From the NCBI GenBank assembly GCA_019637355.1, contig JAHBVT010000001.1, positions 1,145,192-1,209,191 of the forward strand: a stretch of DNA of 64,000 nucleotides, given 5' to 3'. This document shows positions 1 to 64,000 of this stretch, in pieces. Positions within the stretch are counted from its first letter, which is position 1. Each line of letters opens with the position of its first letter. The DNA is from Gemmatimonadaceae bacterium (GTDB lineage Bacteria; Gemmatimonadota; Gemmatimonadetes; Gemmatimonadales; Gemmatimonadaceae). Both the position numbers and the translations under genes were made by a program. The notes beneath the pieces are model-generated. The model saw nothing but the letters and a program-made list of their open reading frames with translations. It did no database searches and was not told where the DNA came from.

Positions 1-40
1 GATCACGAAGGTGGTGGCGGAGCCCGAGGCAGAGGAGTAA
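1..40 (+). CDS. 3' end of an upstream gene, probably RecA (acidic tail ...ITKVVAEPEAEE*)
   Basis: Frame 2 reads ITKVVAEPEAEE then TAA at 38-40. The RecA identity is inferred only from recA-recX-alaS synteny and the acidic tail. Confidence 0.35.
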   Translation, partial: ITKVVAEPEAEE

Positions 41-48
41 GTCGGACA

Positions 49-109
49 GGAGACGTGAGACTTGAGACGTGGGAGCCATCCCAAGTCTCCCGTCTCAAGT
101 CCCAAGTCT
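49..109. repeat. Imperfect palindrome built of 7-bp units (GAGACGT/GAGACTT versus AAGTCTC/AAGTCCC)
   Basis: Left arm ggagacgtgagacttgagacgtggga; right arm tcccaagtctcccgtctcaagtcccaagtct. Confidence 0.75.
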
Positions 110-214
110 TGGATCGGGGGTGTGATCAACAGTGAGTCGTCGGGGCCCGGAATCCCCGCCGTTCCACTGAGGGTCCGCCCCCGATTCTGCTTTTCGCCAA
201 TCACAGCTGAACAC

Positions 215-256
215 GTCAATACGAGTATTGACAGGCGGCTTCACCCACCCTATCCT
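215..256 (+). promoter_or_regulatory. Sigma70-type promoter with a palindromic operator over the -35 box; leaderless start
   Basis: TTGACA at 228-233, 17-bp spacer, TATCCT at 251-256, ATG at 262. Perfect inverted repeat GTCAATAC-GA-GTATTGAC at 215-232. Confidence 0.75.
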
Positions 257-261
257 GGCGG

Positions 262-1401
262 ATGACCAAGTCCACCTGGCTTCAGGTCCGGCTCACGTCC
301 GCCGAGAAGGAAGCGCTCCGCGAAAGCGCGGCAAGAGCCGGCCAAGACATTTCCAGCTTCGTCATTCAGCGCACGCTCTGGCCGGCGGCGCCGGAGTTCG
401 AGCAGTTGGTGCGCTGGATGCTCCGGTCCCCGGATTCCCACGTGCCGTACGCGGAATTCGCGGACTATCTCCACACGCTTCCGGCGGCGCGCGGGGCGGA
501 GCTGGCGAGCAAGCCGGCCGGCTTCGACGAGCTGAGCGCGTACCAACAGAACAGCATTTGCGCGATGATCGAGCACCGCTGCGCGTTCTGGGAAGTGAAC
601 CCGCCACGATGGCTGCTGGAGGTGCCCTCGCTGGACGTCCCGCATTTTGCGGGCGGACTGATGTCCTGGCGCCCATACCTGCTGGTGATGTCGCCGCTGG
701 TGTTTCGGCGCCGCAACCTGTTTGTGGAGCGCGGAATGGGTGGGCGCCTCGCGCCCATCACGCCGCCGGCCACGGCAGAGGAGGCGCTCCTCCTCTCGCG
801 GGCGTTCGGCGACTCCGCCGCGGTCGTGCCGCGACGGCACGTCGCCGAGCAGTCGCCTACCTATGGCGATTCGCCCTCGCTCACGCGCGACAGGATCATC
901 GCACTCTTCGAGACGCTTGACCTCGAGATCACGCGAACGGGCGTGAAGGCGGAGCTCCTCGTCGTCGGCGGCGCGGTGATGACGGTCGTGTTTCAGGCAC
1001 GAGAGCAGACCAAGGATATTGACGCCATCTTCGAGCCCGCCGACATCGTGCGCGCCGCCGTGATCCGCATCGCCGAGCGAGAAGGGCTCGCGCCAGATTG
1101 GCTCAACGACGCGGTCGGCGGATTCCTTTCCCCGCGCGCGCAATTCGATCCCTACTTCGAAGGCGAATCGCTGCGCGTCTTCGTTGCGCGGGCCGACTAC
1201 CTGCTCGCGATGAAGATTCTCGCGATGCGCAAAGAGCAGGAGTACCACGATCTCGACGACATCCGCTTCCTCTGCCGCTACCTCGGCGTCACCACCGCCG
1301 ACCAAGCAATGCACATCGTCGAGCGCTACTACCCGGTCTCGCGGCTGCAACCGCGGCATCGGTTTGGGTTGGAGGAACTGCTTGGGACGGATGACGGATG
1401 A
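262..1401 (+). CDS. Fused RHH-like DNA-binding / antitoxin-like / DUF6036-type nucleotidyltransferase protein
   Basis: N-terminal LQVRLTSAEKEALRESAARAGQDISSFV (RHH-like); middle domain ending PLVFRRRNLFVE; C-terminal NTase motifs VVGGAVM, TKDIDAIF and WLNDAV. Confidence 0.7.
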   Translation: MTKSTWLQVRLTSAEKEALRESAARAGQDISSFVIQRTLWPAAPEFEQLVRWMLRSPDSHVPYAEFADYLHTLPAARGAELASKPAGFDELSAYQQNSICAMIEHRCAFWEVNPPRWLLEVPSLDVPHFAGGLMSWRPYLLVMSPLVFRRRNLFVERGMGGRLAPITPPATAEEALLLSRAFGDSAAVVPRRHVAEQSPTYGDSPSLTRDRIIALFETLDLEITRTGVKAELLVVGGAVMTVVFQAREQTKDIDAIFEPADIVRAAVIRIAEREGLAPDWLNDAVGGFLSPRAQFDPYFEGESLRVFVARADYLLAMKILAMRKEQEYHDLDDIRFLCRYLGVTTADQAMHIVERYYPVSRLQPRHRFGLEELLGTDDG

Positions 1402-2102
1402 CGGATGCTCACTGCGCGCGCATCTCTGAACTCCGCGAATCGGCGCGGCGGCCGGGGCGCTACGACGTCCGCCTAGAGCCGTCAGGCGAGAAGCTCCCGG
1501 TATCCATAGAACTCATCGCCCAGCTCAAGCTCAATCCGGGCCGCGAACTCAACCCCGCCGAGTACGCGCGCCTCGTGCAGGGCGCCCGCGCCGTCGCCTG
1601 CTACGACAAAGCCCTCGCCACGCTCGGCGCCCGCGCGCGCAGCAGCGCGGATCTCAAACGCTGGCTTAAGACCAAGGACTTCACCGACGCCGAGATCGCG
1701 CCCGTCACCGAGAAGCTCACCGCACTCGGCCTCCTCGACGACCGCGAGTACGCGCGCAGCTTCGCCCGCAGCCGCCTCGCCCCCAGCCGCGGCTTCGGCC
1801 CACGACGCGTCGCCGCGGAACTCGCGAAGCGAGGCGTCCCGCGAGCGATAGTGGACGAGACCCTCGCGGAGCACGCGAGGGAGCAGGAAGCCGAGGCCGC
1901 GGCCATCGCAGAGCAGGGAGGTGAGCCGCGGCTATCGGCCGTCGCGGCCGCAGCGGCGAAGAAGATGAAGGCGCTCGAGAAGCTGGAGCCTGAGATCAAG
2001 CGGAGGCGCCTCTATGGGTACCTCGCGCGCCGGGGATTCTCGGGTGCAGAAATCGGCGCCGTGCTGCGAAAGATTGGGAGAGGGGAGGCGGAAGGCGGGT
2101 GA
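1398..2102 (+). CDS. recX: Regulatory protein RecX
   Basis: Motifs ALATLGARARSSADLKRWL, GLLDDREYARSFARSR, GPRRVAAELAKRGV, RLYGYLARRGFS. Confidence 0.9.
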   Translation: MTDAHCARISELRESARRPGRYDVRLEPSGEKLPVSIELIAQLKLNPGRELNPAEYARLVQGARAVACYDKALATLGARARSSADLKRWLKTKDFTDAEIAPVTEKLTALGLLDDREYARSFARSRLAPSRGFGPRRVAAELAKRGVPRAIVDETLAEHAREQEAEAAAIAEQGGEPRLSAVAAAAAKKMKALEKLEPEIKRRRLYGYLARRGFSGAEIGAVLRKIGRGEAEGG

Positions 2103-2229
2103 CGGCAGGGAGATGAAGAGAGGGGAGATGGCTGAGAGAGGGAAGACGCTCGGGAGATGACCCTCTCCCTTCTCCCAACCATCTCCCCTCTCCCCGCCGT
2201 AACCCACCTCCCCCCTCCCATCTCCCAAC
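2074..2229. repeat. GA/CT-rich long palindromic element, complete copy
   Basis: Purine arm with GGCGGGTGACGGCAGGGAGA and GAGAGGGGAGATGG; pyrimidine arm with TCTCCCAACCATCTCCCCTCTCCCCGCCGTAACCCACCTCC. Confidence 0.85.
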
Positions 2230-2239
2230 CAGCAATCGC

Positions 2240-4792
2240 TCAACCGTCAAGTACCGCCCGGACTGCCCGCTCAAGCGCTTCCAAACCGTACGGCTTAGAA
2301 ATGAAGTGCCCCCCCTCCAGCCCGAACTGCTGCGCCACCGCGTCCCGCGAGTAGCCTGACGTAAACAGCACCCGCAGCCCCGGGATCCGCTCGTGCAGCG
2401 CCGCCGCCAGCTCCGGCCCCGTCATCCCCGGCATCACCATATCCGTGATGAGCAGTTCCACCTGCGGCGTGTCCGCTGCATCCACCAGCGCCAACGCCGC
2501 CTCGCCGCTGCCGGCTTCCAGCACGCGATAGCCGCGCATCGTCAGCACCTTCACCGCCACGCGGCGGATTGCGTCTTCGTCCTCCACCACGAGCACCGTC
2601 TCGCCCTTGTGGACCAGGGGGCCGCCGGCGGCGGGGGTGTGAGCGGCCAGGCCCTCGGCGCGGACCAAGGGCACGTCGCCGGCGTTCACTGCCGACAGCT
2701 TGGTGGGGCCCGAGGGACGCTCGACGATGTCTTCCGGCACGCGCGGGAAGAACAGCTTGAACGTGGTGCCGCGCCCGGGCTCGGAGTACACCCAGATGCT
2801 GCCGCCGATCTGCCGCACGATGCCATACGCCGTCGGCAAGCCGAGCCCGGTGCCCTTGCCGGCGGGCTTGGTGGTGAAGAACGGTTCGAAGATCCGGTCG
2901 CGCGTGACGGCGTCCATCCCGTGTCCGGTGTCGCTCACATAGAGGGCCACGTACTCGCCGGGCTGCACCGTGACGTGCCGCGCCGCCTCGGCGTCGAGCA
3001 CCACGTTCTCGGTGCTGATGGTGAGCGTGCCACCCTCGGGCATCGCGTCGCGGGCGTTGACGCTGAGGTTCATCAGCACCTGCTCCAGTTGCCCGGCGTC
3101 GCCCATCATCTTCCAGAGCTGGTTGCCGGGCTGCACCGCGATGGTGACCTGTTCGCTGATCACGCGGGTGATCAGCGTGACCACCTCGCGCACGACCTGG
3201 TTGAGGTCCAGCACCTTGACCTCGAGCACCTGCTGTCGGCTGAAGGCGAGCAGTTGCCGCGTGAGCCGCGCCCCGCGTTCGCTGGCTTGCTTGATCGTGC
3301 GCAGGTCCTCGTGCAGCTCGCCGTCGGGCGGCACCTGGGCCAGCGCCACTTCCGCGGTGCCGCTGATGACCGTGAGCAGGTTGTTGAAGTCGTGCGCCAC
3401 GCCGCCGGCGAGCCGCCCGATGGCCTCGATGCGCTGCGACTGCTGCAGTTGCAGCTCCAATGCGCGCCGCGCCGTGATGTCGCGCTTGATGGCGATGAAG
3501 TGCGTGATCTCGCCCTGCGCGTCCTTCACCGGCGTGATCGTCTGCTCTTCGGTGTACTCGGTGCCATCCTTCTTTCTATTGATCAATTCGCCGCTCCACA
3601 CCTGGCCCGCGAGCAGCGTGTTCCACATCCGCTCGTAGAATTCGCGGCCTTGGCGGTTGGACTTGATCAGGTCTCGCGGATTCTTCCCCAGCGCTTCCTG
3701 CGCCGGGTACAGCGTCAGCGCGCAAAACGCCGGATTCACCCACTGGAAGTTGCCCTCGCGGTCGGTGATGGCGATGGCGTCGACTGTCGCGCTGAGCGCC
3801 GCCGCCTGCAGCGCGTTGCGCGCCTCGGCGTCGCGCTGCTCCGTGATGTCCACCATCAGGCCCTGCAGGCAGAGCGGCTCGCCGGCGTCGTCGTGCAGCA
3901 CCTGGGCCGTGTCGTGCAGGATGCGATACGTGCCGTCGGCGCGGCGGAATCTGTAGGTGATGTCCACCGCATCGCCGCACGCGCGCTGCTCCTGTAGGCG
4001 CTCGAGCGTCGCCTCCCGGTCCTCCGGGTGCAGGCAAGCCACCCAGAGGTCCGGCGAGGCCGTCCAGGTCTCCACCGAGTAGCCGAGGCGCTGGATGGCC
4101 GGGCTCACGTACAGCGTCGTCGACTGCTCGTCCAGCGCCGCGCGGTACACGATCGCCGGCACCTGCTCCGTGAGCGAGCGGAAGCTCTTCTCGCGCTCGG
4201 CGAGCGCGCGCATCGTGGCGGCGCGATGCAGGCGGTCCTGCAGCAGCCAGCCGAGGAAGACCGCGGCGGCCGCGGAGGCTACGGGTAGCACCGGCGTGAG
4301 GTACCGGAGGTGTTGCCACGTCTCGTCGTCAAACTGCGAGCGCGCCAACCCCAGTTGCATCGCGCCGACCAGCGTCCCCAGCACCACGAACTCCACGACG
4401 TGCAACTCCTCAACCTTCCTCTGCCGCATTTCGCGCCACGCCAGCCCTAGCAACGCCGAGAGCACGATGAACGCAACGCCAACCGGCGCGAAAGCGCCAC
4501 CTACCGCGAGCCGGTACGCCACGGCCATCGCCACCGCGACGCTGGTCGGCAGCGCGCCGAGGAACAGTCCGCTCATCACCAGCAGGATTCCGCGCGTGTC
4601 GAGGTACGCCCCCGGCTCAACTTCCACGCGCGCCAGCATCGCCCCGATTGCCAGCGCCCCGATCAGGAAGCCGAGCAGCAGCTCACCGCGGCGCCCGAGC
4701 CGACTCGTCGTGCGGCGAGTGAACAGGTCGACCACGACTGCGGCGGCGAGCAATAACGCAGCGTTCTGAGCGAACTCGCCAAGGAAGGCCAT
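2240..4792 (-). CDS. Hybrid sensor histidine kinase (5TM LytS/YhcK-like, two PAS, HisKA, HATPase, receiver)
   Basis: H-box GRLAGGVAHDFNNLL; N-box QVLMNLSVNARDAM; G-boxes; receiver VLVVEDEDAIR...LITDMVMPGMTG. Start moved to MAFLGEF because the upstream ORF extension is repeat-derived. Confidence 0.92.
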   Translation of the reverse strand: MAFLGEFAQNAALLLAAAVVVDLFTRRTTSRLGRRGELLLGFLIGALAIGAMLARVEVEPGAYLDTRGILLVMSGLFLGALPTSVAVAMAVAYRLAVGGAFAPVGVAFIVLSALLGLAWREMRQRKVEELHVVEFVVLGTLVGAMQLGLARSQFDDETWQHLRYLTPVLPVASAAAAVFLGWLLQDRLHRAATMRALAEREKSFRSLTEQVPAIVYRAALDEQSTTLYVSPAIQRLGYSVETWTASPDLWVACLHPEDREATLERLQEQRACGDAVDITYRFRRADGTYRILHDTAQVLHDDAGEPLCLQGLMVDITEQRDAEARNALQAAALSATVDAIAITDREGNFQWVNPAFCALTLYPAQEALGKNPRDLIKSNRQGREFYERMWNTLLAGQVWSGELINRKKDGTEYTEEQTITPVKDAQGEITHFIAIKRDITARRALELQLQQSQRIEAIGRLAGGVAHDFNNLLTVISGTAEVALAQVPPDGELHEDLRTIKQASERGARLTRQLLAFSRQQVLEVKVLDLNQVVREVVTLITRVISEQVTIAVQPGNQLWKMMGDAGQLEQVLMNLSVNARDAMPEGGTLTISTENVVLDAEAARHVTVQPGEYVALYVSDTGHGMDAVTRDRIFEPFFTTKPAGKGTGLGLPTAYGIVRQIGGSIWVYSEPGRGTTFKLFFPRVPEDIVERPSGPTKLSAVNAGDVPLVRAEGLAAHTPAAGGPLVHKGETVLVVEDEDAIRRVAVKVLTMRGYRVLEAGSGEAALALVDAADTPQVELLITDMVMPGMTGPELAAALHERIPGLRVLFTSGYSRDAVAQQFGLEGGHFISKPYGLEALERAVRAVLDG

Positions 4793-4857
4793 TCGGGATT
4801 CTCGGGTCTGTGCCGGGTTGGCGCAAGCGTGGGTTTTCGGGGGGCAGTGTGGCCTTC

Positions 4858-4941
4858 GGGTGGGAGTCGGGAGGGGGGAGGGGGGGGTGGCGGTGGGGAG
4901 ACGGGAGGCGGGAGATGGCTGGGAGAAGGGAGATGCTCGGG
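4858..4941. repeat. GA/CT element, single arm
   Basis: gggagtcgggaggggggagggggggtggcggtggggagacgggaggcgggagatggctgggagaagggagatg. Confidence 0.7.
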
Positions 4942-5097
4942 ACCAATGACCTAGGCCACTCGGTGTCTCAAAATGCCTCAGACGCGCCGGAGTAGGTCGC
5001 GCGCGAGTCAGTGTGCCGCACATTGTTCGATCTGCGCCACGGGTGGAGTGGATTTGGAGGCTGTCCGCCGTAGACTCCGTCGGTAAATTCGTCTACT

Positions 5098-5967
5098 ATG
5101 GCCTCGCACTCAAACTCACTCGGCAGCGACTCCCGGATCGGTCCATTCACGCTAGCCCCGGAGGGCGCCGTCCTCTGCGCCAACGCGCCGCACGGTTCGC
5201 TGCGCATCCGCACCGGCTGGGGAGCCGGCCTGGATCTTCGCGATCTGCTCGCTACGCGCGTGCGCGAACTCACCGGCACAACAGACGAGCGGTTCCCGGT
5301 GTCGGTGTACCTGCGCGCGGGCGAGCGGGGAGACACGGTGCGGGCGGTGCCGCGCGACCATCAATCGGCCCGCGTGCTCGCCATCACCGCCGCAACGCAG
5401 GGGAGCACGGTCGCGGCGGGATGGACCGGCGCACGCTCCAGCGACGCGCTGCTCGCCGCCGCCAAGTCCGGCCGCCTCATCGAGTCGATGCAAACCCACA
5501 GCGTGGCGGCAGGCGACGCGCTCGCGCTGCCCGACGGCATCCTGTACTCCGTCGGCAAGGGTGTGCGTGCGCTCGACATCGGCACCGGCGACGCTGCGGT
5601 GCAGGTGCTGCCCGCCAGCGGTATCGGGACGGACCCCGGCGTGAACATCTCGGCGCGCCCGGATCACGTCCTGCGCGCCGAAGTCGCCAGCCAACCGTGC
5701 TTTGACGGCGCAGACCTCCGCGTCACGCGCCTCTCCGCCGGCATCTTCCGCGCGATCGACCTCGCTCACCCGGGCAAGCGCGACAACCACGGGCCGCTGG
5801 TGCTGGTACCCACGGGCCACGGTGTGCGTGTGCGCGCCAACGGCAGCGAGTACAACGCCGAGTTGTTCGAAGCGACCATCATCCCGGCCTCGCTGGTCTT
5901 CGCGGCCGCATTCGAAGTCGCTGCGGGCAGCGAAGCTTGGGCAATCGGCGTGCGCACCGGCGGCTGA
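5098..5967 (+). CDS. Class I mannose-6-phosphate isomerase-like cupin protein, catalytic motifs degenerate
   Basis: DERFPVSVYLRAG matches the position of RFPLLVK; VAAGDALALPDGILYSVGKGVRALDI matches V.PGD...IPAGTVHAIG.G....EI. Confidence 0.55.
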   Translation: MASHSNSLGSDSRIGPFTLAPEGAVLCANAPHGSLRIRTGWGAGLDLRDLLATRVRELTGTTDERFPVSVYLRAGERGDTVRAVPRDHQSARVLAITAATQGSTVAAGWTGARSSDALLAAAKSGRLIESMQTHSVAAGDALALPDGILYSVGKGVRALDIGTGDAAVQVLPASGIGTDPGVNISARPDHVLRAEVASQPCFDGADLRVTRLSAGIFRAIDLAHPGKRDNHGPLVLVPTGHGVRVRANGSEYNAELFEATIIPASLVFAAAFEVAAGSEAWAIGVRTGG

Positions 5968-6020
5968 CGCGCCCTCCGGGCGTTGTGACGGCGGCCGCTA
6001 AGGCCTTATCATTCAAGGAT

Positions 6021-8747
6021 ATGCACGCCGCCGAAATCCGCCGCCGCTTCCTCTCCTACTTCGAGCGGCAAGCCCACGCCGTCCGCCCCAGCTCCTCCCT
6101 CGTCCCCGCCGACGACCCCACCCTGCTGTTCACCAACGCGGGGATGGTCCAGTTCAAGAAGGTCTTCCTCGGCCAGGAGCAGCCCCCCGAGGGCAACCGC
6201 CGCGCGACCACGAGCCAGAAGTGCGTCCGCGCCGGCGGCAAGCACAACGACCTCGAGCAGGTGGGCCACACTGCGCGCCACCACACCTTCTTCGAGATGC
6301 TGGGGAACTTCTCCTTCGGCGACTACTTCAAACGCGATGCGATTCGCTTCGCCTGGGAGTTCGTCACCGAGGAGCTGAAGATCCCGCAGGCGCACATCCG
6401 CGTCACGGTCTACAAGGACGACGACGAAGCCCGCCAGCTCTGGGTGAAGGAGACCGGCATCGACGCCAGCCGCGTCTACGGGCTCGGCGAGAAGGACAAC
6501 TTCTGGCAGATGGCCGACACCGGCCCCTGCGGCCCCTGCTCGGAGATCTACGTCGACCTCGCCCACTTGGCGAAGGACTTCGAGTTCCCCGCAGGCGCCA
6601 GCGGCGAATGGACCGACCGCAAGCGCACGGACTTCTCGCAGGACGCCTTCGTCGAAGGCGCCGAGGCAGGGCGCTTCCTCGAGATCTGGAACCTCGTGTT
6701 TATGCAGTTCGACCGGCAGGCGGATGGCACGCTCATCCCGCTGCCGAAGCCCAGCGTCGACACCGGCGCCGGCCTCGAGCGCATCGCCGCCGTGATGCAG
6801 GGCGTCGCGAACAACTACCACACCGATCTCTTCACGCCGCTGCTCAAGCGCGTGGCCGAGATCACAGGCACGCCCTACGCCTACAGCAACGAGAACTCGG
6901 CGTCGTACCGCGTGCTCGCAGACCACGCGCGTGCGGTGAGCTTCCTGCTCGCCGACGGTGTGTTCCCGAGCAACGAAGGCCGCGGCTACGTGCTGCGCCG
7001 CATCCTCCGCCGCGCCGTGCGCCACGCCTGGCTGCTCGGCCGCCGCGAACCCACGCTGGTGCTCGTGGTCGAGACGCTGTTGGAAATGATGCAGGAGCAC
7101 TTCCCCGAGCTCGCCTCGCGCAAGAAGCACATCCTCGACACCACGCGCGCCGAGGAAGAGCGATTCCTCGCCACCATCGAAGGTGGCCTCGACCGCTTCG
7201 AGCAGTTGGCGCCCAAGGGCAGCACGCAGGGCAGTTCGGCGATTCGCGGTACCATCGCAGGAGAGGACGTTTTCAAGCTCTACGATACATTCGGCTTCCC
7301 GGTGGACCTCACCGAGCTGATGGCCCGCGAGCGTGGTTATCTGGTGGACGTCGCTGGCTTCGAGGCAGCGCTGGGTGCGCAGCGGAAGCAGAGCCAGGAG
7401 GAGCGGAAATCGCGCAAGCTGTCCGTGGCGGCGGATGAACTGGGCGACCTAGCTAGCTGGACGGATGACGGAGGACGGATGCAAACGACTTCCGCTGGGC
7501 GGTTTGTGGGCTATACGGCCACTTCCGTCTCCACCGCTGTCGTGGGCATCAAGGAGCTGGACGACGGGCAGGTGGCGGTGATGCTTGCTGAGTCGCCGTT
7601 CTACGCCGAGTCGGGTGGGCAGGTCTCGGACCGCGGAGAGATCCGTGGCGAGAACTGGTCGGTGGACGTGACTGAGGTGCGCAAGATCGACGGCAAGGTG
7701 GCGGCGATCGGATTGCCCTCGGGGACGGTGCGCTTCGGGCTGGCGACGGCGACGGTGCCGGCGGACCTGCGCCGCGACACCGAGCGCAATCACACCGCGA
7801 CGCATCTCCTGCACGCCGCCCTCCGCCACGTACTCGGCGAGCACGTGCACCAAGCCGGCTCGCTCGTGGCGCCGGACCGCCTGCGCTTCGACTTTACGCA
7901 CCACGGTCCCATCGGCGCCGAGCAGTTGGCGATGATCGAGCAGATGGTGAACGACGGCATCTGGGCCAACGTGGAGCTGCGCATCGCCGAGAAGACATAT
8001 CAGGAGGCGATTGCCGGCGGCGCGATGGCGCTCTTCGGCGAGAAGTACGGCGACGTGGTGCGCGTGGTGGAGATTCCGGGGCTCAGCACCGAGCTCTGCG
8101 GCGGCACGCACGTGAAGAACACGGGGACCATCGGCCTCTTCCGCATCGTGAGCGAAAGCGGCGTGGCCGCCGGCGTGCGTCGCATCGAGGCGCTCACCGG
8201 CCGTGGGGCCTTCGCGCTGCTGCGCGAGCGTGAGCAGACGCTGGCTGGGCTCGCCGAGCGTCTCAAGGTCAACGCACTCTCGGCGGACGTGATCGGGAAG
8301 AAGCTCGATAGCCTGCTGGCCGAGAAGAAGACGCTCGAGAAGCGGCTCGACGAGGCGCTCAAGGGCGGCGGGGCGCAGCAGGACCTGCTGGGCGGCGCGG
8401 AGATTGTGGGCGGCGTGAAGCTGGTGGCCAAGCCGGTGAAGGTGCCGACGATGAAGGACCTGCAGGCGCTCGGCGACGTGGCGCGCGAAGGGCTCGGCTC
8501 AGGCGCAGCTGCGCTGCTCGGCGAGTTTGAGGACGGGAAGCTCGGCCTGGTCGTGGTGATCACTGACGACCTGCGGGCACGCGGGCTCTCTGCGGGGGCC
8601 ATCGTGAAGGCGCTAGGCGCCAAAGCCGGCATCAAGGGCGGCGGCAAGGAGCATATGGCCCAGGCTGGGGTGCCGGACGGTCGCGGTGGCGACGTGTTGG
8701 CGTTGGCCGCTGCCGAGCTGCGGAGTTTGCTCGGCTCTGGTGCGTGA
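6021..8747 (+). CDS. alaS: Alanine--tRNA ligase
   Basis: Motifs DPTLLFTNAGMVQFK, HHTFFEMLGNFSFGDYFK, CGPCSEI, NHTATHLLHAALR, ELCGGTHV, KGGGKEHMAQAG. Confidence 0.98.
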   Translation: MHAAEIRRRFLSYFERQAHAVRPSSSLVPADDPTLLFTNAGMVQFKKVFLGQEQPPEGNRRATTSQKCVRAGGKHNDLEQVGHTARHHTFFEMLGNFSFGDYFKRDAIRFAWEFVTEELKIPQAHIRVTVYKDDDEARQLWVKETGIDASRVYGLGEKDNFWQMADTGPCGPCSEIYVDLAHLAKDFEFPAGASGEWTDRKRTDFSQDAFVEGAEAGRFLEIWNLVFMQFDRQADGTLIPLPKPSVDTGAGLERIAAVMQGVANNYHTDLFTPLLKRVAEITGTPYAYSNENSASYRVLADHARAVSFLLADGVFPSNEGRGYVLRRILRRAVRHAWLLGRREPTLVLVVETLLEMMQEHFPELASRKKHILDTTRAEEERFLATIEGGLDRFEQLAPKGSTQGSSAIRGTIAGEDVFKLYDTFGFPVDLTELMARERGYLVDVAGFEAALGAQRKQSQEERKSRKLSVAADELGDLASWTDDGGRMQTTSAGRFVGYTATSVSTAVVGIKELDDGQVAVMLAESPFYAESGGQVSDRGEIRGENWSVDVTEVRKIDGKVAAIGLPSGTVRFGLATATVPADLRRDTERNHTATHLLHAALRHVLGEHVHQAGSLVAPDRLRFDFTHHGPIGAEQLAMIEQMVNDGIWANVELRIAEKTYQEAIAGGAMALFGEKYGDVVRVVEIPGLSTELCGGTHVKNTGTIGLFRIVSESGVAAGVRRIEALTGRGAFALLREREQTLAGLAERLKVNALSADVIGKKLDSLLAEKKTLEKRLDEALKGGGAQQDLLGGAEIVGGVKLVAKPVKVPTMKDLQALGDVAREGLGSGAAALLGEFEDGKLGLVVVITDDLRARGLSAGAIVKALGAKAGIKGGGKEHMAQAGVPDGRGGDVLALAAAELRSLLGSGA

Positions 8748-8804
8748 GGTCGGCGCGGAGCGGGAACGCCGGAATGTTCCGCCACCAGCCGCGGTGCAGA
8801 GGTG

Positions 8805-8833
8805 TTGACGTGGTCGGCAGATGTTCGTAGTAT
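8805..8833 (+). promoter_or_regulatory. Sigma70-type promoter upstream of the small RNA / NYN gene
   Basis: TTGACG at 8805-8810, 17 bp, TAGTAT at 8828-8833. Inverted repeat TATTCGG-N8-CCGAATA at 8831-8852 spans the start site. Confidence 0.7.
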
Positions 8834-8839
8834 TCGGGT

Positions 8840-8907
8840 GCCGCTCCGAATAGTATTTAATGGAGCGGTCTATTTAGGGAGCCCCTGCGGGGGCTCCCTT
8901 ATTTTTT
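8840..8907 (+). ncRNA. Candidate ~68-nt structured small RNA or attenuator leader upstream of the NYN nuclease
   Basis: Hairpin CCGCTCC (8841-8847) / GGAGCGG (8862-8868) with an AT-rich loop, followed by an intrinsic terminator; it lies between the promoter and the CDS. Confidence 0.5.
8876..8907 (+). terminator. Rho-independent terminator between the promoter and the NYN gene
   Basis: AGGGAGCCCC-TGCG-GGGGCTCCCT followed by TATTTTTT. Confidence 0.85.
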
Positions 8908-8922
8908 GCCCCTGGAGGGTCT

Positions 8923-9756
8923 ATGGATCGTGTTGCCGTGTTTGTCGATGCCGGTTACGTATTTGCTCAGGGCTCCGTCCTTCTCAGTGGCCAGAAGCAG
9001 CCTCGTGGAGACCTCCGACTGCACGCTGTCGCTGCCCTGCAGGCCCTGACGGCGTTTGCCGAATCGACGGCGGCGCTGCCGCTACTTCGGATTTACTGGT
9101 ACGACGGCACGTCAGTCGGCCCCACTGCTCAACACACCGCGCTGGCGCACCTTCCCTCAGTCAAGGTTCGCCTTGGCTTCGTGAATCGCGCGGGAGAGCA
9201 GAAGGGAGTGGATTCGTTGATTGTGACCGACATGATCAGTCTCGCACGCAACCGGGGGATGGCCGATGCCGTTCTCGTGTCGGGGGACGAGGATCTGCGA
9301 GTCGGAGTGCAACAGGCGCAAGAGTTCGGAGTTCGTGTGCACCTTCTTGGTATTGAACCGAGTCGCGGAAATCAATCGCAGTTTCTCCTGCAGGAAGCGG
9401 ATACGTGCCACGAGTGGACGGCAAGCGATGTGGCCGCGTTTCTCGCGTACGTGCCACGCGACGCTCAAGCGAAGCACGCGACTCCAGTCCCTTCGGGGGT
9501 CGTCGCGCCACAGGGAAGCACGGGACACCCCTACGACGCAGTCATTCGCGAGACGGCGCTTGAGCTTTCGCGTGAGCTGCTGCCTCTCATTGTCTCGGGG
9601 TACAAGGCGGCCGCCCAGATTCCGCGCGAGGTCGATGCGAAGCTCCTCGCCCGCGCGCGCAGGGTGCTGTCCCGCGACTTGGAGCCAAGAGAGAAGAAAG
9701 ACCTCCGCATTCGCTTCATCTCGTTCTGCGAGCGCCGGGTGACGGGCCCAGGCTAG
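8923..9756 (+). CDS. NYN domain (LabA/DUF88, PIN-like) ribonuclease
   Basis: Motifs VAVFVDAGY, LRIYWYDG, EQKGVDSLIVTDM, VLVSGDEDL, GVRVHLLGI. Confidence 0.9.
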   Translation: MDRVAVFVDAGYVFAQGSVLLSGQKQPRGDLRLHAVAALQALTAFAESTAALPLLRIYWYDGTSVGPTAQHTALAHLPSVKVRLGFVNRAGEQKGVDSLIVTDMISLARNRGMADAVLVSGDEDLRVGVQQAQEFGVRVHLLGIEPSRGNQSQFLLQEADTCHEWTASDVAAFLAYVPRDAQAKHATPVPSGVVAPQGSTGHPYDAVIRETALELSRELLPLIVSGYKAAAQIPREVDAKLLARARRVLSRDLEPREKKDLRIRFISFCERRVTGPG

Positions 9757-9865
9757 TGCTCTGTCCCGGGCGCTCCCGCTCCTCGCCTCTCCATCAAGCT
9801 CTCGGCCGTACGCTACTTGCCGCGCGTCACGTGACGCGTTACAATCGCTATCAGGAGGAGGTGCT

Positions 9866-10180
9866 ATGGCAATCGCGAATACCAAGGCCCGCGAGGCTCG
9901 GCCAATTCACCCTGGCGAAATTTTGCGTGAGGATTTCGTGCCCCAGTACGGCCTCACGGTGGCTGGGCTCGCTGCGGCTGCGGGTGTGTCGCGGCAGTCG
10001 ATCAACGAGCTCCTGCGCGAGCGCCGGGCGCTGAGCCCCGAGATGGCCCTGCGCTTGAGTGCGCTTTTCGGGACAACGCCGGACTTCTGGCTCAACCTGC
10101 AGCGCAACGTGGATCTGTGGGATGCGGGCAGGGCGCTCAAGCGGTCAGGCACGAGGATCCGTCGGCTGCGCGTCGCCTGA
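9866..10180 (+). CDS. higA: HigA-family addiction-module antitoxin (orphan)
   Basis: Motifs PIHPGEILREDF, LSPEMALRLSALFGTTPDFWLNLQRNVDL; strong RBS aggaggagg. Confidence 0.9.
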   Translation: MAIANTKAREARPIHPGEILREDFVPQYGLTVAGLAAAAGVSRQSINELLRERRALSPEMALRLSALFGTTPDFWLNLQRNVDLWDAGRALKRSGTRIRRLRVA

Positions 10181-10242
10181 ATCGCTCGGCCACCGCGGAG
10201 TTGCGCGCCGTAGTCGCGTCTTCTGCGTGCTAGAGGCGCGGG

Positions 10243-10300
10243 GCGGGAGCGTCCGAAGGGGCCGTGCGCGAAGCGGTCAGGCCCCGTAGGACGCTCCCGC
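10243..10300. repeat. REP-like palindrome, copy 1
   Basis: Arms GCGGGAGCGTCC / GGACGCTCCCGC around the core GAAGGGGCCGTGCGCGAAGCGGTCAGGCCCCGTA. Confidence 0.85.
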
Positions 10301-10329
10301 TCTGCGCCAACCGGATGACAGCAATAACC

Positions 10330-10386
10330 GGTATAAAAATACCAGTAAGACTGTTCAAAGCACCATAAGTGGTGTATATTTACCAC
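10330..10386 (+). promoter_or_regulatory. AT-rich promoter/operator region of the hipBA-like operon
   Basis: Inverted repeats GGTAT-AAAA-ATACC, CACCA-TAAG-TGGTG and GTGGT-N8-ACCAC; -10-like TATATT at 10375-10380. Confidence 0.55.
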
Positions 10387-10388
10387 AT

Positions 10389-10676
10389 ATGGACACTTCA
10401 TTGAATACGCTCCCTCAGCGCATCGCCGAACGCCTGCGAGCGCGACGCCTCGCCTTGGGCTGGTCGCGCCGCACGCTCGCCGAGCGCGCCGCCGTAGCCC
10501 CCGAGACGCTGCGCGCCTTCGAGCGCAGCGGGCAGATCTCGCTCGCACGCCTTGTGCGCCTCGCGGTCGCCCTCGGGGTCGACGCCGAGCTCGAGCGGCT
10601 GTTCGTGGTGGCCCCGGCACCGCGCTCGCTCGACGAACTCGCGCCGCCGGCCCCGCGCCGCCAGCGGGGGCGCTGA
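10389..10676 (+). CDS. XRE-family HTH antitoxin (HipB-like)
   Basis: RLRARRLALGWSRRTLAERAAVAPETLRAFERSGQISL; directly upstream of hipA. Confidence 0.85.
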   Translation: MDTSLNTLPQRIAERLRARRLALGWSRRTLAERAAVAPETLRAFERSGQISLARLVRLAVALGVDAELERLFVVAPAPRSLDELAPPAPRRQRGR

Positions 10677-10681
10677 GCCCG

Positions 10682-11914
10682 GTGGACGAGCAACTCCACG
10701 TCCTGCTCGCAGACGGGCCGTCCCCGCGGCGCGTGGGACGGCTGCGCGACGTGGGCACCGGCCCGCACTTTGAGTTCGATCCTGACTTCCTCGGCGAGGG
10801 CATCGAGCTCTCACCGCTGACGCTCCCGCTGCGCGCCGGCGTGGTCGGGCCAGGGCCTCGGCATTGGCACCGGCTGCGCGGACTGTTCGGCGATGCCATC
10901 CCCGACGGATTCGGGCTCAAGGTGCTGCACCAGGCGCTGCGTCGCGGCGGGCGCGACCCGCGCCGCGTGACGCCGCTGCAACTGCTCGCCGCCGTGGGCG
11001 ATCGCGGGATGGGGGCGCTGTGCTACCGGCCAGCCGACGCGCTGTGGGGGGAGCCAGCGGAACTGCCGTCGCTGGCCGAACTCTCCGCCGAGGCCGCGCG
11101 GGTAGATGCCGGCGACATCGACGAGCTGCCCGACGCGCTACGGCGCGCCGCCGGTGCGTCGGGCGGCGTACGGCCCAAGGTGGCGGTCGCGCTGCACGCG
11201 GATGGGCGCGTGCGCGACGCCAGCCTGCCTCTGGCCGAGGGCTTCCGGCCCGTACTCGTGAAGTTCCGCGCCGCGCTGGATCCCGCGACGCAGGTGCCGG
11301 TGGAGGCGGCGTACCTCCAGATGGCCGCCGCTGCCGGACTGCAGGTGCCGCGGCAGGAGCTGGTCGCGTTGCCCGGCGGCGAGGCGGCGCTGGTGCTCGA
11401 TCGCTTCGACCGCAGCGGGGATGGGCGGCTGCACGTGCAGAGCTTTGCGGCGCTGCTCGAGCTGGACTTCCGGGTGGATCTGGTGGACTACGACACCCTG
11501 CTCGACACGACGCGTCGCCTGACGCGCGACTTTGCGCAGGTGGAGCAGGCGCTGCGGCTCGCCGCGTTCAACGTGCTGGCGGGCAATCGCGACGACCACA
11601 TCAAGAACATCTCGTTCGTGATGTCGCCCGACGGCCGCTGGCGGCTGGCGCCGGCGTACGACCTGACGCCGAGCGTCGGCGGCGGGTACCACGCGATGTC
11701 CTGCGACGGGGAGTCCGTACGGCCCACCGCCGCGCACGTCGAGCGCGTGGGCCTGCGGGCGGGCTTCGATCGCTCCCAGGTCCGCGCGGTGCTGGAGGAA
11801 GCGCAGGCGGCCCTCGCGCGGTGGGAGGAGTTCGCCGAGGCCAGCGCGGTACCCGCGCAGGTGCGGCGTGAGGTGGGGCGATCGCTCGGAGGGAGGGAGT
11901 CGCCGCGCCCGTAG
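10682..11914 (+). CDS. hipA: HipA-family kinase toxin
   Basis: Motifs LFGDAIPDGFG, ASGGVRPKV, LVLDRFDR, GNRDDHIKNISF, WRLAPAYDL. Confidence 0.92.
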   Translation: MDEQLHVLLADGPSPRRVGRLRDVGTGPHFEFDPDFLGEGIELSPLTLPLRAGVVGPGPRHWHRLRGLFGDAIPDGFGLKVLHQALRRGGRDPRRVTPLQLLAAVGDRGMGALCYRPADALWGEPAELPSLAELSAEAARVDAGDIDELPDALRRAAGASGGVRPKVAVALHADGRVRDASLPLAEGFRPVLVKFRAALDPATQVPVEAAYLQMAAAAGLQVPRQELVALPGGEAALVLDRFDRSGDGRLHVQSFAALLELDFRVDLVDYDTLLDTTRRLTRDFAQVEQALRLAAFNVLAGNRDDHIKNISFVMSPDGRWRLAPAYDLTPSVGGGYHAMSCDGESVRPTAAHVERVGLRAGFDRSQVRAVLEEAQAALARWEEFAEASAVPAQVRREVGRSLGGRESPRP

Positions 11915-11943
11915 GGGCCGTGCGCGAAGCGGATGAGCCCCGC
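11895..11943. repeat. REP-like palindrome, copy 2 (degenerate right half); supplies the hipA stop codon
   Basis: GGGAGTCGCCGCGCCCGTAGGGGCCGTGCGCGAAGCGG is identical to the copy at 12760. Confidence 0.75.
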
Positions 11944-12073
11944 AACTCGATGGTACAGGCGATCTGGAGTTGGAGGCCGATGATGCGTCAGCCTCGCCGC
12001 GGACACGTAGTGCTCTTGTGTCCTCCGCGGAGCGGTACGCCATTGACGTATACCACTCCACTCGGTACGTTAC

Positions 12074-12397
12074 GTGCACATCATCGAGACTGCGGCGTTC
12101 TCGCGACGCGCGCACGACTTGCTCTCGGACGAGGAGTTCCGGCTGCTGGAGTCCGCTCTGGTGCGTCGGCCGCTTGCCGGAGTTCTGATTCCCGGGACTC
12201 ACGGGCTGCGGAAGCTACGCTGGGCGCTCTCCGGCAGAGGCAAGCGCGGTGGCGCTCGTGTGATTTACTACGTCCGCACTGACGCGGGGCGACTGTACTT
12301 GCTCTACATCTACGCCAAGAACGAACGGGAAGACCTGACGTTGGCCGAGCTGCGCGACATTCGCGCCTACCTGTCCGCCGAGGACGAGGGGGACTGA
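12074..12397 (+). CDS. RelE/HigB-family toxin
   Basis: Motifs IIETAAFSRR, GVLIPGTHGLRKLRW, GKRGGARVIYY, LLYIYAKNEREDL. Confidence 0.9.
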   Translation: MHIIETAAFSRRAHDLLSDEEFRLLESALVRRPLAGVLIPGTHGLRKLRWALSGRGKRGGARVIYYVRTDAGRLYLLYIYAKNEREDLTLAELRDIRAYLSAEDEGD

Positions 12398-12810
12398 TGC
12401 GGAAGGAGATGTTCGAGGAACTCCTGCAGAGTATTCGGGAGATGAAGGAGATTGAGGCAGGCCGCCTAAAGCCCGCTCGCATCACGTCGAGCGAGGAGAT
12501 CTTGAGCCGCGATGTTCGTGACGTGGCTGCCCTTCGTCAGCATTTCGGCCTCAGCCAGCGGAAGTTCGCCGCCCTCCTCGGCATCAGCGTCGGGACGCTG
12601 CAGAACTGGGAGCAGGGCCGGCGCCAGCCCGAGGGCCCGGCCCGGGTCCTGCTACGGGTAGCCGCCGCGCATCCGGAAGCCGTGTTGGACGTCGCGAAGG
12701 TGGGGCAGGTGAAGAAGGCGGGGCGGGTGAAGAAGGCGGGGCAGGTGGTGGGGCAGGGAGGGAGTCGCCGCGCCCGTAGGGGCCGTGCGCGAAGCGGTCA
12801 GGCCCCGTAG
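12397..12810 (+). CDS. HTH antitoxin (HigA2/NadS-like) with a repeat-derived C-terminal tail
   Basis: Motifs MRKEMFEELLQSIRE, LSQRKFAALLGISVGTLQNWEQGRRQPEGPARVLL; overlaps the toxin stop (TGATG). Confidence 0.88.
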   Translation: MRKEMFEELLQSIREMKEIEAGRLKPARITSSEEILSRDVRDVAALRQHFGLSQRKFAALLGISVGTLQNWEQGRRQPEGPARVLLRVAAAHPEAVLDVAKVGQVKKAGRVKKAGQVVGQGGSRRARRGRARSGQAP

Positions 12811-12825
12811 GGCGCGGCGGCTCCC
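12760..12825. repeat. REP-like palindrome, copy 3
   Basis: Arms GGGAGTCGCCGCGCCC / GGGCGCGGCGGCTCCC around the conserved core. Confidence 0.85.
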
Positions 12826-12890
12826 GACCGAGCACGCCGATCCCAGAGCAGCCGTCGCGTTCCAACACGCCCTGCGCGTATCTTTCCAAA

Positions 12891-13223
12891 ATGACCGTTT
12901 CCACGCCCTCACCCGCCGCCGCGTGGGTCGCCGCGCACTCGGGCGACGCCCCGCCGGCGCTGATCGCCCGGGTCCAGGACATCCTCGCCGCCGATGCCTC
13001 GGCCGCCGGGGAGTCCTCGGTAGCCGAGTCGCTGCTCAAGGCCGGAGAGACGCTCCTAGCCGCCGTACTCAAGGACGGCGAGGCCGGGCGGGCGGTGGCC
13101 CTCGACCTGCTCGCTGCGGACACCTGCGTGACCTGGGCCTTCGAGGCCGCCGCAGCCGAGCCCGGCACGCTGCCCGAGCGCGCGGAATCGGCGATGCGCC
13201 GCATCGCGGAGCTCGCCCGGTGA
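12891..13223 (+). CDS. Hypothetical protein
   Basis: Host-like codon usage; ALDLLAADTCVTWAFEAAA; overlaps the gmhA start (GTGA). Confidence 0.7.
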   Translation: MTVSTPSPAAAWVAAHSGDAPPALIARVQDILAADASAAGESSVAESLLKAGETLLAAVLKDGEAGRAVALDLLAADTCVTWAFEAAAAEPGTLPERAESAMRRIAELAR

Positions 13224-13801
13224 GCAAGCACACGGTGCAGTCCGCCGCGCAGCACCTGCAGGACCTGGCCGCGACGGCCGCGCGCACGGCCGAGGCGCTG
13301 GGGCCGCAGATCGCCCAGGCCACGCAGTGGACGCGGGAGTGCCTGGCGGCCGGCGGAACCTTGTTCTTCTGCGGCAACGGCGGCTCGGCGGCCGACGCGC
13401 AGCACATCGCCACCGAGTACACCATCCGCTACCTGCGGGAGCGGAAGGCGCTGCGGGCGGTGGCCCTGACCACCGACACTAGCGCACTTACCGCGGCCGG
13501 GAATGACTTCGGCTTCGACGAGGTCTTCAGCCGTCAGGTCGAGGCGCTGGGGCGGGCAGGGGACCTGCTCTTCGTGCACACGACCAGTGGCAACTCGCCC
13601 AATTGTTTACGCGCAATAGAGTCCGCGCGAGCCCTCGGGATGAAGACCGTGGCCCTGACCGCCAAGGACGGTGGCAAGGTGAAGGGGATGGCCGACCTGA
13701 CGCTGATCGTGCCTACCACGCGGACCGACCGGGCGCAGGAGTTGCACCTCGCGATCCAGCACGCCATCTGCGATGCGGTGGACGCCGAGGTGGCGGGATG
13801 A
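13220..13801 (+). CDS. gmhA: Phosphoheptose isomerase (SIS domain)
   Basis: Motifs FCGNGGSAADAQHIATE, AAGNDFGFDEVFSRQVEA, TSGNSPN, RAQELHL. Confidence 0.93.
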   Translation: MSKHTVQSAAQHLQDLAATAARTAEALGPQIAQATQWTRECLAAGGTLFFCGNGGSAADAQHIATEYTIRYLRERKALRAVALTTDTSALTAAGNDFGFDEVFSRQVEALGRAGDLLFVHTTSGNSPNCLRAIESARALGMKTVALTAKDGGKVKGMADLTLIVPTTRTDRAQELHLAIQHAICDAVDAEVAG

Positions 13802-14568
13802 GCGTGCCGGCGATGTTCTCGCTGAAGGGCAAGCGGGCGGTGGTGACGGGCGGCTCGCGGGGGATTGGCGGGGCCTGTTCCGAGCTGCTGGCCGAGTGTG
13901 GGGCGGACGTGTGCTTGGGTTACCGGTCGCGGGCGGCAGACGCCCGAGCGATGGTGACAAAGCTCACTGGCCTCGGGGTGCGATCGGTGGCACATTCTAG
14001 CGACTTGGGGACGGCCGCAGGCGCGGATTCGCTCATCGCCGCGGCCGTCTCGGCGTTTGGCGGGGTGGACATCGTGATCCACTCGGCGGGGATCTGGCCG
14101 GTGGAGGACGTTCCGGTGCAGGAGATGAGCGACGAGCGCTGGCATCGGACGATGCGGGAGAACCTGGATGCGATGTTCTTCGTTTCGAGAGCGGCTGCGC
14201 GCGTGTTGGGGGATGGCGGGCGGATCGTGCACATCTCGAGTACGGCGGGGCAGCGTGGGGAAGCGGGACACGCGGACTATGCGGCGACGAAGGGGGCGAT
14301 GATTTCGTTCGTCAAGTCGCAAGCGATTGAGCTGGCGCGGCGTGGGATGACGGTGAACTGCGTGGCGCCGGGGTGGGTGGATACGGAGATGTGTGCGGTG
14401 CCGTATGCGGATGGTGGGAAGGCCCGCATTGAAGCGGGGATTCCGAATGGTCGAGTGGCGAGTCCGACAGATGTGGCGTGGGCGGCGGTGGCGTTGTGTG
14501 CGCCGGGGGCGCGGCATCTGGTCGGTGAAATCGTGAACGTCAATGGTGGGGCGGTGCTCTGTGGATAG
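13798..14568 (+). CDS. SDR-family oxidoreductase (FabG-like)
   Basis: Motifs VVTGGSRGIG, YAATK, VNCVAPGWVDT. Confidence 0.92.
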   Translation: MSVPAMFSLKGKRAVVTGGSRGIGGACSELLAECGADVCLGYRSRAADARAMVTKLTGLGVRSVAHSSDLGTAAGADSLIAAAVSAFGGVDIVIHSAGIWPVEDVPVQEMSDERWHRTMRENLDAMFFVSRAAARVLGDGGRIVHISSTAGQRGEAGHADYAATKGAMISFVKSQAIELARRGMTVNCVAPGWVDTEMCAVPYADGGKARIEAGIPNGRVASPTDVAWAAVALCAPGARHLVGEIVNVNGGAVLCG

Positions 14569-14572
14569 TGCG

Positions 14573-16984
14573 ATGAAGCTGAATCGGATTCTCACGGTGT
14601 GCGTGGCGGCGCTACTAACCGTACTGCCGTTGCGCTCTTACGGACAGGCGCCGACTGGTGAGCAGATTCGCTCGCGGATTCAGGCGTCTGGTTTGACGCC
14701 CGATCAGATTCGAGATCGACTTGCGAGTGCCGGATACTCGCGCACGCTACTCGACGGCTACCTAGGGTCTGTCGGCGGTGCCGCGCCAGCGCCCTCACAG
14801 GACATATTGGACGCGCTCTCGAAGCTCAGCCCTGAGGCAGTACGAGCCCAAGGCGTGACTGACGTGCCAGTCGAAAGCGGACTAGAGTCACGACCCAGGC
14901 CGCGCGACGACGGGGTGGTCGATGGGGTCAAGATCTTCGGTCTTGACGTGTTTCGTGCACGTTCGTCTCAGTTTCAACCGCTCTTAGCAGGCCCGGTTCC
15001 CGATTCTTACCGTCTCGGTGCCGGTGACCTGATGGTTCTTGTGGTCTCGGGGGACGTCGAACTCGTGCACAATCTCGAGGTGACTCGAGACGGCTTCGTC
15101 CTCATTCCTCAGGTTGGGCAGATCTACGTATCAAGTATGACGATGGCACAGGTCAAGCAGACGCTCAGGACACGTCTTGGAGCTGCTTACTCTGGCATTC
15201 GCACCGGGAGCACGCAGTTCGACCTGACGCTTGCGCGGCTCCGCACCAACCAAGTCTTTGTCATCGGAGAAGTCGTTCAGCCTGGCGCGTATCAGCTGGC
15301 CTCTGTAGCCACCGTCCTAAACGCCCTTTACGCGGCTGGTGGTCCCACCGAACGCGGCAGTATGCGTCAGGTGCGGGTTGAGCGGCAGGGCCGCACTATC
15401 GCGGTGTTTGATCTGTATGATTACCTGTTGCGCGGCGACACCAAGTCAGATCTCATGCTTGAGATGGGGGATGTGGTATTTGTGCCCGTCCACGGCGTCC
15501 GAGCGGCGCTTCAAGGCGCCGTCATCCGCCCGGCGATCTATGAACTCGCCAGTGAGCAGACTCTCACCGACTTGGTTGACGCAGCGGGCGGATTCTCACC
15601 GGAGGCCGCACTCCGAAGGATTTCAATTTCGCGAATTTTGCCGGCGGACCGGCGCGTACCTGGAGCACCTGATCGTGTCATTCTTGATGTTCCCGTTGAG
15701 CAGGTAGCCGGCGGGCGCGCGCCGGCTGTTCCGATTGCACCGGGAGACGAAGTCCACGTCTTCGAAGTTTCTACAAGCCGTCGGGCTATCGTGGAGTTGA
15801 AGGGGGCGGTGTATCAACCCGGCACGTTTGGATGGCGGCCCGGTCTCCGGATTAGTGAAGTCGTAAAGCTCGCGGGGGGAGTGAAGCCGGCCGTCCTCGC
15901 AGACATGGCGCACATAGAGCGACTCAATCAGGCGGACTCAACGCGCTACTTGATCCGCATTGGCGTGCCTGCCGACTCAACTCAGCCATGGCCCAATGAT
16001 GTCGTGCTCGAAGAGTATGATGTCGTGACCATCTTTGGCCGGGAAAATCTGCGTCAGAATCGAACCGTCCATATAAGCGGCCTCGTTGACGCTCCGGGTA
16101 CGTTCGAGTACACCGAGGGGATGACAGTTCGCGACTTAATATTGATGGCCGGTGGCCTGCTGGATGGCGCGTTGCTCGACACAGTTGAAGTTGCACGTCT
16201 CCCTCTCAACCGCAATAGTGGTCAGCTCGCGCGCATTTATCGGTTTCCGTTGGATTCGACGTATCTGTTTGAGCCGAAGGGCACAAGTTTTCGATTCCTT
16301 CCGGGGCCACCGGCGCGCGCTGCTGGTGCGACCGAAATCGTGCTCGAACCGTTTGACCGCGTGACGGTATTTCGGCAGCCTGAGTTTGAGTTGCAGCGCA
16401 CCGTGCTGGTCGAAGGCGAAGTGGTTTTTCCTGGGACGTTCTCGCTTCTCAGCAAGACTGAGCGGCTGAGTTCGGTCATTCGGCGCGCCGGTGGGTTGTC
16501 ACCTACCGCGTATGCGCGCGGTGCGCAGCTTGTGCGCGCCGCAGAGGACGCGGGAGCAGTGGACTTGAATCTCGAGGCTGCTCTCAGGGAGCCAGGTGGC
16601 CGGAGCGACCCGATCCTGAAGCCGGGCGATGTTGTCCGAGTCCCGGAATACAACGTTGTCGTGAAGGTTCGAGGCGGAGTCATCGATCCCGTTTCGGTGC
16701 AGTTCCGTCCCGGCGCCCGACTCAGCTACTACATCCGCGTGGCGGGGGGATACTCTCGGAGTGCTGACCGGTCAAGGGTGAGCATTCGCTATGCCAATGG
16801 TTCAGCAGACGTCAGGCGCAGGCAGTTGCTGCTGTTCCGAGTGGATCCGGAGGTGCAGCCAGGCGCTCTGATTACTGTCGGCGTGAAGCCGGACGCGGAG
16901 CCGTTGAACACAACCGCGTTCCTTGCGTCTCTAGCGCAGATTCTTGCTAGCACGGCGACGATCATTGTCATCATGAACCGATGA
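14573..16984 (+). CDS. Polysaccharide export protein with multiple SLBB domains (OPX, KpsD/Wza-like)
   Basis: Signal peptide; YRLGAGD; DGFVLIPQVG; repeated V.V.GEV..PG.Y and L...AGG units; C-terminal helix. Confidence 0.88.
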   Translation: MKLNRILTVCVAALLTVLPLRSYGQAPTGEQIRSRIQASGLTPDQIRDRLASAGYSRTLLDGYLGSVGGAAPAPSQDILDALSKLSPEAVRAQGVTDVPVESGLESRPRPRDDGVVDGVKIFGLDVFRARSSQFQPLLAGPVPDSYRLGAGDLMVLVVSGDVELVHNLEVTRDGFVLIPQVGQIYVSSMTMAQVKQTLRTRLGAAYSGIRTGSTQFDLTLARLRTNQVFVIGEVVQPGAYQLASVATVLNALYAAGGPTERGSMRQVRVERQGRTIAVFDLYDYLLRGDTKSDLMLEMGDVVFVPVHGVRAALQGAVIRPAIYELASEQTLTDLVDAAGGFSPEAALRRISISRILPADRRVPGAPDRVILDVPVEQVAGGRAPAVPIAPGDEVHVFEVSTSRRAIVELKGAVYQPGTFGWRPGLRISEVVKLAGGVKPAVLADMAHIERLNQADSTRYLIRIGVPADSTQPWPNDVVLEEYDVVTIFGRENLRQNRTVHISGLVDAPGTFEYTEGMTVRDLILMAGGLLDGALLDTVEVARLPLNRNSGQLARIYRFPLDSTYLFEPKGTSFRFLPGPPARAAGATEIVLEPFDRVTVFRQPEFELQRTVLVEGEVVFPGTFSLLSKTERLSSVIRRAGGLSPTAYARGAQLVRAAEDAGAVDLNLEAALREPGGRSDPILKPGDVVRVPEYNVVVKVRGGVIDPVSVQFRPGARLSYYIRVAGGYSRSADRSRVSIRYANGSADVRRRQLLLFRVDPEVQPGALITVGVKPDAEPLNTTAFLASLAQILASTATIIVIMNR

Positions 16985-17039
16985 GCGGTGCTGTGGATAT
17001 TACCGGCGTGCTTATGGGCAACACTCGCCCGCCCACGCA

Positions 17040-18185
17040 ATGATCGAACTGTCGCTTGCGCTAGGTTCGATTGGCTGGATTTCATACTGCGTTTTCATCT
17101 ATCCGATCATCGTCTCCATAGCTGGTCGGATGCGGCCGGTTGAGGTGCGCGCAGATTCGTTGTACATGCCGAAGGTCACTTTGATCGTGACCGCGCGGAA
17201 CGAAGAAGCATCGGTTCTTCAGAAGCTCCGAAACGCGCTGGCTAGCGAGTATCCGGCGGATCGACTTCGCGTGCTACTAGTCTCGGACGGTTCCACGGAC
17301 AGGACGGTTGAGCTCGCGAACGAGCTGAAATCTCTGAACGGCGAGAGGCTCGACATCTTGCCGTTCGCTGGCAGCCGAGGCAAGACCGCCGCGCTCATGG
17401 ACGGTATCGAGCGCGTGCGACACTCATCCGACGTCATCGTGATTTCAGATGCGAACAGCATTTTCGCGCCGGATGCCGTGGCACGTTTGGTGGCGAACTT
17501 TGCCGATGAGCGCGTTGGCTGTGTGGCAGGCGAGCTAAGATACCAATCCAAGACCGGCGAGAAAGCTTATCGCGGTGTCGAGAACAAGCTGCGAGAGATG
17601 GAGAGTCGCATCGGAGTGTCGGTAGGTGCGGAAGGCGCGATCTACGCAGTCCGAGCAGCGGACGTTCCCACGATTCGAGGCGACTTGATTGACGACTTCA
17701 CGATTCCATTGCTGATCCAGTCGCGCGGGAGACTGGTCGCATACGAGTCGTTGGCTGTGGCGAACGAGGAGTTCTTCCTCGATTGGCGGCAGCAGTACGC
17801 TCGAAGGAGGCGAATCGTGAATCGGTGCATTCGCTCCTCAGTTGTCGTTCCAGGGTTGTACAATCCATTTCGCACCCCCTTGGCGAGCTTCGCGTTCATA
17901 TCGCATCGGCTAATGCGTTGGACAATCGCTGTGCCGTTGCTAACGTTGCTAGTCGTGGCCGCGTTGCAGGTTACCTCCGCATATCCATGGAATCTGATTG
18001 CCGTAACCCCAGCAATGTTCGCTGGATGGGTCGCATTAGGTACTCTCCTGCGCGATCAGAGTGGCGTCCCACGGGTGCTGAGCATGGGACTCTTCGGCAC
18101 ACTCGCAGTCACAGCAATGGCGCACGGGGTGTTCAGTGCCGTGCGGGGCGAGCGTGTAGTGCAGTGGAAACCACAACGGAGCTAA
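17040..18185 (+). CDS. Glycosyltransferase family 2
   Basis: Motifs VTARNEE, VSDGSTDRT, ISDANS, DDF, RRRRI. Confidence 0.9.
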   Translation: MIELSLALGSIGWISYCVFIYPIIVSIAGRMRPVEVRADSLYMPKVTLIVTARNEEASVLQKLRNALASEYPADRLRVLLVSDGSTDRTVELANELKSLNGERLDILPFAGSRGKTAALMDGIERVRHSSDVIVISDANSIFAPDAVARLVANFADERVGCVAGELRYQSKTGEKAYRGVENKLREMESRIGVSVGAEGAIYAVRAADVPTIRGDLIDDFTIPLLIQSRGRLVAYESLAVANEEFFLDWRQQYARRRRIVNRCIRSSVVVPGLYNPFRTPLASFAFISHRLMRWTIAVPLLTLLVVAALQVTSAYPWNLIAVTPAMFAGWVALGTLLRDQSGVPRVLSMGLFGTLAVTAMAHGVFSAVRGERVVQWKPQRS

Positions 18186-18354
18186 CGGGCTTATTCGAGG
18201 CACCGGCGCGGCGTTGCGCGCTGAAGCCCTTCGCCTCTTTGCACGTGGCCATTGCTCGATGCCTGTCGTTGGCGCCGCGCTTGTGCGACTCGTCGGTTGA
18301 GTCCCTTGAGTGCGGTCATTGATCCAAAGCACCCAGTATGGGGGAAGTGGTATC

Positions 18355-19587
18355 GTGAAGCTTGCATTTGTTGGTTGCGGATACGTCTTCGATATCTATA
18401 TGCGTACATTGCGCGCGCACCCAGAACTCGAGGTGTGTGGCGTGTTCGACATCGATGCGAATCGTCTTCGTGCTGTCTGCGATTACTACGGGCTGAGGTC
18501 GTATAGCTCGTATGAAGAGCTGCTACAGGATTCTAACGTCGCTGTTGTTGTCAATCTAACGAACATCTCGTCTCACTTTGCGGTCTCTCGTCAGGCGCTC
18601 TTGGCCGGTAAGCATGTCTACTCGGAGAAGCCGGTGACGACGAGTGTGGAGGAGACGCGCGAGCTATTTGCAATCGAGAAGGTGACAGGAGCAAAGCTGT
18701 ATTCCGCTCCCTGCAATCTGTACAGCGATACGGTGCGAACAATCTTTAACGCCGTTGAGCAGGGGGAGATTGGGAAGCCACTGCTTGTGTACGCGGAGCT
18801 GGATGACAATCCGATTCATCTGATGGACTTTGAGAGCGTTAGGAGCCCGTCGGGAGCGTCGTGGCCGCTTCGCGAAGAGATCCTTGCTGGATGCACATTT
18901 GAGCACGTGGGCTATCACGTGTCGTGGATTTGCGCTCTGTTAGGTCCGGCTGTTTCCGTTGTCGCGTACTCAAACGAGTTGATTGACGACAAGACCAAGT
19001 CGCTCCCTGGTAAGGTAGGGACTCCGGACTTCTCGGTCGCGTGTCTTACGTTCGCGAACGGCGCCTCCGCACGCATCACATGCAGTGTGGTGGCTCCTCG
19101 CGATCACAGGATGCGTGTAATCGGCGAGAAGGGAGAGCTCTCATCTGACAGTTATCGGCGCTATCAGGCCGACGTGTACTTGGAGAAGTACACAAAGCGC
19201 AGTCTAACTGCGCGCAAGTTTCGCTCTCTGCGGGAACGGCCGGCTTTGGGGCGCCTGTTCGGAATTGGCGGGTCACGGCTCCCGCTAGTGCGGCATTGGA
19301 AGTCGCATGCCGTTGAGAGCAACTATTCGCGTCGGGCGGGTTTCGTTCAGCGCGCCGCGGATTGGGTACGGCGCCGCGAAGCCTACGCGCAGGACAAGAT
19401 GCTTGGCATCGCGGAGATGGTGCGTGAACTGTCTACGGGTGCTGAACGCTATCTGACTTCAGGTTTCATCATGCACGTTAATGAGCTGACGTTGCTGATA
19501 AGTCGCGCAGGCACTCGCGGTACTGCAGCGGCTCCGACGACGACATTTCAGCCGATTGGACCTATTCCGGGATCTATCGTGCGGTGA
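18355..19587 (+). CDS. Gfo/Idh/MocA-family oxidoreductase
   Basis: Motifs KLAFVGCGYV, AGKHVYSEKP. Confidence 0.88.
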   Translation: MKLAFVGCGYVFDIYMRTLRAHPELEVCGVFDIDANRLRAVCDYYGLRSYSSYEELLQDSNVAVVVNLTNISSHFAVSRQALLAGKHVYSEKPVTTSVEETRELFAIEKVTGAKLYSAPCNLYSDTVRTIFNAVEQGEIGKPLLVYAELDDNPIHLMDFESVRSPSGASWPLREEILAGCTFEHVGYHVSWICALLGPAVSVVAYSNELIDDKTKSLPGKVGTPDFSVACLTFANGASARITCSVVAPRDHRMRVIGEKGELSSDSYRRYQADVYLEKYTKRSLTARKFRSLRERPALGRLFGIGGSRLPLVRHWKSHAVESNYSRRAGFVQRAADWVRRREAYAQDKMLGIAEMVRELSTGAERYLTSGFIMHVNELTLLISRAGTRGTAAAPTTTFQPIGPIPGSIVR

Positions 19588-19684
19588 TTCGCAGTGTGTG
19601 GTGGCAGGAGTGCGCGAGTGGCTTGTCAGATGTCGTGCAATCCCGGGGTGCCGATAAACTGTTCTTCAACGCAGAGGTGTCGTT

Positions 19685-20527
19685 GTGCTTAAGTACACAG
19701 TCGTCGACGACCTGCGGCTCTCGTCGCTCGGACTCGGATGTTCGAAGTTTGGCTCCGTTCGTGGTGCCTCGCCAGCTGAAGTCGAACTCGTGGTCCGACG
19801 GGCACTGGACCTCGGAGTGACGGTCTTCGATACCGCATCGAGCTATGGCCAGGGAGATTCTGAGCGAATGCTTGGTCGTTTGCTTCGCGGCAGAAACGAT
19901 GTCAGTGTCATGACGAAGGTCGGGAAGCTGGTGCCCCTCTCCGCAAGAGTGCTGCGGCCAGTAAAACCACTGATGCGGATGGCGGTCCGTCGGTCCTCGA
20001 CTGCGGATTCTCTCGCAGTGACAGCGCGCGGGGACGCACTGCCGACATCCTTTGATGCTGGGCATTTGAATCGCGCGCTGGCGGGGTCGCTCCGGCGTCT
20101 CGGTCTATCGCGGCCTCCTGTCGTGATGCTCCACAGCGTTCCGACGGAAGTACTCGTGCGTGGGGAAGCCGTATCCGTTCTCGCCAAGGCTGCGGAACGA
20201 GGGGACGTTGGCATTGTTGGCGTCTCTGTCGATACTCCGGACGCCGCTGACGCGGCGCTCCGTGATTCGCGGGTGAGGATCGTGCAGGCACCGCTCTTCG
20301 GATCCGTTGATGCATTCATGAGCTGGTGTGCGAGGGCAAAGGCTGCTGGCAAGGTGGTTGTCGCGCGAGAGGTGTTGCACGGTATTGGCGGTGTTCCGGG
20401 TCCTGCGCGCGCCGCGTTCCTTAGAAGCGCCGTTCAGGGTGTGCTCCGCAGTGGCGGTGCAGACGTCTGCCTAGTGGGTACCTCCAAGCAGCAGCATCTT
20501 GCTGAGGCAGTTGGTGCAGTCGTCTAG
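19685..20527 (+). CDS. Aldo/keto reductase
   Basis: Motifs LGLGCSKFG, GVTVFDTASSYGQGDSERMLG, SLRRLG. Confidence 0.85.
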   Translation: MLKYTVVDDLRLSSLGLGCSKFGSVRGASPAEVELVVRRALDLGVTVFDTASSYGQGDSERMLGRLLRGRNDVSVMTKVGKLVPLSARVLRPVKPLMRMAVRRSSTADSLAVTARGDALPTSFDAGHLNRALAGSLRRLGLSRPPVVMLHSVPTEVLVRGEAVSVLAKAAERGDVGIVGVSVDTPDAADAALRDSRVRIVQAPLFGSVDAFMSWCARAKAAGKVVVAREVLHGIGGVPGPARAAFLRSAVQGVLRSGGADVCLVGTSKQQHLAEAVGAVV

Positions 20528-20540
20528 GCTTGCGAAACCG

Positions 20541-22277
20541 ATGGTGCTGCGAAGACTGCTCATTCTAGGAAGAGCTGCGGCGCGGCTCTCTGCGCGCATG
20601 TGGGCCTATCAGGTGAAGCGCGCTCTGCGCAATCGACTGTGCCGGATTGCGCCTACGATCTATGCGCGCCACATCGCTAGGGTCGCGCTTCAGAAAGTTC
20701 CGCCACTCAGTCGATTGCAGCCGTCAGAGCTCGCAGCGTCAGTCGCGGACTTCTATTTGGATGAGTATGCAGCCGATGTCGCTTACAGTGCTGCGGGGCG
20801 CATCACACTATTTGGTCGTACGGTAGACTTCGGAGACGTTTCAAGGATTGACTGGCACCAGACGATTCCCGATGAAACTGACCTGCACTTGTGGCGCATG
20901 AAGTTGGCGCATATGGGATTTCTGGCGCCAATGATCGCGTCAGGAAGCCCGGAATATCACTGGGCTGTGCAGCGGGCCATCGAATCGTTTCGGCTCCACT
21001 CACGGTTTGATGAGCCAGGCTGTTTTTCATCCTACTGGTTTCCATACAGTGTCTCACATCGGGTGCTCGCGGTTCTAAGTAGTCTGGTTGTCGGCATATC
21101 GCGGCATCCCTTGTCGGCAGATCTGGTGCGTCAGCTCGCGGAGTTCCTTCGCTGGAACGCAGCGTTTGTGCTCGCGAATATTGAGCACGAGTTGAACAAC
21201 AACCACGTCGAGAGGAATCTCGCGGCCCTCTGCTTCTATTTCGAATTCTCAGATCGTCCTGGTGCGGGATTGTGCGCGCAGGTCGATGCGGAGGTGCGGC
21301 GTATCATGCGCGACACGATCTTGCCGGACGGGACGCAGATTGAGCGATCAAGTATGTACCAGGGCCTTTCGGTGATGGCTCTGAAGATATTCGCTAACGC
21401 GACGGTTCTCAGGGAAGAGACGAGAGCAACCGCGAGCGCTCTGTACGCAAAGGCCTCGAGGTCGTGGCAGACGATGTCTCACCCCGACGGTGAGATTGCG
21501 CTGTTCAACGATTCGTGGTGCGGCGAGGTGCCGAGTCCCGTGCGCATTCTGCGGGCGCGCCCGCTTCGTCAGTGTGAGCTGCTGCCGGATGCGGGATATG
21601 TACGCCTCGACTACGGCCCTTACTTTGCGCTATTCGACGCAGGTCCCATTGGCCCGAGCTGGAATCCAGCTCACGGGCACGCGGACTTCCTTTCTGTCGA
21701 GCTCGATGTTCTCGGCATCCGCTTCGTCGTGGACCCCGGTACGTACCAGTACTCGACGGGCGCGCGTCGTACGCGTGAAAGGGCAGCGCAGAGTCACAAC
21801 GGACCTTGCTGGCAAGGCGTCGAGCCTGTCGAGTATTGGGGATGCTTCAAGGTGGGTCGGCAGGCAATCGCAGAACTCGGTAAGGTGGAGTGTTCCGAGC
21901 GAGATGCGCGGGCATCGGGAGCATTGGAGCTTCAAGAAGGTCTTGTGCGTCGGGAACTCCGCGTATCAGCGGAAGGTATCCGAGTTGCCGACTCGTGGCG
22001 CCGGCGATCTGCGGGTGCGCAACTGAGCGTGACGATCCAAGGTGAGTGGCTGCTTCAGCACTGGACGCCGCGATCTGCATCATTTTCTCGGGATGGAGTC
22101 CAGGTCAGACTAGACGTTGCGGCCGGGGCACTTGTCGATGCACGGGAAGGAGATTGGGCTTGTCGGTACTTGGAGAGCAGGCCCGCGACAGTCCTCATAA
22201 TCGCACCAGAGTATAGCGGTGCGGAGGATGCTTCAGCTACCTGGAGCGTATGCGTTGAGAATGCAGCTGTGGTCTAG
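20541..22277 (+). CDS. Heparinase II/III-family protein
   Basis: Motifs NIEHELNNNH, ERSSMY, HPDGEIALFND, AHGHADFLS, VDPGTYQY, RAAQSHN. Confidence 0.85.
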   Translation: MVLRRLLILGRAAARLSARMWAYQVKRALRNRLCRIAPTIYARHIARVALQKVPPLSRLQPSELAASVADFYLDEYAADVAYSAAGRITLFGRTVDFGDVSRIDWHQTIPDETDLHLWRMKLAHMGFLAPMIASGSPEYHWAVQRAIESFRLHSRFDEPGCFSSYWFPYSVSHRVLAVLSSLVVGISRHPLSADLVRQLAEFLRWNAAFVLANIEHELNNNHVERNLAALCFYFEFSDRPGAGLCAQVDAEVRRIMRDTILPDGTQIERSSMYQGLSVMALKIFANATVLREETRATASALYAKASRSWQTMSHPDGEIALFNDSWCGEVPSPVRILRARPLRQCELLPDAGYVRLDYGPYFALFDAGPIGPSWNPAHGHADFLSVELDVLGIRFVVDPGTYQYSTGARRTRERAAQSHNGPCWQGVEPVEYWGCFKVGRQAIAELGKVECSERDARASGALELQEGLVRRELRVSAEGIRVADSWRRRSAGAQLSVTIQGEWLLQHWTPRSASFSRDGVQVRLDVAAGALVDAREGDWACRYLESRPATVLIIAPEYSGAEDASATWSVCVENAAVV

Positions 22278-22286
22278 GATTCTGTG

Positions 22287-23552
22287 TCAGATCTCTTCTT
22301 CACGGACTTCTCGTAGTAGGGTCGATGCGCAGACGCAGAGGAAGGCGGTGAGCCCTGCGAAGTACGGAGCGAGCTGCCACGCAGAGGACATTGAGGAAAT
22401 AACGAGAAATGCGACAAAGTAAGTGATGCCGCCGACGACGCCGCCGGATATAACGGTCCTGTTTCTGCCAGAGAACTGGAGCAGCAGACGGTTCCCGTAC
22501 AAAGGGTAGTAGATCAGCATCGCGAAGGCAGCGACGATTACAAGATGTGCCGACTCTGCGTACGTTGGCCCAAGGTATAGCAGTGTTAGCTTTTTCGGGA
22601 GCGCCATCGCTCCTAGAACCACAGGGACCGCAAGAGAGGCAAACAGGACAAGAAGGAGCTGTCGTCGTTGAGCAAGTCGCTTCCAAGTGGTATGTCCTGA
22701 GCGGAAACCAGCCTGCATTATCGCTGAGACCACCAGCTCGCCGCGACCAAACAGCGACAGGAAGGCGATAAGAACGGAGTAGTCGACAGCGTCAACTCTG
22801 CCATGAAGTGTTAGTGAGGGTAATCTCGAGAAGCCAACGCCGAGCAAAGCCCCGATTGTCACTGGCACTGCCTCTCGTGCGTACTTCACCAAGTCTAGCG
22901 GAGCTTTGCGGTGCGTGTTGGGGTGGGGACGCACAAAGCGACGCGTGAGAAAGAACGCGGCAATTGTACGCAGGACGCCGAGACCGATAAGCAGCATGAT
23001 CGCCGAAGTCGCCGTTAGCGGGCGCACGAGCGAAAATAGGTACAGGGCGACGATGCCTGTGAGGTACTCAGTGAGTATGAGCCAGAACTCAGTCTCCGCC
23101 TGAAAGTATCCGCGGAGCACGTTCATGAACACATCTCCCACTGGCATCGCAACGCCAAGCGCAAGTGCGATGAGGACGAGTCGAGTGTCCAGCGAGGGAA
23201 CAACGAGTCCGATGAGTAGAACGACTACGGCCCAGGCGACGCTGGCGCCGAATTTCATCCAGAGTGCGGTTGCGACTCGGGATCGTACCGCGTGGGCGTC
23301 AAGAAGCTGTCCGCTTCGGAGCGCGCTAAACAGCGTAACATGCTGGCCGCCATCTGCCGCTTGCGAGAAAATCGCTGCGAGACTGTAGGCCAATAAGAAA
23401 GTCGCGAACTGCTCGGGTGCCAGAGCGCGACCGAGAAACGCGAACTGTAGAAGCACGCCAAACGGAGATGTAGCGCGTACTACTAGGTACTTTAGGAAGC
23501 GGTTGCCAAGAGCCAAGTCGGTCGCGTTCGAAGATGGACGCCCAGTGTTCAA
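22287..23552 (-). CDS. Wzx-like polysaccharide flippase / membrane protein (start uncertain)
   Basis: About 12 hydrophobic segments, within the polysaccharide cluster. Confidence 0.65.
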   Translation of the reverse strand: MNTGRPSSNATDLALGNRFLKYLVVRATSPFGVLLQFAFLGRALAPEQFATFLLAYSLAAIFSQAADGGQHVTLFSALRSGQLLDAHAVRSRVATALWMKFGASVAWAVVVLLIGLVVPSLDTRLVLIALALGVAMPVGDVFMNVLRGYFQAETEFWLILTEYLTGIVALYLFSLVRPLTATSAIMLLIGLGVLRTIAAFFLTRRFVRPHPNTHRKAPLDLVKYAREAVPVTIGALLGVGFSRLPSLTLHGRVDAVDYSVLIAFLSLFGRGELVVSAIMQAGFRSGHTTWKRLAQRRQLLLVLFASLAVPVVLGAMALPKKLTLLYLGPTYAESAHLVIVAAFAMLIYYPLYGNRLLLQFSGRNRTVISGGVVGGITYFVAFLVISSMSSAWQLAPYFAGLTAFLCVCASTLLREVREEEI

Positions 23553-23614
23553 CAGTACCCAGCTGGAAGTGTTGGCGCGTGCCCGACCAGGTTAGATGTG
23601 CCGAGTCGTTCTGC

Positions 23615-24703
23615 TCAGGGAGCGTCTGTGCGATTAAGGCTACGGTTGCGAGCCTCTCGCCACGCGTTCAAGAACTCGGTAATGTCCGAAGTGCCGCTGT
23701 TGAGAGCTTGCCGAATGTGCACTTGCACAACGAGCCAGCCAAGACCGCCAGCTGCACCGACCACGAGCGCTACGATGAGACGAAAAAGGAGATAGATGTT
23801 GTCGGGTTCAGGGTCGACCGCTGGCCTTTCGACGAGACTAATGACCGGAGTGTTCCTGACCTCGGTGATGCGCGCTTGCTCAAACGATTGTGCCAGCGCC
23901 GTATAGACGCCCTGTCGCATCTGCACGATTCGTTGAAGCCTATCGTGCTCGAAAAGGAGTTCCGGTGAGGCCTGGAACGTGCGATTGCTTCTAAGAAACT
24001 GCTGCAGTTCGCGCTCTGCGCTGCGGAGTTCGTCCTCGGCAGACGACATCCGCTCGCCCACGAATTTGCGCTCCGCCGCCGCATCGGACTGACGTGTCTC
24101 GAGGTTGAATCGCGAGACTTCCTCCAGAACGCCGTTGATGATTGCTAGGGACAGGTCGGGCCACTTCGTCGTCGCGGAGAGTCTAACCACGCCAACGTCG
24201 AGACTCGCGGACGCCGAGACGCCTTTCTGCTTCAGCCATTCCATAGCAGCAAAGTTCTGCAGGTGCGGCTTCCTAGTCTCGAGCCGCAGGAGTTCAGCCA
24301 GGCTGCCGCTGAGCGTGCGGTTGAAGAAGATACCGAGCGTGTCAGCTACGGAGTATGGCCGAGCCGCAATGGAGCCAAGCACCTCGCGGGACTTCGCGAG
24401 TTCCACGTAAAACTGCGGCCCCGGCGCAGATGCAGAGGGTGACCCCAGGCTGACACCGAACTGGCCTGCGAGGCTTGCCAGCGACGACGATAGTTGAAGC
24501 TGATCGCCCTGCGGCATAAATGTGGCTCTGGCGGTCCACGTGCGAGGAAGAACCATGCTGACCACCAGCACCAGTCCCGCCAGGCCGAGCGCCGCACGCA
24601 GAATCGTACGGCGACCGCGAATGATCACGGTGCCGAGATTGGCAAGTGAGATCTCGGCATCGTGCCAACTAGGCACCGCATCAGTGCCAGCAGTTTCTGT
24701 CAC
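23615..24703 (-). CDS. Wzz-type chain-length determinant / polysaccharide co-polymerase (start uncertain)
   Basis: Two TM segments flanking a coiled coil; C-terminal ISLVERPAVDPEP. Confidence 0.75.
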   Translation of the reverse strand: MTETAGTDAVPSWHDAEISLANLGTVIIRGRRTILRAALGLAGLVLVVSMVLPRTWTARATFMPQGDQLQLSSSLASLAGQFGVSLGSPSASAPGPQFYVELAKSREVLGSIAARPYSVADTLGIFFNRTLSGSLAELLRLETRKPHLQNFAAMEWLKQKGVSASASLDVGVVRLSATTKWPDLSLAIINGVLEEVSRFNLETRQSDAAAERKFVGERMSSAEDELRSAERELQQFLRSNRTFQASPELLFEHDRLQRIVQMRQGVYTALAQSFEQARITEVRNTPVISLVERPAVDPEPDNIYLLFRLIVALVVGAAGGLGWLVVQVHIRQALNSGTSDITEFLNAWREARNRSLNRTDAP

Positions 24704-24737
24704 GCGTTTCTCCAAGGGTGTCGTGCGTTCTGCAAAT

Positions 24738-26102
24738 CTAAGCGTATTGACGTTGCTTGTCGTCAGATTGACGCACCAGAGACTGCGTGCTGAACAGCGG
24801 GTTCCCGACGAGGCCAAGTAGGAGCCAGAATGGGGGGTACGCCAGGGGGAAGCTCTGTGCCCACGTGTAGAAGAGCATCAGTGCGCACGCCCATTTCAGA
24901 CGAACCGTACTCTTTGCAACCCGATGCGCGAGCATGAGCATGACCGAGACGCCGAGGATCCCATACTCAACAAGAAGCTGCGCAATGACGCTCGATGGGT
25001 TGGTTGCAAGAGTGCGCTCCATGGCAGTCGCGTAGTAGGCCGGCAAATTCAACTTCCCTGCTAGGCCGTACTCTGCGTAAAGCTGCGGGCCAACGGTCAG
25101 GAAACTGCCAGCGCCGAAGCCGAGTCCTTTCGACTCCATCACGGCGAGCACGCCGATCAGGTTGTGAACGAAGCGATATGAGAAGGTGGTGTGCAATAGG
25201 AGTTCCGGCGCGCTCAATGCGAGCATCAACAATGCCACGCCCCGATTGTTCTGGAGGAAGTTCGACGCGGTCGCTGCCGCAACAAGACAGGCGCCAACCA
25301 ATAGAATCCAAAGCAGAGACCGTCGGGCGCTGCCTGTGTAGACCACGAAAATGGTTAGTGCGACCGTAGCTAGCGCAATCACCCCAGAGCCGGACTTCGA
25401 TAGGAAGACGCAAGCGACCGCGGTTCCGGCCGCGAGCGGCATGAGACGCGTTACTTTGGAATCCCGAATGTCAGAACTGCGCACCAGCAACGCGAAGAGG
25501 AAGAGATACACGGCCGTGAAGCCAAAGTCGGTCGCTTCTGGCGCTAAGCTGGCGGCACCACGATCCTCTCGAATTGTGTCGCGGACGGGAACGAGTGGTG
25601 ATACGATTGACCAGAAAGTTGGCTCCGACATGTATTGGAGCACGGCGAAGAACGCGTACACAGTAGTGGCCAAGAGCACCACCTTGCCCAGTGAGCGAGG
25701 GCGCACTCGCTGTCCGAGGAACACCAATCCGGTTCCGAGTAGAAACGCCGCACTCTTACGAATGTAAAAGAGCAGCGAGGCGTTGATTGCCGGGTTAACG
25801 TGTACCAGAAAGATGATCCCAAAGATGACAAGCGCGAGGTTCTCTCTGCGCATGCGCGGCGTGCGTATGCGTGTAATCGCCATCCAGGTCACGGTGGCCC
25901 AAGCGAGTAAGGGGGCCCAGGGTTGGACCTCTGCTGGAAACCGGATCAGCGGTGACACATACGGGAAGACAACTGCGAGAAGAATTACGAACTCCAATCC
26001 ATTGGGCAGTCGATCAGCACTGTCCAAGTGAATGCCGACCTCAGGCCAGCGGCTGACACTGCCTCGAGCTTCTGACGGGAAGGGAGTCGCGTTGGCGGAC
26101 AT
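24738..26102 (-). CDS. Wzy-like polymerase / O-antigen ligase-family membrane protein
   Basis: Multi-TM; motifs RGAASLAPEA, SKSGSG, GLGFGAGSF. Confidence 0.65.
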   Translation of the reverse strand: MSANATPFPSEARGSVSRWPEVGIHLDSADRLPNGLEFVILLAVVFPYVSPLIRFPAEVQPWAPLLAWATVTWMAITRIRTPRMRRENLALVIFGIIFLVHVNPAINASLLFYIRKSAAFLLGTGLVFLGQRVRPRSLGKVVLLATTVYAFFAVLQYMSEPTFWSIVSPLVPVRDTIREDRGAASLAPEATDFGFTAVYLFLFALLVRSSDIRDSKVTRLMPLAAGTAVACVFLSKSGSGVIALATVALTIFVVYTGSARRSLLWILLVGACLVAAATASNFLQNNRGVALLMLALSAPELLLHTTFSYRFVHNLIGVLAVMESKGLGFGAGSFLTVGPQLYAEYGLAGKLNLPAYYATAMERTLATNPSSVIAQLLVEYGILGVSVMLMLAHRVAKSTVRLKWACALMLFYTWAQSFPLAYPPFWLLLGLVGNPLFSTQSLVRQSDDKQRQYA

Positions 26103-26198
26103 GTGGAGTTGAGATTAGACCGGTTGCCGCACCCAATACAGGGCCGCACTACACTCGTGTGGAGGCTGCAGCAAGCGTGCAATGGCCGTCAGTTTCCA

Positions 26199-27176
26199 TC
26201 ACTGCCTCGCGCGCCAGTCGCGGAAGGCGTCTTCTAACGTGAACTGCGGCTTCCACCCTCGGCTCACAAGTCGCTTTGTCGAGATGTTGGTGTCGTTGTA
26301 GAGCTTCTGGATGCGCCGCGGGTGGATTGCGAAACGACGGCCGAGTGGGTCGAACAGTGCGACGATGGACGCGAGAGCCAACGCGAGGCCGTACGGAACT
26401 GTCGGAGGCGATCTTCGGATTCCCCAGGCGTCCGCAATTGCCTGCACGATATCGCGAATGCTCGTTTCTTCTGGGTAGACCGCGTGCAGAATCTCGCTGC
26501 TCTCGCCTGCCGCGAGTGAACTGACAATGAGTTCGGCGAGGTCTGTCACGTAAATACAGCCTTTCTTCGTGTCGCTTCGGCCCATGAACGCAAAGGAACG
26601 GCGGCGAACAGCATGAACTAGGCGCGTCATATTTCCGTAGTCGCCAGGGCCGAACACCACTCCCGGGCGAATAATACTTAGTCGTCGACGCGGAGCGCTG
26701 GACTGCCACTGCAACAGAGAGCGCTCCGCGAGGAGCTTACTCATGCCGTACGCTGTGTCGGGGTCGCAGAGGTCATCCTCAGCGCGGCGTGACGGTCCTG
26801 CGGCAAACACCATCATCGTGCTTGTGAATACAATCGACCGGACGCCGCAATCGCTTGCTGCGTCTATCAGCCTGTCGGTTCCCTGAGCATTCACCCTGAA
26901 ATAGTCACGCCAGGGAAACCCCGGCTCCTTGCACAGCGCTGCAAGGTGGACGATGTGAGTTACACCCTGCTCGCGGATTACACTTGCAATGTCGCAGTCG
27001 AGCAGATCCCCGCGCACTGCTACCGCGCAGCGGCTTGCAGGTGTTTCAGCGATGTCGAGACCGACTACGCGCCGATTAGGAAACCGCTGGTTCAGCAAGC
27101 GCGTGACATGTCCGGCGATGAATCCCGCAGAACCCGTAAGGAGAATGGCTCCGGGAGGACGAACTTCTTCGCTCAC
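26199..27176 (-). CDS. NAD-dependent epimerase/dehydratase
   Basis: Motifs LLTGSAGFIA, IVHLAA, YGMSK, IRPGVVFGPG. Confidence 0.9.
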   Translation of the reverse strand: MSEEVRPPGAILLTGSAGFIAGHVTRLLNQRFPNRRVVGLDIAETPASRCAVAVRGDLLDCDIASVIREQGVTHIVHLAALCKEPGFPWRDYFRVNAQGTDRLIDAASDCGVRSIVFTSTMMVFAAGPSRRAEDDLCDPDTAYGMSKLLAERSLLQWQSSAPRRRLSIIRPGVVFGPGDYGNMTRLVHAVRRRSFAFMGRSDTKKGCIYVTDLAELIVSSLAAGESSEILHAVYPEETSIRDIVQAIADAWGIRRSPPTVPYGLALALASIVALFDPLGRRFAIHPRRIQKLYNDTNISTKRLVSRGWKPQFTLEDAFRDWRARQ

Positions 27177-27378
27177 ACACTACCTCGATGAGTGGATGCT
27201 GAACCTTGTCGTGCGCAGCGAGGCGGCCTGAAGGGCGCTGTGCGTGGAAGCCTCGCAGCTCTGCGACGTATTTCTGATTGCACGCGAGTGTGCAGTCGCG
27301 AAGGTGATTGCGTCGTGCGATAAGGGCACGTTGCTGTTGCAGCAATCACGAGCGCCACAAAGGCGCGAGGCCCCAAGC

Positions 27379-28926
27379 TTAGAATGCACCCCGACCGCGA
27401 AGGACCGCAGGGAGTGTCAACATCAGAATCCAGAGGTCAAGTGCCATAGACCAGCGCTCAATGTACTCACGATCCAGGCGCACGACTTCTTCGAAGTCCG
27501 TCACCGAACTACGCCCTTTCACCTGCCAGAGGCCTGTAATGCCCGGCTTTGCTCCCAGTCGCGCGAAATGGTGCTCGAGATAATCCTTGAGGTCGGCTTC
27601 GAAGAACGGTCGTGGTCCAACTAAGGACATATCGCCGATGAGAACATTCCACAGCTGCGGAAACTCGTCGATGCTCCACTTGCGGAGGAATCGGCCAAGC
27701 TTCGTGATTCTTGGGTCTCCGGGAATCTTGAAGAGTCGAGGATCTCCGCTCGCGTTTAAGTGCGCGAGTTGCTGCTTAATCTCGTCGGCGTCCGCTCTCA
27801 TCGTGCGGAACTTGAAGACGCGGAATACACGGCCCGCGTATCCCACTCGTTCCTGCGAAAAAAGTACGGGCCCCTTGGAGTCGAGTTTGATCGCCACGGC
27901 CACGACTGCGAACAATGGCGAAAGCATGGTCAAGCCAACGAGCGATCCCGCAATGTCCACCGCGCGCTTCACAAACAGCTGCCAGCCGCGAAGGGCGGGT
28001 ACCGTCAGCTCCACGAACGCGCTCCCGCCGTACCAGACGAGGTCCGTGCGCTCCTGAACCACACCGCTCACCCGCGGTACCGCCAACACACGAATACCAG
28101 ACGCGATTCCCACCTCGACAATCGCCTCGAAGACGGCAGGGCTGTACTCACCGCACAAAACGAGGGTGTCGGCGTTCTCCGTGGACAGCGCATCGTGGAC
28201 GACCGTCAATGCGTCCGCCGGCTCCAACTCGTTCGGATCCCCACGCTGCGGCAGGTTCACCCAACGTGTGTGCCGCCCGCGGTTCCGGCCGAGCAACAAG
28301 TCGTGAACCGCCCGTGCTTCCTCGTCGGTCCGATCGCCCACGAACACCATCGGATCGCCATCGGCCGGCGTCTGGAAAACCAGCTTCACCGCAGCATCGA
28401 AGGCCAGGCGCCCGATTGAAATCGCGCTCCACAGCAGGGCCAGGATCAAGAGGCCCTGCAGAAGCACCACGTGCGTGGTATCCACCCAGAGCGTCGCCCA
28501 CAGCGAGAGCGCCACCGCCAGCGCGCTACCCTTCGCGATGCGCGCGACGTCGCGACGCTGGTCGCCGCGGCCATACGCGCCAAACATCATCAGCCCGAGC
28601 ACCAGCGCCACGGAAAAGTTGACGCCGCCGAGGATCCCCTTCGGGAACACCGAAGCCAGCGACTGCGCCACCGCAGTGCCGTACACGGCCTCATCGCGAA
28701 GCAAACGCACCGCGCCGCGCAACATCACGAACACCCCGAGGTCCAGCGTCACCAGCGCGACGAGCCGCACCAACGCCCGCATCGCGTGCCGACGCGTGGA
28801 CTCCGGCGCCCGCCGCTGCAGCATCAGCCGCGTCGGCATTGTCGACGACTCAAAGATGCGCGGGCCGGAGGACCGGCGCCGACGCCCAGAACTACGTCCC
28901 GTCGCGGGAGCTGAGGGATCAGCCAT
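27379..28926 (-). CDS. Priming sugar transferase (WcaJ/WbaP-like, with N-terminal TM segments)
   Basis: Motifs KRAVDI, FKFRTM, DPRITKLGRFLRKWSIDEFPQLWNVL.GDMSLVGPRP, KPGITGLWQV. Confidence 0.92.
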   Translation of the reverse strand: MADPSAPATGRSSGRRRRSSGPRIFESSTMPTRLMLQRRAPESTRRHAMRALVRLVALVTLDLGVFVMLRGAVRLLRDEAVYGTAVAQSLASVFPKGILGGVNFSVALVLGLMMFGAYGRGDQRRDVARIAKGSALAVALSLWATLWVDTTHVVLLQGLLILALLWSAISIGRLAFDAAVKLVFQTPADGDPMVFVGDRTDEEARAVHDLLLGRNRGRHTRWVNLPQRGDPNELEPADALTVVHDALSTENADTLVLCGEYSPAVFEAIVEVGIASGIRVLAVPRVSGVVQERTDLVWYGGSAFVELTVPALRGWQLFVKRAVDIAGSLVGLTMLSPLFAVVAVAIKLDSKGPVLFSQERVGYAGRVFRVFKFRTMRADADEIKQQLAHLNASGDPRLFKIPGDPRITKLGRFLRKWSIDEFPQLWNVLIGDMSLVGPRPFFEADLKDYLEHHFARLGAKPGITGLWQVKGRSSVTDFEEVVRLDREYIERWSMALDLWILMLTLPAVLRGRGAF

Positions 28927-29965
28927 CGAGGTCACTTCCAGGGTCGAGCACCGCGCCAACGGTGCCGGCGAGAATCGCCAAGTCACTGCGCAGATCCCAA
29001 CTGCGCACATAACGCAGCTCCATCTCCGCACGCGCCGGATACCCCACGTGGTGGCGGCCGTTCACCGCCCAGGCGCCCGTCATTCCGGGGCGCACCGAAA
29101 GCAAGAGGCGCTCGGAACCGCGATAGTGCTCCAACTCATCTTCCACCACCGGCCGCGGGCCCACCAGCGACATCTCGCCCACCAGCACGTTGAACAGCTG
29201 CGGCAACTCGTCCAGCGAGCTGCGACGCAGCAGCCGCCCCAGCCGCGTCACCCGCGGGTCTAGGTCGTCGGGCAGCTTGTAGTTGTTCTGCCGGTACAGC
29301 TGCTTCAGGTCGGCGTCAGCGGCCAGCACACGCTCGGCGTCGTCCTGCATCGTCCGGAACTTGAGACAGTCAAAGACGCGCCCGTTGCGACCGACGCGGC
29401 GATGGCGGAACAGGGCGGGGCCGGGGGTCTCGAGACGAATCAGGGCCGCAATGGCGAGCAGCAGCGGGGCTAGCAGCACAAGGCCGAGTGCTGCCGCCGT
29501 GCAGTCCACCGCGCGCTTGAGCGCCGACTGAAACCTGCTCTGCCGATGCTGCGCGAGCTGCACCAGCGGCGCCTCGCCCTCCCACACCACCCGCGGACGC
29601 TGCCCAGCGACCAGCTCGCTGGGCATCACGGCCAGCAGACGGCAGCTGTGCAGCAGGGACAGGTCGCCCACCGCGCGCATCGTCTCGACGCCGATCGGCC
29701 CGGCCACCATCACGATGCCGGCGTCGTGCTCGATGAGCAGGCCGTGAAGCGACTCGGCGTGGGCGCGCACATCCTCGTCTTCCTCGCCCACCGTCACCGC
29801 TCCCACGATCCGGAACCGCTCGCTCATCGCCGGGTGCTCCAACGCACGCGGGATGTCCGCCGCCTTCCCGACCACCACCACCGAGTCGTTACTCTTCAAC
29901 GAATACACGGACCGACTGCGGACCACAGAAGGCGGGCGCGATACGGGCGTCTGCTCGGGTGTCAT
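28919..29965 (-). CDS. Second priming sugar transferase (bacterial sugar transferase domain)
   Basis: Motifs KRAVD, LKFRTM, DPRVTRLGRLLRRSSLDELPQLFNVL.GEMSLVGPRP, RPGMTG.W.V. Confidence 0.92.
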   Translation of the reverse strand: MTPEQTPVSRPPSVVRSRSVYSLKSNDSVVVVGKAADIPRALEHPAMSERFRIVGAVTVGEEDEDVRAHAESLHGLLIEHDAGIVMVAGPIGVETMRAVGDLSLLHSCRLLAVMPSELVAGQRPRVVWEGEAPLVQLAQHRQSRFQSALKRAVDCTAAALGLVLLAPLLLAIAALIRLETPGPALFRHRRVGRNGRVFDCLKFRTMQDDAERVLAADADLKQLYRQNNYKLPDDLDPRVTRLGRLLRRSSLDELPQLFNVLVGEMSLVGPRPVVEDELEHYRGSERLLLSVRPGMTGAWAVNGRHHVGYPARAEMELRYVRSWDLRSDLAILAGTVGAVLDPGSDLDG

Positions 29966-30082
29966 CGGGTGGGGTGGGTGGAGTCAAGAAGCGGACCCAG
30001 AAGGTACCAGTTAGCGCCCCCGGCGACAATAAGGAATGTTGCATAAGTGGTGTGACCTAGGACACATAGCTATCCTCGACCT

Positions 30083-31474
30083 GTGCTAGCCCTCGCTCTC
30101 CTCCTCCAGACGGGTGTTGCAGTCCCACCCGAAGCGCCTGACCGCGAGCCCCAGTGGCCGCGGCTTGAGGCGGTGTCGGCTCGGGTCGTCCAGAACAGCG
30201 ACTTCCCTTGGGCGCCGGCAAATGGGCCGGTCTGGACGGGCCGAGGCACGACTGTCTCGCTCTCCGCCTCGGGATCCTGGCGCTGGCGCTGGCTCTCCGC
30301 TCGCCTGGCCCCGGTGCTCTGGCAGGCCCAGAACTCTGAGGTGGCCCTGATTCCCGGCGCGGGAACGCCCGGGAGCCCGTTTGCCGACCCGATGCGGCCC
30401 CGGGGCATCGACCTCCCTCAGCGCTTCGGTCCCTCCAGTGTGGGCCGGATTGACCCCGGTGAATCGGCCCTCGAGGCGCAGGCCTTCGGCCTCCGTGCGG
30501 CCTTCACCTCGGCGCAACGCAGCCTCGGGGTCTCGGACCACCACTCGATCCTGATGAGCCCCACGGCTCCGGGTTTTCCGCGCATCGAGCTGGGCACTGC
30601 GCGGCCCTGGGCGACTCCGTTGGGCGACTTTCAGGGCACGCTCGCTGCGGGAAGGCTCGCCCAGACGCCCTGGGCACCCCAGCGCCGAGTCGGCGCGCGC
30701 AGCGGGACCTTCATCGAGGGCCGCTGGCGGCCCTTCCGCTCGCCAAGGCTCGAACTCGGTGTGGCCCGATTCTACCACCAAGATTGGCAGGGCTGGCGGC
30801 TCGGCGATTTCGCCATCCCATTCGGCTCGCTGTTCTTTGACGACCAGCGATTCGGCAACGGCGCTCCGGACAACCAGCTCGCCTCGCTCTTCGGCGCGCT
30901 GCGCCTCGACGAAATCGGCCTCGAGCTCTGGGGCGAGTTCGGGAAGAACGACCGCTCGACGGACCTCCGCGACCTCGCCCTGGAGTTTGAGCACACCACG
31001 GCCTGGCTGGTCGGCATCAAGCGCAGCTGGGCCGGGGCGGGAGACCTGCGCTGGGAGTTCCACGCTACGGCCGCCTCTGGCAGGTTCCCGGCATCGGTGC
31101 TGTTCCGCCCACCGGTCGAGACGTTCTACGACCACAACATCCTCACGCAGGGGCACACGCACCGTGGACTGCTGCTCGGCTCGTACCTGCTCGAGCGCAA
31201 CGGAGGAGCCGAGTTGCGACTGGATCGCATCTCCGATGCGCAGCACTTGACCTTCCGGCTTGCCTCCCGCGACCTGAATCAGACGCGTGGCGTGATCGTG
31301 CCCGAGGCGCGGCTCCGGCAGGAGTGGTCCGTCGTCGCGGACTGGACCCGCAAGCGCAGCGACCGCCTCGACCTGTTTGTCCGCGCAGGCCTCGTGGCGG
31401 ACATCAACCGGCACCCCACGCGCGGCGACGCGTACAACGCCGTGCTCGCCACTGGGGTCACCTGGCGCCCCTGA
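30083..31474 (+). CDS. Wzi-like capsule-assembly outer-membrane protein
   Basis: Signal-like N-terminus; motifs ILMSPTAPGFPRI, DNQLAS, THRGLLLG; beta-rich; C-terminal aromatic residue. Confidence 0.6.
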   Translation: MLALALLLQTGVAVPPEAPDREPQWPRLEAVSARVVQNSDFPWAPANGPVWTGRGTTVSLSASGSWRWRWLSARLAPVLWQAQNSEVALIPGAGTPGSPFADPMRPRGIDLPQRFGPSSVGRIDPGESALEAQAFGLRAAFTSAQRSLGVSDHHSILMSPTAPGFPRIELGTARPWATPLGDFQGTLAAGRLAQTPWAPQRRVGARSGTFIEGRWRPFRSPRLELGVARFYHQDWQGWRLGDFAIPFGSLFFDDQRFGNGAPDNQLASLFGALRLDEIGLELWGEFGKNDRSTDLRDLALEFEHTTAWLVGIKRSWAGAGDLRWEFHATAASGRFPASVLFRPPVETFYDHNILTQGHTHRGLLLGSYLLERNGGAELRLDRISDAQHLTFRLASRDLNQTRGVIVPEARLRQEWSVVADWTRKRSDRLDLFVRAGLVADINRHPTRGDAYNAVLATGVTWRP

Positions 31475-31521
31475 CGCCTACGCCGTTGCTGGGGACCCGC
31501 GGGGCAGGTTACGCTTGTCGG

Positions 31522-32106
31522 ATGCGGATTCCCGTCTTCATCGCTGCGGCGCTGCTCGCCTCCGCGCCGATCGCCAGTGACGCCCAAGGCGCCCCCCTCC
31601 GCCCCGGCGACCGCATCCTCGTCACGCTCCGCGACACCTCCGACATCGCGACCGTCCGTCACGACGGCCGCGTCGTCCTCCCGATTGTCGGTACACTCTC
31701 CCTCGTCGGCCTCGCCCCCGCAGCCGCCGAAGACAGCATCACCCGCGCCTACGCCGCCTTCACCCGCCGCCCCGACATCCGCGTCTCCGCCCTGCGCCGC
31801 ATCACGGTGCAAGGCGCAGTCCGCCGCGCGGACGTCCTCTACCTCGATGCCACGTCCGGCCTCGCCGAGGCGCTCGCGATGGCCGGCGGCGTTTCCGAGA
31901 CGGGCCACCTCGGCAAGGTGGATCTCTTCCGCAACGGGCAATCCGTGGGCCGCTACGACGCCCGCACGCCGGCCACCACCGGCGTCGCACTTGAGAGCGG
32001 AGACCTCATCCTCGTCGGCGAACGCTCCTGGTGGAGCCGCAACCCGGGCGTGATCGTCTCCATCGTCAGCTCGCTGCTCACCGTCGCCGTGGTGCTCGCG
32101 CAATGA
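31522..32106 (+). CDS. Short polysaccharide biosynthesis/export (OPX) protein with one SLBB domain
   Basis: Motifs LRPGDRILV, DGRVVLPIVG, LAEALAMAGG, LESGDLILV. Confidence 0.82.
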   Translation: MRIPVFIAAALLASAPIASDAQGAPLRPGDRILVTLRDTSDIATVRHDGRVVLPIVGTLSLVGLAPAAAEDSITRAYAAFTRRPDIRVSALRRITVQGAVRRADVLYLDATSGLAEALAMAGGVSETGHLGKVDLFRNGQSVGRYDARTPATTGVALESGDLILVGERSWWSRNPGVIVSIVSSLLTVAVVLAQ

Positions 32107-33494
32107 CCGACGGCAGCGCCGACCTCGAGATTACCGACCTCTCCCGCGCGATCGTGCGGGGCGTGAAGACAATCGCGATTTGCGCCGGCGTGGGCCTCGT
32201 GGCCGCTGCGCTGGTGCTCGCGTTTGCCCCCGTGCGCTTCGACGGCCGCGCGATGATCCTCGCCCGCACCAAGCAGGCCTCGGTGGGCGGCGTGGTGCGC
32301 GAGCAGTTCGGCGCGCTGGCCCACCTGGCCGGCGATGCCCTCGGACTCGGCGAGGGCGGCGACCCGATCAAGACGGAAATGGCGCTGCTGCAGAGCCGCG
32401 CCCTGCTGGGGGATGTAGTCGATTCGCTGGCGTTGCAACTGCGGCAGGGGCGCGTGAATCCGCTCTCGCTGGGGATGCTGCCGCCCGCCGAAGGCCGCTT
32501 CGCCCCGCGCAAGATCAACGCCGGCGACGCGGGGATGGTGAAGGTGGTGGACCGCGAGGACGCGATCGACGACCTCCGCAAGCGTCTTACGGTGCGCATC
32601 TACGGCGGCGAGACGATCGAGATCAGCTATCGCTCGCGGGATTCGCTCTCGGCCGAGTTGGTGCCGAACCTCGTGGCCCAGCGCTATCTGGAGCGGCGGC
32701 GCACGGTGGACCGCGGGCTCAATCAGCGGCGGGCGGAGTTCCTGGAGGCGCAGGTGGATTCGGTGCGCCGAGCGCTGTCCGAGGCGGTGGATGTCGCGAG
32801 GCAGGAAGCGCAGCGTGGCGCGGGTGTGGCGGCGGAGGCCTACGAGGCCTCGGAGCTGGAGCAGCGCACGGCCTTGCAACTGCGCCTCGCCGAGACCCGC
32901 GCTGAGTTGGGCGCGCTGGAGGCACTGCTGCGCGACGTGGCCGCCAACGATCCGCAGCGCATCGCCGGCTTCCCGGCGCTGCTGCGCTCGCCGGCGGTGA
33001 ACGAACTGGTGGCCGAGCTCGGCCGCCGCGAGACCGAGCGCACGCTGCTGCGCGCCTCGGCCACCGACCGCGACCCGCGGGTGCAGGCCCTCGGCGAGGC
33101 CATCGAGGGCCTGCGCGCCCAGCTCGTGCCGATGGCGCTCACTTACGCGGGCGCGCTCGCGCGTCAACAGGACGCCTACGAGCAGCGCATCGCCGAGTCC
33201 GAGGCGCGCGGTCGCGCACTCCCGGCCTCGGCGGCGCGGGCGCTGCTGGCGCAGGTGGAAGTCGAACGGCTCACCAAGCTGCACCTCGCCCTCGGCGCAC
33301 AACTCCTCGAAGCCCGCCTCGCCGCCCTCGGCGAGGGCGGCGACGTGCGCATCGTGGACCGCGCCGTCGCACCGCGGAAGGTGAGCTTCCCGCGCCGCGG
33401 CATCACGCTCGCGGTCGGCCTCGCCGCCGGCCTCGCGCTTGGCCTCATCCTGGCCCTCATCCCGTTGATGGGAGCCCGGCCGGCGGAGAGCTAG
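32103..33494 (+). CDS. Polysaccharide co-polymerase (GumC/Wzc-like, no kinase domain)
   Basis: N- and C-terminal TM segments, coiled coil, VRIVDRAVAP...FPRR. Confidence 0.8.
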   Translation: MTDGSADLEITDLSRAIVRGVKTIAICAGVGLVAAALVLAFAPVRFDGRAMILARTKQASVGGVVREQFGALAHLAGDALGLGEGGDPIKTEMALLQSRALLGDVVDSLALQLRQGRVNPLSLGMLPPAEGRFAPRKINAGDAGMVKVVDREDAIDDLRKRLTVRIYGGETIEISYRSRDSLSAELVPNLVAQRYLERRRTVDRGLNQRRAEFLEAQVDSVRRALSEAVDVARQEAQRGAGVAAEAYEASELEQRTALQLRLAETRAELGALEALLRDVAANDPQRIAGFPALLRSPAVNELVAELGRRETERTLLRASATDRDPRVQALGEAIEGLRAQLVPMALTYAGALARQQDAYEQRIAESEARGRALPASAARALLAQVEVERLTKLHLALGAQLLEARLAALGEGGDVRIVDRAVAPRKVSFPRRGITLAVGLAAGLALGLILALIPLMGARPAES

Positions 33495-36017
33495 GTGCGC
33501 ATCGGCACGCGCGGACTGGCTGCCGCCGCGGCCATCGGACTGGCCTTGGGCAACCTGGGCCGCGTGCCGGGCATCTCGATCGGCGGGCGCGGCGGCGCGA
33601 TCAGCCTGCTGGACCTCACGTTGATTCCGCTCTGGCTGCTGCTGCTGGTGACGCTGGGGCGGGGCACGCGGCGCTGGCGGCTCGATGCTTTCTCACTGGC
33701 GGGGCTGGCCTTCGTGAGCGTCGCCGCGCTGAGCACCGTGCTCGCGGGCCCCAAGTGGCAGCTCGGGCTGGGTGAGCACGCGGGCGTGGCGGCCTTCTTG
33801 CTGCGCTGGGTGCTGTATGCGGGCTGGTACCTGCTCATCGTCACCGACCCCGAGCCCGACGACGCCGGCCGCGCCGCCTGGGGGATGATGGAGAAGGCCG
33901 TCGTCGCCGTGCTCCTGTTCGGATTCTTCCAAAGCGCCTTCCTGCCCAACTTCGCGATGCTCACCGAGGGCATCACCGGCCTGACCTTCGACTACCAGGG
34001 CCGCCGCCTCGTGAGCACGATGCTGGATCCGCACTTTGCGGGCGGCCTGTTGATGATCCTCCTGCTGATGCGCGTGGCGCTGGAGGCCGAGGGCATCCGG
34101 ACGAATCGCTGGCTGCTGCTGGGGCTGGTGCTGGGGCTGTTGCTGACGCTCTCGCGCGCGTCGTGGCTGGCGCTGCTGCCGGCGCTGCTGGTGATCGCGG
34201 CGGCGCATCGGTTCCGCGGGCCGTTGATGCGGCTCGGGCTTGTCGGCGGCGCGGTGACGCTCGCGCTCTTGCCGGGCCTGCTGTGGTTCGGCGGGCAGTT
34301 CAACAAGTTCGAGGTCGACGGCTCGGCGTTGATGCGCTTCATCCCTTGGCTGCGGGCGGGCATTCTGGTGCGCGATAACCCCGTGCTTGGCGTGGGATTC
34401 AATGCCGCTGGGCCGGCGCAGCGCGCGTACGGGTGGGAGACCTTCGGCGGCGCGAGCGTGTCGATGGACGGAGGGCTGTTGTTTATCGCCGTGATGACGG
34501 GCCTGCTGGGCCTCACGGCCTTCGTGTGGATGCTCTGGGCCTTCTTTGCCGCGGCGCGGCGGTCGTGGCGTTCGCCCAGCGTGCCGGCGGAGCGGCGGGC
34601 CTTCGCGCTGGGCGGCTGGGCGGCGATGGTGGCGATCCTCGTGCACTCGATGTTCGGCAACGACTTGCTCATTCCTTGGCTGATGCTGCCGCTGTGGATC
34701 GTGCAGGGTCGCGTGTTGGCGACGGCGCCGCGGGCGGTGCCGGCGGCTGGGCTGCGCTCTCTTGGAATTGTGCCGGCCGCGGGGCTGCGCGCGCCTGTGA
34801 TGCTGCTCGTGCTGGCCGGCCTGCCATTTCTCGCCGCCTGTGATCCCTGCGCCGGTGTGGCCGGGTGCCGTGTGGAGGCGCAGCGCGGTCTCACCGGGAC
34901 CATTGTCCGCGCCGAGGGGCAGACGCCGCGTGCGGGTGTGGCCGTGTTCGTCGGCACGCTGTACACCGAGACCGACGCCGCCGGCCGCTGGGTACTCAAC
35001 ATTCCTGGCGCCACCGACACCACGGTGACCGTCACCGTCGCCGCGCCCGGCGAGCCGCCGTATGAGATCGCGAATGTGGCCGTGCGCAGCTCGCGCGTGG
35101 CCGGCGAGGCGCAGGAGCTGGGGCTGTGGTACGACCGTCCCGTGGTGAACTACGTGGCCGGCGTGGCGCGGGGCAGCACGCTGATTCCCGGCGTCAACGT
35201 GCGCTTCACCACCGACTCCGCGCTGGGCGGGCACGTGTACGAGGGCAGCGCGCCGGGCGGCTACTTCTGGCTCAAGGGCCTTGCCGATGTCGTCGGCCCC
35301 GTGCGCGGCACGCTGCGCCTGCAGGGCGGGGGGCTGGGCACGCGCAACTATCCCGACGTCACCATCCTCGCCGACCACAAGGTGGAGCCCGAGCGCATCC
35401 GTGGCACCTTCCAGGTGGATGTGAAGGCGGCGTACGGCGGCAACGTGATCCATCGCGGCAATGGAACGACTACGCCAGGCGCCACCGTGCGCTTCACCCG
35501 TACCGGCGGTGTGCCGCTGGTCACGAGCCCCGTGACCACCACGACTGTGTCCAACGGGTTCTTCGTGATCGAGCTCGAATACCAGGGTAAGGGCGAGACC
35601 ATCGGTACGCTCACCATCACGCCGCCCACCGGCACCGCCTACACCTACCCCGACTTCCGCTTCAGTACCTACGACTCCACCGCGATCCGCTACATCGGCC
35701 TCGTCGCGCACGGCCACCGCTGGGAGTACCTCGCCCGCGTGGCGCGCGAGAGCGATTCCACCGCCATCGCGTGGACGCCCTTCACGTTCACGCGTACCTC
35801 TGGCCTCGCGATCACGCCCAACACCTTCAACGGGATGACCAACGGCCAGGGTGAGTTCTTCATCAAGGCCAGCGTCAGCGGTACCGGCTCCGTGACCGGC
35901 ACCGTGACGTTCAACCCCGTGGGGCAACCGTCGTTCTCGGGCGGCAGCTACACTCTGAGCACCTACGCCGGCGACGTGCCGCCGCTGCTGCCTGTGCGTT
36001 ACGTCGCCGTGCCGTGA
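33495..36017 (+). CDS. O-antigen ligase/Wzy_C membrane protein fused to a lipoprotein-like beta-rich extracellular region
   Basis: Motifs RLVSTMLDPHFAG, TLSRASW, NPVLGVGF and HSMF, then an internal MLLVLAGLPFLAAC lipobox and Thr/Gly-rich beta-sandwich-like repeats. Confidence 0.75.
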   Translation: MRIGTRGLAAAAAIGLALGNLGRVPGISIGGRGGAISLLDLTLIPLWLLLLVTLGRGTRRWRLDAFSLAGLAFVSVAALSTVLAGPKWQLGLGEHAGVAAFLLRWVLYAGWYLLIVTDPEPDDAGRAAWGMMEKAVVAVLLFGFFQSAFLPNFAMLTEGITGLTFDYQGRRLVSTMLDPHFAGGLLMILLLMRVALEAEGIRTNRWLLLGLVLGLLLTLSRASWLALLPALLVIAAAHRFRGPLMRLGLVGGAVTLALLPGLLWFGGQFNKFEVDGSALMRFIPWLRAGILVRDNPVLGVGFNAAGPAQRAYGWETFGGASVSMDGGLLFIAVMTGLLGLTAFVWMLWAFFAAARRSWRSPSVPAERRAFALGGWAAMVAILVHSMFGNDLLIPWLMLPLWIVQGRVLATAPRAVPAAGLRSLGIVPAAGLRAPVMLLVLAGLPFLAACDPCAGVAGCRVEAQRGLTGTIVRAEGQTPRAGVAVFVGTLYTETDAAGRWVLNIPGATDTTVTVTVAAPGEPPYEIANVAVRSSRVAGEAQELGLWYDRPVVNYVAGVARGSTLIPGVNVRFTTDSALGGHVYEGSAPGGYFWLKGLADVVGPVRGTLRLQGGGLGTRNYPDVTILADHKVEPERIRGTFQVDVKAAYGGNVIHRGNGTTTPGATVRFTRTGGVPLVTSPVTTTTVSNGFFVIELEYQGKGETIGTLTITPPTGTAYTYPDFRFSTYDSTAIRYIGLVAHGHRWEYLARVARESDSTAIAWTPFTFTRTSGLAITPNTFNGMTNGQGEFFIKASVSGTGSVTGTVTFNPVGQPSFSGGSYTLSTYAGDVPPLLPVRYVAVP

Positions 36018-36087
36018 GGCGCGCCAAGCGCCGGGACGCAGTGACACAAGGCCTCGTAATTCGCTCGCCCCTTCGCGCGAGGATCCA

Positions 36088-37314
36088 ATGAGGCGCGGCG
36101 TCGCGCTCAATGCGCTGGGTTGGGGCCTGCCCGCACTCGTGGCGCTGGCTTCCGTGCCCGCCCTCACGCGCACGCTCGGACCCGAGCGCTTCGGTCTCCT
36201 CGCCCTCGCCTGGGCCGCTGTCGCCGCCTTCGGTCAACTCGACCTCGGACTCGGCCGCGCCACCACCTTCCTCGTCGCCTCCAAGCGCCTGCCGCGCGAC
36301 GCCGTCGTCGCCGGTTCTGGTGCCTGGGTGTGGCTGCTCTTCGGCCCCGTCGCGCTGCTCGGCTACGCGCTCGCGCCGTGGTTGGCAGCGTCGGTGCTCG
36401 ACGTGCCCGCCGAGTTGCAGGATGAAGCACGCGGTGTGCTGCGCATCCTCGCACTCACCGTGCCCGTGGCCGTGCACGGTGTGGTGCTGCGCGCCGCGCT
36501 CGAGGGCGAAGCGCGCTGGGGCCTCGCCAACGCCCTGCGCGCGCCGATGGGGCTCGTCACTTGGGGCGGTCCGTGGCTGGTCTCGCTCGTCAGCAGCGAC
36601 CCGCGCCATCTCGCGCTGGTGATCGCCGCCGGCCGCACGGCCTATTGGCTGGCGCAGTGGGGCGCGCTGGGCTGGGCCACCCGCGCGCCGGCGATGCGTC
36701 CGCTCCTCGAGGCCGGCGGCTGGATGACCGTCAGCGGCATCGTCGCGCCCGTGCTCAACCTCGCCGACCGCGCGCTCGTGCCCGCACTCGTGCCCATCGC
36801 CGCCGTCGGCTGGTACGTGGGAGCGGGGGAGGCCGCCAGCAAGCTGTGGATCGTCGCGACGGTGCTGCAGCCGGTGCTCTTTCAGGCGATGACCGCCGCC
36901 CGCAGCCGCGGCGAACCGCTCGGGCCGCTGCTGCGGCGCGGCCTGCTCTACACACTCGGGCCGCTGTCGCTGCCGGTGCTCGTGGTAATCGTCTCCGGCG
37001 AGCCGCTGCTGGCGATGTGGCTGGGGCCGAGCTTCGCTCCCGCGGCCGCGACGGTGTTCGTGTGGTTCACGCTGGCGGTCACCGCCAACTCACTGGCGTT
37101 GGTGGCGTATGCCGCGCTGCACGCGGATGGGCAGGCGAAGCCGGTGGCGGTGCTGCATCTCGTGCAGTTGCCGGTGTACGTGGCGCTGCTCGCGTGGGCG
37201 GCGCTGCACTGGGGCGCGCTGGGGGCGGCGGCGGCGTGGAGCCTGCGGCTCGTGCTCGATGCGGCTGCGCTGTGGTGGCTCTTGCATAGAACTGGAGCGC
37301 GCGCCTCGCACTAG
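36088..37314 (+). CDS. Wzx-like oligosaccharide flippase
   Basis: Motifs LGPERFGLL, DLGLGRA, DRALV, WGALGAAAAW. Confidence 0.85.
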   Translation: MRRGVALNALGWGLPALVALASVPALTRTLGPERFGLLALAWAAVAAFGQLDLGLGRATTFLVASKRLPRDAVVAGSGAWVWLLFGPVALLGYALAPWLAASVLDVPAELQDEARGVLRILALTVPVAVHGVVLRAALEGEARWGLANALRAPMGLVTWGGPWLVSLVSSDPRHLALVIAAGRTAYWLAQWGALGWATRAPAMRPLLEAGGWMTVSGIVAPVLNLADRALVPALVPIAAVGWYVGAGEAASKLWIVATVLQPVLFQAMTAARSRGEPLGPLLRRGLLYTLGPLSLPVLVVIVSGEPLLAMWLGPSFAPAAATVFVWFTLAVTANSLALVAYAALHADGQAKPVAVLHLVQLPVYVALLAWAALHWGALGAAAAWSLRLVLDAAALWWLLHRTGARASH

Positions 37315-37391
37315 GGCTCTCTTCTGGCAACACCCCTGAAACCTCGGTATCGTGACGTGCCGTCGCTGTCGCTCTGCGCTACATTTCAGGC

Positions 37392-37709
37392 ATGATCGCT
37401 CCGGCTCCTTCCCGCTCCGATGTGCAGGCTCGCATCCAGGCTGTCCGATCCGAAATCTTCGGGTTGGGCGTCCGGCGCTTGGCGTTGTTCGGCTCGATTC
37501 GCCGAGACGCGGCGCGGCCCGACAGCGATGTCGACTTGCTCGTCGAGTTCGAACCGGAGCAGAAGACGCTCGCGCATCTCGTCGATCTCGGCGACCTGTT
37601 GGAATCGGTCCTCGGCCGACACGTGGAGCTCGTGACGGCGGAGGGCCTCTCGCCGTTCCTGCGCCCACACATCCTCGCCGACGCCGTGGATGTCGTACGA
37701 GCCGCGTGA
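37392..37709 (+). CDS. MNT minimal nucleotidyltransferase antitoxin
   Basis: LFGSIRR...[11 protein letters not shown]. Confidence 0.92.
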
Positions 37710-38028
37710 GATTCTCCGGCACATTCTCGCCGAAGCCGATTTCCTGGTGGGGCTGCGCGCGACGTTGACGCGGCAGGCGCTCGAAGAAGACGAGATCCTG
37801 CAGCGCGCCGTGGTCCGGAGTCTCGAAATCATTGGCGAGGCGTCGAAGCGCGTGCCCGCCCAGATGCGCGACGCCAACCCCGCCGTCGAGTGGCGTGCGA
37901 TGGCCCGCATGCGCGACCGGCTCATCCACGACTATTTCGGCGTGGACCTCGACATCGTGTGGGGCGTGCTGCAATCGAACATTCCCGCGCTCCAGCACGA
38001 AGTGCGACGCATCATAGACGCACGATAA
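37690..38028 (+). CDS. HEPN (DUF86/HepT-like) ribonuclease toxin
   Basis: Motifs LEIIGEASK and the RX4H motif RDRLIHDYF. Confidence 0.92.
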
Positions 38029-38095
38029 CGACGCTTGCTGCCGACAGCCGCGGGTAAGGATGCAGCAGCAGCACACGGTATACGGACGCCGCCAA

Positions 38096-38366
38096 TTACG
38101 TGCGGACGAATCGAGCAAGCAGCTCTATGTTCCCCGCGTCTGCAGCCCGAAGTGCTCGCAGGTATTCCTGGCGCAGCTCCTGACTGTCAGCTTGCTTCGA
38201 CGCTGCGCCCCAACTGAATGGGGGCCGTCCCCTTCTGCGAAGCAGTAAGTCTGTTGCCTCTCGGGCGTGTCGTCCAGCGAATCCAGCCTCCCGTCATAGG
38301 CTCCAGGCGTGGCATCGCCTGCAAACGCGCATCGAGCTGCCGCCGAAGCATTTCTCTCGAGTTCAT
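38096..38366 (-). pseudogene. Deletion remnant joining the 5' end of mobile mystery protein A to the 3' end of mobile mystery protein B (Fic)
   Basis: From ATG 38366 (RBS GGAGG): MNSREMLRRQLDARLQAMPRLEPMTGGWIR. In a shifted frame from about 38276: GRHAREATDLLLRRRGRPPFSWG...ELRQEYLRALRAADAGNIELLARFVRT* (stop 38096-38098). Confidence 0.75.
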
Positions 38367-38597
38367 TGAGCCTCCAATCGGCAATATTCAGCTATTACTT
38401 AACGATTCGACGAGTGCAATTAAGCGATAGCTGTATTTTCTCTTGTGAATATTTTTGCTATGACTTTATTGATGGTCGCTGTAATGACCGGAAGTCGTTA
38501 TGTGACAACAGTGTATACACGTCTCGAAGCGTCGGAAGAAGTCACGCGCCGTTAGACTCTTCGTTCGCTGGAGGCTGGGAACCCTCGCTAGAAGACA

Positions 38598-39659
38598 TCA
38601 GCCTCGCGTCAGGTTCGGCGTGAACCCCAGCCGACGTCGCAGCAATTGAATCACGCCGTCACTGAGCCGCGCGCCGAGCACGAACAGCATCAAGAACCAC
38701 GCGTGGTACCACGCCGAGCGCCCCAGTCCGAACTCGGCGAAGGCTCTGTACGAACGCCACAGCGCCGCCCGCCCGTCCCGCGCAAAGTGGCTCAGCGTGT
38801 GGTACGAGTAGCGCGCGAAGTCGCGACGGATTTCCTCCGCCAGCCCCGGCAGCGCGTGCCGGCGCTCCACCGCCTCGGCGACCGCAAAGAACCCGCGCAC
38901 CACCTGCACCTGTTGCGGCAGCGTGAACGTGCCCGGCGTGAAGTGTGCCCGCTCCGCCGCTGACGACCCGAACTCCGGCGTACCACCGCGCCTGAAGTGC
39001 GCGAGAATCGTCGGCAGGTACAGCGCCGGACGCTCGGCCAATCCGGCACTCGCCGCCCAGAGCTGGTAGAACACCAAGCCATCGTAGGCGTCCGTGGCCA
39101 CCGCCGCGGCGGCGTCGCGATGCAACACAATGCCGCTCACTGCCACGAAGCGTCGGTAGCACGCGAGAATCGCCGCGCGTCCCGCCGGAATCACTCGCTC
39201 GCTGGGGAAGAAGCGGTTCACCTGCTCCGGCCGCGAAGGATCGTCGCGGAAGAAGGTGTACGCGCGCAGGATCGCCCCCACCTCACCGTGCTTGGCGATG
39301 CCCGCTGCCACCGCCGCAAACGCGCCTTCGGCGACGAGGTCGTCGTTGCCCATCAGCATCACGTAGCGTCCGGCGGCGAGCGCGATCAACTGACGCAGGT
39401 TGCCGTCGTAGCCGAGGTTCGTGGCGTTGGCGTGAAAGCGGAACGTGCCCGGATGCGCGGCGGCGTAGCGCTCCACCACTGCGCGAATCGCCTCACGCTC
39501 CGGCGAGCAGTCTTCGGCGACGATGCACTCGTAGTCGGCGAAGTCCTGCGCGACGATGCTGTCGAGCAGCGCCGGCAACTGTGCCGCGCGATTGTACGCC
39601 GGGATGCATACCGACAGCAGCGGGCGCGACGATTGCTCAGGCGCAGGCGGACGCGACAT
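38598..39659 (-). CDS. Glycosyltransferase family 2
   Basis: Motifs LSVCIPAYNR, AEDCSP, NLGYDGN, MGNDD. Confidence 0.9.
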   Translation of the reverse strand: MSRPPAPEQSSRPLLSVCIPAYNRAAQLPALLDSIVAQDFADYECIVAEDCSPEREAIRAVVERYAAAHPGTFRFHANATNLGYDGNLRQLIALAAGRYVMLMGNDDLVAEGAFAAVAAGIAKHGEVGAILRAYTFFRDDPSRPEQVNRFFPSERVIPAGRAAILACYRRFVAVSGIVLHRDAAAAVATDAYDGLVFYQLWAASAGLAERPALYLPTILAHFRRGGTPEFGSSAAERAHFTPGTFTLPQQVQVVRGFFAVAEAVERRHALPGLAEEIRRDFARYSYHTLSHFARDGRAALWRSYRAFAEFGLGRSAWYHAWFLMLFVLGARLSDGVIQLLRRRLGFTPNLTRG

Positions 39660-39662
39660 CCG

Positions 39663-41198
39663 CTAGCGCCGCCCGGCCGGGCTGACCGCCAGCGTGAACT
39701 CCACCGAGCGCGCGTCGTCCGTGCGATAGCCCGGGATGAAGTCCGCGTTCTGGAACAGGTAGTTGAGTCGCGTGCCGCCGCTGAGCGTGCCGTGGAAGCG
39801 CATCCCGATGCCTTCGAAGCCGCCGCGCAGGCCGGCTTGCAGCGTGACGTCGTGCCGCACGGGGTAGGGGAGGAACTGCCGGTACAGCGCGTCATCGTTC
39901 CATCGCACCCGCTCCACAAACAGCCCCAGCGCATTCGTGCCGCGCTCCCAGTCCATTGAGATGAGCTGCCGCTGCCCGCCCGGCCCCAGCCCGCTGCCCA
40001 GCGGCTCGCCGCGATGCGTCCAGCCGTGGATCACCGTCGGTGACGTGTACAGGTCTTGATCGACGCGGCCCACCCGCTGCGGCGGCATCTCCAGCCGCGC
40101 CGCCTCGAAGCCGAGGATCCACTTGGCGCCGTTGCGCTCGAACAGCACTTGGCTCATCCCGAGCCGGATCGCCAGGCCTTCGCCCGGCATCAGCGTGAGA
40201 TCTCGGAATTCCCGCAGCGGCGCCTGACGCGCGACTTCCATCCACAGCATCGTGCCCGCCTCGGCGTGCGCGAAGCGCAGGTCTGCCGAGAGCATCTCGA
40301 TTACGCTGTCGGTGCCCGCGCGGCCAAAGGGCAGGGCCGCGGCCGCCAGCGGCGCACGCGACGTGCGTCCATCCATCACCGTGCGCGAAAGCCCCACGCG
40401 CCACAGCGGCCGCGCGTAGCTCAGCCGCGCACCCGCCACGCCGCGGCGATTGTTGTCAGGGTCCGTGTCGAAGAAGCGGCTTTCGATCGCCGCGCCGCCG
40501 AACCAGCGCAGCTCCAGTGCACCGGCCAACAACGGCTGCCGCCACGACGCCTCCAAGCGTGGCAGGCCCGCCGAGCTTCGGCCTAGCACCAATCCTTCGC
40601 CGATGCCTGGGCCCCAGTCGGGCAGGGCAGTCGTTGCGCCCAGCGTCCACTGCCGGCCCGTGGCCCACACACCGCTCTCGCCCAGATCAAACTGCGTGAT
40701 CGGACTCGTGCCGTGTCGGCTCGGTAGGTCCGCCGAGTAGTCGCCGAAGTACCACGGCGAGGACTGGCCGCTGCGCGTGGAATCGCCGGCCGGGAAGGTG
40801 AGGAAGGAGCCGTTCTGGGCCGAGCTGAGTTCCGGCGCGAAGCGCAGCGTCAGCCACTGCCGGCGCCACTCGAAGCCCGCGCGCATCTGCAGCGCCCGCC
40901 CGACGCCCGCCGGCGCCGCGCCGTTCCCGCGCCCGTCCGCCACGCCCGAGCGCCGCCCCGTGATGCCGACGGGACCGAGCGGCGTGAAGCCTTCGCGCAC
41001 GCAGACGCTGTCGCGCCGCGTGTGGTGGAGCGGCAGTGTGAAGTCGAGCGGCGAGACGTCGGTGATGCAGCGGCGCTCCTGGGCGCCGGCGGGCGTGATG
41101 GCGATGACTGCCAACACCAGTACACCGCGCAGATTCGCCAGTGCTGAGGCGATCTCGCTGGCGACTCCAGTCGCGAGGCAATGGCGTTGGCGCGGCAT
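39663..41198 (-). CDS. Second Wzi-like capsule-assembly outer-membrane protein (start uncertain)
   Basis: Motifs WGPGIGEGLVLGRSSAGLPR, HGWTHRGEPLGSGLGPGG; paralogous to 30083-31474. Confidence 0.65.
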   Translation of the reverse strand: MPRQRHCLATGVASEIASALANLRGVLVLAVIAITPAGAQERRCITDVSPLDFTLPLHHTRRDSVCVREGFTPLGPVGITGRRSGVADGRGNGAAPAGVGRALQMRAGFEWRRQWLTLRFAPELSSAQNGSFLTFPAGDSTRSGQSSPWYFGDYSADLPSRHGTSPITQFDLGESGVWATGRQWTLGATTALPDWGPGIGEGLVLGRSSAGLPRLEASWRQPLLAGALELRWFGGAAIESRFFDTDPDNNRRGVAGARLSYARPLWRVGLSRTVMDGRTSRAPLAAAALPFGRAGTDSVIEMLSADLRFAHAEAGTMLWMEVARQAPLREFRDLTLMPGEGLAIRLGMSQVLFERNGAKWILGFEAARLEMPPQRVGRVDQDLYTSPTVIHGWTHRGEPLGSGLGPGGQRQLISMDWERGTNALGLFVERVRWNDDALYRQFLPYPVRHDVTLQAGLRGGFEGIGMRFHGTLSGGTRLNYLFQNADFIPGYRTDDARSVEFTLAVSPAGRR

Positions 41199-41216
41199 CG
41201 TGGCGAACGTTCACCG

Positions 41217-42350
41217 ATGCCTCCGTCGCCGACAAGGGCCGCCCCCGCAGGTCCTGCCGCCCCTGCTGCGCGTGCCGCCCCTCGTGTGCTGATCGTGAAG
41301 TTGGCCGCAATGGGCGACATCGTGATGGCGTCGACGCTGATCGGCGCCGTGCGCGACCGCTGGCCCGACGCCCAAATCACCTGGCTCACCGGCGACCAGT
41401 TCGCGCCGCTCGTGCGCCGTTTCGAGGGCGTAGATGTGGTGCGTAGTGTCGACGCCGAGTCACTCCTCGCCGGCCCCGCCTTCCGCGCCGCCCACCGCGC
41501 CCCTCACGCCGCCCTCAAGCGCGCCGCCGCCATCGCCAGCACCGTCCGCGCCATCGGCCGCCGCCCCTGGGACCTCGCCCTCGTCGCCCACAGCGATGAG
41601 CGCTACGCGCAACTCCTCCGCTTCGCGAAGGTGCGGGACTTGAGGCAGTTCAAAGAGCCGAGGAAGGACCGCTATATGGGCCTGGAGTACTCCTCGATGT
41701 TGGAAGATGCTGGACCTTCATCTCCCCTCTCCCCCGTCCTCTCCCCTCTCCCATCTCCCCGCCATAACCCACCTCTCCACCTCCCATCTCTCACTCAGCT
41801 CAACAAGCAACAACCTGCCCGCCGAGTCACTCTCGCCCCCGGCGGCGCCCGCAACCTCCTCCGCGACAACCCCCTGCGTCGCTGGCCCGTCGAGAGCTGG
41901 GCTGCGCTCGCGCGCGAGCTCAAGGCGGCCAACTGCGAGCTCACGATCATCGGCGCCGCGAGCGATCGCGCCGAGGCTGATGTGGTGCTCGCCGCCGTCC
42001 CCGACGCGCGTGACGAAGTCGGCAAGCAGGACCTCGACGCACTCCTCGCCGAGCTCGCCAGCAGCGATGTGCTCGTGACCCACGACTCCGGCCCGATGCA
42101 CCTCGCGCAGCTCACGCGCACGCCGGTCGTGGCGCTCTTCGGCCCGACGAGCCCGACGCAGTTCGTGGCGCCGGGGGCGGACGTGACGGTGCTCAGCGCG
42201 GCGCAGCATCTCCCCTGTGCGCCCTGTTATGACGGGAAGGATTACGCGGTGTGCTCGGCGAATCTCTGTCTTAGCCGCGTTGGTCCGGAGATGGCCGCAG
42301 GCACTGTCCTGGCGGTACTGGCTGGGAGGCGGGAGAAGGGAGGCGGGTGA
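41217..42350 (+). CDS. Glycosyltransferase family 9 (heptosyltransferase-like) with an in-frame repeat insertion
   Basis: Motifs VLIVKLAAMGDIV, RRWPVESW, VTHDSGPMHLA, VALFGPT. Confidence 0.9.
   Translation: MPPSPTRAAPAGPAAPAARAAPRVLIVKLAAMGDIVMASTLIGAVRDRWPDAQITWLTGDQFAPLVRRFEGVDVVRSVDAESLLAGPAFRAAHRAPHAALKRAAAIASTVRAIGRRPWDLALVAHSDERYAQLLRFAKVRDLRQFKEPRKDRYMGLEYSSMLEDAGPSSPLSPVLSPLPSPRHNPPLHLPSLTQLNKQQPARRVTLAPGGARNLLRDNPLRRWPVESWAALARELKAANCELTIIGAASDRAEADVVLAAVPDARDEVGKQDLDALLAELASSDVLVTHDSGPMHLAQLTRTPVVALFGPTSPTQFVAPGADVTVLSAAQHLPCAPCYDGKDYAVCSANLCLSRVGPEMAAGTVLAVLAGRREKGGG
41718..41795. repeat. GA/CT element, pyrimidine arm inserted in-frame in the GT9 gene
   Basis: tcatctcccctctcccccgtcctctcccctctcccatctccccgccataacccacctctccacctcccatctctc matches the right arms of the intergenic copies. 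Confidence 0.8.
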
Positions 42351-42515
42351 GGGCGGGGAGAGGGGGAGATGGTTGAGAGAGGGAAGAGGGTTTGGGAGAT
42401 GGGTTTGGGAGACGGATGGGGAGGCGGCCATCTCTCGTCTCTCCGCCGTCTTCCGTGAGCCGCCTCCCCGCCGTCACCCACCTCCCGTCTCCCCCCTCCC
42501 ACTCGCCCCAAGCAC
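42322..42515. repeat. GA/CT long palindromic element
   Basis: Purine arm gggaggcgggagaagggaggcgggtgagggcggggagaggggagatggtt...; pyrimidine arm ...ccccgccgtcacccacctcccgtctccc. Confidence 0.85.
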
Positions 42516-42574
42516 CTACCCATCCAACGAAAAAAAACCGCCCCACGAGCAAGTCGTGGCGCGGTCGGACAGAA

Positions 42575-42648
42575 TGGGCGCGGAGGGACTCGAACCCCCG
42601 ACCTCTGCTGTGTGAAAGCAGCGCTCTAACCAGCTGAGCTACGCGCCC
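42575..42648 (-). tRNA. tRNA-Val (anticodon CAC)
   Basis: GGGCGCGTAGCTCAGCTGGTTAGAGCGCTGCTTTCACACAGCAGAGGTCGGGGGTTCGAGTCCCTCCGCGCCCA folds as a cloverleaf; CCA not encoded. Confidence 0.95.
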
Positions 42649-42734
42649 TGAGTCTTGAAAGATAAATGACGGATGACGGAGGACGGAAGTGGCGGGGGCT
42701 GAAATCGCGCGCCGTCGCCGCTTAGGTTTGGAAG

Positions 42735-43496
42735 ATGGGATTCGTGCTCGCGTGGATTCGTGGGGTCGCGGCGGCCGTCGTGCTGCTTACCGCCGGCGTG
42801 TTTTCGCCGCGGCTGCGGGGGTATCTGCGCCAGTTTGCGCGCGAGGTCGGTGTGGCGAAGCCGCACGTCGGGCCGTTTCCGGCGAAGCGTCCCGACTTTG
42901 TCGGCGATCCGACGCTGCCTCTCGCGCTGCCTGGCCTCGACGCGCAGGATGGCAACGTCTCGGCGCTCGAGCTGGCCGTGCTGGCGCGGCTCGTGAAGTC
43001 CCGCGCGCCGATGCTGCTCTGGGAGATCGGCACCTTCGACGGCCGCACGACGCGCGTCCTCGCCGCCAACGCGCCCGCGGGGGCACAGGTCCACACCCTC
43101 GACCTGCCCGCGGATGGCCTAGGCCGCACCGCCCACGCGCTGTCGCCGAGCGAGCGGGATTTGGTGAAGAAGCCCAGCTCCGGCGCGCGGTTCGCCGGCA
43201 CGCCGGAGCAGGCCAAGATCACCCAGCACCTCGGCGATTCGGCGACGTTTGATTTCACGCCTTGGCGCCGGCAGGCGGACTTCGTGTTCGTGGACGGCTC
43301 CCACGCCGCGGCCTATGTGGTCAGCGACACCAACCGCGCCGGCCTGCTGACGGATGATCGGAAGGCGGTGGTGGTGTGGCACGACTACGGCGAGTGGCCC
43401 GGCGTGACGGAGACGCTGGATACCTTGGCGCCCACGCTGAAGGGCGCATATCGTGTCGCGGGGACGACGCTGGTCGTCTGGGAGCGGAACGTGTAG
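42735..43496 (+). CDS. Class I SAM-dependent methyltransferase (Methyltransf_24-like)
   Basis: Motifs WEIGTFDGRT, HTLDL, GDSA, DFVFVDGSH, VWHDY. Confidence 0.85.
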   Translation: MGFVLAWIRGVAAAVVLLTAGVFSPRLRGYLRQFAREVGVAKPHVGPFPAKRPDFVGDPTLPLALPGLDAQDGNVSALELAVLARLVKSRAPMLLWEIGTFDGRTTRVLAANAPAGAQVHTLDLPADGLGRTAHALSPSERDLVKKPSSGARFAGTPEQAKITQHLGDSATFDFTPWRRQADFVFVDGSHAAAYVVSDTNRAGLLTDDRKAVVVWHDYGEWPGVTETLDTLAPTLKGAYRVAGTTLVVWERNV

Positions 43497-43502
43497 GGAA
43501 TC

Positions 43503-43575
43503 GGGCCCATAGCTCAGCGGTTAGAGCGGCGGACTCATAATCCGAAGTGCGCAGGTTCGAATCCTGCTGGGCCCA
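43503..43575 (+). tRNA. tRNA with CAT anticodon, most likely tRNA-Ile2 (lysidine type)
   Basis: GGGCCCATAGCTCAGCGGTTAGAGCGGCGGACTCATAATCCGAAGTGCGCAGGTTCGAATCCTGCTGGGCCCA; the GACTCATAATC anticodon arm resembles Ile2 tRNAs. Confidence 0.88.
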
Positions 43576-43581
43576 TCTAGA

Positions 43582-43815
43582 CGGACGGGGAGAAGGGAGG
43601 GGGAGAGGGGGGTGAAGGCAGGGAGAGGGGAGAAGGGAAGGGGCTGGGAGAGGGCACAGGGTCGCCCCCATCTCCCCGTCCTCTCCCGACCATCTCCCCT
43701 CTCCCGACCATCTCCCCTCTCCCGACCATCTCCCCGCTCCCGACCATCTCCCCTCTCTCAACCATCTCCCCCCGCCCACCTCCCCGCCGTCACCCTCCTC
43801 CCCCCTCCCGTGTCC
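43582..43815. repeat. GA/CT long palindromic element with five tandem 18-mers (CTCTCCCGACCATCTCCC) in the right arm
   Basis: Immediately 3' of the tRNA; the 18-bp periodicity is visible at 43681-43770. Confidence 0.88.
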
Positions 43816-43918
43816 CGATTCCGGTTCGTGACCTAGCTCTCTTGACACCATTAGAGCCACCAACGAACTTCTGCCAGTTACCCGCCCAAGCCCCTTCGCT
43901 CCCTCTTCGGAGATTTCG

Positions 43919-44710
43919 ATGCGCCGCATTTCCCTCGTTGCCCTTGCCCTCGTGTTCGCTCTGCCGTCCGCGCTTGTCGCGCAGGATCGCAACGCCTACA
44001 AGCTCGAAGTCCCGTCGATCGAGTATCTCGACCAGCGGATGGGGCGCGCGCAGCCTGGCGTGGCGGCCTCGTCGCCCGTCGGCTACGGCCCCAACAAGGG
44101 CGACATCTTCGCCGGCCTCGGCTACCAGGCCTCGACGGGCGTTGACGGGGCGCAGGACGGCGCCCTCTCCGTCGGCGGCGGCTTCCTGAACGCCAGCGAG
44201 ATGGTCGGCATCGAAGCCGTGCTCACCTCGCTCTCCACGATCCGTTCCGGCTTCGGCTCGCGGATGGTCGGCGCGATCAAGGTCCACAAGATCGTGCAGG
44301 ACTGGGGCGTCGGCCTCGGCGTCGAGGGCTTCTACCTGAACGGCAACGACTTCGACACCAAGCCGTCGGTGTACGTGGCCGCGACGCGCGGCATCGATGT
44401 GCGTCCGGGCGAGGAGTACTTCTCCAACGGCACCATCAACTTCGGCCTCGGCAATGGCCGCTTCCAGCAGATCGAAGACTTCCGCGACGGCAAGAACGGC
44501 GTGTGGTTCTTCGCCTCCAGCTCCATCCGCATCAACTACTTCTCGTCGGCGATCATCGACTACACCGGCGCGCAGGTGAACCTCGCGCTCTCGTTCTCGC
44601 CGCTCAAGAAGATTCCGCTCGTGATTACGCCGTCGCTCAACGACGTCGGTGGTGCCGTGGGTGACCGTGCGCGCCTCGCGCTCGGCGCTGGTATGTCCTG
44701 GAAGTACTAA
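43919..44710 (+). CDS. Uncharacterised outer-membrane beta-barrel protein
   Basis: Signal peptide, alternating amphipathic strands, C-terminal LGAGMSWKY Bam-type signal. Confidence 0.75.
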   Translation: MRRISLVALALVFALPSALVAQDRNAYKLEVPSIEYLDQRMGRAQPGVAASSPVGYGPNKGDIFAGLGYQASTGVDGAQDGALSVGGGFLNASEMVGIEAVLTSLSTIRSGFGSRMVGAIKVHKIVQDWGVGLGVEGFYLNGNDFDTKPSVYVAATRGIDVRPGEEYFSNGTINFGLGNGRFQQIEDFRDGKNGVWFFASSSIRINYFSSAIIDYTGAQVNLALSFSPLKKIPLVITPSLNDVGGAVGDRARLALGAGMSWKY

Positions 44711-44740
44711 GCCACCCACACCTCACTTAGGAGAATTCGA

Positions 44741-45163
44741 ATGCTGCAGACGATGAAGCGAGTGGTGGCTGGCGCCGCCCTGTTGGTCGGTATCTCGGCG
44801 ACGGCGCAGGCGCAGTTCCTCACGGACGCGGGCTCGCCGCTGGGCTCGGGCGGTGGCGTGAGCGGTGCCGTCGTGAACTACATCGGGTCGGTCGGTGCGG
44901 GCGGCGGCAACGCAGCGATTGCTGCGGTCCTCGCGCCCAGCGGGGGGGCGCCGGCGGTCCAAGCGCTGACCCAGGCGCTTGGCGGTGGCGCGGCAGCGGG
45001 CACGTTGGCCGAGGCCTTGGCCACGCTGGGCGCGACGCCGACTCCCACCGCTGCACGGAACGCGATGCTGGCGTACAACGCAGCCATCGATGCCGGCGTG
45101 TCGCCGACCTCGCCCGCGATGACGGCGGCGCGCAGTTTCTTCGTCAGTCTCGGCGCGAAGTAG
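44741..45163 (+). CDS. Secreted Ala/Gly-rich protein, paralog 1
   Basis: Strong RBS taggag; signal peptide ending AQA; mature N-terminus QFLTDAGSPLGSGGG. Confidence 0.8.
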   Translation: MLQTMKRVVAGAALLVGISATAQAQFLTDAGSPLGSGGGVSGAVVNYIGSVGAGGGNAAIAAVLAPSGGAPAVQALTQALGGGAAAGTLAEALATLGATPTPTAARNAMLAYNAAIDAGVSPTSPAMTAARSFFVSLGAK

Positions 45164-45172
45164 TCGCGAATC

Positions 45173-45667
45173 GTGCGCCGACTCCTCGCCGCAGTCAGCC
45201 TCACACTCGCGGTCTCGACCGCGGTCGAGGCGCAGTTCCTCACCGACGCCGGCTCGCCCCTGGGCGGCGGCGGTGGGGCCAGCGGGTCCGTCGCGAACTA
45301 TATGCGCGCCGGCGGGATGAACGCCGCCCGCGCCAACTTCCTCGCCGCGCTGCAGAATGCTTCCGGCGCGATGACGGCGACGAACCCCGCGACTGGTCAG
45401 CCGGTTGCCGTTCCGCCGGCCACCGCCGCGGCTATTGTCGCCATCCTGAATGGCACCGGCGGCGCGGGTCCCTTGGCGACCGCCCTCGGCGGTTCAGCGC
45501 AAGCCGGCACTGCAGCGCAGACCTTCGCCAGCTTCGTGCAGAACCCGACGCCCGCCACGCTCGTTGGCGCCATCGTCGCGTACAACAACCTCGTCGACGC
45601 CACCGAGCCGGGGAATCCGAGCGTGCTCGGCCTGCGCGCCGCGATTGTTGCGCTCGGAATGTTCTAG
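45173..45667 (+). CDS. Secreted Ala/Gly-rich protein, paralog 2
   Basis: Signal peptide ending VEA; mature N-terminus QFLTDAGSPLGGGGG; shares an AYN..(I/V)DA motif with paralog 1. Confidence 0.8.
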   Translation: MRRLLAAVSLTLAVSTAVEAQFLTDAGSPLGGGGGASGSVANYMRAGGMNAARANFLAALQNASGAMTATNPATGQPVAVPPATAAAIVAILNGTGGAGPLATALGGSAQAGTAAQTFASFVQNPTPATLVGAIVAYNNLVDATEPGNPSVLGLRAAIVALGMF

Positions 45668-45759
45668 CGCGCGCGGCGCGCTGCGATTGCGCCGTCAGCG
45701 GCGCACCGTCAACACTAGTCGCTACGTCGCCGGCCGAGCTTCGCCTCGTGCCGGCGTCG

Positions 45760-46320
45760 CTAGTTTTCGCGCCGCGCCCAGACCAATCCGAGGCTGACCG
45801 TCAGGATCGGCGCGCCCGCGCCGGCGACCACGCCGTCTGAATAGCGTAGCTCGAAGGCCAGGTCCCGCCGCGGCGTGATCGGTGACTGATAGCCGATGCC
45901 CAGCACGTAGCCTGTCGACGCTTCCTTCCCCGGATCGCAGTCCGTCGAGTTCTGCCCCGACGCGCCGCAGACCAGCCGCCAGCTCGTCACCGGCCCGAGC
46001 AGTCCGTACACCCCCGTGAACGCGCCGCGCGGCATCGACGCACGCAGCAGTGCGCCGAGCTCGACGCTGTTCTCCGAGACCTGATAGCGATCCGTGCCGT
46101 CATCGCGCTGGTACTGCATCTGCACGGCCGTCAGCTCAGCGCGCCACGCGAAGGCGCCGCGCAGGTCGCGGTCGTAGCGGATGGCACCCTCGAAGCCCCG
46201 GCGGTCGTCGTCGGTGCTGCCCTCTGTGTCGCCGGCGAGGGAGCGGATGCCGGCGGAGAGGGCGAACTGGGCCTGGCTGGCGACTGGAAGGGCGATGAGG
46301 AGGATGAGGAGGCGGAGCAC
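45760..46320 (-). CDS. Small outer-membrane beta-barrel (OmpA-like porin family) protein
   Basis: Signal peptide LRLLILLIALPVASQA, beta-strand pattern, RLVC...C loop; GTG start chosen because the upstream extension is repeat-derived. Confidence 0.65.
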   Translation of the reverse strand: MLRLLILLIALPVASQAQFALSAGIRSLAGDTEGSTDDDRRGFEGAIRYDRDLRGAFAWRAELTAVQMQYQRDDGTDRYQVSENSVELGALLRASMPRGAFTGVYGLLGPVTSWRLVCGASGQNSTDCDPGKEASTGYVLGIGYQSPITPRRDLAFELRYSDGVVAGAGAPILTVSLGLVWARREN

Positions 46321-46328
46321 TCGTCTGG

Positions 46329-46437
46329 TGGGAGAGGGGAGGTGGAGAGGGGGGTGAGGGCGGGGAGATGTGAGAGGGGAGAGGGCGGGGAGAGGTGAAA
46401 GGAATTCTTCGTTCCTGCCGTCTCCCGTCATCTCTCA
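46329..46437. repeat. GA/CT element, purine arm with a short pyrimidine remnant
   Basis: gggagaggggaggtggagaggggggtgagggcggggagatgtgagaggggagaggg...ccgtctcccgtcatctctc. Confidence 0.75.
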
Positions 46438-46504
46438 AGCTGCAGCGAGTTCATTCTCGTGCTGTGTCATTGCCTACCATCAACGCCTAACTGCGGTGCT
46501 GGTG

Positions 46505-46606
46505 TGCATCGCGGCGGCATCTTCCGTGCTACCCTCGATCGTACGCGGCGAGGTGGGCATTGCGGCGGAATTCTCCGTTCTACCCCCGATCGTACGCGGC
46601 GAGCAC
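46505..46606. repeat. Degenerate ~51-bp tandem duplication of the heptose-kinase 3' end
   Basis: gcatcgcggcggcatcttccgtgctaccctcgatcgtacgcggcgag versus gcattgcggcggaattctccgttctacccccgatcgtacgcggcgag. Confidence 0.75.
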
Positions 46607-47572
46607 TTCCTCGCGGCTGACGCTGGCGGCGCCGGACTTTCCGACTTGGATGCCGGCGGCGTAGTTGGCGGTGACGGCGGCTTCGAGGGCGCTGCCGCCC
46701 GCAGCGAGCACGGCGGCGAGGTACGCGGTGACGGTGTCGCCGGCGCCCACTACATCGTACACCTCACGCGCGGTGGTGGGAATGCGCTCGACGGCGCCGT
46801 TGCGGCTGATCAGTGCCATTCCGTGCTCGCTGAGCGTGAGCAACAGGTGCTGCGCGTCGAGTTGGGTGAGGACGGCGGGCAGCGCGGCGGCGTCCTGCAC
46901 GTCGACGGAGGCGCCGAGTGCGCCTTCGAGCTCGCGGCGGTTGGGCTTGAAGATGGTGCAGCCGCGGTACTCGAAGAAGTTGCGGAACTTGGGATCCACG
47001 ACGATGGGCAGTTGCCGCGCAGTGGCGGCGGCGATGGCGGCGCGGATGACCTGCGGGATGAGCACGCCCTTATTGTAGTCCTCGAGAATGAGCGCATCGG
47101 CCACGGACACGGCGCGCGCGACGGCGTCGAGCAGGCGGGTGACTTCGTCGCCGGAGAGATCGGCGTCGACTTCTTCGTCCACGCGCACGACCTGCTGGTT
47201 GCGCGCGACGACGCGGGTCTTGGTGGTGGTGGGCCGGTCGCAATCGACGAGCCCGCGCGGTTCGGCGCCACGCTCGGCGAGCATCTCGCGGAGCTGCCCG
47301 CCGGCGGCGTCGCGCCCGACGGCAGCGACGAGTTCGCAGCGCGCGCCGATGGCGAGCACGTTCTGCGCCACGTTGGCGGCGCCGCCGAGGGCGTACTTGC
47401 GCTCGCGCACGCGCACGACGGGCACGGGCGCCTCGGGGGAAATGCGGTCGACGTCGCCCTTGAGGTAGAGGTCGAGCATCGCGTCGCCGACGACGGCGAT
47501 CCGGGGCGGCTTGGTCGCAATGGATTGCAGGAGCTGCTGGAGCCGCGCGCGGTCGAGATGGGCCTTGGGCAT
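46580..47572 (-). CDS. rfaE1: D-glycero-beta-D-manno-heptose-7-phosphate kinase (PfkB family, kinase half of HldE)
   Basis: Motifs VVGDAMLDLY, RISPEAPVPV, LGGAANVA, EDYNKG, KPNRRE, VYDVVGAGDT. Confidence 0.92.
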   Translation of the reverse strand: MPKAHLDRARLQQLLQSIATKPPRIAVVGDAMLDLYLKGDVDRISPEAPVPVVRVRERKYALGGAANVAQNVLAIGARCELVAAVGRDAAGGQLREMLAERGAEPRGLVDCDRPTTTKTRVVARNQQVVRVDEEVDADLSGDEVTRLLDAVARAVSVADALILEDYNKGVLIPQVIRAAIAAATARQLPIVVDPKFRNFFEYRGCTIFKPNRRELEGALGASVDVQDAAALPAVLTQLDAQHLLLTLSEHGMALISRNGAVERIPTTAREVYDVVGAGDTVTAYLAAVLAAGGSALEAAVTANYAAGIQVGKSGAASVSREEVLAAYDRG

Positions 47573-47692
47573 CTGCTAAAGGTGTCGCTTCGCTCGTGGT
47601 TCAGGGAGGGGCTCGGCTTTCGTGCTTGGGTCGCGACTTTCGGTGCGCCGGCTTGGGGTTGGTGCGCCGGCGTGGGGTTGGTGCGCCGGCTT

Positions 47693-47760
47693 GGGATCAC
47701 AGCACGCCCTTCGGGGCCTGACCTCTGCGCGCACGGCCCCTACGGGCGTGCTGTGCTCCC
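47693..47760. repeat. REP-like palindrome, copy 4 (minus orientation)
   Basis: Arms GGGATCACAGCACGCCC / GGGCGTGCTGTGCTCCC around the reverse-complement core. Confidence 0.82.
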
Positions 47761-47825
47761 AAGCCTGAGTTGCTCTCGCCTGGCCGGAGATATTTCCTGC
47801 CGCCCCTCTCAAGCCTCGGCGCGGT

Positions 47826-47893
47826 GGGAGACCGCGGCGTCCGAAGGGGCCGTGCGCGAAGCGGTCAGGCCCCGCAGGACGTCGCGGGCTCCC
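47826..47893. repeat. REP-like palindrome, copy 5 (plus orientation; inverted doublet with copy 4)
   Basis: Arms GGGAGACCGCGGCGTCC / GGACGTCGCGGGCTCCC around the conserved core. Confidence 0.82.
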
Positions 47894-47979
47894 GCCGCTC
47901 GCGCGAAAGCGAAAGCCCAGCCGTACAGAGCGGGCTGACCCAGCTCGCGCCGAGCGAGCGATGCGCCCAACTTGTGCCG

Positions 47980-48906
47980 ATGCACGCCCAGCCTTCCAGG
48001 CAACTCGTCGTTGCCGTCCTTGCACTCGCGGTGCTCGGGATCTCCATCTCCGGCCCGCTCGCGCGGCTCGCCGACGCGCCACCGCTCGCGATCGCCGTGT
48101 GGCGCCTCGCGCTCTCGCTCTGCATCGTCGCCGTGCCGTTGCTCGGCACCGGCCGTTGGCGCGAGTGGCGCGGGCTCGCCGGGCGCGACCTCGCCATCGC
48201 GATGGGCGCCGGGGCCTTCCTCGCGCTGCACTTCTGGAGCTGGATCGCCTCGCTCGGCCTCACCAGCGTCGCCGCCAGCGTGCTGCTCGTGAACCTGCAT
48301 CCTGTCGTCATCGTGATCGGCTCGGCGCTGTGGCTGCGCGAGCATCCGACGCGCACGCAGCTGATCGGCATCGGCATCGCCGTCGTCGGCGCCGCATACG
48401 TCGCACTCGGCGGCGCGGCGAGTGATGTGGCGCTCGGCGACGCGACGCTCGCCCGCGCCACTCTCGGCAACGGCCTCGCCCTGCTCGGCGCCGTCACCGT
48501 CGGTCTCTACTACCTCGCCGGCCGCAGTCTCCGCCAACGCCTCTCGCTGTGGCCGTACGTCGGACTCGTGTACGGCTGCTGCCTCGTCGTGCTGCTCCTG
48601 CTCGCCGCGTTCACCCGCACGGCGCTCTGGCCCTTCGCGCCGCGCGAACTCACGCTCTTCGCGCTCATTGCCTTCGGCCCGATGCTCGCCGGCCACACCG
48701 GATTCAACTGGGCGCTGCGGTATGTGCCGGCGTATGTGGTGAGTCTGTGTCTGCTGGCGGAGCCGGTGGGGGCGGGGCTGATTGCGGCGGTGATGCCGGG
48801 GGTGCGGGAGGTGCCGGCGGGGTCCGTCGTGGTGGGAGGGGTTGTGGTGCTCTTGGGGGTTGGGGTCGGGTTGTACGCTGGGAAACGGGAGGCGGGAGGG
48901 GGGTGA
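47980..48906 (+). CDS. DMT/EamA-family transporter
   Basis: Ten TM segments; motifs FLALHFWSWIASL, SVAASVLLVNLHP, GHTGFNWAL, EPVGA. Confidence 0.92.
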   Translation: MHAQPSRQLVVAVLALAVLGISISGPLARLADAPPLAIAVWRLALSLCIVAVPLLGTGRWREWRGLAGRDLAIAMGAGAFLALHFWSWIASLGLTSVAASVLLVNLHPVVIVIGSALWLREHPTRTQLIGIGIAVVGAAYVALGGAASDVALGDATLARATLGNGLALLGAVTVGLYYLAGRSLRQRLSLWPYVGLVYGCCLVVLLLLAAFTRTALWPFAPRELTLFALIAFGPMLAGHTGFNWALRYVPAYVVSLCLLAEPVGAGLIAAVMPGVREVPAGSVVVGGVVVLLGVGVGLYAGKREAGGG

Positions 48907-49050
48907 CGGCAGGGAGATGGGAGACGAGAGAGGGCCGGGTCAGGGGAGAGGGTCGGGAGAAGGGCTCCTCTCCCGACCTTCTGCCATCTCTCAGCCATCT
49001 CCCCTGTCCCACCTCCCCGCCATCACCCACCTCACCGTCTCCCCTCTACC
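48882..49050. repeat. GA/CT long palindromic element
   Basis: Purine arm gggaggcgggaggggggtgacggcagggagatgggagac...; pyrimidine arm ...ccatctcccctgtcccacctccccgccatcacccacctc. Confidence 0.85.
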
Positions 49051-49062
49051 TTTATCGGACCA

Positions 49063-50376
49063 ATGATTAAGCCTCCCGCCTCCGTGCAATCCCTGACGCG
49101 CACCCTCGAACAGGCCGGCCACGCCGCCTGGTGCGTCGGCGGCGCCGTGCGTGATGCCCTCCTTGGCATCGAGACGCTCGACTGGGATCTCGCCACAAGC
49201 GCGCGGCCGGAGCAGGTGCAGAAGCTCTTCAAGCGCACCATCCCCGTCGGCATTCAGTTCGGCACGGTCGGCGTGCTCGATCGCGATGGCGTGTTGCACG
49301 AGGTCACGACCTTCCGGCACGATGTCGAGACAGACGGCCGGCACGCGGTGGTGAAATTCGGCGCCTCGCTCGAGGAAGATCTCGCGCGCCGCGACTTCAC
49401 CATCAATGCGATCGCGGTGCACGCCGAGCGTCTTGAGATGCGCGATCCCTTCGATGGGCGCGGCGACCTGGAGCGACGCGTCGTGCGCTGCGTGGGTGAT
49501 GCCGCCGAGCGGATGCGTGAGGATCGGCTGCGCGCGCTGCGGGCGCTGCGATTCGCTGGGCGCTTCGACTTCAGCATCGAGCCCGCGACCTGGAGCGCCA
49601 TCGTCGAGAGCGCGCCGCATCTCGGGCGGCTGTCGATGGAGCGCGTGAAGCAGGAGCTTGAGAAAGTGATGGAGCAGGTGGCGCGCCCCGCCGCGACGAT
49701 AGAGCGCTATCGCGAGGCCGGCATCCTCCGTGCGCTGGTGCCCGCCATCGCCGATGCGCCCGCCGCGCGCTTCGCCGCGCTCGATTACCTCGCGCGCCCC
49801 GGCCTCACGCGGCGTCCCGACCGCCGGATGCTGCGTCTCGCAGCGCTGTTCATCGAACCCGGCGTGACGCCGCCCAAGCAGCTCGAGGCCACGCTCAAGG
49901 CCCTCAAATTCAGCAACGTCGAAGCCCGCGCCGCTGTGACGCTCGCCGAGGCCGCCGGCCGCGTGAGTCTCGCGCGCCTGCGCGAACTCGCGGCGGCGCT
50001 GCAGCAGTCCGCCACCGCGCCCACTAGCGAAGCGGCAGTCGAGCTGCGCAAGATCATCGCGCAGGCCGGTCGCCTGATGGTCCCCGGCCTCACGCGCATC
50101 CTGTGGGCGCGCGCCAAGGCCGAGGGCGCCACCGCCGCCGACGGACTCGCCGGACTCGGCCTCTACCGCCGCGCGCTGCGCAGCGCCTTCACCGACCCCC
50201 TCAGCATCGCCGACCTCGCCGTCGACGGCGAGGACCTGCAATCGGCAGGCATCCCCCCCGGCAAGCCACTCGGCGACGCGCTCAAGGCGCTGCTCGAGTG
50301 GGTGCTCCAGGACCCCTCGCGCAACCAGCGCGATGAACTGCTCGCGCGCGCGAGGGAACTCGCGAGCGCGAAATAG
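49063..50376 (+). CDS. cca: CCA tRNA nucleotidyltransferase
   Basis: Motifs VGGAVRDALLG, DWDLAT, EVTTFR, DLARRDFTINA, EDRLRALRALRF. Confidence 0.9.
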   Translation: MIKPPASVQSLTRTLEQAGHAAWCVGGAVRDALLGIETLDWDLATSARPEQVQKLFKRTIPVGIQFGTVGVLDRDGVLHEVTTFRHDVETDGRHAVVKFGASLEEDLARRDFTINAIAVHAERLEMRDPFDGRGDLERRVVRCVGDAAERMREDRLRALRALRFAGRFDFSIEPATWSAIVESAPHLGRLSMERVKQELEKVMEQVARPAATIERYREAGILRALVPAIADAPAARFAALDYLARPGLTRRPDRRMLRLAALFIEPGVTPPKQLEATLKALKFSNVEARAAVTLAEAAGRVSLARLRELAAALQQSATAPTSEAAVELRKIIAQAGRLMVPGLTRILWARAKAEGATAADGLAGLGLYRRALRSAFTDPLSIADLAVDGEDLQSAGIPPGKPLGDALKALLEWVLQDPSRNQRDELLARARELASAK

Positions 50377-50491
50377 CACACCTGGGCGGGAGTCGCGCGA
50401 GCAAAGCAGCAGCAGCAGCGCGCGAAGGGAAGGAGTAGCCCACGACGAGCCTGCGGGCAGGGTAGCGTAGCGCCCAAGCCTGCAAGCGAAG

Positions 50492-50553
50492 GAGACCCCA
50501 CGCCCGTAGGGGCCGTGCGCGAAGAGGTCAGGCCCCGAAGGGCGTGGGGTCTC
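50492..50553. repeat. REP-like palindrome, copy 6
   Basis: Arms GAGACCCCACGCCC / GGGCGTGGGGTCTC around GTAGGGGCCGTGCGCGAAGAGGTCAGGCCCCGAA. Confidence 0.85.
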
Positions 50554-50622
50554 GTGAGCGCCCAGCGCCGAGAAGTGGGGTCTCGTGAGCGCCCAGCGCC
50601 GAGAAGTGGGGTCTCGTGAGCG
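50544..50622. repeat. 31-bp tandem repeat (2.5 copies) starting in the REP right arm
   Basis: GTGGGGTCTCGTGAGCGCCCAGCGCCGAGAA twice, plus GTGGGGTCTCGTGAGCG. Confidence 0.9.
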
Positions 50623-50659
50623 ACCCCCTCTCCCCGCGCGCCGCATTACCTTGCGAGCA

Positions 50660-51658
50660 ATGCACGCGCTCAGCCTCGATGTCGAGATCACCCGCGGCGA
50701 GACCGTCGAGTCGCGCCACCGCGTTCACGCCGCCGTGATCGGCGCCGACGACGTCCTGATCGCCGCCGCCCGCGACTCCGCGCTCGTTTCGATGTGGCGC
50801 TCCTGCGCCAAGCCCTTCCAAGTCCTTCCGCTGCTCGCCAGCGGCGGCTTCGAGCAGCTCGGCTGGGGCCACGAAGAACTCGCCCTCGCCTGCGCCTCCC
50901 ACGGCGCCGAGCCCGAGCACGTTGCCGTCGCCTCGCGGATGCTCTCTAGCCTCGGTCTCGAAGAAGGCGACCTCGCCTGCGGTCCGCACGAACCTCTCTC
51001 GCAGCGCGGCGCCCGTCTGCTACGCGAGAGCGGCGCCGCACCGACGCGCCTGCACAACAACTGCTCCGGCAAGCACGCCGCGATGCTCGCGCGCGCCAAG
51101 ACCGCCGGTTGGTCCATCAAGGGCTACGAGCAGAGCGATCACCCCGTCCAGCTCAGCTGCCTCGGCGAGGTCTCGGCGTGGAGCGGCATCCCGCTCGATG
51201 ATATGCCGCTCGGCGTGGACGGCTGCGGCGTCGCGGTGATGGCGTTGCCGCTGGACCGGATGGCCCTCGCCTACGCGCGTTGGGGTCGCGCGGTGTACGC
51301 CGGCGACGAACTCCCGGCGCGCACCGCGGCTGCCATCCGCAAGCATCCGCACTTGCTCGGCGGCACCGATCGCTTCGACACCGTGATGCTCGAGGAGACC
51401 AAGGGCGGCGTGATCACGAAGGTCGGCGCCGAGGGCGTGCACTCGGTGGCCGTGCCGTCGCTGGGCATCGGGATGGCGATCAAGGTCGAGGACGGCGCGC
51501 AGCGGGCGCAGTATGTCGCGGTGCTGCGCGCGCTGCAGCAGCTGAGCGTGTTGCCGAGCGAGTTGCCGCCGCGTTTGGCGGAGTTCGTGGAGCGCCAGGT
51601 GAAGAATACGCGCGGGGAGGTCGTGGGCAGCGTGCGAAGCCGTGGGGCGACGGCGTGA
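50660..51658 (+). CDS. L-asparaginase II-family protein
   Basis: Motifs RSCAKPFQ, ACASHGAE, HNNCSGKHA, GVDGCG, KVGAEG. Confidence 0.92.
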   Translation: MHALSLDVEITRGETVESRHRVHAAVIGADDVLIAAARDSALVSMWRSCAKPFQVLPLLASGGFEQLGWGHEELALACASHGAEPEHVAVASRMLSSLGLEEGDLACGPHEPLSQRGARLLRESGAAPTRLHNNCSGKHAAMLARAKTAGWSIKGYEQSDHPVQLSCLGEVSAWSGIPLDDMPLGVDGCGVAVMALPLDRMALAYARWGRAVYAGDELPARTAAAIRKHPHLLGGTDRFDTVMLEETKGGVITKVGAEGVHSVAVPSLGIGMAIKVEDGAQRAQYVAVLRALQQLSVLPSELPPRLAEFVERQVKNTRGEVVGSVRSRGATA

Positions 51659-52275
51659 GCGACGCACTCACGCCCGAGGTCGCCGCCTTGGTGCGCCTCT
51701 CCGCGCGAATCGCGATCGGCAGCGAGTTCGAGATCCGCGCCGGCTGCGCCGAGGTCGTCGCCGCCGAGGTGCCGACGCCGTGGGTGGAGGAGTGCATCCT
51801 CCAGAGCTACCTGATGGCCGGCTTCCCGCGCACGCTCAACGCGATGCGCGAGTGGCGCCGCGTCAGCGGCGTCGAGGCCCCGGAGCCTGAAGAGATTCCC
51901 GAGCCGAGCCTGTGGCGCTGGCGTCAGCAGGGAGAACAGACCTGCGAGATCGTCTACGGCAAGTTCTACACGAAGCTCCGCGAGAACATCGCGCATCTGC
52001 ATCCCGCACTCGACGAGTGGATGATCGTCGAAGGCTACGGCAAGATCCTCTCGCGCCCGGGCTTAGAGCTCAAGCTACGCGAGCTCTGCATCGTCGCCGC
52101 CTGCGCCGCGATGGGGCAGGACCGGCAACTGCACTCGCATCTGCACGGCGCGGTGAACGCGGGGGCGACAGGCGCGGAGGTCGCGGGGACGCTCGCGGCG
52201 ATTGAGGGGCTGGTCGAGGAGGCGCATCTGTTGCGCGCTCGACTGCTGTGGGCGCGGGTTCACGGAAAGGCTTGA
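51655..52275 (+). CDS. Carboxymuconolactone decarboxylase (AhpD-like) family protein
   Basis: Motifs YGKILSRPGL, RELCIVAACA, QLHSHLHGAVNAGAT. Confidence 0.88.
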   Translation: MSDALTPEVAALVRLSARIAIGSEFEIRAGCAEVVAAEVPTPWVEECILQSYLMAGFPRTLNAMREWRRVSGVEAPEPEEIPEPSLWRWRQQGEQTCEIVYGKFYTKLRENIAHLHPALDEWMIVEGYGKILSRPGLELKLRELCIVAACAAMGQDRQLHSHLHGAVNAGATGAEVAGTLAAIEGLVEEAHLLRARLLWARVHGKA

Positions 52276-52278
52276 ACG

Positions 52279-52470
52279 GGCGGGGAGGAGGGAGGGGGAG
52301 AGGAGGGAGAGGGCGGGGAGAGGGGAGAAGGACGATGGCTGAGAGACGGCAGAAGGTCGGGAGATGGGCGCCCTCTCCCAACCATCCGCCCTCTCCCAAC
52401 CATCTCCCCTCTCCCAACCATCTCCCCTCTCCCGTCCACCCGCCGTCACCCACCTCCCATCTCCCAGCTC
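52279..52470. repeat. GA/CT long palindromic element
   Basis: Right arm has tandem CTCTCCCAACCATCTCCC units and ccgccgtcacccacctccc. Confidence 0.85.
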
Positions 52471-52533
52471 CCAGCCGTCGAGCGCAACGAATCGATGCTG
52501 CCGCCGCCGTGAACCCGCTAGATTTCCCAGCCA

Positions 52534-53544
52534 ATGTTTATAGACCTAGTGACCGCCCGAGTCACCGCCGGCACCGGCGGCTCCGGCTGCACGTCGTTCC
52601 GCCGCGAGAAGTTCGCGCCGATGGGCGGGCCGGACGGCGGTGACGGAGGCAAGGGCGGCGATGTCATCGTCCGCGGCGACGCCAACCTGAGCACGCTGCT
52701 CGACTTCACCTACCGCGACCACTGGGAAGCGGAGCGCGGCGAGCACGGGATGGGGTCGAACAAGACCGGCCGCTCGGGCAAGGATGTCGTCCTGCCGGTG
52801 CCGCCTGGCACGGTCATCCGCGACCGCGACACGGGACTGCGACTCGGGGAGATCCTCGAGCACGGGCAGGAGATGGTCGTCGCCAAGGGCGGCCGCGGCG
52901 GACGCGGGAACACGTTCTTCGCCACCGCGACGCACCAGGCGCCGCGCGAGTGGCAGCCCGGCGAGGAAGGCGAGGTGCGCACGCTCGAACTCGAGCTCAA
53001 GCTCATCGCCGACATCGGCCTCGTCGGTCAGCCAAATGCCGGCAAGAGCACGCTGCTGAGCGTCATCTCGGCGGCCCGCCCCAAGATCGCCGACTACCCC
53101 TTCACGACCCTCGCCCCCAACCTCGGCGTCGTGCAGCTATCGGATTCGCGAACGTTCGTGGTCGCGGACATTCCCGGAATCATTGAAGGGGCACATACCG
53201 GCAAGGGCCTCGGGCTCCAGTTCCTGCGGCACATCGAGCGCACGCGCATCCTCGCCTTCCTGATCCCCATCGACGCGATGGACTGGCAGGCCGAGTACGA
53301 CCAGCTGCGCAGCGAGGTCCGCAGCCACTCCGAGGAGCTGGCCCGCAAGCCGCACTGCGTGGTCTTCACCAAGCTCGACCTGCTCGGTGAGGACTATGTA
53401 CCTGAGATCGAGGCGCCGGAGGCGTTCGGAGTGTGGTCCATCTCCGCTGCCGGCCGGATTGGGCTGGACCAGCTCAAGGCCAACTGGTGGAGCCGGCTCC
53501 TAGAGCTCCGGAAGGCCGCCGGCCTAGTGCCCACCGAGGGCTGA
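52534..53544 (+). CDS. obgE: GTPase ObgE
   Basis: Motifs GGPDGGDGGKGG, LELKLIADIGLVGQPNAGKST, YPFTTL, DIPG, TKLD. Confidence 0.97.
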   Translation: MFIDLVTARVTAGTGGSGCTSFRREKFAPMGGPDGGDGGKGGDVIVRGDANLSTLLDFTYRDHWEAERGEHGMGSNKTGRSGKDVVLPVPPGTVIRDRDTGLRLGEILEHGQEMVVAKGGRGGRGNTFFATATHQAPREWQPGEEGEVRTLELELKLIADIGLVGQPNAGKSTLLSVISAARPKIADYPFTTLAPNLGVVQLSDSRTFVVADIPGIIEGAHTGKGLGLQFLRHIERTRILAFLIPIDAMDWQAEYDQLRSEVRSHSEELARKPHCVVFTKLDLLGEDYVPEIEAPEAFGVWSISAAGRIGLDQLKANWWSRLLELRKAAGLVPTEG

Positions 53545-53548
53545 CGCG

Positions 53549-54496
53549 GTGCCTGCGGCGGCCCAGCGGACCCCTCGGTGGATCCCGGCTGCCGCCCTGC
53601 CTCAGCCCTTAAGCGATCTTTCGACACCACCGGCGGGATTGTGGTGCCTCGGGGACGCCGAGGGCGTCTTGGGCGAACCTGAGCGCCTCGTTTCGATTGT
53701 AGGGACCCGCGACGCCTCGGCCTACGGAGAGCGAATGGCCGCGCGGCTGGCGGCTGGGGCGGCCCGGGAGGGGCTCGTGGTGGTCAGCGGCTTGGCCCGG
53801 GGAATTGATGCCGTGGCGCACCGGGCGGCTATCGAGGCAGGCGGCCGGACTGTGGCCATCCTGGGTACCGGAGTCGACGTACCGTACCCAGCAGGTCATC
53901 GGGCCCTGCACGAGCTTGTCCAAGACAATGGGGCCGTGCTATCCGAGATGGAGCCCGGTACGAGGGCCTTCCCAGGCTGCTTCCCGCGACGGAATCGGAT
54001 CATCGCGGCCCTGTCCAAAATGACCCTAGTGGTCGAGGCTGGGCACAAGTCCGGGGCGATGAACACGGCGAGGCTCGCCCACGACATCTACCGGACCATC
54101 GCGGCCGTCCCCGGGCAGGCCGACGACCCCCGGGCGATGGGCAGCAACCAGCTCCTGATGGACGGGGCCAGCCTTGTCCGGGATGTGGAAGATCTGTTGA
54201 TTGCCTTTGGGTTATCCACATCGAGGCTGCACAAAGGAGATCAATTGGATGCCGACCGGGCTGGTGTAAGAATCCCCGTACACCCAGATGACCTCGTAAT
54301 CCTACGAGCCCTCGGCGGGGCGGCGGTCCCGGCCCAAGCGCTCGCGGAAAGAGTTGGTATGTCAGTACGGCAGGTATCTGAGAGGCTGCTAAGGCTGGAG
54401 CTATGCGGCCTGGCCGTGGTGGAGGGTGGGGGCTACCGGGCCGGTGATCCGCGCGTCGCAGTAAGGCTACAGCAACACGCCAGCACTGGCGCGTGA
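53549..54496 (+). CDS. dprA: DNA-processing protein DprA
   Basis: Motifs SIVGTR, VVSGLARGIDA, ILGTGVD, FPRRNRIIA, EAGHKSGA. Confidence 0.93.
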   Translation: MPAAAQRTPRWIPAAALPQPLSDLSTPPAGLWCLGDAEGVLGEPERLVSIVGTRDASAYGERMAARLAAGAAREGLVVVSGLARGIDAVAHRAAIEAGGRTVAILGTGVDVPYPAGHRALHELVQDNGAVLSEMEPGTRAFPGCFPRRNRIIAALSKMTLVVEAGHKSGAMNTARLAHDIYRTIAAVPGQADDPRAMGSNQLLMDGASLVRDVEDLLIAFGLSTSRLHKGDQLDADRAGVRIPVHPDDLVILRALGGAAVPAQALAERVGMSVRQVSERLLRLELCGLAVVEGGGYRAGDPRVAVRLQQHASTGA

Positions 54497-54549
54497 GCTG
54501 TTTCGACTCGATCAAGAGGTCGGCGATACCTGCCCAGTAAGGCCCTCTG

Positions 54550-54650
54550 AATGACTCCACATATTATCGTAAGTATCGCATTAACTAACCACGTTAAGAT
54601 ATTGAAAAATAAGGATATGATAATTTACTTTAAGTTATTATCATTCCGTG
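54550..54650. promoter_or_regulatory. Strongly AT-rich intergenic tract of unknown function
   Basis: acatattatcgtaagtatcgcattaactaaccacgttaagatattgaaaaataaggatatgataatttactttaagttattatcatt, with an imperfect GATAAT-N12-ATTATC inverted repeat. Confidence 0.45.
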
Positions 54651-54711
54651 GATTGGCGTCCAGTGCGAATGTCAGAGGGGTGGCGATGGCTCACCTGCTC
54701 CGGTCCGGCCG

Positions 54712-55938
54712 TTGACCTCCTGGCCTCACCTCTACCTGCACGTACCGTTCTGCGGGCGTCGCTGCTCCTACTGCGACTTCGCGATTGCCGTGCGGCGGGA
54801 GGTTCCGGTCTCCGAGTTCATTGACGCCATAATGGCTGAGTTCGTCACGCGCCGGATTTCGCTCAACGCCGGCCTACTCAGGACCATCTATTTCGGCGGC
54901 GGGACGCCATCCAAGCTCGGCGGAGAAGGAGTCGCCAGACTTCTCCACGGAATTCGCGAACTGGCCGGTGTTGGCAAGTTTTCCACATCCGTGGACGCCC
55001 TCGAGATCACCATCGAGGCCAATCCCGAGGACGTTTCGGCGGAATCTGCCGCGGCCTGGGTGGCTGCGGGGGTGAACCGGGTGTCGCTGGGGGTCCAGAG
55101 CTTCGAGCCAGCCGTGCTTCAATGGATGCACCGGGAGCACCCCCCGACCCGGGCCGCCGAGGCCGTCCGCGAGCTCAGGGCGGCTGGGGTGCAGGAGATC
55201 TCCGCAGACCTCATATTCTCGGTCCCGGAGGCACTGGGCAGAAGTTGGACAACCGATCTCGAGCGGGTCCTAGAGTTGGACGTCGAACACCTCTCCCTGT
55301 ACGGCCTGACCGTCGAACCCAAGACCCCGCTAGGCCGTTGGACCGCCCGCGGCGAGGTGCAGGAGGCGCCCGAGGAGCGTTACGAAGCCGAGTTCCTCGA
55401 GGCCCACGAGCGCTTGGGCGAGGCCGGGTACGAACATTACGAGGTCTCCAACTACGCCCGTCCTGGCAAGCGGGCCCGGCACAACTCGGCGTACTGGACG
55501 GGGGCTTCGTATCTCGGGATTGGGCCCTCGGCGCACGGGTTTGACGGGAGGGAGCGGCGCTGGAACCTGCCGGCCTACGCGGAGTGGCTTCGGGAGGTGC
55601 GGGCGGGGCGGGATCCGGTGGGCGGGCGGGAGGTGCTCGGAGGTCAGAAGCTGGGCGGGGGGAAGGAACTGGCCGGGGGCCACGATCCAACCCTAGGAAA
55701 GGAGCCCGTCCGGACCGCGGGCTCCTCGCGTCCTCCCCAGACGGGTCTCGAACCCGCCGAGCGGATCTACCTCGGACTCCGCACAATCGACGGGCTGCCT
55801 ATCCGTGAAAACGAACTAAAGAAGGTTACTTCGTGGATCGGCGAAGGCTGGGCTACTCTCGACGGCGACCGACTTCGGCTCACGCCGCGGGGCTGGCTAC
55901 GCCTCGACGCGCTCGCCGCCGCGCTCCTCGACGCTTGA
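54712..55938 (+). CDS. hemW: Radical SAM heme chaperone HemW
   Basis: Motifs HLYLHVPFCGRRCSYCDF, IYFGGGTPS, EANP, RVSLGVQSF, HYEVSNY, YLGIGPSAH. Confidence 0.93.
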   Translation: MTSWPHLYLHVPFCGRRCSYCDFAIAVRREVPVSEFIDAIMAEFVTRRISLNAGLLRTIYFGGGTPSKLGGEGVARLLHGIRELAGVGKFSTSVDALEITIEANPEDVSAESAAAWVAAGVNRVSLGVQSFEPAVLQWMHREHPPTRAAEAVRELRAAGVQEISADLIFSVPEALGRSWTTDLERVLELDVEHLSLYGLTVEPKTPLGRWTARGEVQEAPEERYEAEFLEAHERLGEAGYEHYEVSNYARPGKRARHNSAYWTGASYLGIGPSAHGFDGRERRWNLPAYAEWLREVRAGRDPVGGREVLGGQKLGGGKELAGGHDPTLGKEPVRTAGSSRPPQTGLEPAERIYLGLRTIDGLPIRENELKKVTSWIGEGWATLDGDRLRLTPRGWLRLDALAAALLDA

Positions 55939-55970
55939 CTTGTATGCCAAGTCCTTTCTAATCTTGGACT
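55936..55970 (+). promoter_or_regulatory. Probable leaderless promoter of hrcA
   Basis: TTGACT at 55936-55941, TAATCT at 55959-55964, ATG 7 nt later; inverted repeat AAGTCC-N11-GGACTT. Confidence 0.5.
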
Positions 55971-55971
55971 T

Positions 55972-57018
55972 ATGGCCAACGCCGAGCTCTCCGATCGCGA
56001 ACGCCAGGTCCTCGAGGCCGTGATTCGCTCCTACGTGGAGACCGCCGAGCCGGCGGGCTCCCGTACGATCAGTCGGCGCTTCGGGCTGGGCGTGTCTCCG
56101 GCCACCATCCGCAATACGATGGCTGACCTGGAGGAGAAAGGCTTCCTCTTCCACCCGCACACCTCGGCGGGCCGCATCCCGACGGACAAGGCCTATCGCT
56201 TCTATGTAGATGGGCTGATGCACCTGGACCGCCCGCTGCCGCTGCAGGAGCGTGAGCGCCTGGCGGAGGAGATCGGCGAGCGGGGCTCGGCGATTGAGAC
56301 GATCCTCAGGCGCGCGGCCCAATCCCTGGGCGTGCTTACACAGGAACTCGGCGTCGCCCTCGGCCCGCGCCTCGACCAGACGGTGCTCACGAAGCTCGAG
56401 TTGGTGCGGATGAGCACGGAGCGCTTGATCTTGGTGCTGACGCTGCGGGGCGGGGCGGTGCGCACGATCTTCATCGAGATCGCCGGTGAGATCGCGGACA
56501 ACGCCATCGCCGAAGTGCAGCAGGTGCTCAACGAACGCCTCGCGGGCCACTCGCTCGCCGAGATCCGCGCCAGCCTCGCCGCGCGCTTGCGTGACGTCGT
56601 GGCGCCGGGCGGCGCGACGGAGTTGCTGAACATCTTCGTGCAGGAGGGCGAACAGCTCTTCGACGTCGCCGCGGCGGCGGACGAGGAGAGCGTGCTGCTC
56701 GGCCAGGCCTCAGTGCTCGCGGAGAAGCCGGAGTTCGCGAGTGGCGATCGGCTGCGGCAGCTGATCGCGCTCACGGAGACGCGCACGCAACTGGCGGGGC
56801 TGCTCCGCCAGCGCGCGGCGCAGCCGGGCGTGTCGATCACGATCGGTGACGAGCACGGCGTGGGGTTGCTCGGGGGACTCACGCTGGTGACGGCGGAGTA
56901 CCGGGCGGGGTCGCTGACGGGGGTGATTGGGGTGATTGGGCCGACGCGGATGCCTTATGAGAAGGTTATTGCTTTGGTGTCCCATACGTCTTCGTTGGTT
57001 ACGGATTTGCTTGCTTAG
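55972..57018 (+). CDS. hrcA: Heat-inducible transcription repressor HrcA
   Basis: Motifs SPATIRNTMADLEEKG, HPHTSAGRIPTDKAYRFYVD, IGVIGPTRMPY. Confidence 0.97.
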   Translation: MANAELSDRERQVLEAVIRSYVETAEPAGSRTISRRFGLGVSPATIRNTMADLEEKGFLFHPHTSAGRIPTDKAYRFYVDGLMHLDRPLPLQERERLAEEIGERGSAIETILRRAAQSLGVLTQELGVALGPRLDQTVLTKLELVRMSTERLILVLTLRGGAVRTIFIEIAGEIADNAIAEVQQVLNERLAGHSLAEIRASLAARLRDVVAPGGATELLNIFVQEGEQLFDVAAAADEESVLLGQASVLAEKPEFASGDRLRQLIALTETRTQLAGLLRQRAAQPGVSITIGDEHGVGLLGGLTLVTAEYRAGSLTGVIGVIGPTRMPYEKVIALVSHTSSLVTDLLA

Positions 57019-57126
57019 ATGGTGGGGGAGGGGAGATGGGAGGGGGGTGACGGCGGGGAGAGGGGAAAGGGGAGAGGGTTGGGAGAGGGGAGAGGGTTGG
57101 GAGAGGGGAGAGGGTTGGGAGAGGGT
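57019..57126. repeat. GA/CT element left (purine) arm flanking the four-helix-bundle gene
   Basis: gggagatgggaggggggtgacggcggggagagggg followed by three GGGAGAGGGTTGGGAGAG-type 18-mers. Confidence 0.88.
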
Positions 57127-57129
57127 TTC

Positions 57130-57585
57130 TTATATCCGCTTGAAGTCGCGGTTGGTGGTGCGGCGTTGGCTTTCGATCAAGCGCAGGAGCATTGCGCGCA
57201 CCTTCGACAGAAGGGATTGGCGGTGGGTGTGGTGCGCTTCGGGGATTACGTCGGCGGCGGCGATGTACCAGGTGATGGCCTCGCGGGCTGAGCCGAGGGC
57301 GTAGCTGAAGAATCGAATGCGATCGGCGCTGCCGGCGCGGCTGTAGCCCTCGGCGAGGTTGGCGCTCACGGAGCCGACGGCGCGCTCAAGTTGGTCGGCG
57401 ATGCCGCCGCGATATCGCGCGCGCAGGGCGCGTGCGTCCTCCTTCGCGCAGTGGAGGATGAAGAGCGCGGCACGGTACACGTGCAGCTTCCATAGGAGAT
57501 CCTGCCGCAAGGCCTCGGGGCAGGCGAGCTCCCACGCTTCCTGCGAGGGTGGCAGGTCGGTGTGGAACGAGGATTGCTTAGGCAT
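57130..57585 (-). CDS. Four helix bundle protein (23S rRNA IVP / bAvd-like superfamily)
   Basis: DQLERAVGSVSANLAEGYSR...RFFSYALGSARE motif. Confidence 0.9.
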   Translation of the reverse strand: MPKQSSFHTDLPPSQEAWELACPEALRQDLLWKLHVYRAALFILHCAKEDARALRARYRGGIADQLERAVGSVSANLAEGYSRAGSADRIRFFSYALGSAREAITWYIAAADVIPEAHHTHRQSLLSKVRAMLLRLIESQRRTTNRDFKRI

Positions 57586-57595
57586 AGCCGAGCAT

Positions 57596-57740
57596 ATCCC
57601 CTCTCCCCTCTCCCTGAATCATCTCCCCATCTCCCCCCTCACCACCATCTCCCCTCTCCCCAAATCATCTCCCCTCTCCCAACCATCTCCCCTCTCACAT
57701 CTCCCCGCCGCCACCCACCTCCCCACCTCCCGTCTCCCAC
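57596..57740. repeat. GA/CT element right (pyrimidine) arm flanking the four-helix-bundle gene
   Basis: Tandem CCATCTCCCCTCTCCC units ending catctccccgccgccacccacctccccacctcccgtctccc. Confidence 0.88.
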
Positions 57741-57755
57741 TAGTTTTACGCTCAA

Positions 57756-58889
57756 ATGGCCGATTACTACGCAACCCTCGGACTCCCCAAATCCGCCTCC
57801 GACGACGACATCAAGTCCGCGTATCGGAAACTGGCGACCAAGTTCCATCCCGACCGCAACGGGGGCTCCAAGGAAGCCGAGGAGCAGTTCAAGGCGATCA
57901 CCGAGGCCTACGACGTCCTGCGCGATCCGCAGAAGCGCGCGGCCTATGATCGCTACGGCGAGGCGGGCCTGCGAGGCGGGATGGGCGGCGCGGGGGGCTT
58001 CCACCACGTCGATCTGTCCGAAGCGCTGAACATCTTTATGCGCGACTTCGGGCTCGGCGACATCTTCGGCGGCGGGCAGGGTGGCCGGCAGTCGTCGGGG
58101 CCGCGCGCCGGCGCCGACGTGAAGGTGGATATGCAGCTGACGATACTCGAGGTGGCGACGGGCGTCACGAAGACGATCAAGCTGAAGCTGCTGGACCCCT
58201 GCACGCGCTGCACGGGCTCGGGCGCGGAGCCGGGGACGTCACCGTCGCGCTGCACGACCTGCAATGGCCAAGGCGAAGTGCGCCGCGCGCAGCAGAGCTT
58301 CTTCGGGCAGTTCGTGTCGGTGGCGCCGTGCCCCACCTGCCGCGGCGAGGGAGTGATGATCGCCTCGCCCTGCAAGGAGTGCCGCGGCGAAGGTCGCGAG
58401 CGCGGCGAGCACACGATCGACCTCAAGGTCCCAGCCGGTGTGGCGACGGGCCAGTATATGCACCTGCGCGGCGTCGGTAACGCCGGCGTGCGTGGCGGTC
58501 CGCGCGGGGATGTCATCGTGGTGTTCGAAGTGCTCGAGGACGATCGCTTCGAGCGCGACGGCGAGGACCTCTACTGCGAAGTCTTGGTCACGTACCCGCA
58601 GGCCGTCCTTGGCGCCGACCTCGACGTGCCCGGCGTGACCGGTCCGCTCACGCTGCGGATGCCCGAAGGCACGCAGAGCGGCGAAGTCTTCGTGCTCCGC
58701 GGCCGCGGCCTCCCGCGCGTGAACGCCAGCGGCGCCGGCGACCTGCACGTGCGCGTGCAGGTGTGGACGCCGGCGAAGCTCTCGAAGGAGGAGACGAAGC
58801 TGATCGAGCAGCTGCACGAGGTGCAGGCGCGACCGCCGGAGAAGCGCGAGAAAGGCTTTTGGGCGAAGATGAAGGAAGCCTTAGGGTGA
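57756..58889 (+). CDS. dnaJ: Chaperone DnaJ
   Basis: HPD motif and four CxxCxGxG zinc repeats. Confidence 0.98.
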   Translation: MADYYATLGLPKSASDDDIKSAYRKLATKFHPDRNGGSKEAEEQFKAITEAYDVLRDPQKRAAYDRYGEAGLRGGMGGAGGFHHVDLSEALNIFMRDFGLGDIFGGGQGGRQSSGPRAGADVKVDMQLTILEVATGVTKTIKLKLLDPCTRCTGSGAEPGTSPSRCTTCNGQGEVRRAQQSFFGQFVSVAPCPTCRGEGVMIASPCKECRGEGRERGEHTIDLKVPAGVATGQYMHLRGVGNAGVRGGPRGDVIVVFEVLEDDRFERDGEDLYCEVLVTYPQAVLGADLDVPGVTGPLTLRMPEGTQSGEVFVLRGRGLPRVNASGAGDLHVRVQVWTPAKLSKEETKLIEQLHEVQARPPEKREKGFWAKMKEALG

Positions 58890-58896
58890 TGCTGCG

Positions 58897-59105
58897 AGAC
58901 GGGAGGCGGGAGGTGGGTTAGGACGGGGAGATGGCAGGAGAGACACGACGGGAGAGACGGAACACGGCTCCATCTCTCCACCCTCTCCCAACCCTCTCCC
59001 CTCTCCCAACCATCTCCCCTCTCTCAACCATCTCCCCTCTCTCAACCATCGTCCTTCTCCCCATCTCCCTCCCGTCACCCTCCTCTCCACCTCCCACCTC
59101 CCAGC
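58897..59105. repeat. GA/CT long palindromic element
   Basis: Purine arm gagacgggaggcgggaggtgggttaggacggggagatgg; tandem 18-mers ctctcccaaccatctccc; ccgtcaccc. Confidence 0.85.
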
Positions 59106-59107
59106 CA

Positions 59108-59944
59108 GTGACGAAGAGCTGGACCCGCGTTTCACTCCATCCCTCTTCAACGGGGAAGAAGCCAGACGTCTCCGCCGCAATGTTCCAAGCCGGCGCCGAG
59201 GGCCTGCACGAGCTCGACGACGCGCTCGTGACGCATCTGCCCGCGTCCACCGACGCAGACGCGTTCGTCCGCGCGGTGAAGGCAGCAGATCCGGCGTTGC
59301 GCGCGGAGATCAGCCCGCTCGAGGACACCGACTGGGCCGAGAAGTGGAAGGAGCGCATCACGTCGCATCAGCTTGGCGCATTGATGGTGACGCCGCCGTG
59401 GTTGGCCGCGGGGTGCGATCCGGCGACGACGATCGTCATCGAGCCGGCGATGGCCTTCGGCACGGGCGAGCATCCGACGACGCGCGGCGTCGTGCGCTTG
59501 ATGCAGGGCGTGATCCGCACCGGTGATGCGGTGGCGGACCTCGGCTCGGGGTCGGCGGTGTTGGCGATCGCGGCGGCCAAGCTGGGTGCGGCGCGCGTGT
59601 ATGCGATCGAGATCGATCCCGACGCCACGGGGAACGCCGAGGAGAACATCGCGCGCAATGGCGTCGGCGATCGCGTGGCGGCGCTCGAAGGCGACGCGTC
59701 GCTGTTCCTGCCGCTGGTGGCGCCGGTGCGCGTGATCCTCGCGAACATCATCTCGTCGGTGCTCGTGGACCTGCTGCCGCTGATGGCGATGACCTTGGCG
59801 GACGACGGCGTGATCATCCTCTCGGGCATCCTGCGCGAGGAGCGTGAACGGATGGTCACGGCGCTGCGCGATGGCGGCTGGCGCTTGGACGCCGAGGACG
59901 CCGAAGACCAGTGGTGGAGCGTGCGATGCACGAAGGCCGCGTGA
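59108..59944 (+). CDS. prmA: Ribosomal protein L11 methyltransferase
   Basis: Motifs DWAEKWK, IEPAMAFGTGEHPTT, DLGSGSAVL, ANI, LSGI. Confidence 0.93.
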   Translation: MTKSWTRVSLHPSSTGKKPDVSAAMFQAGAEGLHELDDALVTHLPASTDADAFVRAVKAADPALRAEISPLEDTDWAEKWKERITSHQLGALMVTPPWLAAGCDPATTIVIEPAMAFGTGEHPTTRGVVRLMQGVIRTGDAVADLGSGSAVLAIAAAKLGAARVYAIEIDPDATGNAEENIARNGVGDRVAALEGDASLFLPLVAPVRVILANIISSVLVDLLPLMAMTLADDGVIILSGILREERERMVTALRDGGWRLDAEDAEDQWWSVRCTKAA

Positions 59945-60031
59945 GTGGGCTGACCTCTTCCGTCACGGCCGCGTGAGTGTGCTGACCATTTCCGTCACGG
60001 CCGCGTGAGCCTGCCGACCTTCTTCGCCGAC
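59935..60031. repeat. 32-bp tandem triplication of the prmA-stop / rsmE-start junction
   Basis: ggccgcgtgagtgggctgacctcttccgtcac / ggccgcgtgagtgtgctgaccatttccgtcac / ggccgcgtgagcctgccgaccttcttcgccgac. Confidence 0.85.
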
Positions 60032-60769
60032 GAGGCCTTCGCCGCGCCGTCGCAGGTGACGCTCGGCGAAGACGCGGCGCACCATATGCGCGTGCGGCGC
60101 CTGGAGATCGGCGCGCGCGTGCGGCTGCTCGACGGGCAGGGCACGCGCGGCGAAGGCGTGCTCACGCAGTTGGCGAAGCGCCACGCGACGGTGGCGGTGG
60201 AAGCAGCCGCGTATAGCGAGCCGCCGGCGCCGGTGCACCTGCTGTTGCCGGTGGCGGACAAAGATCGGATGCTGTGGCTCGCGGAGAAAGCCACGGAACT
60301 CGGCGTCGCGAGTTGGCGGCCGGTGCTCTACCGGCGCTCCAAGCACGTGAATCCGCGCGGCGAGGGGCCGGTGTTCCAGCAGAAGCTGCGTGCGCGGATG
60401 ATCAGCGCATTAGAGCAGTCCGGTGGCAGTTGGTTGCCGACGATGTATCCCGACGCATCGGTGGAGCACGCGATCAGTGCTGCGCCTCAGGGCATTGCGC
60501 TGGTGCTCGACGCAGGGGCGCCGTCGGTGTGGGAGGTGCTCCGCGGTGCCGGAGGTGGGAGCGTCGGCTCGGGCACCGCGGCGGCAGCGGCGCCCGCGCA
60601 GGGTGGCATCAGCGTCGCGGTCGGGCCGGAAGGCGGCTTCGAACCTGCCGAGCGCGCCGCGCTCGAGGCGGCGGGCTTCCGGCCGGCCGCCCTCGGGCCG
60701 AACGTGCTGCGCTTCGAGACGGCGGCGGTGGCGGCCATCGCCGTCGCGCGCGCCGCGCTACCTTTCTGA
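60005..60769 (+). CDS. rsmE: 16S rRNA m3U1498 methyltransferase RsmE
   Basis: Motifs HHMRVRRL, EKATELGV, ALEQSG, VGPEGGF, LGPNVLRFETA. Confidence 0.95.
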   Translation: MSLPTFFADEAFAAPSQVTLGEDAAHHMRVRRLEIGARVRLLDGQGTRGEGVLTQLAKRHATVAVEAAAYSEPPAPVHLLLPVADKDRMLWLAEKATELGVASWRPVLYRRSKHVNPRGEGPVFQQKLRARMISALEQSGGSWLPTMYPDASVEHAISAAPQGIALVLDAGAPSVWEVLRGAGGGSVGSGTAAAAAPAQGGISVAVGPEGGFEPAERAALEAAGFRPAALGPNVLRFETAAVAAIAVARAALPF

Positions 60770-60808
60770 GCCGCGCCCTGCGGCCGACACCAACTTCATC
60801 GGGTCCGT

Positions 60809-61150
60809 ATGAGCACCGAGTGCCTCTTCTGTCAGATCGTGAAGAAAGAAATCGAGGCGACCATCGTCGCCGAGACTGAGCACGCGCTCGCGTTTCACGA
60901 CATCGCGCCGCAGGCGCCAGTGCACGTGCTGGTCGTTCCGAAGAAGCACTACAGCTCGATGAACGAGATGCCCGACGGCTCGGTGCTCGGCGCCGTGGCC
61001 TCGTTGGCCAAGCAGGTGGCGAAGGACCTCGGCATCGCCGAGGGCGGCTATCGCGCGGTGGTGAACACCGGGGAGCAGGGTGGGCAGACCGTGCCCCACC
61101 TCCATATGCACCTCCTCGGCGGGCGCGCGATGAAGTGGCCGCCGGGGTGA
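60809..61150 (+). CDS. Histidine triad (HIT/Hint) nucleotide-binding protein
   Basis: Motifs CLFCQI, PQAPVHVLVVPK, QTVPHLHMHLLGG. Confidence 0.95.
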   Translation: MSTECLFCQIVKKEIEATIVAETEHALAFHDIAPQAPVHVLVVPKKHYSSMNEMPDGSVLGAVASLAKQVAKDLGIAEGGYRAVVNTGEQGGQTVPHLHMHLLGGRAMKWPPG

Positions 61151-62271
61151 GGGTCGCGCTCGTCCACGAGTGGCTCCTCACGCACGGCGGCTCGGAGGAG
61201 ATCACCGGCCAGCTCTGCCAGCTGTTCCCGGACGCGGACCTCTACACGCTGATTGCCGACCCTGTCCCGTCGCTGCGCGCCCTGATCGGCAATCGCCGCA
61301 TCCGCACCTCCTGGCTGCAGCGCATTCCCGGCGCCACGCGCCATCATCGTCGCCTCCTGCCGTTGATGCCGCGGGCGATCGAGTCGTTCGACTTCAGCGA
61401 CTACGACCTCGTCATCAGCGTCAGCCACGCCGTGGCGAAGGGCGCACGCACGTCGGGGAGGACCGAGCACCTGAACATCTGTTGTTCGCCGATCCGCTAC
61501 GCTTGGGATCTCGAGGAGCAGTATCTCGAAGAGGCCGGACTCTCGCGCGGCCTCAAGGGCGTCGCCGCCCGCGCGCTGCTCGCGCGCATCCGCGCCTGGG
61601 ACCGTCGCAGCGCTGACCGTCCGACGCGCGTGCTGGCAATCTCGCGCTTCATCGCCGAGCGGGTGCATCGCGTGTGGGGCCGCGACAGCGAGGTGCTGTA
61701 TCCGCCGGTGGAGACGGAGTACTTCGGTCAGCCCACCGGCGTGGCACGCGAGCACGACCTCTACGTGACGGCCTCGCGCTTCGTCCCCTACAAGCGCATC
61801 CCGCTGATCGTCGAAGCCTTCGCCCAGATGCCGACGCGGCGCCTCGTCGTCATCGGCGACGGCCCCGAGATGCCCAAGGCCCGCGCCGCCGCGACACCGA
61901 ACGTGACGTTCCAGGGCCGCGTCCCGCGCGCCGAGCTGCGCGAGTGGCTGCAGCGTGCCCGCGGCTTCGTCTTCGCCGCCGAGGAGGATTTCGGCATCGC
62001 CCCGGTCGAGGCGATGGCCGCCGGCACCCCGGTGGTCGCGTACGGCCGCGGCGGCGCCCGCGAGACCGTGGTCGGAGAGGGAGAAGCCCGGACGGGCGTG
62101 TTCTTTGAGGCCCAGTCCGTTGAGGCGATCGTGGACGCGGTGCGGCGGCTTGAGGAGGCTGGCGTGCGCTCGACTGACTGCGTGGCGCGGGCGGAGCTGT
62201 TTTCGGTGGCTGAGTTTAGGCGGAGAGTGGTTGGCCTCACGAGTGGGAGAGGGGAGGCGGTAGGGGGGTGA
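61147..62271 (+). CDS. Glycosyltransferase family 4
   Basis: Motifs VALVHEWL..HGGSE, SRFVPYKR, EEDFGIAPVEAMAAG. Confidence 0.92.
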   Translation: MRVALVHEWLLTHGGSEEITGQLCQLFPDADLYTLIADPVPSLRALIGNRRIRTSWLQRIPGATRHHRRLLPLMPRAIESFDFSDYDLVISVSHAVAKGARTSGRTEHLNICCSPIRYAWDLEEQYLEEAGLSRGLKGVAARALLARIRAWDRRSADRPTRVLAISRFIAERVHRVWGRDSEVLYPPVETEYFGQPTGVAREHDLYVTASRFVPYKRIPLIVEAFAQMPTRRLVVIGDGPEMPKARAAATPNVTFQGRVPRAELREWLQRARGFVFAAEEDFGIAPVEAMAAGTPVVAYGRGGARETVVGEGEARTGVFFEAQSVEAIVDAVRRLEEAGVRSTDCVARAELFSVAEFRRRVVGLTSGRGEAVGG

Positions 62272-62472
62272 GGGCGGGGAGGCAGGCGGGGGCAGAGGGC
62301 TGAGAGACGGGACACGGCGGGAGAAGGCCCCCTCTCCCAGACCATCGCCCGTCTCCCAACCCTCTCCCGTCTCCCAACCCTCTCCCGTCTCCCAACCCTC
62401 TCCCGTCTCCCAACCCTCTTCCGTCTCCCATCTCCCCGCCGTCACCCCCCTCCCCCTCTCCCCCCTCCCAGC
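62245..62472. repeat. GA/CT long palindromic element with four tandem 18-mers (CCGTCTCCCAACCCTCTC)
   Basis: Purine arm overlaps the GT4 stop; right arm ends ccccgccgtcacccccctccccctctccc. Confidence 0.88.
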
Positions 62473-62554
62473 TTGCCCAAACCCAAACCCCACCTTAACT
62501 TACACGGCTACCATCTTCGGGCGCTAATCACGCCACTCAAGGGGGGAAATCAGT

Positions 62555-62743
62555 TTGTCGGAAATCGTCATCCACGAAGACGAGAACTTCGAGCGCGCGC
62601 TGAAGCGCTTCAAGAAGAAGTGCGAGAAGGCCGGGATCCTCGCGGACCTGCGCAAGCATCGTCACTATGAGAAGCCGAGCGAGAAGCGGAAGCGGAAGCT
62701 CAACGCCGCGCAGCGCAAGAACCGTCGCACCCGCACGCACTGA
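62555..62743 (+). CDS. rpsU: 30S ribosomal protein S21
   Basis: [37 protein letters not shown]. Confidence 0.97.
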
Positions 62744-63186
62744 TGTCGGAGTTGGCGACGCGGCTGCAGGGCGAGCTGAACGTCGCCCGAAAGGCACAGG
62801 ATAAAGATCGCGTCCTGCTGCTGGGCACCGTGTTGTCCGACATCCGCAATCACGAGATCGCGATCAAGCGCGCACCCACCGATGACGATGTCATCGACGT
62901 GCTCCGCAAGGCGATCAAGCGACGGCGGGAATCGGTGGAGATGTACGAGACTGGTGGCCGTCCGGAACTTGCGGCGGCCGAGCGGCGGGAGGCGGAGGCC
63001 CTTGAGGTCTACCTCCCCGCCGCCCCCTCGGACGATGAGATCCGCGCTGCCGTGCGCGCCGCCATCGCCGCCGGCGCCAAGCAGATGGGCGCCGTGATGG
63101 GCAAGGTGATGCCCGCTTACAAAGGCCGGGTGGACGGCAACGTCCTCAACCGGATCGTGCGCGAGGAGCTCGGGACGTCCCCGTGA
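62743..63186 (+). CDS. GatB/YqeY domain protein
   Basis: Motifs KAIKRRRESVEMY, EAEALEVYLP, MGAVMGKVM, GRVDG. Confidence 0.93.
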   Translation: MSELATRLQGELNVARKAQDKDRVLLLGTVLSDIRNHEIAIKRAPTDDDVIDVLRKAIKRRRESVEMYETGGRPELAAAERREAEALEVYLPAAPSDDEIRAAVRAAIAAGAKQMGAVMGKVMPAYKGRVDGNVLNRIVREELGTSP

Positions 63187-64000
63187 CGGTCCAGGCCCAC
63201 GTGCTCGACGTCCTCGAATTCGCGCGACTGCTCGACTACGTCGCGGGGCACGCGTCCACTACGCCGGGCGCAGCACGCATTCGCGCGCTGCGCCCGACGC
63301 GCGTCGGGGGCACACACGTGGACCGCACCGAGGCCCTGGCTGCGCTGCACGCCGAGCACGCCCGTGTGGCGGCGATGCGCGCGCTCTGCGAGGCCGAGCA
63401 GCCGTTCCGGCCCGAAGCCATCCCTGAACTCGAAGCCGCCTTCGCGCGCCTGCGGGTCGCCGGTGCGAGTTGGAACGGCAGCGAACTGCGCGGCGGGTGC
63501 ACGTTGCTGCGCAGCGCCCGCCTCACGCAGCAGGCCCTGCGCGACGAGGCCTCCCCGCCGGCCGCGCGTGCGCCGCTGGCCGCGCTGGCCGATCGTCTGA
63601 TCGCGCTGCCGCAGGTGGAGCAGCAGCTGGACCGCGTCCTCACCGACGAGGGCGAGCTCAAGGACGACGCCTCGCCGGCGCTGCGCCGCATCCGCCGCGA
63701 GCTGCGCGCCTCCGAGGGCGAGATCGTGCGCCTGCTCGAACGCCTGATGGCCAAGCTGGAGCCGCATCACCGCGTGGACGACGCCTCGGTGACGCTGCGC
63801 AACGGGCGCTGGGTGATTCCGGTGCGCCGCGAAGGCCGCGTCGTCGTCGGCGGCATCGTGCACGACAGCTCGCAGTCGGGGCAGACGGTGTTCGTCGAGC
63901 CGCCGGCGGCGGTCGAGGCAGGGAATCGTATCCGCGAGCTCGAAGGCGAAGAGCGCAGCGAGTGCGAGCGCATCTTCGCCGAACTCACGGAACTGCTGCG
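63183..64000 (+). CDS. mutS2: Endonuclease MutS2, 5' part (truncated by the window end)
   Basis: GTG at 63183 opens VLDVLEFARLL...GELKDDASPALRRIR...VTLRNGRWVIPV...GIVHDSSQSGQTVFVEP; not listed in the ORF track because it has no stop in the window. Confidence 0.92.
   Translation, partial: MTVQAHVLDVLEFARLLDYVAGHASTTPGAARIRALRPTRVGGTHVDRTEALAALHAEHARVAAMRALCEAEQPFRPEAIPELEAAFARLRVAGASWNGSELRGGCTLLRSARLTQQALRDEASPPAARAPLAALADRLIALPQVEQQLDRVLTDEGELKDDASPALRRIRRELRASEGEIVRLLERLMAKLEPHHRVDDASVTLRNGRWVIPVRREGRVVVGGIVHDSSQSGQTVFVEPPAAVEAGNRIRELEGEERSECERIFAELTELL

Follow-up and report, generated by a model that had tools for sequence, protein, structure and literature searches.

What are the long polypurine/polypyrimidine palindromes that recur between the genes of a Gemmatimonadaceae chromosome, and do they share anything beyond their richness in G and A? 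The question arises from a stretch of 64,000 nucleotides (hereafter, the window), for which the original prediction listed eleven places carrying a common motif. All of them (11/11) were found to carry it. When up to three mismatches were allowed, GGYGGGTGASGGCRGGGAGA matched the window 23 times, while 0.17 matches were expected and shuffled sequences gave 2 at most. These include matches at 2094/2189, 4882, 41754, 42342/42463, 43607/43779, 46349, 48898/49012, 52302/52435, 57042/57700, 58912/59064 and 62263/62431; another one, at 12898, falls in ordinary coding sequence and was discarded as a chance match. The genome of the window (G000, a metagenome-assembled genome with a 3.1-Mb chromosome and a completeness of ~96-96.5%) contains 84 matches, compared with 5 in the reversed genome, and the genome-wide HMM count that had been proposed, carried out with nhmmer, yielded 65 termini corresponding to 64 arms, with lengths of 67-232 nt. 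The palindrome family in the window is real and dispersed, and had not been described before; an Rfam search of the window matched two tRNAs and nothing else.

Each arm (of the type GGGAGAGGGGAGGTGGGGAGGGGGGTGACGGCGGGGAGA) consists of a run of GGGAGAN heptamers in which a conserved core, GGGTGACGGCGGGGAGA, is embedded; behind this run come 0-7 units of 18 bp, each of which is formed by GGGAGAG plus GGGAGATGGTT. The G runs of the heptamers are kept and every seventh base varies freely. The sharing of a motif goes well past GA-richness, as core positions 19-40 are near-invariant across arms and the exact 17-mer of the core occurs 23 times in the genome. The 18-bp units reach 3.5-5.6 copies (TRF) at 43680-43771, 52369-52452, 57063-57125, 57627-57698, 58981-59061 and 62329-62430. 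The outer boundary of the arms is sharp, with termini of ~55 nt conserved at both ends of ~19 elements. The palindrome had been taken as the unit of the family, and there are indeed ~19 inverted arm pairs, forming palindromes of 150-230 bp, but ~28 arms are solo and, consequently, the single arm is to be taken as the basic unit. The copies of the window are the following (G-rich and C-rich refer to the + strand; palindromic elements are given no strand):

2075..2227, palindromic element after recX; its left G-rich arm is of a degenerate 'B' type and supplies the recX stop (TGA, 2100-2102), and its right arm adjoins the 3′ end of a minus-strand gene (2240-~4800).
4858..4935, + strand, degenerate G-rich arm, solo, located between divergent genes.
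41715..41792, - strand, solo arm, C-rich, in frame in the GT9 heptosyltransferase ORF 41181-42350 (~aa 179-205).
42323..42501, palindromic element with the GT9 gene on one side and the 3′ end of tRNA-Val (- strand) on the other; the left arm gives the GT9 stop.
43587..43817, palindromic element immediately 3′ of tRNA-Met (+ strand), with 5.1 units of 18 bp in its right arm.
46330..46404, + strand, solo G-rich arm.
48879..49050, palindromic element; the stop codon of gene 47770-48906 lies within its left arm.
52287..52473, palindromic element after gene 51280-52275, with 4.7 units in its right arm.
57023..57125, + strand, G-rich 'A' arm 4 nt past the hrcA stop, with 3.5 units; left bracket of the IVP gene.
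57130..57585, - strand, 23S_rRNA_IVP gene (PF05635, four-helix-bundle; IVP#2) between two arms.
57597..57738, - strand, 'A' arm, C-rich, 17 nt upstream of dnaJ, bracketing the IVP gene on its right side.
58893..59102, palindromic element 3 nt past the dnaJ stop, with 4.5 units in its right arm.
62244..62469, palindromic element; the left arm gives the stop of gene 61135-62271 and the right arm has 5.6 units.

The family had also been described as absent from an atypical island at 14.6-28.5 kb. There is no copy from 12.9 to 41.7 kb, but this gap comprises, in addition to the low-GC island, 13 kb of sequence with normal GC content.

The copy located between hrcA and dnaJ offers a first indication of what these elements might be. 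It encloses the PF05635 gene in G000 and in three relatives (X, G004 and G049); in other species the spacer measures 21-63 nt. As IVP#2 lies within the densest arm cluster, its own bracketing could be due to chance (with a probability of roughly 0.2), and the link rests on a wider survey. Within the genus, 23/30 IVP loci are bracketed by inverted heptamer arrays, compared with 2/150 control genes, and across the phylum such arrays surround the IVP gene at 22/27 loci, compared with 1/53 shifted controls. At a syntenic IVP locus, flanked upstream by one and the same gene in most species, heptamers vary from species to species and both flanks remain complementary. In Xanthomonadales, the IVP gene that intervenes between accB and accC is also bracketed, in this case by GGGAATC units (Xanthomonas, Rhodanobacter, Dyella and a Lysobacter-like contig). 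On the negative side, GGATGAC and GAAGACG arrays, which are abundant in G000, lack an IVP gene of their own, and no IVP match was found in G047, which is 98% complete.

The arrangement at 57023-57738 recalls the intervening sequences (IVS) of 23S rRNA in Leptospira and Coxiella, where an inverted-repeat stem also surrounds a PF05635 ORF, heptamers adjoin the ORF in numbers that differ between strains, and short ORF-less forms exist (PMC4990558). In Coxiella, for instance, GACAGAT heptamers adjoin the S23p ORF and RNase III cuts at the first repeat (PMC4990558). In contrast to these IVS, the copies of the window are sited between protein or tRNA genes and not at helix 25 or 45 of 23S rRNA, and their arms form part of a dispersed family with ~60 copies; the single 23S gene of G000 carries no insert (2955 nt, against 2925 in the model). 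As the IVP-bracketing copy has the architecture of an ORF-bearing rRNA IVS, the palindromes can be read as members that lack an ORF within an IVS-like heptamer-repeat system, associated with IVP and acting as RNA stems. This is the explanation that we prefer, in a tentative way, as it may well be wrong. In its logic, the set formed by ORF-less palindromes and an IVP gene would be comparable to that of REPINs and a RAYT gene.

Under this explanation, arms would be independent modules, two of which form a palindrome when inverted, within a lineage-specific system of 7-base units. The element would be co-transcribed with the upstream gene, and its G-rich and C-rich arms would form a long imperfect stem by pairing, or the G arm would alternatively fold into a G-quadruplex (G4). 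Such a stem could mark or protect the 3′ end of the mRNA, or be cleaved by RNase III in the same way as the stems of rRNA IVS, and the IVP protein would probably participate in array binding or maintenance. A further and rather doubtful proposal is that IVP/S23p proteins (relatives of Avd, a DGR accessory) are dedicated partners of heptamer arrays, in which case the array-IVP-inverted array unit would be the master copy of each dispersed heptamer family, the palindromes of the window would be copies without an ORF from one such family, and the protein would bind, propagate or homogenise the arrays or their RNA stems.

Predictions of RNA folding agree with the long-hairpin potential that had been attributed to paired copies, as palindromes fold with very high stability relative to dinucleotide shuffles (z of -3 to -11; -8.2 and -10.8 for 2075-2229, -3.2 and -4.5 for 58893-59104). 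Within an element, an arm is no more complementary to its partner than it is to the arms of other elements. The covariation test suggested in the original prediction was negative within elements (356 matches between the two termini, against 366 +/- 10 in permutations), which means that exact pairing is under no detectable selection. Values from RNAduplex for an arm against its downstream sequence are only meaningful against controls, since G-rich arms 'pair' even with random genomic DNA at ~-60 kcal/mol.

The elements could, alternatively, be host cis-elements without a dedicated protein, whose arrays would form and be remodelled in place by polymerase slippage and recombination, and would be kept because a long stem or a G4 behind the stop codon stabilises or ends the upstream mRNA or insulates adjacent genes; IVP genes would simply borrow such arrays for their own regulation. 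We regard this as unlikely, even if several observations fit it well. The first one is their position. Copies had been placed just 3′ of stop codons or tRNA ends, and this holds: among the 28 arms facing the 3′ end of a gene, 8 contain the stop codon and ~10 start 0-5 nt after it, and two elements of the window follow tRNA-Met and tRNA-Val. The eight genes with an arm-supplied stop share the tail ..GRGEAEGG*. (Genes were called with a GC3 heuristic that covers 79% of the chromosome and gives over-long starts; consequently, distances to starts are approximate and those to stop codons are reliable.) Additionally, a terminator scan of 41000-60900 gave 6 terminator-like matches, against 7.4 expected by chance, and none of them lies in an element. 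Canonical terminators being scarce in the region, another 3′-end signal is plausible; the elements themselves were rejected as canonical intrinsic (Rho-independent) terminators, as they have no U tract. The outer flanks are also unusual, with a C fraction of 0.18, 0.24 and 0.30 in successive 50-nt bins (background, 0.35), a depletion that, among orthologous genes, is confined to those with an element. Flanks poor in C and in G would suit selection against mispairing with the arms.

The behaviour of the elements also resembles, in favour of the same alternative, that of the GGGAATC repeats of Xanthomonas, a dispersed G4-forming heptamer already known in that genus (Rehm et al. 2015, PMC4692102). 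Both these repeats and the GGGGAYT repeats of Nostoc are, like the arms, tandem G-rich 7-nt units with G4 motifs; ~90% of them are intergenic and close to where an ORF ends, some form inverted pairs, and they are held in the same gene spacers across relatives with variable length and sequence, as is the family described here (PMC4692102). The arms have several features of the class of G-rich heptameric SSRs, namely tandem G-rich heptamers, a G4 sequence motif, an intergenic position near an ORF, orthologous sites and variable length. To these, the window family adds a core that is unique and conserved, and an 18-bp unit of higher order, and it differs in forming mostly long inverted pairs and in having arms that overlap stops and reading frames. 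IVP/S23p genes are not mentioned in the description of the Xanthomonas and Nostoc heptamers (PMC4692102). The STRR heptamers of cyanobacteria and the TAACTGA repeats of Beggiatoaceae are likewise abundant, intergenic, tandem and sporadically distributed, but they are mostly direct, lie just 5′ of start codons, are not G-rich, and have neither a core nor palindromic pairing (PMC4679880). Deinococcus SNRs and myxobacterial repeats, initially guessed from GC content, were dropped, as the relatives indicated by DnaJ are Gemmatimonadaceae.

Other observations are harder to reconcile with host cis-elements. Neither the non-repetitive core common to the 64 copies, with its coordinated change between species, nor the strong bracketing of IVP genes in two phyla is explained by them, and the same applies to the two arms that are in frame inside genes (in an ABC-transporter linker and in the GT9 gene). 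The absence of covariation also counts against them. Moreover, the elements that have a + strand gene on either side all fold better as antisense than as sense RNA (7/7, by 11-47 kcal/mol), which is awkward for a role exerted purely in sense mRNA; this, like the absence of covariation, also weighs on the IVS-like reading. A G.U asymmetry considered as support for a stem in sense-strand RNA is real, but was set aside because the antisense strand is favoured in all seven of these contexts.

Comparison with relatives indicates how the elements are inherited. Elements stand at the corresponding sites in X, G004 and G049, and these sites are empty in G008, G034, G039, G044 and L014; for instance, the site of 52287..52473 has an element in G004 and G049 and is empty in G034, G008, G039 and G044. 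Most of the sites examined are common to species with ~90% identical DnaJ. This long retention of orthologous sites with a variable number of units (X has 0-1 where G000 has 3-5) would also be expected of host cis-elements. X has, in addition, one arm at a site that is vacant in G000. Cores are species-specific: GGGTKACGGC is found in G000 and X, and GGSGGYASGGGCGGGGATGG in G004, G049 and G003, and an exact-pattern scan across all GTDB species found the G000 core in no other species. Between G000 and X, 3/7 orthologous arms are still reciprocal best matches, a point against homogenisation. Local hopping was rejected, as identity is 0.708 for near arms and 0.729 for far ones. Other assemblies are either identical to the window or broken at the repeats. 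The original prediction had overlooked this conservation of orthologous sites with species-specific cores, as well as the heptamer substructure, the solo arms and the link with IVP. Within the IVS-like system that we prefer, the elements would be old occupants of 3′-UTRs and intercistronic spacers, vertically inherited with sporadic gain and loss and apparently not moved by a classical transposase; 18-bp units would be gained and lost through slippage, and the likeness of copies within a genome would be maintained by homogenisation (gene conversion or master-copy turnover).

An improbable alternative is that the elements form DNA-level structures (G-quadruplex/i-motif, cruciform or H-DNA) acting on replication, recombination or nucleoid organisation. 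The G4 potential noted at first is evident at the sequence level, with a canonical motif (G3+N1-7 x4) in 56/64 arms, compared with a total of 310 in the chromosome, and the conserved G runs with a free seventh base agree with such structures. Furthermore, 45/64 arms are clustered in 26% of the chromosome, in one replichore, and the clustering is kept in G049 (61 arms, 25 of them within a syntenic 170 kb). The strand-asymmetric flanks could be the mutational footprint of exposed single strands, but G increases in them as much as T, which rules out simple cytosine deamination. The orientation of the motif matches in the genome is also balanced (42 + / 42 -), and DNA-level structures give no reason for the exact adjacency to stop codons.

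Palindromic repeats are known in other bacteria. Rickettsia palindromic elements (RPE), for instance, are palindromes of 100-200 bp that are tolerated in frame in conserved genes, to which they add peptide segments. The family described here is unrelated to RPE in sequence and host, and most of its copies are extragenic and stop-adjacent. Another parallel is found in REP/REPIN-RAYT systems, which also comprise singlets and inverted doublets, are extragenic and downstream of genes, and have long vertical inheritance, a genome-specific master sequence and a single-copy gene between repeats (PMC3116915; bioRxiv 10.1101/2021.07.10.451892). Nevertheless, the family had rightly been considered distinct from classical REPs: its arms, built of heptamers and 18-mers, are 3-8 times longer than REP/REPIN units and are not short palindromes of ~20-40 nt, the gene that they flank encodes, instead of a RAYT, a four-helix-bundle PF05635 protein without known catalytic activity, and a search for the RAYT/Y1 transposase (PF01797) gave no match in G000 (96.5% complete), although control genomes were matched. 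A classical non-autonomous transposon (MITE/REPIN), mobilised by a transposase whose gene lies elsewhere in the genome, is very improbable: its sharp-ended long terminal inverted repeats (~19 elements), differences in presence between species and RPE-like insertions in reading frames are offset by the lack of direct repeats around 14 clean pairs and of any consensus upstream of the 64 arms (that is, neither target-site duplication nor common target), by the absence of Y1/RAYT, by the sharing of most examined sites between related species, by about half of the arms being solo, and by the fact that just two arm pairs have cargo, the IVP gene (57130-57585) and a small membrane-protein gene (C1:2340166-2340700), with no transposase in either.

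The IVS-like reading brings together three questions, namely the role of PF05635/"S23 ribosomal" proteins outside DGRs, the origin of rRNA IVS and the excess of heptamers in some bacteria. As the IVP gene lies between inverted arrays in both Gemmatimonadota and Xanthomonadales, and these arrays come from the dispersed families of the organisms themselves (in G000 and Xanthomonas), the three questions become a single testable hypothesis, for which the genetically tractable Xanthomonas and Pseudogemmatithrix, a cultured relative, would be suitable systems (the genus of P. spongiicola probably includes G049). For annotation, the elements already matter, as they give rise to C-terminal tails and in-frame inserts, change the codon usage of their neighbours and fragment short-read assemblies. 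The bracketing of IVP genes in two phyla hints at the purpose of both IVP proteins and bacterial 7-base repeats and, if true, a partnership between IVP and arrays would account for where rRNA intervening sequences come from and for the long-noted excess of 7-nt repeats.

We searched for the motif GGYGGGTGASGGCRGGGAGA, allowing up to 3 mismatches, and obtained 23 matches in the window, where shuffles gave an expectation of 0.17, and 84 matches genome-wide (chromosome C1; 3.136 Mb, 68.7% GC) versus 5 in the reversed genome. Every place at which the original prediction had put a dispersed repeat contains the motif, and an additional match (12898) lies inside ordinary coding sequence. The window corresponds to C1:1145192-1209191, and DnaJ relatives assign the chromosome to Gemmatimonadaceae, the closest hits with a name being MAGs labelled “uncultured Gemmatimonas sp.”. 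A terminus model (nhmmer) recovered 65 termini genome-wide, yielding 64 arms, whose lengths span 67-232 nt (median 85). Alignment anchored on their sharp outer edge gives the consensus (T)GGGAGAnGGGAGrnGGGGAGGnGGGTGACGGCGGGGAGAnGGGAGAnGGGAGAyGGTTGGGAGA..., followed by 0-7 units of GGGAGAGGGGAGATGGTT; approximately every seventh base is free, with almost no variation in the G runs or in the core (positions 19-40). The 18-bp units indeed vary in number, as TRF gives 3.5-5.6 copies at six places in the window. The family is genuine and previously undescribed, and it is a variant of the already known dispersed G-rich heptameric or palindromic intergenic repeats.

The palindromic pairing that had been anticipated was recovered by an inverted-repeat finder. 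About 19 inverted pairs account for approximately 36 arms, and about 28 others have no partner better than random genomic controls. Paired elements are asymmetric: GGGAGA units abound in one, “clean” arm, and the second arm carries G-to-A and T-to-C variants, with GAYGGCNGAGAGA as a common motif. Two of the inverted pairs enclose a gene:

Genes located between inverted arms
Window 57130-57585: PF05635 gene
C1:2340166-2340700: gene for a small membrane protein

Copies were expected just after stop codons or tRNA 3′ ends, and their context agrees with this. Among the 28 arms whose outer edge faces the 3′ end of a gene, 8 supply the stop codon themselves, as the TGA of GGG-TGA-CGG in a constant frame (with encoded tails such as ..GRGEAEGG*), and approximately 10 others start 0-5 nt past it; additionally, 2 elements directly follow tRNA genes. 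Arms are also found in frame within genes. One (C1:898797-898907; locus L129, 1198-1308) occupies the TMD-NBD linker of an ABC exporter, between PF00664 and PF00005, where it encodes a Gly/Glu/Arg-rich insert (..MGEGRGMGEGRG..), and a second lies inside a GT9 gene. A 95%-identical homologue of the exporter differs in unit number and is 9 residues shorter in the MGEGRG stretch that the repeat encodes, and homologues at a greater distance are without this stretch; one homologue is annotated Pseudogemmatithrix spongiicola. Neither target duplications or a common target sequence nor canonical terminators were found at the elements.

The proposed potential for long hairpins is borne out as computed folding. 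On the plus strand, the recX element has a predicted fold of -102 kcal/mol (z -8.2); its minus strand gives -125 kcal/mol (z -10.8). The asymmetric dnaJ|prmA element reaches z -3.2 and -4.5. For all 7 elements between two plus-strand genes, predicted folding is 11-47 kcal/mol more favourable for the minus-strand RNA than for the sense RNA, because the differences between arms appear as G.U on one strand and as A.C on the other. Covariation between arms, suggested as a check, was not observed: over the first 42 nt, the two arms of one element gave 356 matches versus 366 ± 10 between different elements (p 0.85). Consequently, the hairpin stems derive from the shared consensus and not from element-specific compensatory change. 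A canonical G4 motif is present in 56 of 64 arms, and only 310 such motifs exist on the whole chromosome.

The sequences flanking the arms are also unusual. On the G-arm strand, C rises from 0.18 to 0.24 and 0.30 in consecutive 50-nt bins of the outer flank, against a background of 0.35 beyond, with G up to 0.42 and T up to 0.22. This depletion reaches into coding sequence, 150 nt outside every arm (e.g., 48720-48878, 56900-57018 and 62100-62243). In three orthologous genes, the last 100 nt contain 0.14-0.25 C when an element is present and 0.30-0.39 when it is not; dnaJ is C-poor in every species. Plain deamination agrees less well with the C-poor flanks than does selection against sequence that pairs with the arms.

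Arms are clustered: a segment that makes up 26% of the chromosome (0.56-1.38 Mb) contains 45 of the 64, and it belongs to the replichore leading to a terminus near 1.47 Mb. The exact core of the genome holding the window (G000) was found in no other GTDB species representative. A sister variant, with the core GGSGGYASGGGCGGGGATGG, is carried by three relatives in the genus (G003, G004 and G049), and neither variant was found in the remaining 36 sampled genus genomes. The closed genome of G049 (3.26 Mb) has 61 arms, 25 of them in the syntenic 170 kb. Elements occupy the hrcA|dnaJ junction, with identical edges, and the 51280|52534 junction in G000, G004 and G049, and the 61135|62555 junction in G000 and G049, a site with an extra gene in G004. 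Four other relatives (G008, G034, G039 and G044) and the contig L014 have short spacers and no element at these junctions (e.g., hrcA-21 nt-dnaJ in L014).

In X (Logan run SRR12908307), a relative closer to G000 (DnaJ 92% and ABC transporter 95% identical), these sites also carry a core of the G000 type, with 0-1 units versus 3-5 in G000. In X, a solo arm also lies 12 nt upstream of a HIT-family gene (L130, 7553-7613), where G000 has a 39-nt spacer alone (60770-60808), which implies gain or loss between close species. Arm identity between X and G000 is 0.78 for orthologous and 0.71 for non-orthologous arms, with reciprocal best matches for 3 of 7 orthologous arms. We read these comparisons as suggesting vertical descent with slippage and gain or loss over a short timescale. 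Over a longer one, copies within each genome appear to share changes, which would call for homogenisation or for turnover from a master copy. In a short-read assembly of the G000 organism (contig L012, Logan SRR12908349, 1343 nt), the breaks fall precisely within the arms to either side of dnaJ; thus, MAGs of this group will under-report these elements.

G000 contains 484 period-7 tandem arrays (TRF), with the following units:

Period-7 units and number of arrays
Commonest: GGATGAC 133, GAAGACG 58, GGAGGAC 42
Next: GGGGAGA 23, GAGACGT 15, GAGACTT 9

Unlike the clustered GGGAGA family, these arrays are distributed evenly along the chromosome, and a large number of them border GC hairpins located behind genes. 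Behind many solo arms come first a GC hairpin and then a pyrimidine heptamer array such as CTTCCGTCTTCAGT, making the family one case of a general architecture of purine array, hairpin and pyrimidine array. Right behind one arm and a GC hairpin is a (CCTT)n microsatellite of ~25 copies (C1:989130-989240), which pairs with the G arm via many G.U pairs. A separate palindrome at 47688-47893 may represent a further repeat family; its 31-nt arms are 90% complementary (GGCTTGGGATCACAGCACGCCCTTCGGGGCC) and nested in a longer inverted repeat of 69 nt, and a 19-bp tandem repeat adjoins the palindrome (47642-47695). Near gene starts there are a perfect 31-bp tandem repeat (50544-50622; 2.5 copies, 100% matches) and a 51-bp one (46501-46617; 2 copies). 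An ARAGORN tRNA-Ser(cga) (60623-60698, minus strand) within the plus-strand ORF 60005-60769 has no Rfam match and is, therefore, probably a false positive.

The PF05635 gene between hrcA and dnaJ (57130-57585), annotated as a 23S rRNA intervening-sequence protein (IVP), is one of two in G000 and lies between two clean arms of the GGGAGA family. Arms are most densely clustered around this gene, so that its bracketing carries little weight by itself. The other (C1:1842757-1843071, minus strand) lies between inverted GAGACKT (GAGACGT/GAGACTT) arrays (C1:1842570-1843190, L124), with an H+-pyrophosphatase-like gene (hppA, by eye only) on one side and a ychF-like gene on the other. Across the genus, inverted repeats scoring 30 bits or more flank 23 of 30 IVP loci versus 2 of 150 control genes. 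Most of these loci adjoin one common upstream gene; nonetheless, the heptamer depends on the species (GAGACKT, GATGTRA, CAGGTRT, GGTGTGA, GCTGAAG and others). Heptamers again differ across the phylum, where 22 of 27 IVP loci are bracketed versus 1 of 53 shifted controls. In Xanthomonadales (Xanthomonas, Rhodanobacter, Dyella and Lysobacter-like contigs; L162-L166), a four-helix-bundle (PF05635) gene is inserted between accB and accC, in the orientation of these genes, with GGGAATC-type arrays upstream and their complement downstream; BLAST detects the inversion in 4 of 5 loci, and the X. campestris flanks are 25/30 complementary by eye.

Our literature search found no paper tying IVP proteins to heptamer or palindromic repeats. 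GGGAATC has been described as a dispersed, G4-forming heptamer of Xanthomonas, in a report that does not mention IVP (PMC4692102), and in the Coxiella 23S rRNA intervening sequence (IVS) GACAGAT heptamers lie beside the S23p ORF, and RNase III cleaves at the first of these repeats (PMC4990558). Jointly, the anatomy, position, folding potential, evolutionary pattern and gene association that we observe resemble a REPIN-RAYT-like arrangement with IVP as the flanked gene, as well as the architecture of ORF-bearing rRNA IVSs. Neither likeness amounts to membership, as G000 is without a RAYT (the Y1 transposase tied to such repeats) and the elements here are not in rRNA. In our reading, the element would be transcribed together with the upstream gene, the RNA stem would form and protect or process the 3′ end, perhaps through cutting by RNase III, and the IVP protein may play a part in the system. 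The high-value lead is that IVP genes and inverted heptamer arrays consistently occur together.

Follow-up and report, generated by a model that had tools for sequence, protein, structure and literature searches.

Low-complexity protein tails donated by a small palindromic repeat in a Gemmatimonas genome

Four unrelated proteins encoded within one 64,000-nucleotide stretch of a Gemmatimonadaceae genome (the window) end in almost the same short peptide; the question raised by this locus is where the peptide comes from and whether it does anything. The first-pass annotation traced it to a purine-rich element and offered two readings: either the element targets gene ends and only frame-preserving insertions survive, or it adds a functional tag, degron or coupling signal. 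The four tails and their stop codons are borne out. RecX, GT9, EamA and GT4 are all real genes in which Pfam domains are found. All four stop within the purine-rich arm of one repeat, which they read in the same frame. The last 8 codons and the TGA of each form the outer 27 nt of this arm (GGGAGRNGGGAGGNGGNAGGNGGG-TGA-SGGCRGGGAG):

1398..2102, plus strand: RecX gene with three RecX HTH domains; product ends ...LRKI GRGEAEGG (element codons 2076-2099, TGA 2100-2102)
41181..42350, plus strand: GT9 heptosyltransferase gene, start codon uncertain (41181 or 41286); product ends ...VLA GRREKGGG (42324-42347, TGA 42348-42350)
47980..48906, plus strand: EamA/DMT transporter gene; product ends ...LYA GKREAGGG (48880-48903, TGA 48904-48906)
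61135..62271, plus strand: GT4 glycosyltransferase gene; product ends ...LTS GRGEAVGG (62245-62268, TGA 62269-62271)

The tail is not confined to these four proteins. A census of the arms finds eight genes in the genome that end at the inner TGA of an arm and share the pattern G-[RK]-x-E-x-G-G-G; the further four encode NTPase_I-T, RarA/MgsA, a hypothetical protein and a 329-aa protein (Pfam match sub-threshold). Seven of the eight are confirmed through Pfam or orthologues. Gene calls for the census came from a home-made, crude codon-usage finder (whole-ORF, greedy) whose start codons are unreliable; frame calls by codon score over 80 codons were dropped, as the frame could not be separated from its antisense shadow.

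Comparison with orthologues, also proposed at first pass, agrees with an origin in the element: relatives that are free of it lack the tails and end normally. This holds for seven of the eight genes (RecX, RarA, EamA, GT4, NTPase_I-T, the 329-aa protein and GT9). Since the element-free orthologues stop 0-10 codons from the junction, with total protein length kept, the tails come from the element. RecX orthologues end ...VLRKL[NRSK] and GT9 orthologues ...LLPSA, ...LLG or ...LLA, each directly before the stop, while more distant EamA orthologues have ordinary basic tails. Past the conserved ...FR, GT4 orthologues carry 13-17 unrelated residues, where the present protein has 7 native and 9 element-coded ones. 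Thus a repeat at the 3' end of a functional gene supplies the last residues and the stop in eight genes, and length is maintained in the seven compared with orthologues. The native spacers in relatives are short: 9 nt for RecX-kinase gene, 10 nt for EamA-cca and 17 nt between RarA and the next gene.

The element is a small, non-coding, lineage-restricted palindromic repeat that occupies the very short spacers between genes in this Gemmatimonas genome. With a length of 150-230 bp, it consists of two arms, each purine-rich when read inward. The head of an arm is conserved (...GGGAGRNGGGAGGNGGGAGGNGGG-TGA-CGGCGGGGAG), and behind it come 18-nt GGGAGAGGGGAGATGGTT units in variable number; the arm is strictly polypurine/polypyrimidine and measures ~45 nt plus the tandem units. 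Mirror-symmetric purine blocks GGGAGAGGG and GGGTGAGGG are both present in the arms. The core is matched 22 times in the window (at most 2 mismatches), compared with 0.5 expected from shuffles. The copies and neighbouring features are listed below, with a strand where one is assigned:

2074..2228: copy 1, ~155 bp, TTGGGAGAGG...CCATCTCCCAA, between the convergent RecX and histidine-kinase genes
41718..41795, minus strand: solo arm of the same family, in-frame within GT9 (core 41755-41770, minus strand)
42324..42503: copy 2, ~180 bp, flanked by GT9 and a convergent tRNA gene; -117.9 kcal/mol; no full element at this site in a syntenic sister contig
43586..43819: copy beginning ~10 nt past a tRNA gene; no protein tail
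48880..49052: copy 3, ~173 bp, filling the EamA-cca spacer (cca ATG at 49063); -115.6 kcal/mol
52281..52475: copy with AGA in place of TGA in the left arm, ~5 nt past the upstream gene's stop (52273-52275)
57021..57740: long copy in which the same arms bracket a PF05635 gene; left arm 2 nt past the native hrcA stop (57016-57018)
57130-57585, minus strand: PF05635 (23S rRNA intervening-sequence protein) gene, 151 aa, inside the long copy
58891..59104: copy with TTA in place of TGA in the left arm, 2 nt past the stop of gene 57756-58889
62245..62472: copy 4, ~228 bp, with several 18-nt inner units; -132.6 kcal/mol

Genome-wide, a census by core regular expression and purine-content filter counts 67 arms in 3.15 Mb, arranged as 37 solo arms, 15 clean inverted pairs of 157-234 bp and two long copies. 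The terminal inverted repeats and many scattered copies are those of a classical, transposase-derived bacterial MITE; the target-site duplications of such a MITE are absent from the flanks of 15 complete copies. An nhmmer arm profile was dropped because composition-bias correction lost most copies, and a 46-nt weight matrix because it also matched the inner tandem units. Arms also adjoin gene starts, and two genes contain one in-frame. In an ABC exporter it accounts for ~40 extra residues between the membrane domain and the ATPase domain; in GT9 it is translated from the pyrimidine strand (...PLSPVLSPLPSPRHNPPLHLPS...), and by alignment the closest orthologues lack ~10 of these residues and differ over ~20 more. 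In 54 further species from the GTDB genus, the arm core does not exceed background. A sister lineage recovered from a sequencing run carries the core, and the idea that the element is unique to this genome was rejected. The repeat family appears to be undescribed; an Rfam 15 search of the window returned two tRNAs only, with no family match for the element above gathering score.

Judged by analogy, element-donated tails are an insertion by-product already known from other bacteria, and the behaviour matches that of Coxiella QMITEs and Rickettsia palindromic elements. QMITE1 and QMITE2 of Coxiella burnetii are small, palindromic, non-autonomous repeats which, in functional genes, overlap the 3' end only (PMC5896051). 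They do so in ubiB, pntAA, mutT, nagZ, ogt, recN and ruvB, where they provide the final residues along with the stop codon and leave protein size roughly unchanged (Wachter et al. 2018, PMC5896051). A single tail is common to pntAA and CBU_2058, and in-frame internal insertions occur occasionally (PMC5896051). In contrast to QMITEs, to which it has no sequence relationship, the present element has polypurine/polypyrimidine arms with 18-nt tandem units; QMITEs have direct repeats and an IS1111 link, whereas neither a target duplication nor a partner transposase was found here. Neither the design with one short frame nor the frame bias set out below is described for QMITEs (PMC5896051). Rickettsia palindromic elements are likewise ~150-bp palindromes that persist in-frame in unrelated genes (PMC10969869), as the arms do in the linker of the ABC exporter and in GT9, both conserved genes; this resemblance is one of behaviour and not of membership. 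Unlike these elements, which encode a conserved peptide and are mostly internal (PMC10969869), the repeat is mostly intergenic, and its usual effect is a C-terminal tail plus stop with a low-complexity G/E/R peptide.

The REP, BIME and REPIN sequences of Enterobacteria and Pseudomonas are also extragenic palindromes that occur as single arms and inverted pairs, lie packed past stop codons, lack target duplications and form stable mRNA hairpins; the 37 solo arms and 15 pairs follow the same arrangement. They differ in that a REP is ~35 nt, against ~45 nt plus tandem units here, and REPs are normally untranslated, unlike the tail-donating arms. The RAYT/Y1 transposase (PF01797) had no match when the whole assembly (96.5% complete) was searched in six frames, whereas 6 of 14 control genomes did give a match. 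The sole gene found between two arms encodes the PF05635 protein and not a transposase; other pairs 2-3 kb apart enclose ordinary genes. The long copy, with exactly these arms around its gene, recalls PF05635 inverted-repeat cassettes, but only one of ~50 copies holds the gene. Around the second PF05635 gene of this genome lie inverted arrays of a different purine-rich repeat. PF05635 (four-helix-bundle) proteins are not known to have a mobility function, and the link with the element is by association only.

The BoxC/PIT/TMECO intrastrand-triplex repeats of E. coli (Holder et al. 2015, PMC4666352) share with the element a GC-rich intergenic character, mirror-symmetric purine blocks (GGGNGAGGG) and the lack of a known mobilising enzyme. 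Their motif runs from a pyrimidine block to a purine block and a third purine block (PMC4666352), while the elements described here are long simple palindromes; the motif CCCTCNCCC-N3-6-GGGNGAGGG-N3-GGGNGAGGG has zero strict and zero relaxed class I/II matches genome-wide (consensus from PMC4666352).

Genes that read into an arm do not use its three frames equally. Eight of ten use one frame (binomial p = 0.0034 against 1/3; some of these ten events may be related by descent with each other's neighbours). The other two frames are used by one gene each, encoding Maf-like and Ada/MGMT-like proteins, with stops at -8 and +32. What each frame adds would be a simple cause of this bias: across 62 arms the observed frame contributes 9 codons in every case, whereas in the other two G/E/R/W low-complexity sequence runs on for a median of 64 and 59.5 codons. 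Metagenome contigs, when scanned for the exact pattern, gave chance matches only, within coding genes of other organisms; the scan therefore provides no independent replicate of the frame test.

The shared tail is most probably a tolerated insertion scar, with a frame bias that reflects selection against long tails, no tag function and later drift; this follows from the way in which one frame closes after 8-9 codons while the others stay open for ~60. A gene whose last 0-10 codons received a copy now reads into the arm. In one frame it meets the conserved TGA after 8-9 codons and the protein ends G-[RK]-x-E-x-G-G-G; in the other two, open for ~60 codons, insertions are rarely kept. Purifying selection against long tails would thus produce the frame bias, and the tail sequence would then be free to drift. 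We infer that selection, rather than the insertion machinery, lies behind both the bias and the closeness of arms to gene 3' ends. The repeat itself has presumably spread by some form of transposition.

Of the first proposal in the first-pass annotation, the survival half is well supported, given 9 against ~60 codons, while the targeting half finds no target duplication or motif. A machinery that prefers stop codons or post-gene hairpins, making position and perhaps part of the frame bias mechanistic, is a possible but rather doubtful explanation; it could hold alongside the tolerated scar. Measured from an arm to its neighbouring gene, the median distance is -1 nt for 3' ends against 54 nt for starts (Mann-Whitney p = 2e-8), although the 5' gaps rest on crude start-codon calls and the need to keep a downstream promoter or ribosome-binding site explains the asymmetry equally well. 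Nine arms start 0-2 nt past stops that look native, among them the stops of SecA, AccC, HrcA and a sigma factor, and another begins ~10 nt past a tRNA 3' end. At this tRNA site (43586..43819), a plain hairpin of 37 nt with ends similar to the outer ends of the element is present in a sister lineage. About 30% of arms that face no gene end have TGA or TAG at the outer edge anyway.

Against such a preference, the flanks of the 15 complete copies show no target-site duplication, direct repeat, common target or conserved flank motif, and the Y1/RAYT search links no transposase to the element. Arms also lie beside gene starts and inside the ABC exporter and GT9. With native spacers of 9-17 nt, any tolerated landing must be near a stop. 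Arms do lie nearer gene 3' ends than random landing in spacers predicts, which counts against the scar explanation; this closeness, together with the nine arms at native-looking stops, therefore leaves room for a real insertion preference.

Sister lineages, represented by the data sets SRR12908307 and JGI 3300075907, show what became of shared insertions. The RecX insertion is common to three metagenomic sister lineages, in which the arms are homologous but decayed. Their tails are GRREE with a new TAA, GKGEEEKGSDGWEE before a stop (an indel has let the TGA pass out of frame) and GSGRMRDDGGS before a stop. The EamA insertion is common to this genome (G000) and sister S1: copy 3 is orthologous, the S1 tail is GRREVGGG, and frame and stop are the same across ~15% protein divergence. 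Both nucleotide changes in this tail are non-synonymous. In sister S2 the palindrome at EamA has collapsed, and the protein ends ARRRQP at a TAA in the right-arm remnant. Weak selection on the tail would equally keep the EamA frame and stop in G000 and S1, an observation that counts against the scar explanation.

It is improbable that the placement of the stop, rather than the peptide, is selected, with a weak-context GGG-TGA-C after GGAGG-like runs held ~27 nt inside a hairpin of about -100 kcal/mol. Tuning of termination, ribosome stalling and rescue, frameshifting on the G run or exposure of a downstream start are the effects that could be proposed for it, each with little likelihood. Predicted folding of 13 complete copies places the TGA within a stem every time, and in 12 of them each of its three bases is paired; copy 1 folds at -102.9 kcal/mol (z = -10.6) with TGA bases one and three paired in the stem. 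GGAGG/GGGAGG runs are repeated within the arm, at least 6 G directly precede the TGA, and several downstream genes begin ~10-30 nt from the other arm. In E. coli, REP hairpins no more than ~15 nt away from a stop codon are reported to reduce translation by way of ribosome stalling and tmRNA. If GGG-TGA-C in the stem were a selected translational device, a portable regulator preferring stop codons of which the tail is a mere trace, ribosomes that terminate within the hairpin would unfold it, and the unfolded hairpin would set termination efficiency, stalling and rescue, -1 slippage to the long frame or exposure of the downstream start. This is hardly likely: the core is equally conserved in the 59 arms without a gene ending at the inner TGA, and the TGA is therefore not kept for stop placement. 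In addition, S2 and the RecX sisters have lost the hairpin or moved the stop with the gene retained, and most arm-adjacent genes stop before the arm.

A selected tag conferred by the element through G-[RK]-x-E-x-GGG (a degron, sorting or partner-binding signal) is very unlikely, and the functional tag, degron or coupling signal suggested at first pass finds no support. One tail in one frame on eight unrelated proteins, the frame and stop retained at EamA in G000 and S1, and the several-fold effect that the identity of the C-terminal residues can have on bacterial protein levels (PMC7246954) would fit such a tag. The eight proteins have no common pathway or compartment, being seven cytoplasmic enzymes or uncharacterised soluble proteins and one membrane transporter; their orthologues work without the tail, and the DNA is just as conserved in the 59 arms in which no gene stops at the inner TGA. 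The same insertion in sisters gives tails of 5-14 aa that differ in sequence and stop, the GGG end is lost in S2, and all tail substitutions between G000 and S1 are non-synonymous or stop-creating. Thus the peptide itself is not maintained, an argument against a degron or tag. The GG end might recall ubiquitin-like or Pup-like proteins, but this reading was dropped for lack of fold or context support and because GG is lost in sister lineages.

As a tolerated insertion scar, the tail opens no new mechanism. It provides a clean example of small palindromic repeats rewriting protein ends, taken from the little-studied Gemmatimonadota, together with a simple rule for which insertions persist: those in a reading frame that closes quickly. 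The sister lineages supply the later history of such scars, in the form of new stops, frame shifts and palindrome collapse. When genomes are annotated, low-complexity C-terminal tails that recur identically on unrelated proteins are to be read as repeat-derived sequence and not as a motif.

The final eight codons and the stop codon of RecX, the heptosyltransferase GT9, the transporter EamA and the glycosyltransferase GT4 are the outermost 27 nt of one purine-rich half (arm) of the palindromic element, which reads GGGAGRNGGGAGGNGGNAGGNGGG-TGA-SGGCRGGGAG. The frame is the same in all four, as the first-pass annotation had described; their Pfam domains show that they are genuine genes. Allowing up to two mismatches, a 16-nt core spanning this inner TGA has 22 matches in the window, versus 0.5 expected. 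The window occupies positions 1145192-1209191 of the host assembly (3.15 Mb, 68.7% GC). Across this assembly, a census using a core regular expression and a filter for purine-rich upstream sequence gives 67 arms, comprising 15 inverted pairs (157-234 bp), two long pairs and 37 solo arms. An arm consists of a conserved head and, after it, 18-nt GGGAGAGGGGAGATGGTT units whose number varies. Thirteen complete copies were folded in silico; the predicted hairpins have energies of -92 to -146 kcal/mol (z = -7 to -16), and in them the TGA sits in the stem at a distance of about 27 nt from the base.

Arms are strongly clustered: around three quarters lie at 0.56-1.37 Mb, the 64-kb window contains about 20 of the 67, and a second concentration lies at 2.2-2.44 Mb. 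After a solo arm at C1:989100-989190 (genome contig coordinates) comes a long (CCTT)n microsatellite, with about 20 repeats of the unit. A codon-usage gene finder trained on the genome called almost no genes at 17000-27000 of the window; this suggests atypical composition, possibly due to acquired polysaccharide genes.

The element matches no Rfam family, and its copies have no target-site duplication. REP/REPIN repeats are nearest in architecture, but the element occurs here without a RAYT; the genome has no Y1/RAYT transposase. BoxC/TMECO repeats share its purine blocks; however, their triplex motif (consensus from PMC4666352) is not found in the element or elsewhere in the genome. In the long copy at 57021-57740 of the window, arms of this very family flank a PF05635 four-helix-bundle gene. 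The genome has two PF05635 ('23S rRNA intervening sequence protein') genes, both inside inverted purine-rich/pyrimidine-rich arrays; the second cassette (C1:1842570-1843190) is built from a different repeat, with GACGTGAGACTTGAGAC units, and its start directly adjoins the stop codon of a pyrophosphatase-like gene.

Tail donation is not confined to the window. Each arm was classed by its outer neighbour, using home-made gene calls from a codon-usage gene finder. By this classification 25 arms face a gene 3' end, and in 8 of these the gene ends at the inner TGA.

Genes ending at the inner TGA, with the ends of orthologues in relatives
RecX, TGA at 2100-2102 of the window: ...LRKI-GRGEAEGG; relatives end ...VLRKL plus N, R, S or K
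GT9, TGA at 42348-42350 of the window: ...VLA-GRREKGGG; relatives stop 0-4 residues past the junction
EamA, TGA at 48904-48906 of the window: ...LYA-GKREAGGG; relatives have 6-12 unrelated, mostly basic residues beyond the last helix
GT4, TGA at 62269-62271 of the window: ...LTS-GRGEAVGG, with 7 native and 9 element residues after ...FR; relatives have 13-17 unrelated residues after ...FR
NTPase_I-T, outside the window: ...FER, then PGDGRRGGG; in three of four relatives the junction residue is the last (...YAR), and one extends 5 residues beyond
RarA/MgsA, outside the window: ...MLAEQ, then SGRSEEGGG; relatives stop no more than about two codons from the junction
329-aa protein, outside the window: ...VEEL, then SGRGEKGGG; relatives stop 1-6 residues past the junction
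Hypothetical protein, outside the window: tail VRREGGGG

Two further genes read into an arm: a Maf-like protein uses the second frame and ends at a copy-specific TAG (tail GQRRG), while an Ada/MGMT-like protein continues for 20 residues in the third. In nine genes, SecA, AccC, HrcA and a sigma factor among them, the C-terminus looks native and the arm starts 0-2 nt past the stop; six have a 10-90 nt gap.

The tail is absent from every orthologue examined (RecX, RarA, NTPase_I-T, the 329-aa protein, GT9, EamA and GT4). Judged against these orthologues, the element has replaced the last 0-10 codons while total protein length was kept. Coxiella QMITE1/2 elements behave in the same way: within functional genes they overlap 3' ends only and supply the last residues and the stop, giving two genes an identical tail with protein size unchanged (PMC5896051).

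One frame is used by 8 of the 10 read-in genes (p = 0.0034). In all 62 TGA-bearing arms, read from the outer edge, this frame closes after 9 codons. The remaining two have median open lengths of 64 and 59.5 codons and close within 12 codons in only 15% and 2% of arms; thus only one frame yields a short tail. Long frames are not lethal everywhere. In an MsbA-like ABC exporter outside the window (C1:898790-898930), a solo arm plus tandem units adds in frame about 40 residues (GWEMGDGEVGDGGERGDG...; GWEMGDGEVGDGGERGDGRRMGEGRGMGEGRGMGEGRG) to the linker from membrane domain to ATPase domain. GT9 has a second, internal arm at 41718-41795 of the window, read on the pyrimidine strand as PLSPVLSPLPSPRHNPPLHLPS; about 10 of these residues are missing from its nearest orthologues, which differ at about 20 more. 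In behaviour, these internal copies resemble Rickettsia palindromic elements (PMC10969869).

The tails are very probably scars of insertion into dispensable last codons in a compact genome, and the frame bias the survivorship of the sole short-tail frame: the element would insert into final codons, and insertions in that frame would survive. A further preference of the insertion machinery for stop codons or for hairpins just past genes is rather doubtful. Arms do lie far nearer gene ends than starts (median -1 versus 54 nt, p = 2e-8), but this asymmetry is explained equally well by native spacers being short and by a need to leave the downstream promoter and ribosome-binding site intact. In relatives, RecX lies 9 nt from a convergent kinase gene and EamA 10 nt from the downstream gene cca; the spacer after RarA is 17 nt. 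The earlier proposal that the element targets gene ends and only frame-preserving insertions survive is well supported as to survival (9 codons versus about 60) but doubtful as to targeting; copy flanks have no target motif. The suggestion that the tail is a functional tag is not supported and very unlikely: the tailed proteins are unrelated in function and compartment, relatives lack the tail, tails change fast with the GGG end lost in places, and untranslated arms have a core just as well conserved. A regulatory role for stop placement within the hairpin is improbable; loss of the hairpin in sister lineages speaks against it.

Two metagenomic sister lineages, S1 (SRR12908307) and S2, carry the EamA insertion. 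In S1 (85% identity) the element is full, with canonical core and tail GRREVGGG; in S2 (84%) about 8 nt of left arm are fused to about 40 nt of right arm, and a TAA within the right-arm remnant gives ARRRQP. The GT9 and tRNA sites in S1 are syntenic without a full element. The closest RecX homologues in a large protein collection (72-73% identity, of metagenomic origin) have purine-encoded tails from the same junction, all different (GRREE, GKGEEEKGSDGWEE and GSGRMRDDGGS). At the DNA level two of the three lineages align with the arm and the third does so only weakly, with decay in each: one has a G-to-T change creating an earlier TAA, and TTA in place of TGA; another has an indel that lets translation pass GTGAC and end at a later stop; of the arm, the third (GSGRMRDDGGS) retains only a short, poorly aligned relic. 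A pattern scan of metagenome contigs for the element gave chance matches only. Collapsed palindromes in S2 (L059:1915-1975) and S1 (L067:3640-3680) have lost the element's centre, so that its outer ends are joined and form at most a short hairpin; some of the short terminator-like hairpins of relatives may likewise be what is left of such an element.

Because insertions are shared but decayed in the sister lineages, the repeat family must be long resident in this clade, with some insertions older than the lineage splits; the donated peptide is not conserved. At the same loci (L023, downstream of RarA, and L029, L049, L051 and L052; relative genomes G004, G006 and G007), other species of the genus carry different purine/pyrimidine palindromes or GTGAC...GTCAC hairpins directly past stops. 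Gene ends in this genus are therefore subject to turnover of a broader set of such elements.

Follow-up and report, generated by a model that had tools for sequence, protein, structure and literature searches.

The window analyzed here, a 64,000-nt stretch of a Gemmatimonadaceae contig, carries a gene for an NYN-family protein that is preceded on the same strand by a promoter, a predicted small RNA (sRNA) with two hairpins (P1 and P2) and a Shine-Dalgarno sequence, and is followed by a gene for a HigA-like protein (Table 1). The sequence-only reading of this locus had described a promoter of the form TTGACG-17-TAGTAT, a hairpin with a 7-bp core and a terminator 15 nt before the NYN start, and all three lie at the expected coordinates. 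The P1 core, CCGCTCC/GGAGCGG, is lengthened by G.U pairs at both ends. A promoter scan of 10 kb returned 4 promoter-like sites where 0.4 were expected. The alaS gene ends at 8747, and since no terminator lies between that end and P2, the latter probably also stops alaS transcripts here. The element occurs once in its own genome, and Tandem Repeats Finder returned 0 rows at the locus, in agreement with the earlier description of the RNA as not tandemly repeated.

Table 1. Features of the sRNA-NYN locus (positions within the window)
Feature	Position	Strand	Details
-35 hexamer TTGACG, sRNA promoter	8805..8810	+	Direct sequence reading
-10 hexamer TAGTAT	8828..8833	+	17-nt spacer after the -35; ends 7 nt upstream of where P1 pairing begins
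Predicted sRNA, ~68 nt	8840..8907	+	P1, linker, P2 terminator hairpin and U-tail; ends inferred from promoter and terminator
P1 hairpin	8840..8869	+	8840-8848 pairs with 8861-8869; 12-nt loop AAUAGUAUUUAA at 8849-8860
Single-stranded linker CUAUUU	8870..8875	+	Family consensus YUACUA
P2 intrinsic terminator	8876..8907	+	10-bp G+C-rich hairpin, 8876-8885/8890-8899; loop UGCG; T-tract 8900-8907
P2 sequence	8876-8899	+	AGGGAGCCCC-TGCG-GGGGCTCCCT, then T-tract TATTTTTT
Shine-Dalgarno GGAGGG of the NYN gene	8914..8919	+	Direct sequence reading
NYN-family protein gene	8923..9756	+	277 aa; start 15 nt past the T-tract
HigA-like protein gene	9866-10180		Downstream of NYN

The 70-nt RNA folds into the two hairpins described above with a free energy of -37.7 kcal/mol (z = -5.8), a stability matched by 0 of 200 shuffles, and the covariance model R1 matches positions 8833-8908 with 69.6 bits (E = 6e-16). 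The covariation check on upstream regions of NYN homologues, which had been suggested with the first reading, revealed a conserved RNA: in an alignment of 89 distinct RNA sequences with 15 consensus base pairs, compensatory changes were found at 14 of the pairs, 97.6% of the cells were paired, and 0/500 shuffles were as good, while slid controls reached 32-67% paired. Seven of the eight consensus pairs of P1 change on both sides (96% of cells paired), and its closing G.U pair is kept in 73/89 copies, which marks the structure as strand-specific. All 7 consensus pairs of P2 covary (99.4% of cells paired), and a T-tract (at least 5 T within 9 nt after P2) is present in 81 of the 89 copies. Furthermore, P2 is conserved in sequence across phyla, beyond the needs of a plain terminator; it is an intrinsic terminator and also a conserved part of the RNA.

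The promoter is conserved before P1 as well. Sites matching at least 9 of 12 consensus positions precede 41 of the 89 copies, with the -10 ending 7-8 nt before P1 in 29 of these 41, and a TTGAC(A/G) -35 stands at the same site in most of the 89. The closest homologue (G027, 65% identity) has this -35 in the same place despite a diverged spacer, together with a GGAGGG Shine-Dalgarno sequence at the same position. The distance from P2 to the start codon ranges from about 8 to 140 nt across loci, mostly 10-35 nt, which leaves no room for a separate NYN promoter; in many of them the gap is no more than about 10 nt. Judged by sequence comparison, this is a real, unannotated sRNA gene with its own promoter and terminator upstream of NYN. 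A fortuitous promoter-like site combined with the terminator of alaS would give a similar picture at this one locus, where the absence of a terminator between the alaS end and P2 fits such a coincidence; however, the element moves with NYN among unrelated contexts and both helices covary, so that a chance arrangement is refuted and retains practically no probability.

Known RNA families do not account for the element. Rfam 15 gave four sub-threshold matches to unrelated families in this region, the best being sbrA (28.6 bits vs a threshold of 45), where the match is to a generic hairpin plus terminator, and gave nothing on the motif at 13 homologous loci; the Rfam check proposed earlier therefore matched no family at threshold, the abiF motif included. 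Additionally, no description of an NYN-associated RNA was found in the literature searched.

The P1 loop is of a conserved type (ACUA...AAU), and the UA positions of the linker are nearly invariant in the alignments. The word UAUUUA is common to the linker region (8872-8877) and the P1 loop (8854-8859), and across copies the loop and linker carry a co-varying direct word. A pseudoknot between these segments had also been put forward from the complementarity of AATAG (8849-8853) and CTATT (8870-8874). The complementarity itself is correct but peculiar to this copy and unconserved, and the pseudoknot (AAUAG/CUAUU) was rejected as a family trait, as the longest loop-linker helix averaged 3.54 nt vs 3.66 +/- 0.08 nt for permuted partners. 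No alternative (antiterminator) pairing is evident in the alignments, for which the formal test covered loop-linker pairing only. If the RNA were a riboswitch or attenuator, its candidate sensor would consist of one hairpin of 8-9 bp.

The protein has NYN (PF01936) as its sole Pfam match (49.6 bits vs a cut-off of 24.2, E = 7.7e-13), and PADLOC gave no significant match, with no ToxN, AbiQ, CptN or TenpN, which bears out its earlier placement outside the ToxN-type families. The NYN domain covers aa 3-163 (8929-9411) and a four-helix C-terminal domain, without a Pfam match when searched alone, covers aa 205-274 (9535-9744); the AlphaFold2 model has a pLDDT of 90.6, and the linker around aa 185-204 is poorly modelled. 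All of 37 sequences share the acidic active-site residues D9, D97, D103, D122, E123 and D124. Foldseek against the PDB found nothing significant, only Rossmann-like noise (E > 0.002), and a sequence-profile search of the PDB found no solved relative. The family comprises more than 4,475 full-length homologues, thousands of members annotated only as 'NYN domain-containing' or 'hypothetical'.

At 68 of 79 NYN-homologue loci, from more than ten phyla, the two-hairpin RNA lies directly upstream of the gene in the same orientation, and the groups include Gemmatimonadota, Acidobacteriota, Verrucomicrobiota, Pseudomonadota, Myxococcota, Planctomycetota, Rhodothermales and Spirochaetia; the promoter-RNA-terminator-nuclease layout first noticed here holds across phyla. 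Weak variant RNAs precede distant NYN homologues on plasmids and in 15/15 viral contigs. A search of viral contigs with two exact patterns found no RNA standing alone. Each locus has one RNA unit, except on an Azospirillum plasmid (L118) that carries two complete RNA genes in tandem before NYN, each with its own promoter and terminator. The module is sporadic, being present in 1 of 60 relatives and in 5 of 401 genomes of the phylum, and its G+C content is lower than that of its flanks.

The neighborhood of the module also differs between genomes. Across 81 NYN loci no neighbor gene is conserved, HigA included, which leaves NYN as the only module-borne partner of the RNA and agrees with the earlier remark that no protein antitoxin is paired with it. 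The module had likewise been said to head a toxin-antitoxin cluster; this is true locally, but it is a feature of this genome rather than a general one, since the immediate neighbors elsewhere are mostly housekeeping genes, and no defense-island context was seen among the neighbors. By these comparisons, the module is horizontally mobile, self-contained and two-part. They also bear on the possibility, raised at the outset as a refuting case, that the HigA-like protein rather than the RNA neutralizes NYN as in a type II pair. The HigA-like gene adjoins NYN and no HigB partner lies within the window, but neither it nor any other gene is conserved beside NYN, the NYN gene of G027 is followed by a kinase-like ORF, and the HigA-like gene has its own promoter-like site at 9817-9845. 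Consequently, this pairing appears close to refuted by the comparative data, and we leave it only a very slight chance.

The association of the RNA with NYN is exclusive, and its breakdown is one-sided: a full-length NYN gene without the RNA was never found, while RNAs without an intact NYN recur. Among 301 genomes of one acidobacterial class, 9/9 NYN genes have the RNA upstream, and in four genomes a strong RNA remains although NYN is deleted, truncated or has an internal deletion; model matches of 29-34 bits in four acidobacterial genomes were discarded as plain GC-rich terminators. At 16 distinct metagenome loci ascertained through the RNA, NYN was intact in 7, frameshifted in 4 and lost in 5, and one genome (G093) has an intact RNA and promoter with NYN nowhere in the genome. 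It is important to consider that, because the RNA sits between the only promoter and the gene, the lack of NYN genes without RNA would also be expected for a cis-acting leader. Moreover, the orphan RNAs could be neutral leftovers. In the orphan pair G464/G473 no extra constraint on the RNA was detected (flanks 97% identical, RNA 94%), and in the pair L113/L114 the RNA identity of 89% vs 81% upstream is a difference too small to conclude selection.

These observations suggest a type III-like module, to which we assign an even chance, in which the sRNA is abundant and holds back an NYN nuclease that is produced only through read-through of the terminator. A sigma-70-type promoter would drive the ~68-nt structured sRNA, most transcripts would stop at P2 and leave free sRNA in excess over NYN mRNA, and the NYN gene, having no promoter of its own, would be expressed by read-through only. 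The sRNA would then be the specific partner of the NYN protein, binding it and keeping an otherwise presumably toxic nuclease inactive, perhaps as a pseudo-substrate with two equivalent sites. If transcription of the module were halted, by loss of the element or when a phage shuts off host transcription, the sRNA would decay and the nuclease would be freed.

The RNA could instead be the 5' UTR of the NYN mRNA, a cis-acting leader that NYN or a host factor binds or cleaves, setting read-through, mRNA stability or translation in a feedback on a non-toxic nuclease. Regnase-1, a eukaryotic NYN/PIN-like RNase, cleaves a stem-loop in its own mRNA. The constant position of the RNA between promoter and ORF, the lack of a separate NYN promoter, the closeness of P2 to the start codon in many loci, where it could hinder ribosome binding, and the absence of extra RNA conservation in the G464/G473 pair all fit this explanation. 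On the contrary, no conserved antiterminator pairing was seen and the proposed tertiary pairing fails, the conservation of P2 between phyla exceeds what a plain terminator requires, the second RNA gene of the Azospirillum plasmid lacks a purely cis role, and intact orphan RNA genes with intact promoters recur. In addition, NYN is lost often and the module is sporadic and mobile, which fits a gene that is costly or selfish better than a housekeeping gene under regulation. We regard the leader as unlikely, though far from negligible.

A further explanation, which we consider quite improbable, would give the RNA a supporting role in an NYN ribonucleoprotein, as a positive cofactor, a scaffold or a specificity subunit. 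In bacteria, the gene for Rsr (Ro60) has likewise spread horizontally and stands beside a dedicated gene for a structured Y RNA that binds the protein; Y RNA is a gate or tether and not an antidote, and Rsr is not a nuclease. The Rsr/Y RNA pair has no sequence or structural similarity to the NYN module. The strict co-inheritance of RNA and protein as a unit across phyla, the co-varying loop/linker word, as if read by a protein, and a helical C-terminal domain that could hold RNA are consistent with a cofactor. However, RNA-only loci are common, although a cofactor that has lost its enzyme would serve no purpose; the hard-wired over-production of RNA relative to enzyme that the layout implies would suit an inhibitor better; and no target-like complementarity hints at guiding.

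The restraining-sRNA reading places the module near known RNA-antitoxin systems. The classical type III systems ToxIN, CptIN and TenpIN are toxin-antitoxin and abortive-infection systems (PMC8860590, PMC13682666, PMC5772629). Like them, the NYN module places a promoter, an RNA gene, a Rho-independent terminator and a nuclease gene on one strand, would make its toxin via read-through as proposed here, and is small, mobile, without a protein antitoxin and found on plasmids and phage-like contigs. Their antitoxins are tandem arrays of 34-36-nt repeats that fold as pseudoknots, and their toxins are RNases of the ToxN/AbiQ fold; the NYN module has instead a single two-hairpin unit with no supported pseudoknot, and its protein joins an NYN (PIN-like) domain to a helical C-terminal domain. 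The module belongs to none of the ToxIN, CptIN and TenpIN families. Observations counted against an antitoxin reading include the unrepeated RNA, a protein that is not ToxN-like, the mostly housekeeping neighbors and the absence of a PADLOC match.

Two known systems serve as precedents, each pairing a non-repeated RNA antitoxin with a toxin that is not related to ToxN. In AbiF_Cd/RCd22 of Clostridioides difficile, the RNA lowers toxin expression and neutralizes the toxin in cis and in trans through direct binding, and the abiF RNA motif was first known only as an orphan motif from comparative genomics (PMC12373285). The NYN module resembles it in having a conserved structured RNA upstream of a gene for a putative RNA-targeting toxin, a role that we infer for NYN, but the protein is NYN and not Abi_2/AbiD/F and the RNA differs too; RCd22 consists of two abiF motifs, whereas the NYN RNA is a single unit in which a short word occurs twice. 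In AvcID, the gene for a non-repeated sRNA antitoxin precedes the toxin gene in the same orientation, the sRNA greatly outnumbers the toxin mRNA, and the system is activated by transcription shut-off and decay of the labile RNA (PMC10511110), a type of trigger also proposed for the NYN module. The AvcID toxin is a deoxycytidylate deaminase and not an NYN nuclease, and its RNA is about 170-300 nt long with no predicted terminator between the genes, in contrast to the ~68-nt RNA and strong terminator described here.

A more ambitious proposal, which we hold tentatively and at somewhat less than even chances, is a new and very widespread class of type III-like RNA-antitoxin or abortive-infection systems, founded by this example, with the NYN/PIN-like nuclease as toxin, in which the single ~68-nt sRNA would present two co-evolving YUAYUA words, one in the loop and one single-stranded, as a dimer pseudo-substrate. 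Such modules would spread between phyla on plasmids and phages, and the orphan sRNAs would provide anti-addiction or immunity against incoming copies.

Should the RNA prove to be an antitoxin, RNA-antitoxin systems would reach a new nuclease fold and a new, non-repeated RNA design, and would gain a module common in the soil phyla Acidobacteriota, Verrucomicrobiota and Gemmatimonadota, whose toxin-antitoxin and defense biology has hardly been tested. Independently of its function, a dedicated structured RNA that travels with NYN and is absent from Rfam and genome annotation provides a small, specific RNA-protein pair for biochemistry and structural work, and the covariance model permits its annotation in genomes. 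Cultured carriers include Sinorhizobium fredii NGR234 (on pNGR234a), Azospirillum thermophilum (CFH 70021), A. oryzae (KACC 14407) and Microvirga arabica.

Direct reading of positions 8500-10200 recovered all the elements that the sequence-only reading had named: a promoter whose boxes are 17 nt apart, a hairpin (P1) with a 7-bp core (CCGCTCC/GGAGCGG), a strong intrinsic terminator (P2, a perfect 10-bp G+C-rich hairpin with its T-tract) and an NYN RNase gene, whose product carries the NYN domain PF01936 (E = 7.7e-13, aa 3-163). A consensus scan also listed the terminator and found four promoter-like sites in 10 kb, that of the small RNA (sRNA) among them, against 0.4 expected from shuffles. 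P1 and P2 are precisely the two hairpins in the predicted fold of the 70-nt RNA (-37.7 kcal/mol, z = -5.8), and the P1 loop is A+U-rich (AAUAGUAUUUAA). The region is free of tandem repeats, as had been stated for the RNA, and the 3.1-Mb genome holds no second copy of the element. The top Rfam match, sbrA (28.6 bits; gathering score, 45), reflects a generic hairpin-plus-terminator likeness. The upstream neighbour alaS ends at 8747, and a solitary HigA-like gene, hipBA and a RelE-like/Xre pair lie downstream of NYN. Right after the alaS stop, CGGAGCGG is a second copy of the P1 3' strand; where a transcript reads through from alaS, this copy could base-pair with the 5' strand of P1 (8841-8848).

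Positions of the sRNA-NYN module and associated elements (window positions unless a locus is named)
Feature	Position	Strand	Basis or remark
CGGAGCGG	8756-8763		duplicate of P1 3' strand
-35 box TTGACG	8805-8810	+	direct reading and consensus scan
-10 box TAGTAT	8828-8833	+	direct reading and consensus scan
P1 hairpin	8840-8848 with 8861-8869	+	core extended by G.U pairs
UAUUUA in P1 loop	8854-8859		
UAUUUA in linker	8872-8877		
P2 hairpin, loop TGCG, then TATTTTTT	8876-8885 with 8890-8899	+	direct reading
Shine-Dalgarno GGAGGG	8914-8919	+	direct reading
NYN ORF, ATG start, 277 aa	from 8923	+	direct reading
HigA-family antitoxin gene, including promoter	9817-10180		TIGR02607, E = 3e-30
REP-like repeat copies	10234-10286, 11890-11942, 12755-12807; near 47722, 47846, 50509		
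Orphan sRNA copy, locus L023	4304-4378		65.6 bits
tRNA gene, locus L056	3689-3761		
Tandem sRNA genes, plasmid locus L118	2245-2318, 2429-2490		

The NYN protein has more than 4,475 full-length matches, the best at 55-69% identity. It occurs in one of 60 relatives of the same genus and order (65% identity), where the 80 nt upstream are 79% identical and the promoter is kept (TTGACG-17-TATGCT) around a diverged spacer. A wider survey with one genome per species gave 80 loci from Gemmatimonadota, Acidobacteriota, Verrucomicrobiota, Alpha- and Gammaproteobacteria, Myxococcota, Planctomycetota, Rhodothermales, Spirochaetia and others, and inspection of the 130 nt upstream of the start codons revealed the same element at nearly all of them. 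RNAalifold on 61 aligned copies, the source alignment of our covariance model R1, returned both helices with compensatory changes in 14 of 15 pairs. R1 matched directly upstream of NYN, on the same strand, at 68 of the 79 loci with upstream DNA (E <= 0.003, R1 E-values being rough and weak matches of 29-34 bits having turned out to be ordinary terminators), and in 680 kb it matched practically nothing other than the sRNA. A clear match is missing at 11 loci, which hold the most distant homologues (46-53% identity), and three of these loci show weak matches at the same position. Among 89 distinct sequences, 97.6% of cells are in standard pairs and two-sided changes affect 14 of 15 pairs (169 cells); none of 500 shuffles reached any of five measures, and slid registers paired at 32-67%. 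Since the G.U pair closing P1 is kept (73 of 89 copies), the structure is confined to the NYN-sense strand and hence is an RNA feature. Rfam 15 has no family for the sRNA, and the full-text literature searched gave no account of the NYN-associated RNA. That the small RNA is a conserved RNA gene is firmly supported, as is its functional association with this NYN family, and an arrangement by pure chance is close to excluded.

In the consensus, the P1 arms enclose the loop as (G)nCG-CCCC-G, A-CUA-N5-9-AA, U-GGGG-CGn(C), followed by the linker YUA-CUA-nn, P2 GGGCYCC-UUCG/UGCG-GGRGCCC and the tail UUUnUUUU. The unpaired loop ACUA...AAU, the linker UA-CUA and the P2 sequence itself are kept across phyla, a conservation that exceeds the needs of a plain terminator. 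Ahead of P1 is a sigma-70-type promoter (41 of 89 copies agree with the consensus at 9 or more of 12 positions), and in 29 of these 41 the end of the -10 box is separated from the first paired base by 7-8 nt, which predicts that transcription should start at the foot of P1. At least five T occur in the 9 nt after P2 in 81 of 89 copies. The gap from P2 to the NYN start codon is ~8-140 nt, mostly 10-35 nt, and in several Verrucomicrobiota and Acidobacteriota the start codon stands directly against the T-tract. So short a gap argues that NYN lacks a promoter of its own and would have to be expressed through terminator read-through. The unit thus described would be a discrete sRNA gene of ~65-70 nt with a read-through-dependent nuclease gene.

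Across 37 aligned homologues, the N-terminal 176 residues of the protein are highly conserved, and the invariant D9, D97, D103, D122, E123 and D124 are consistent with an active metal-dependent NYN nuclease; the protein linker is variable, and the C-terminal ~70 residues keep a P-x3-D-x2-LL...R-x2-F pattern. In the AlphaFold2 model, which is confident (pLDDT 90.6), an alpha/beta domain is joined to a four-helix C-terminal domain by a linker that is poorly modelled and disordered at 192-199. The ~110 C-terminal residues have no Pfam match, solved structures include no significant relative by fold or sequence, and PADLOC returned nothing significant.

The proposal that NYN has no obviously paired protein antitoxin agrees with the neighbourhoods of 81 NYN loci, where no gene family recurs and the commonest neighbour cluster is found in only four. 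The 104 immediate neighbours scanned with Pfam are scattered housekeeping genes (HSP70, glutamine synthetase, argininosuccinate synthase), with a few transposase-type domains. HigA, although adjacent in the window, is for this reason ruled out as the NYN partner, and its role as the antitoxin is close to excluded. The toxin-antitoxin cluster that the module was said to head is present in the window but is a local accident. No other component accompanies the module, so the RNA must act with NYN or with universal host machinery; that it is a cofactor or scaffold of NYN seems to us improbable. The HigA gene has its own promoter-like site (TTGCCG-17-TACAAT), has no HigB toxin gene alongside and is not kept next to NYN elsewhere. 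Each of the three toxin-antitoxin cassettes (HigA, HipBA and RelE-like/Xre) has a 53-nt REP-like repeat (core GGGGCCGTGCGCGAAGCGG, ends GGGGCC...GGCCCC) at its 3' end or overlapping it; the window contains six matches, against zero expected by chance.

The module is sporadic, R1 matching in 5 of 401 genomes of the phylum, and its G+C content in the window is 0.61-0.63 against 0.67-0.75 in the flanks. Full-length homologues also occur on large plasmids of cultured bacteria with a variant RNA, in which linker, P2 and U-tail are the same and the P1 loop differs. The module adjoins a RES-Xre pair on Sinorhizobium fredii NGR234 pNGR234a and a related plasmid, and is carried by Azospirillum thermophilum and A. 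oryzae plasmids. On the A. thermophilum plasmid, two complete tandem RNA genes, each with its own promoter-like site and with identical terminator hairpins, precede one NYN. Sixteen IMG/VR viral contigs encode homologues (42-48% identity), and the variant RNA was present in all 15 checked, ending ~10-15 nt before the start codon. That the RNA-NYN pair is an autonomous mobile unit is firmly supported. On pNGR234a, the RefSeq NYN start (position 2708 of locus L117) is internal; homology and the sister plasmid point to a TTG at 2501 as the start, immediately behind the sRNA terminator, adding 2501-2707. The tRNA gene of L056 lies ~155 nt upstream of the module, a neighbourhood that may be an integration hot spot.

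When 301 genomes of an acidobacterial class were searched with R1 and the NYN protein, nine had full-length NYN (one with an in-frame TGA), and the RNA lay directly upstream in all nine, twice as a weak variant seen with filters off. Four of the 301 carry a strong RNA (57-72 bits) without functional NYN: it is absent from G463, G464 and G473 have a common truncation after ~31 codons, and in G564 an in-frame deletion next to an intact sRNA removes the nuclease domain. What is left in G564 (locus L141) is a ~66-aa mini-protein in which the C-terminal helical domain directly follows the ~12 initial NYN codons. In the window's phylum, one genome (G093, 97% complete) lacks NYN altogether and carries a 74-bit RNA whose promoter is intact, and in another (G412) NYN is divided over two frames. 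An exact-pattern scan of metagenome contigs for the RNA core gave 16 distinct loci, with NYN intact or running off the contig end at seven, frameshifted at four (possibly in part by assembly errors, though two frameshifts repeat in independent assemblies) and lost at five; two of the latter keep only the first 3-5 codons, and at one NYN is replaced beside IS66-type genes. Full-length NYN without the RNA was never seen, and the RNA often persists after NYN loss. The main rival explanation, that the RNA is a cis autoregulatory leader, also accounts for NYN never occurring without it, and the apparently neutral divergence of the sole comparable orphan pair (G464/G473) does not speak against it; we nevertheless consider it rather unlikely. 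In L023, a second, orphan sRNA lies 0.8 kb downstream of a complete module and ~90 nt upstream of a nucleotidyltransferase (MNT)/HEPN-like gene pair.

The arrangement shares its layout with classical type III toxin-antitoxin systems, in which the antitoxin is an RNA. However, these are defined by a repeated RNA array and a ToxN-family toxin, both of which were looked for and are absent here, and their pseudoknot is unsupported for our module; it is therefore not ToxIN, CptIN or TenpIN. Single-copy RNA antitoxins with toxins unrelated to ToxN are described for AvcID (PMC10511110) and AbiF/RCd22 (PMC12373285). We hypothesize that the module works like a type III system, and such an arrangement is the most likely reading, held with middling confidence. 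The terminated sRNA, in excess, would bind and restrain the nuclease, which would be made at a low level through terminator read-through and released once transcription of the module stops. This type III-like reading fits the hard-wired design of RNA over protein expression, the conserved P2 sequence, the extra tandem RNA gene on the A. thermophilum plasmid, the frequent loss of NYN function where the RNA is kept, and the sporadic distribution with carriage on plasmids and phage-like contigs.

The pseudoknot between AAUAG and CUAUU had been read from a complementarity that is real in the window copy but has no family-wide support: loop-linker complementarity (3.54) is no better than with permuted partners (3.66 +/- 0.08). 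Unexpectedly, the P1 loop and the P1-P2 linker share a direct, non-complementary word that co-varies among loci, UAUUUA in the window, mostly UACUA(C) elsewhere, and also GUAUUU, UAUACG, UAUUAG, UUAAUA or UAGUA (flagged loci L027, L029, L037, L040 and L045). The longest common word has a mean length of 4.19 nt, compared with 3.84 +/- 0.10 when partners are permuted (0/1000), and of 4.07 compared with 3.72 (1/1000) in 58 representatives, relatedness and base composition being not fully excluded as the source. A real effect would point to two equivalent sites recognised by a single protein, one possibility being that both words are protein-binding or cleavage sites.
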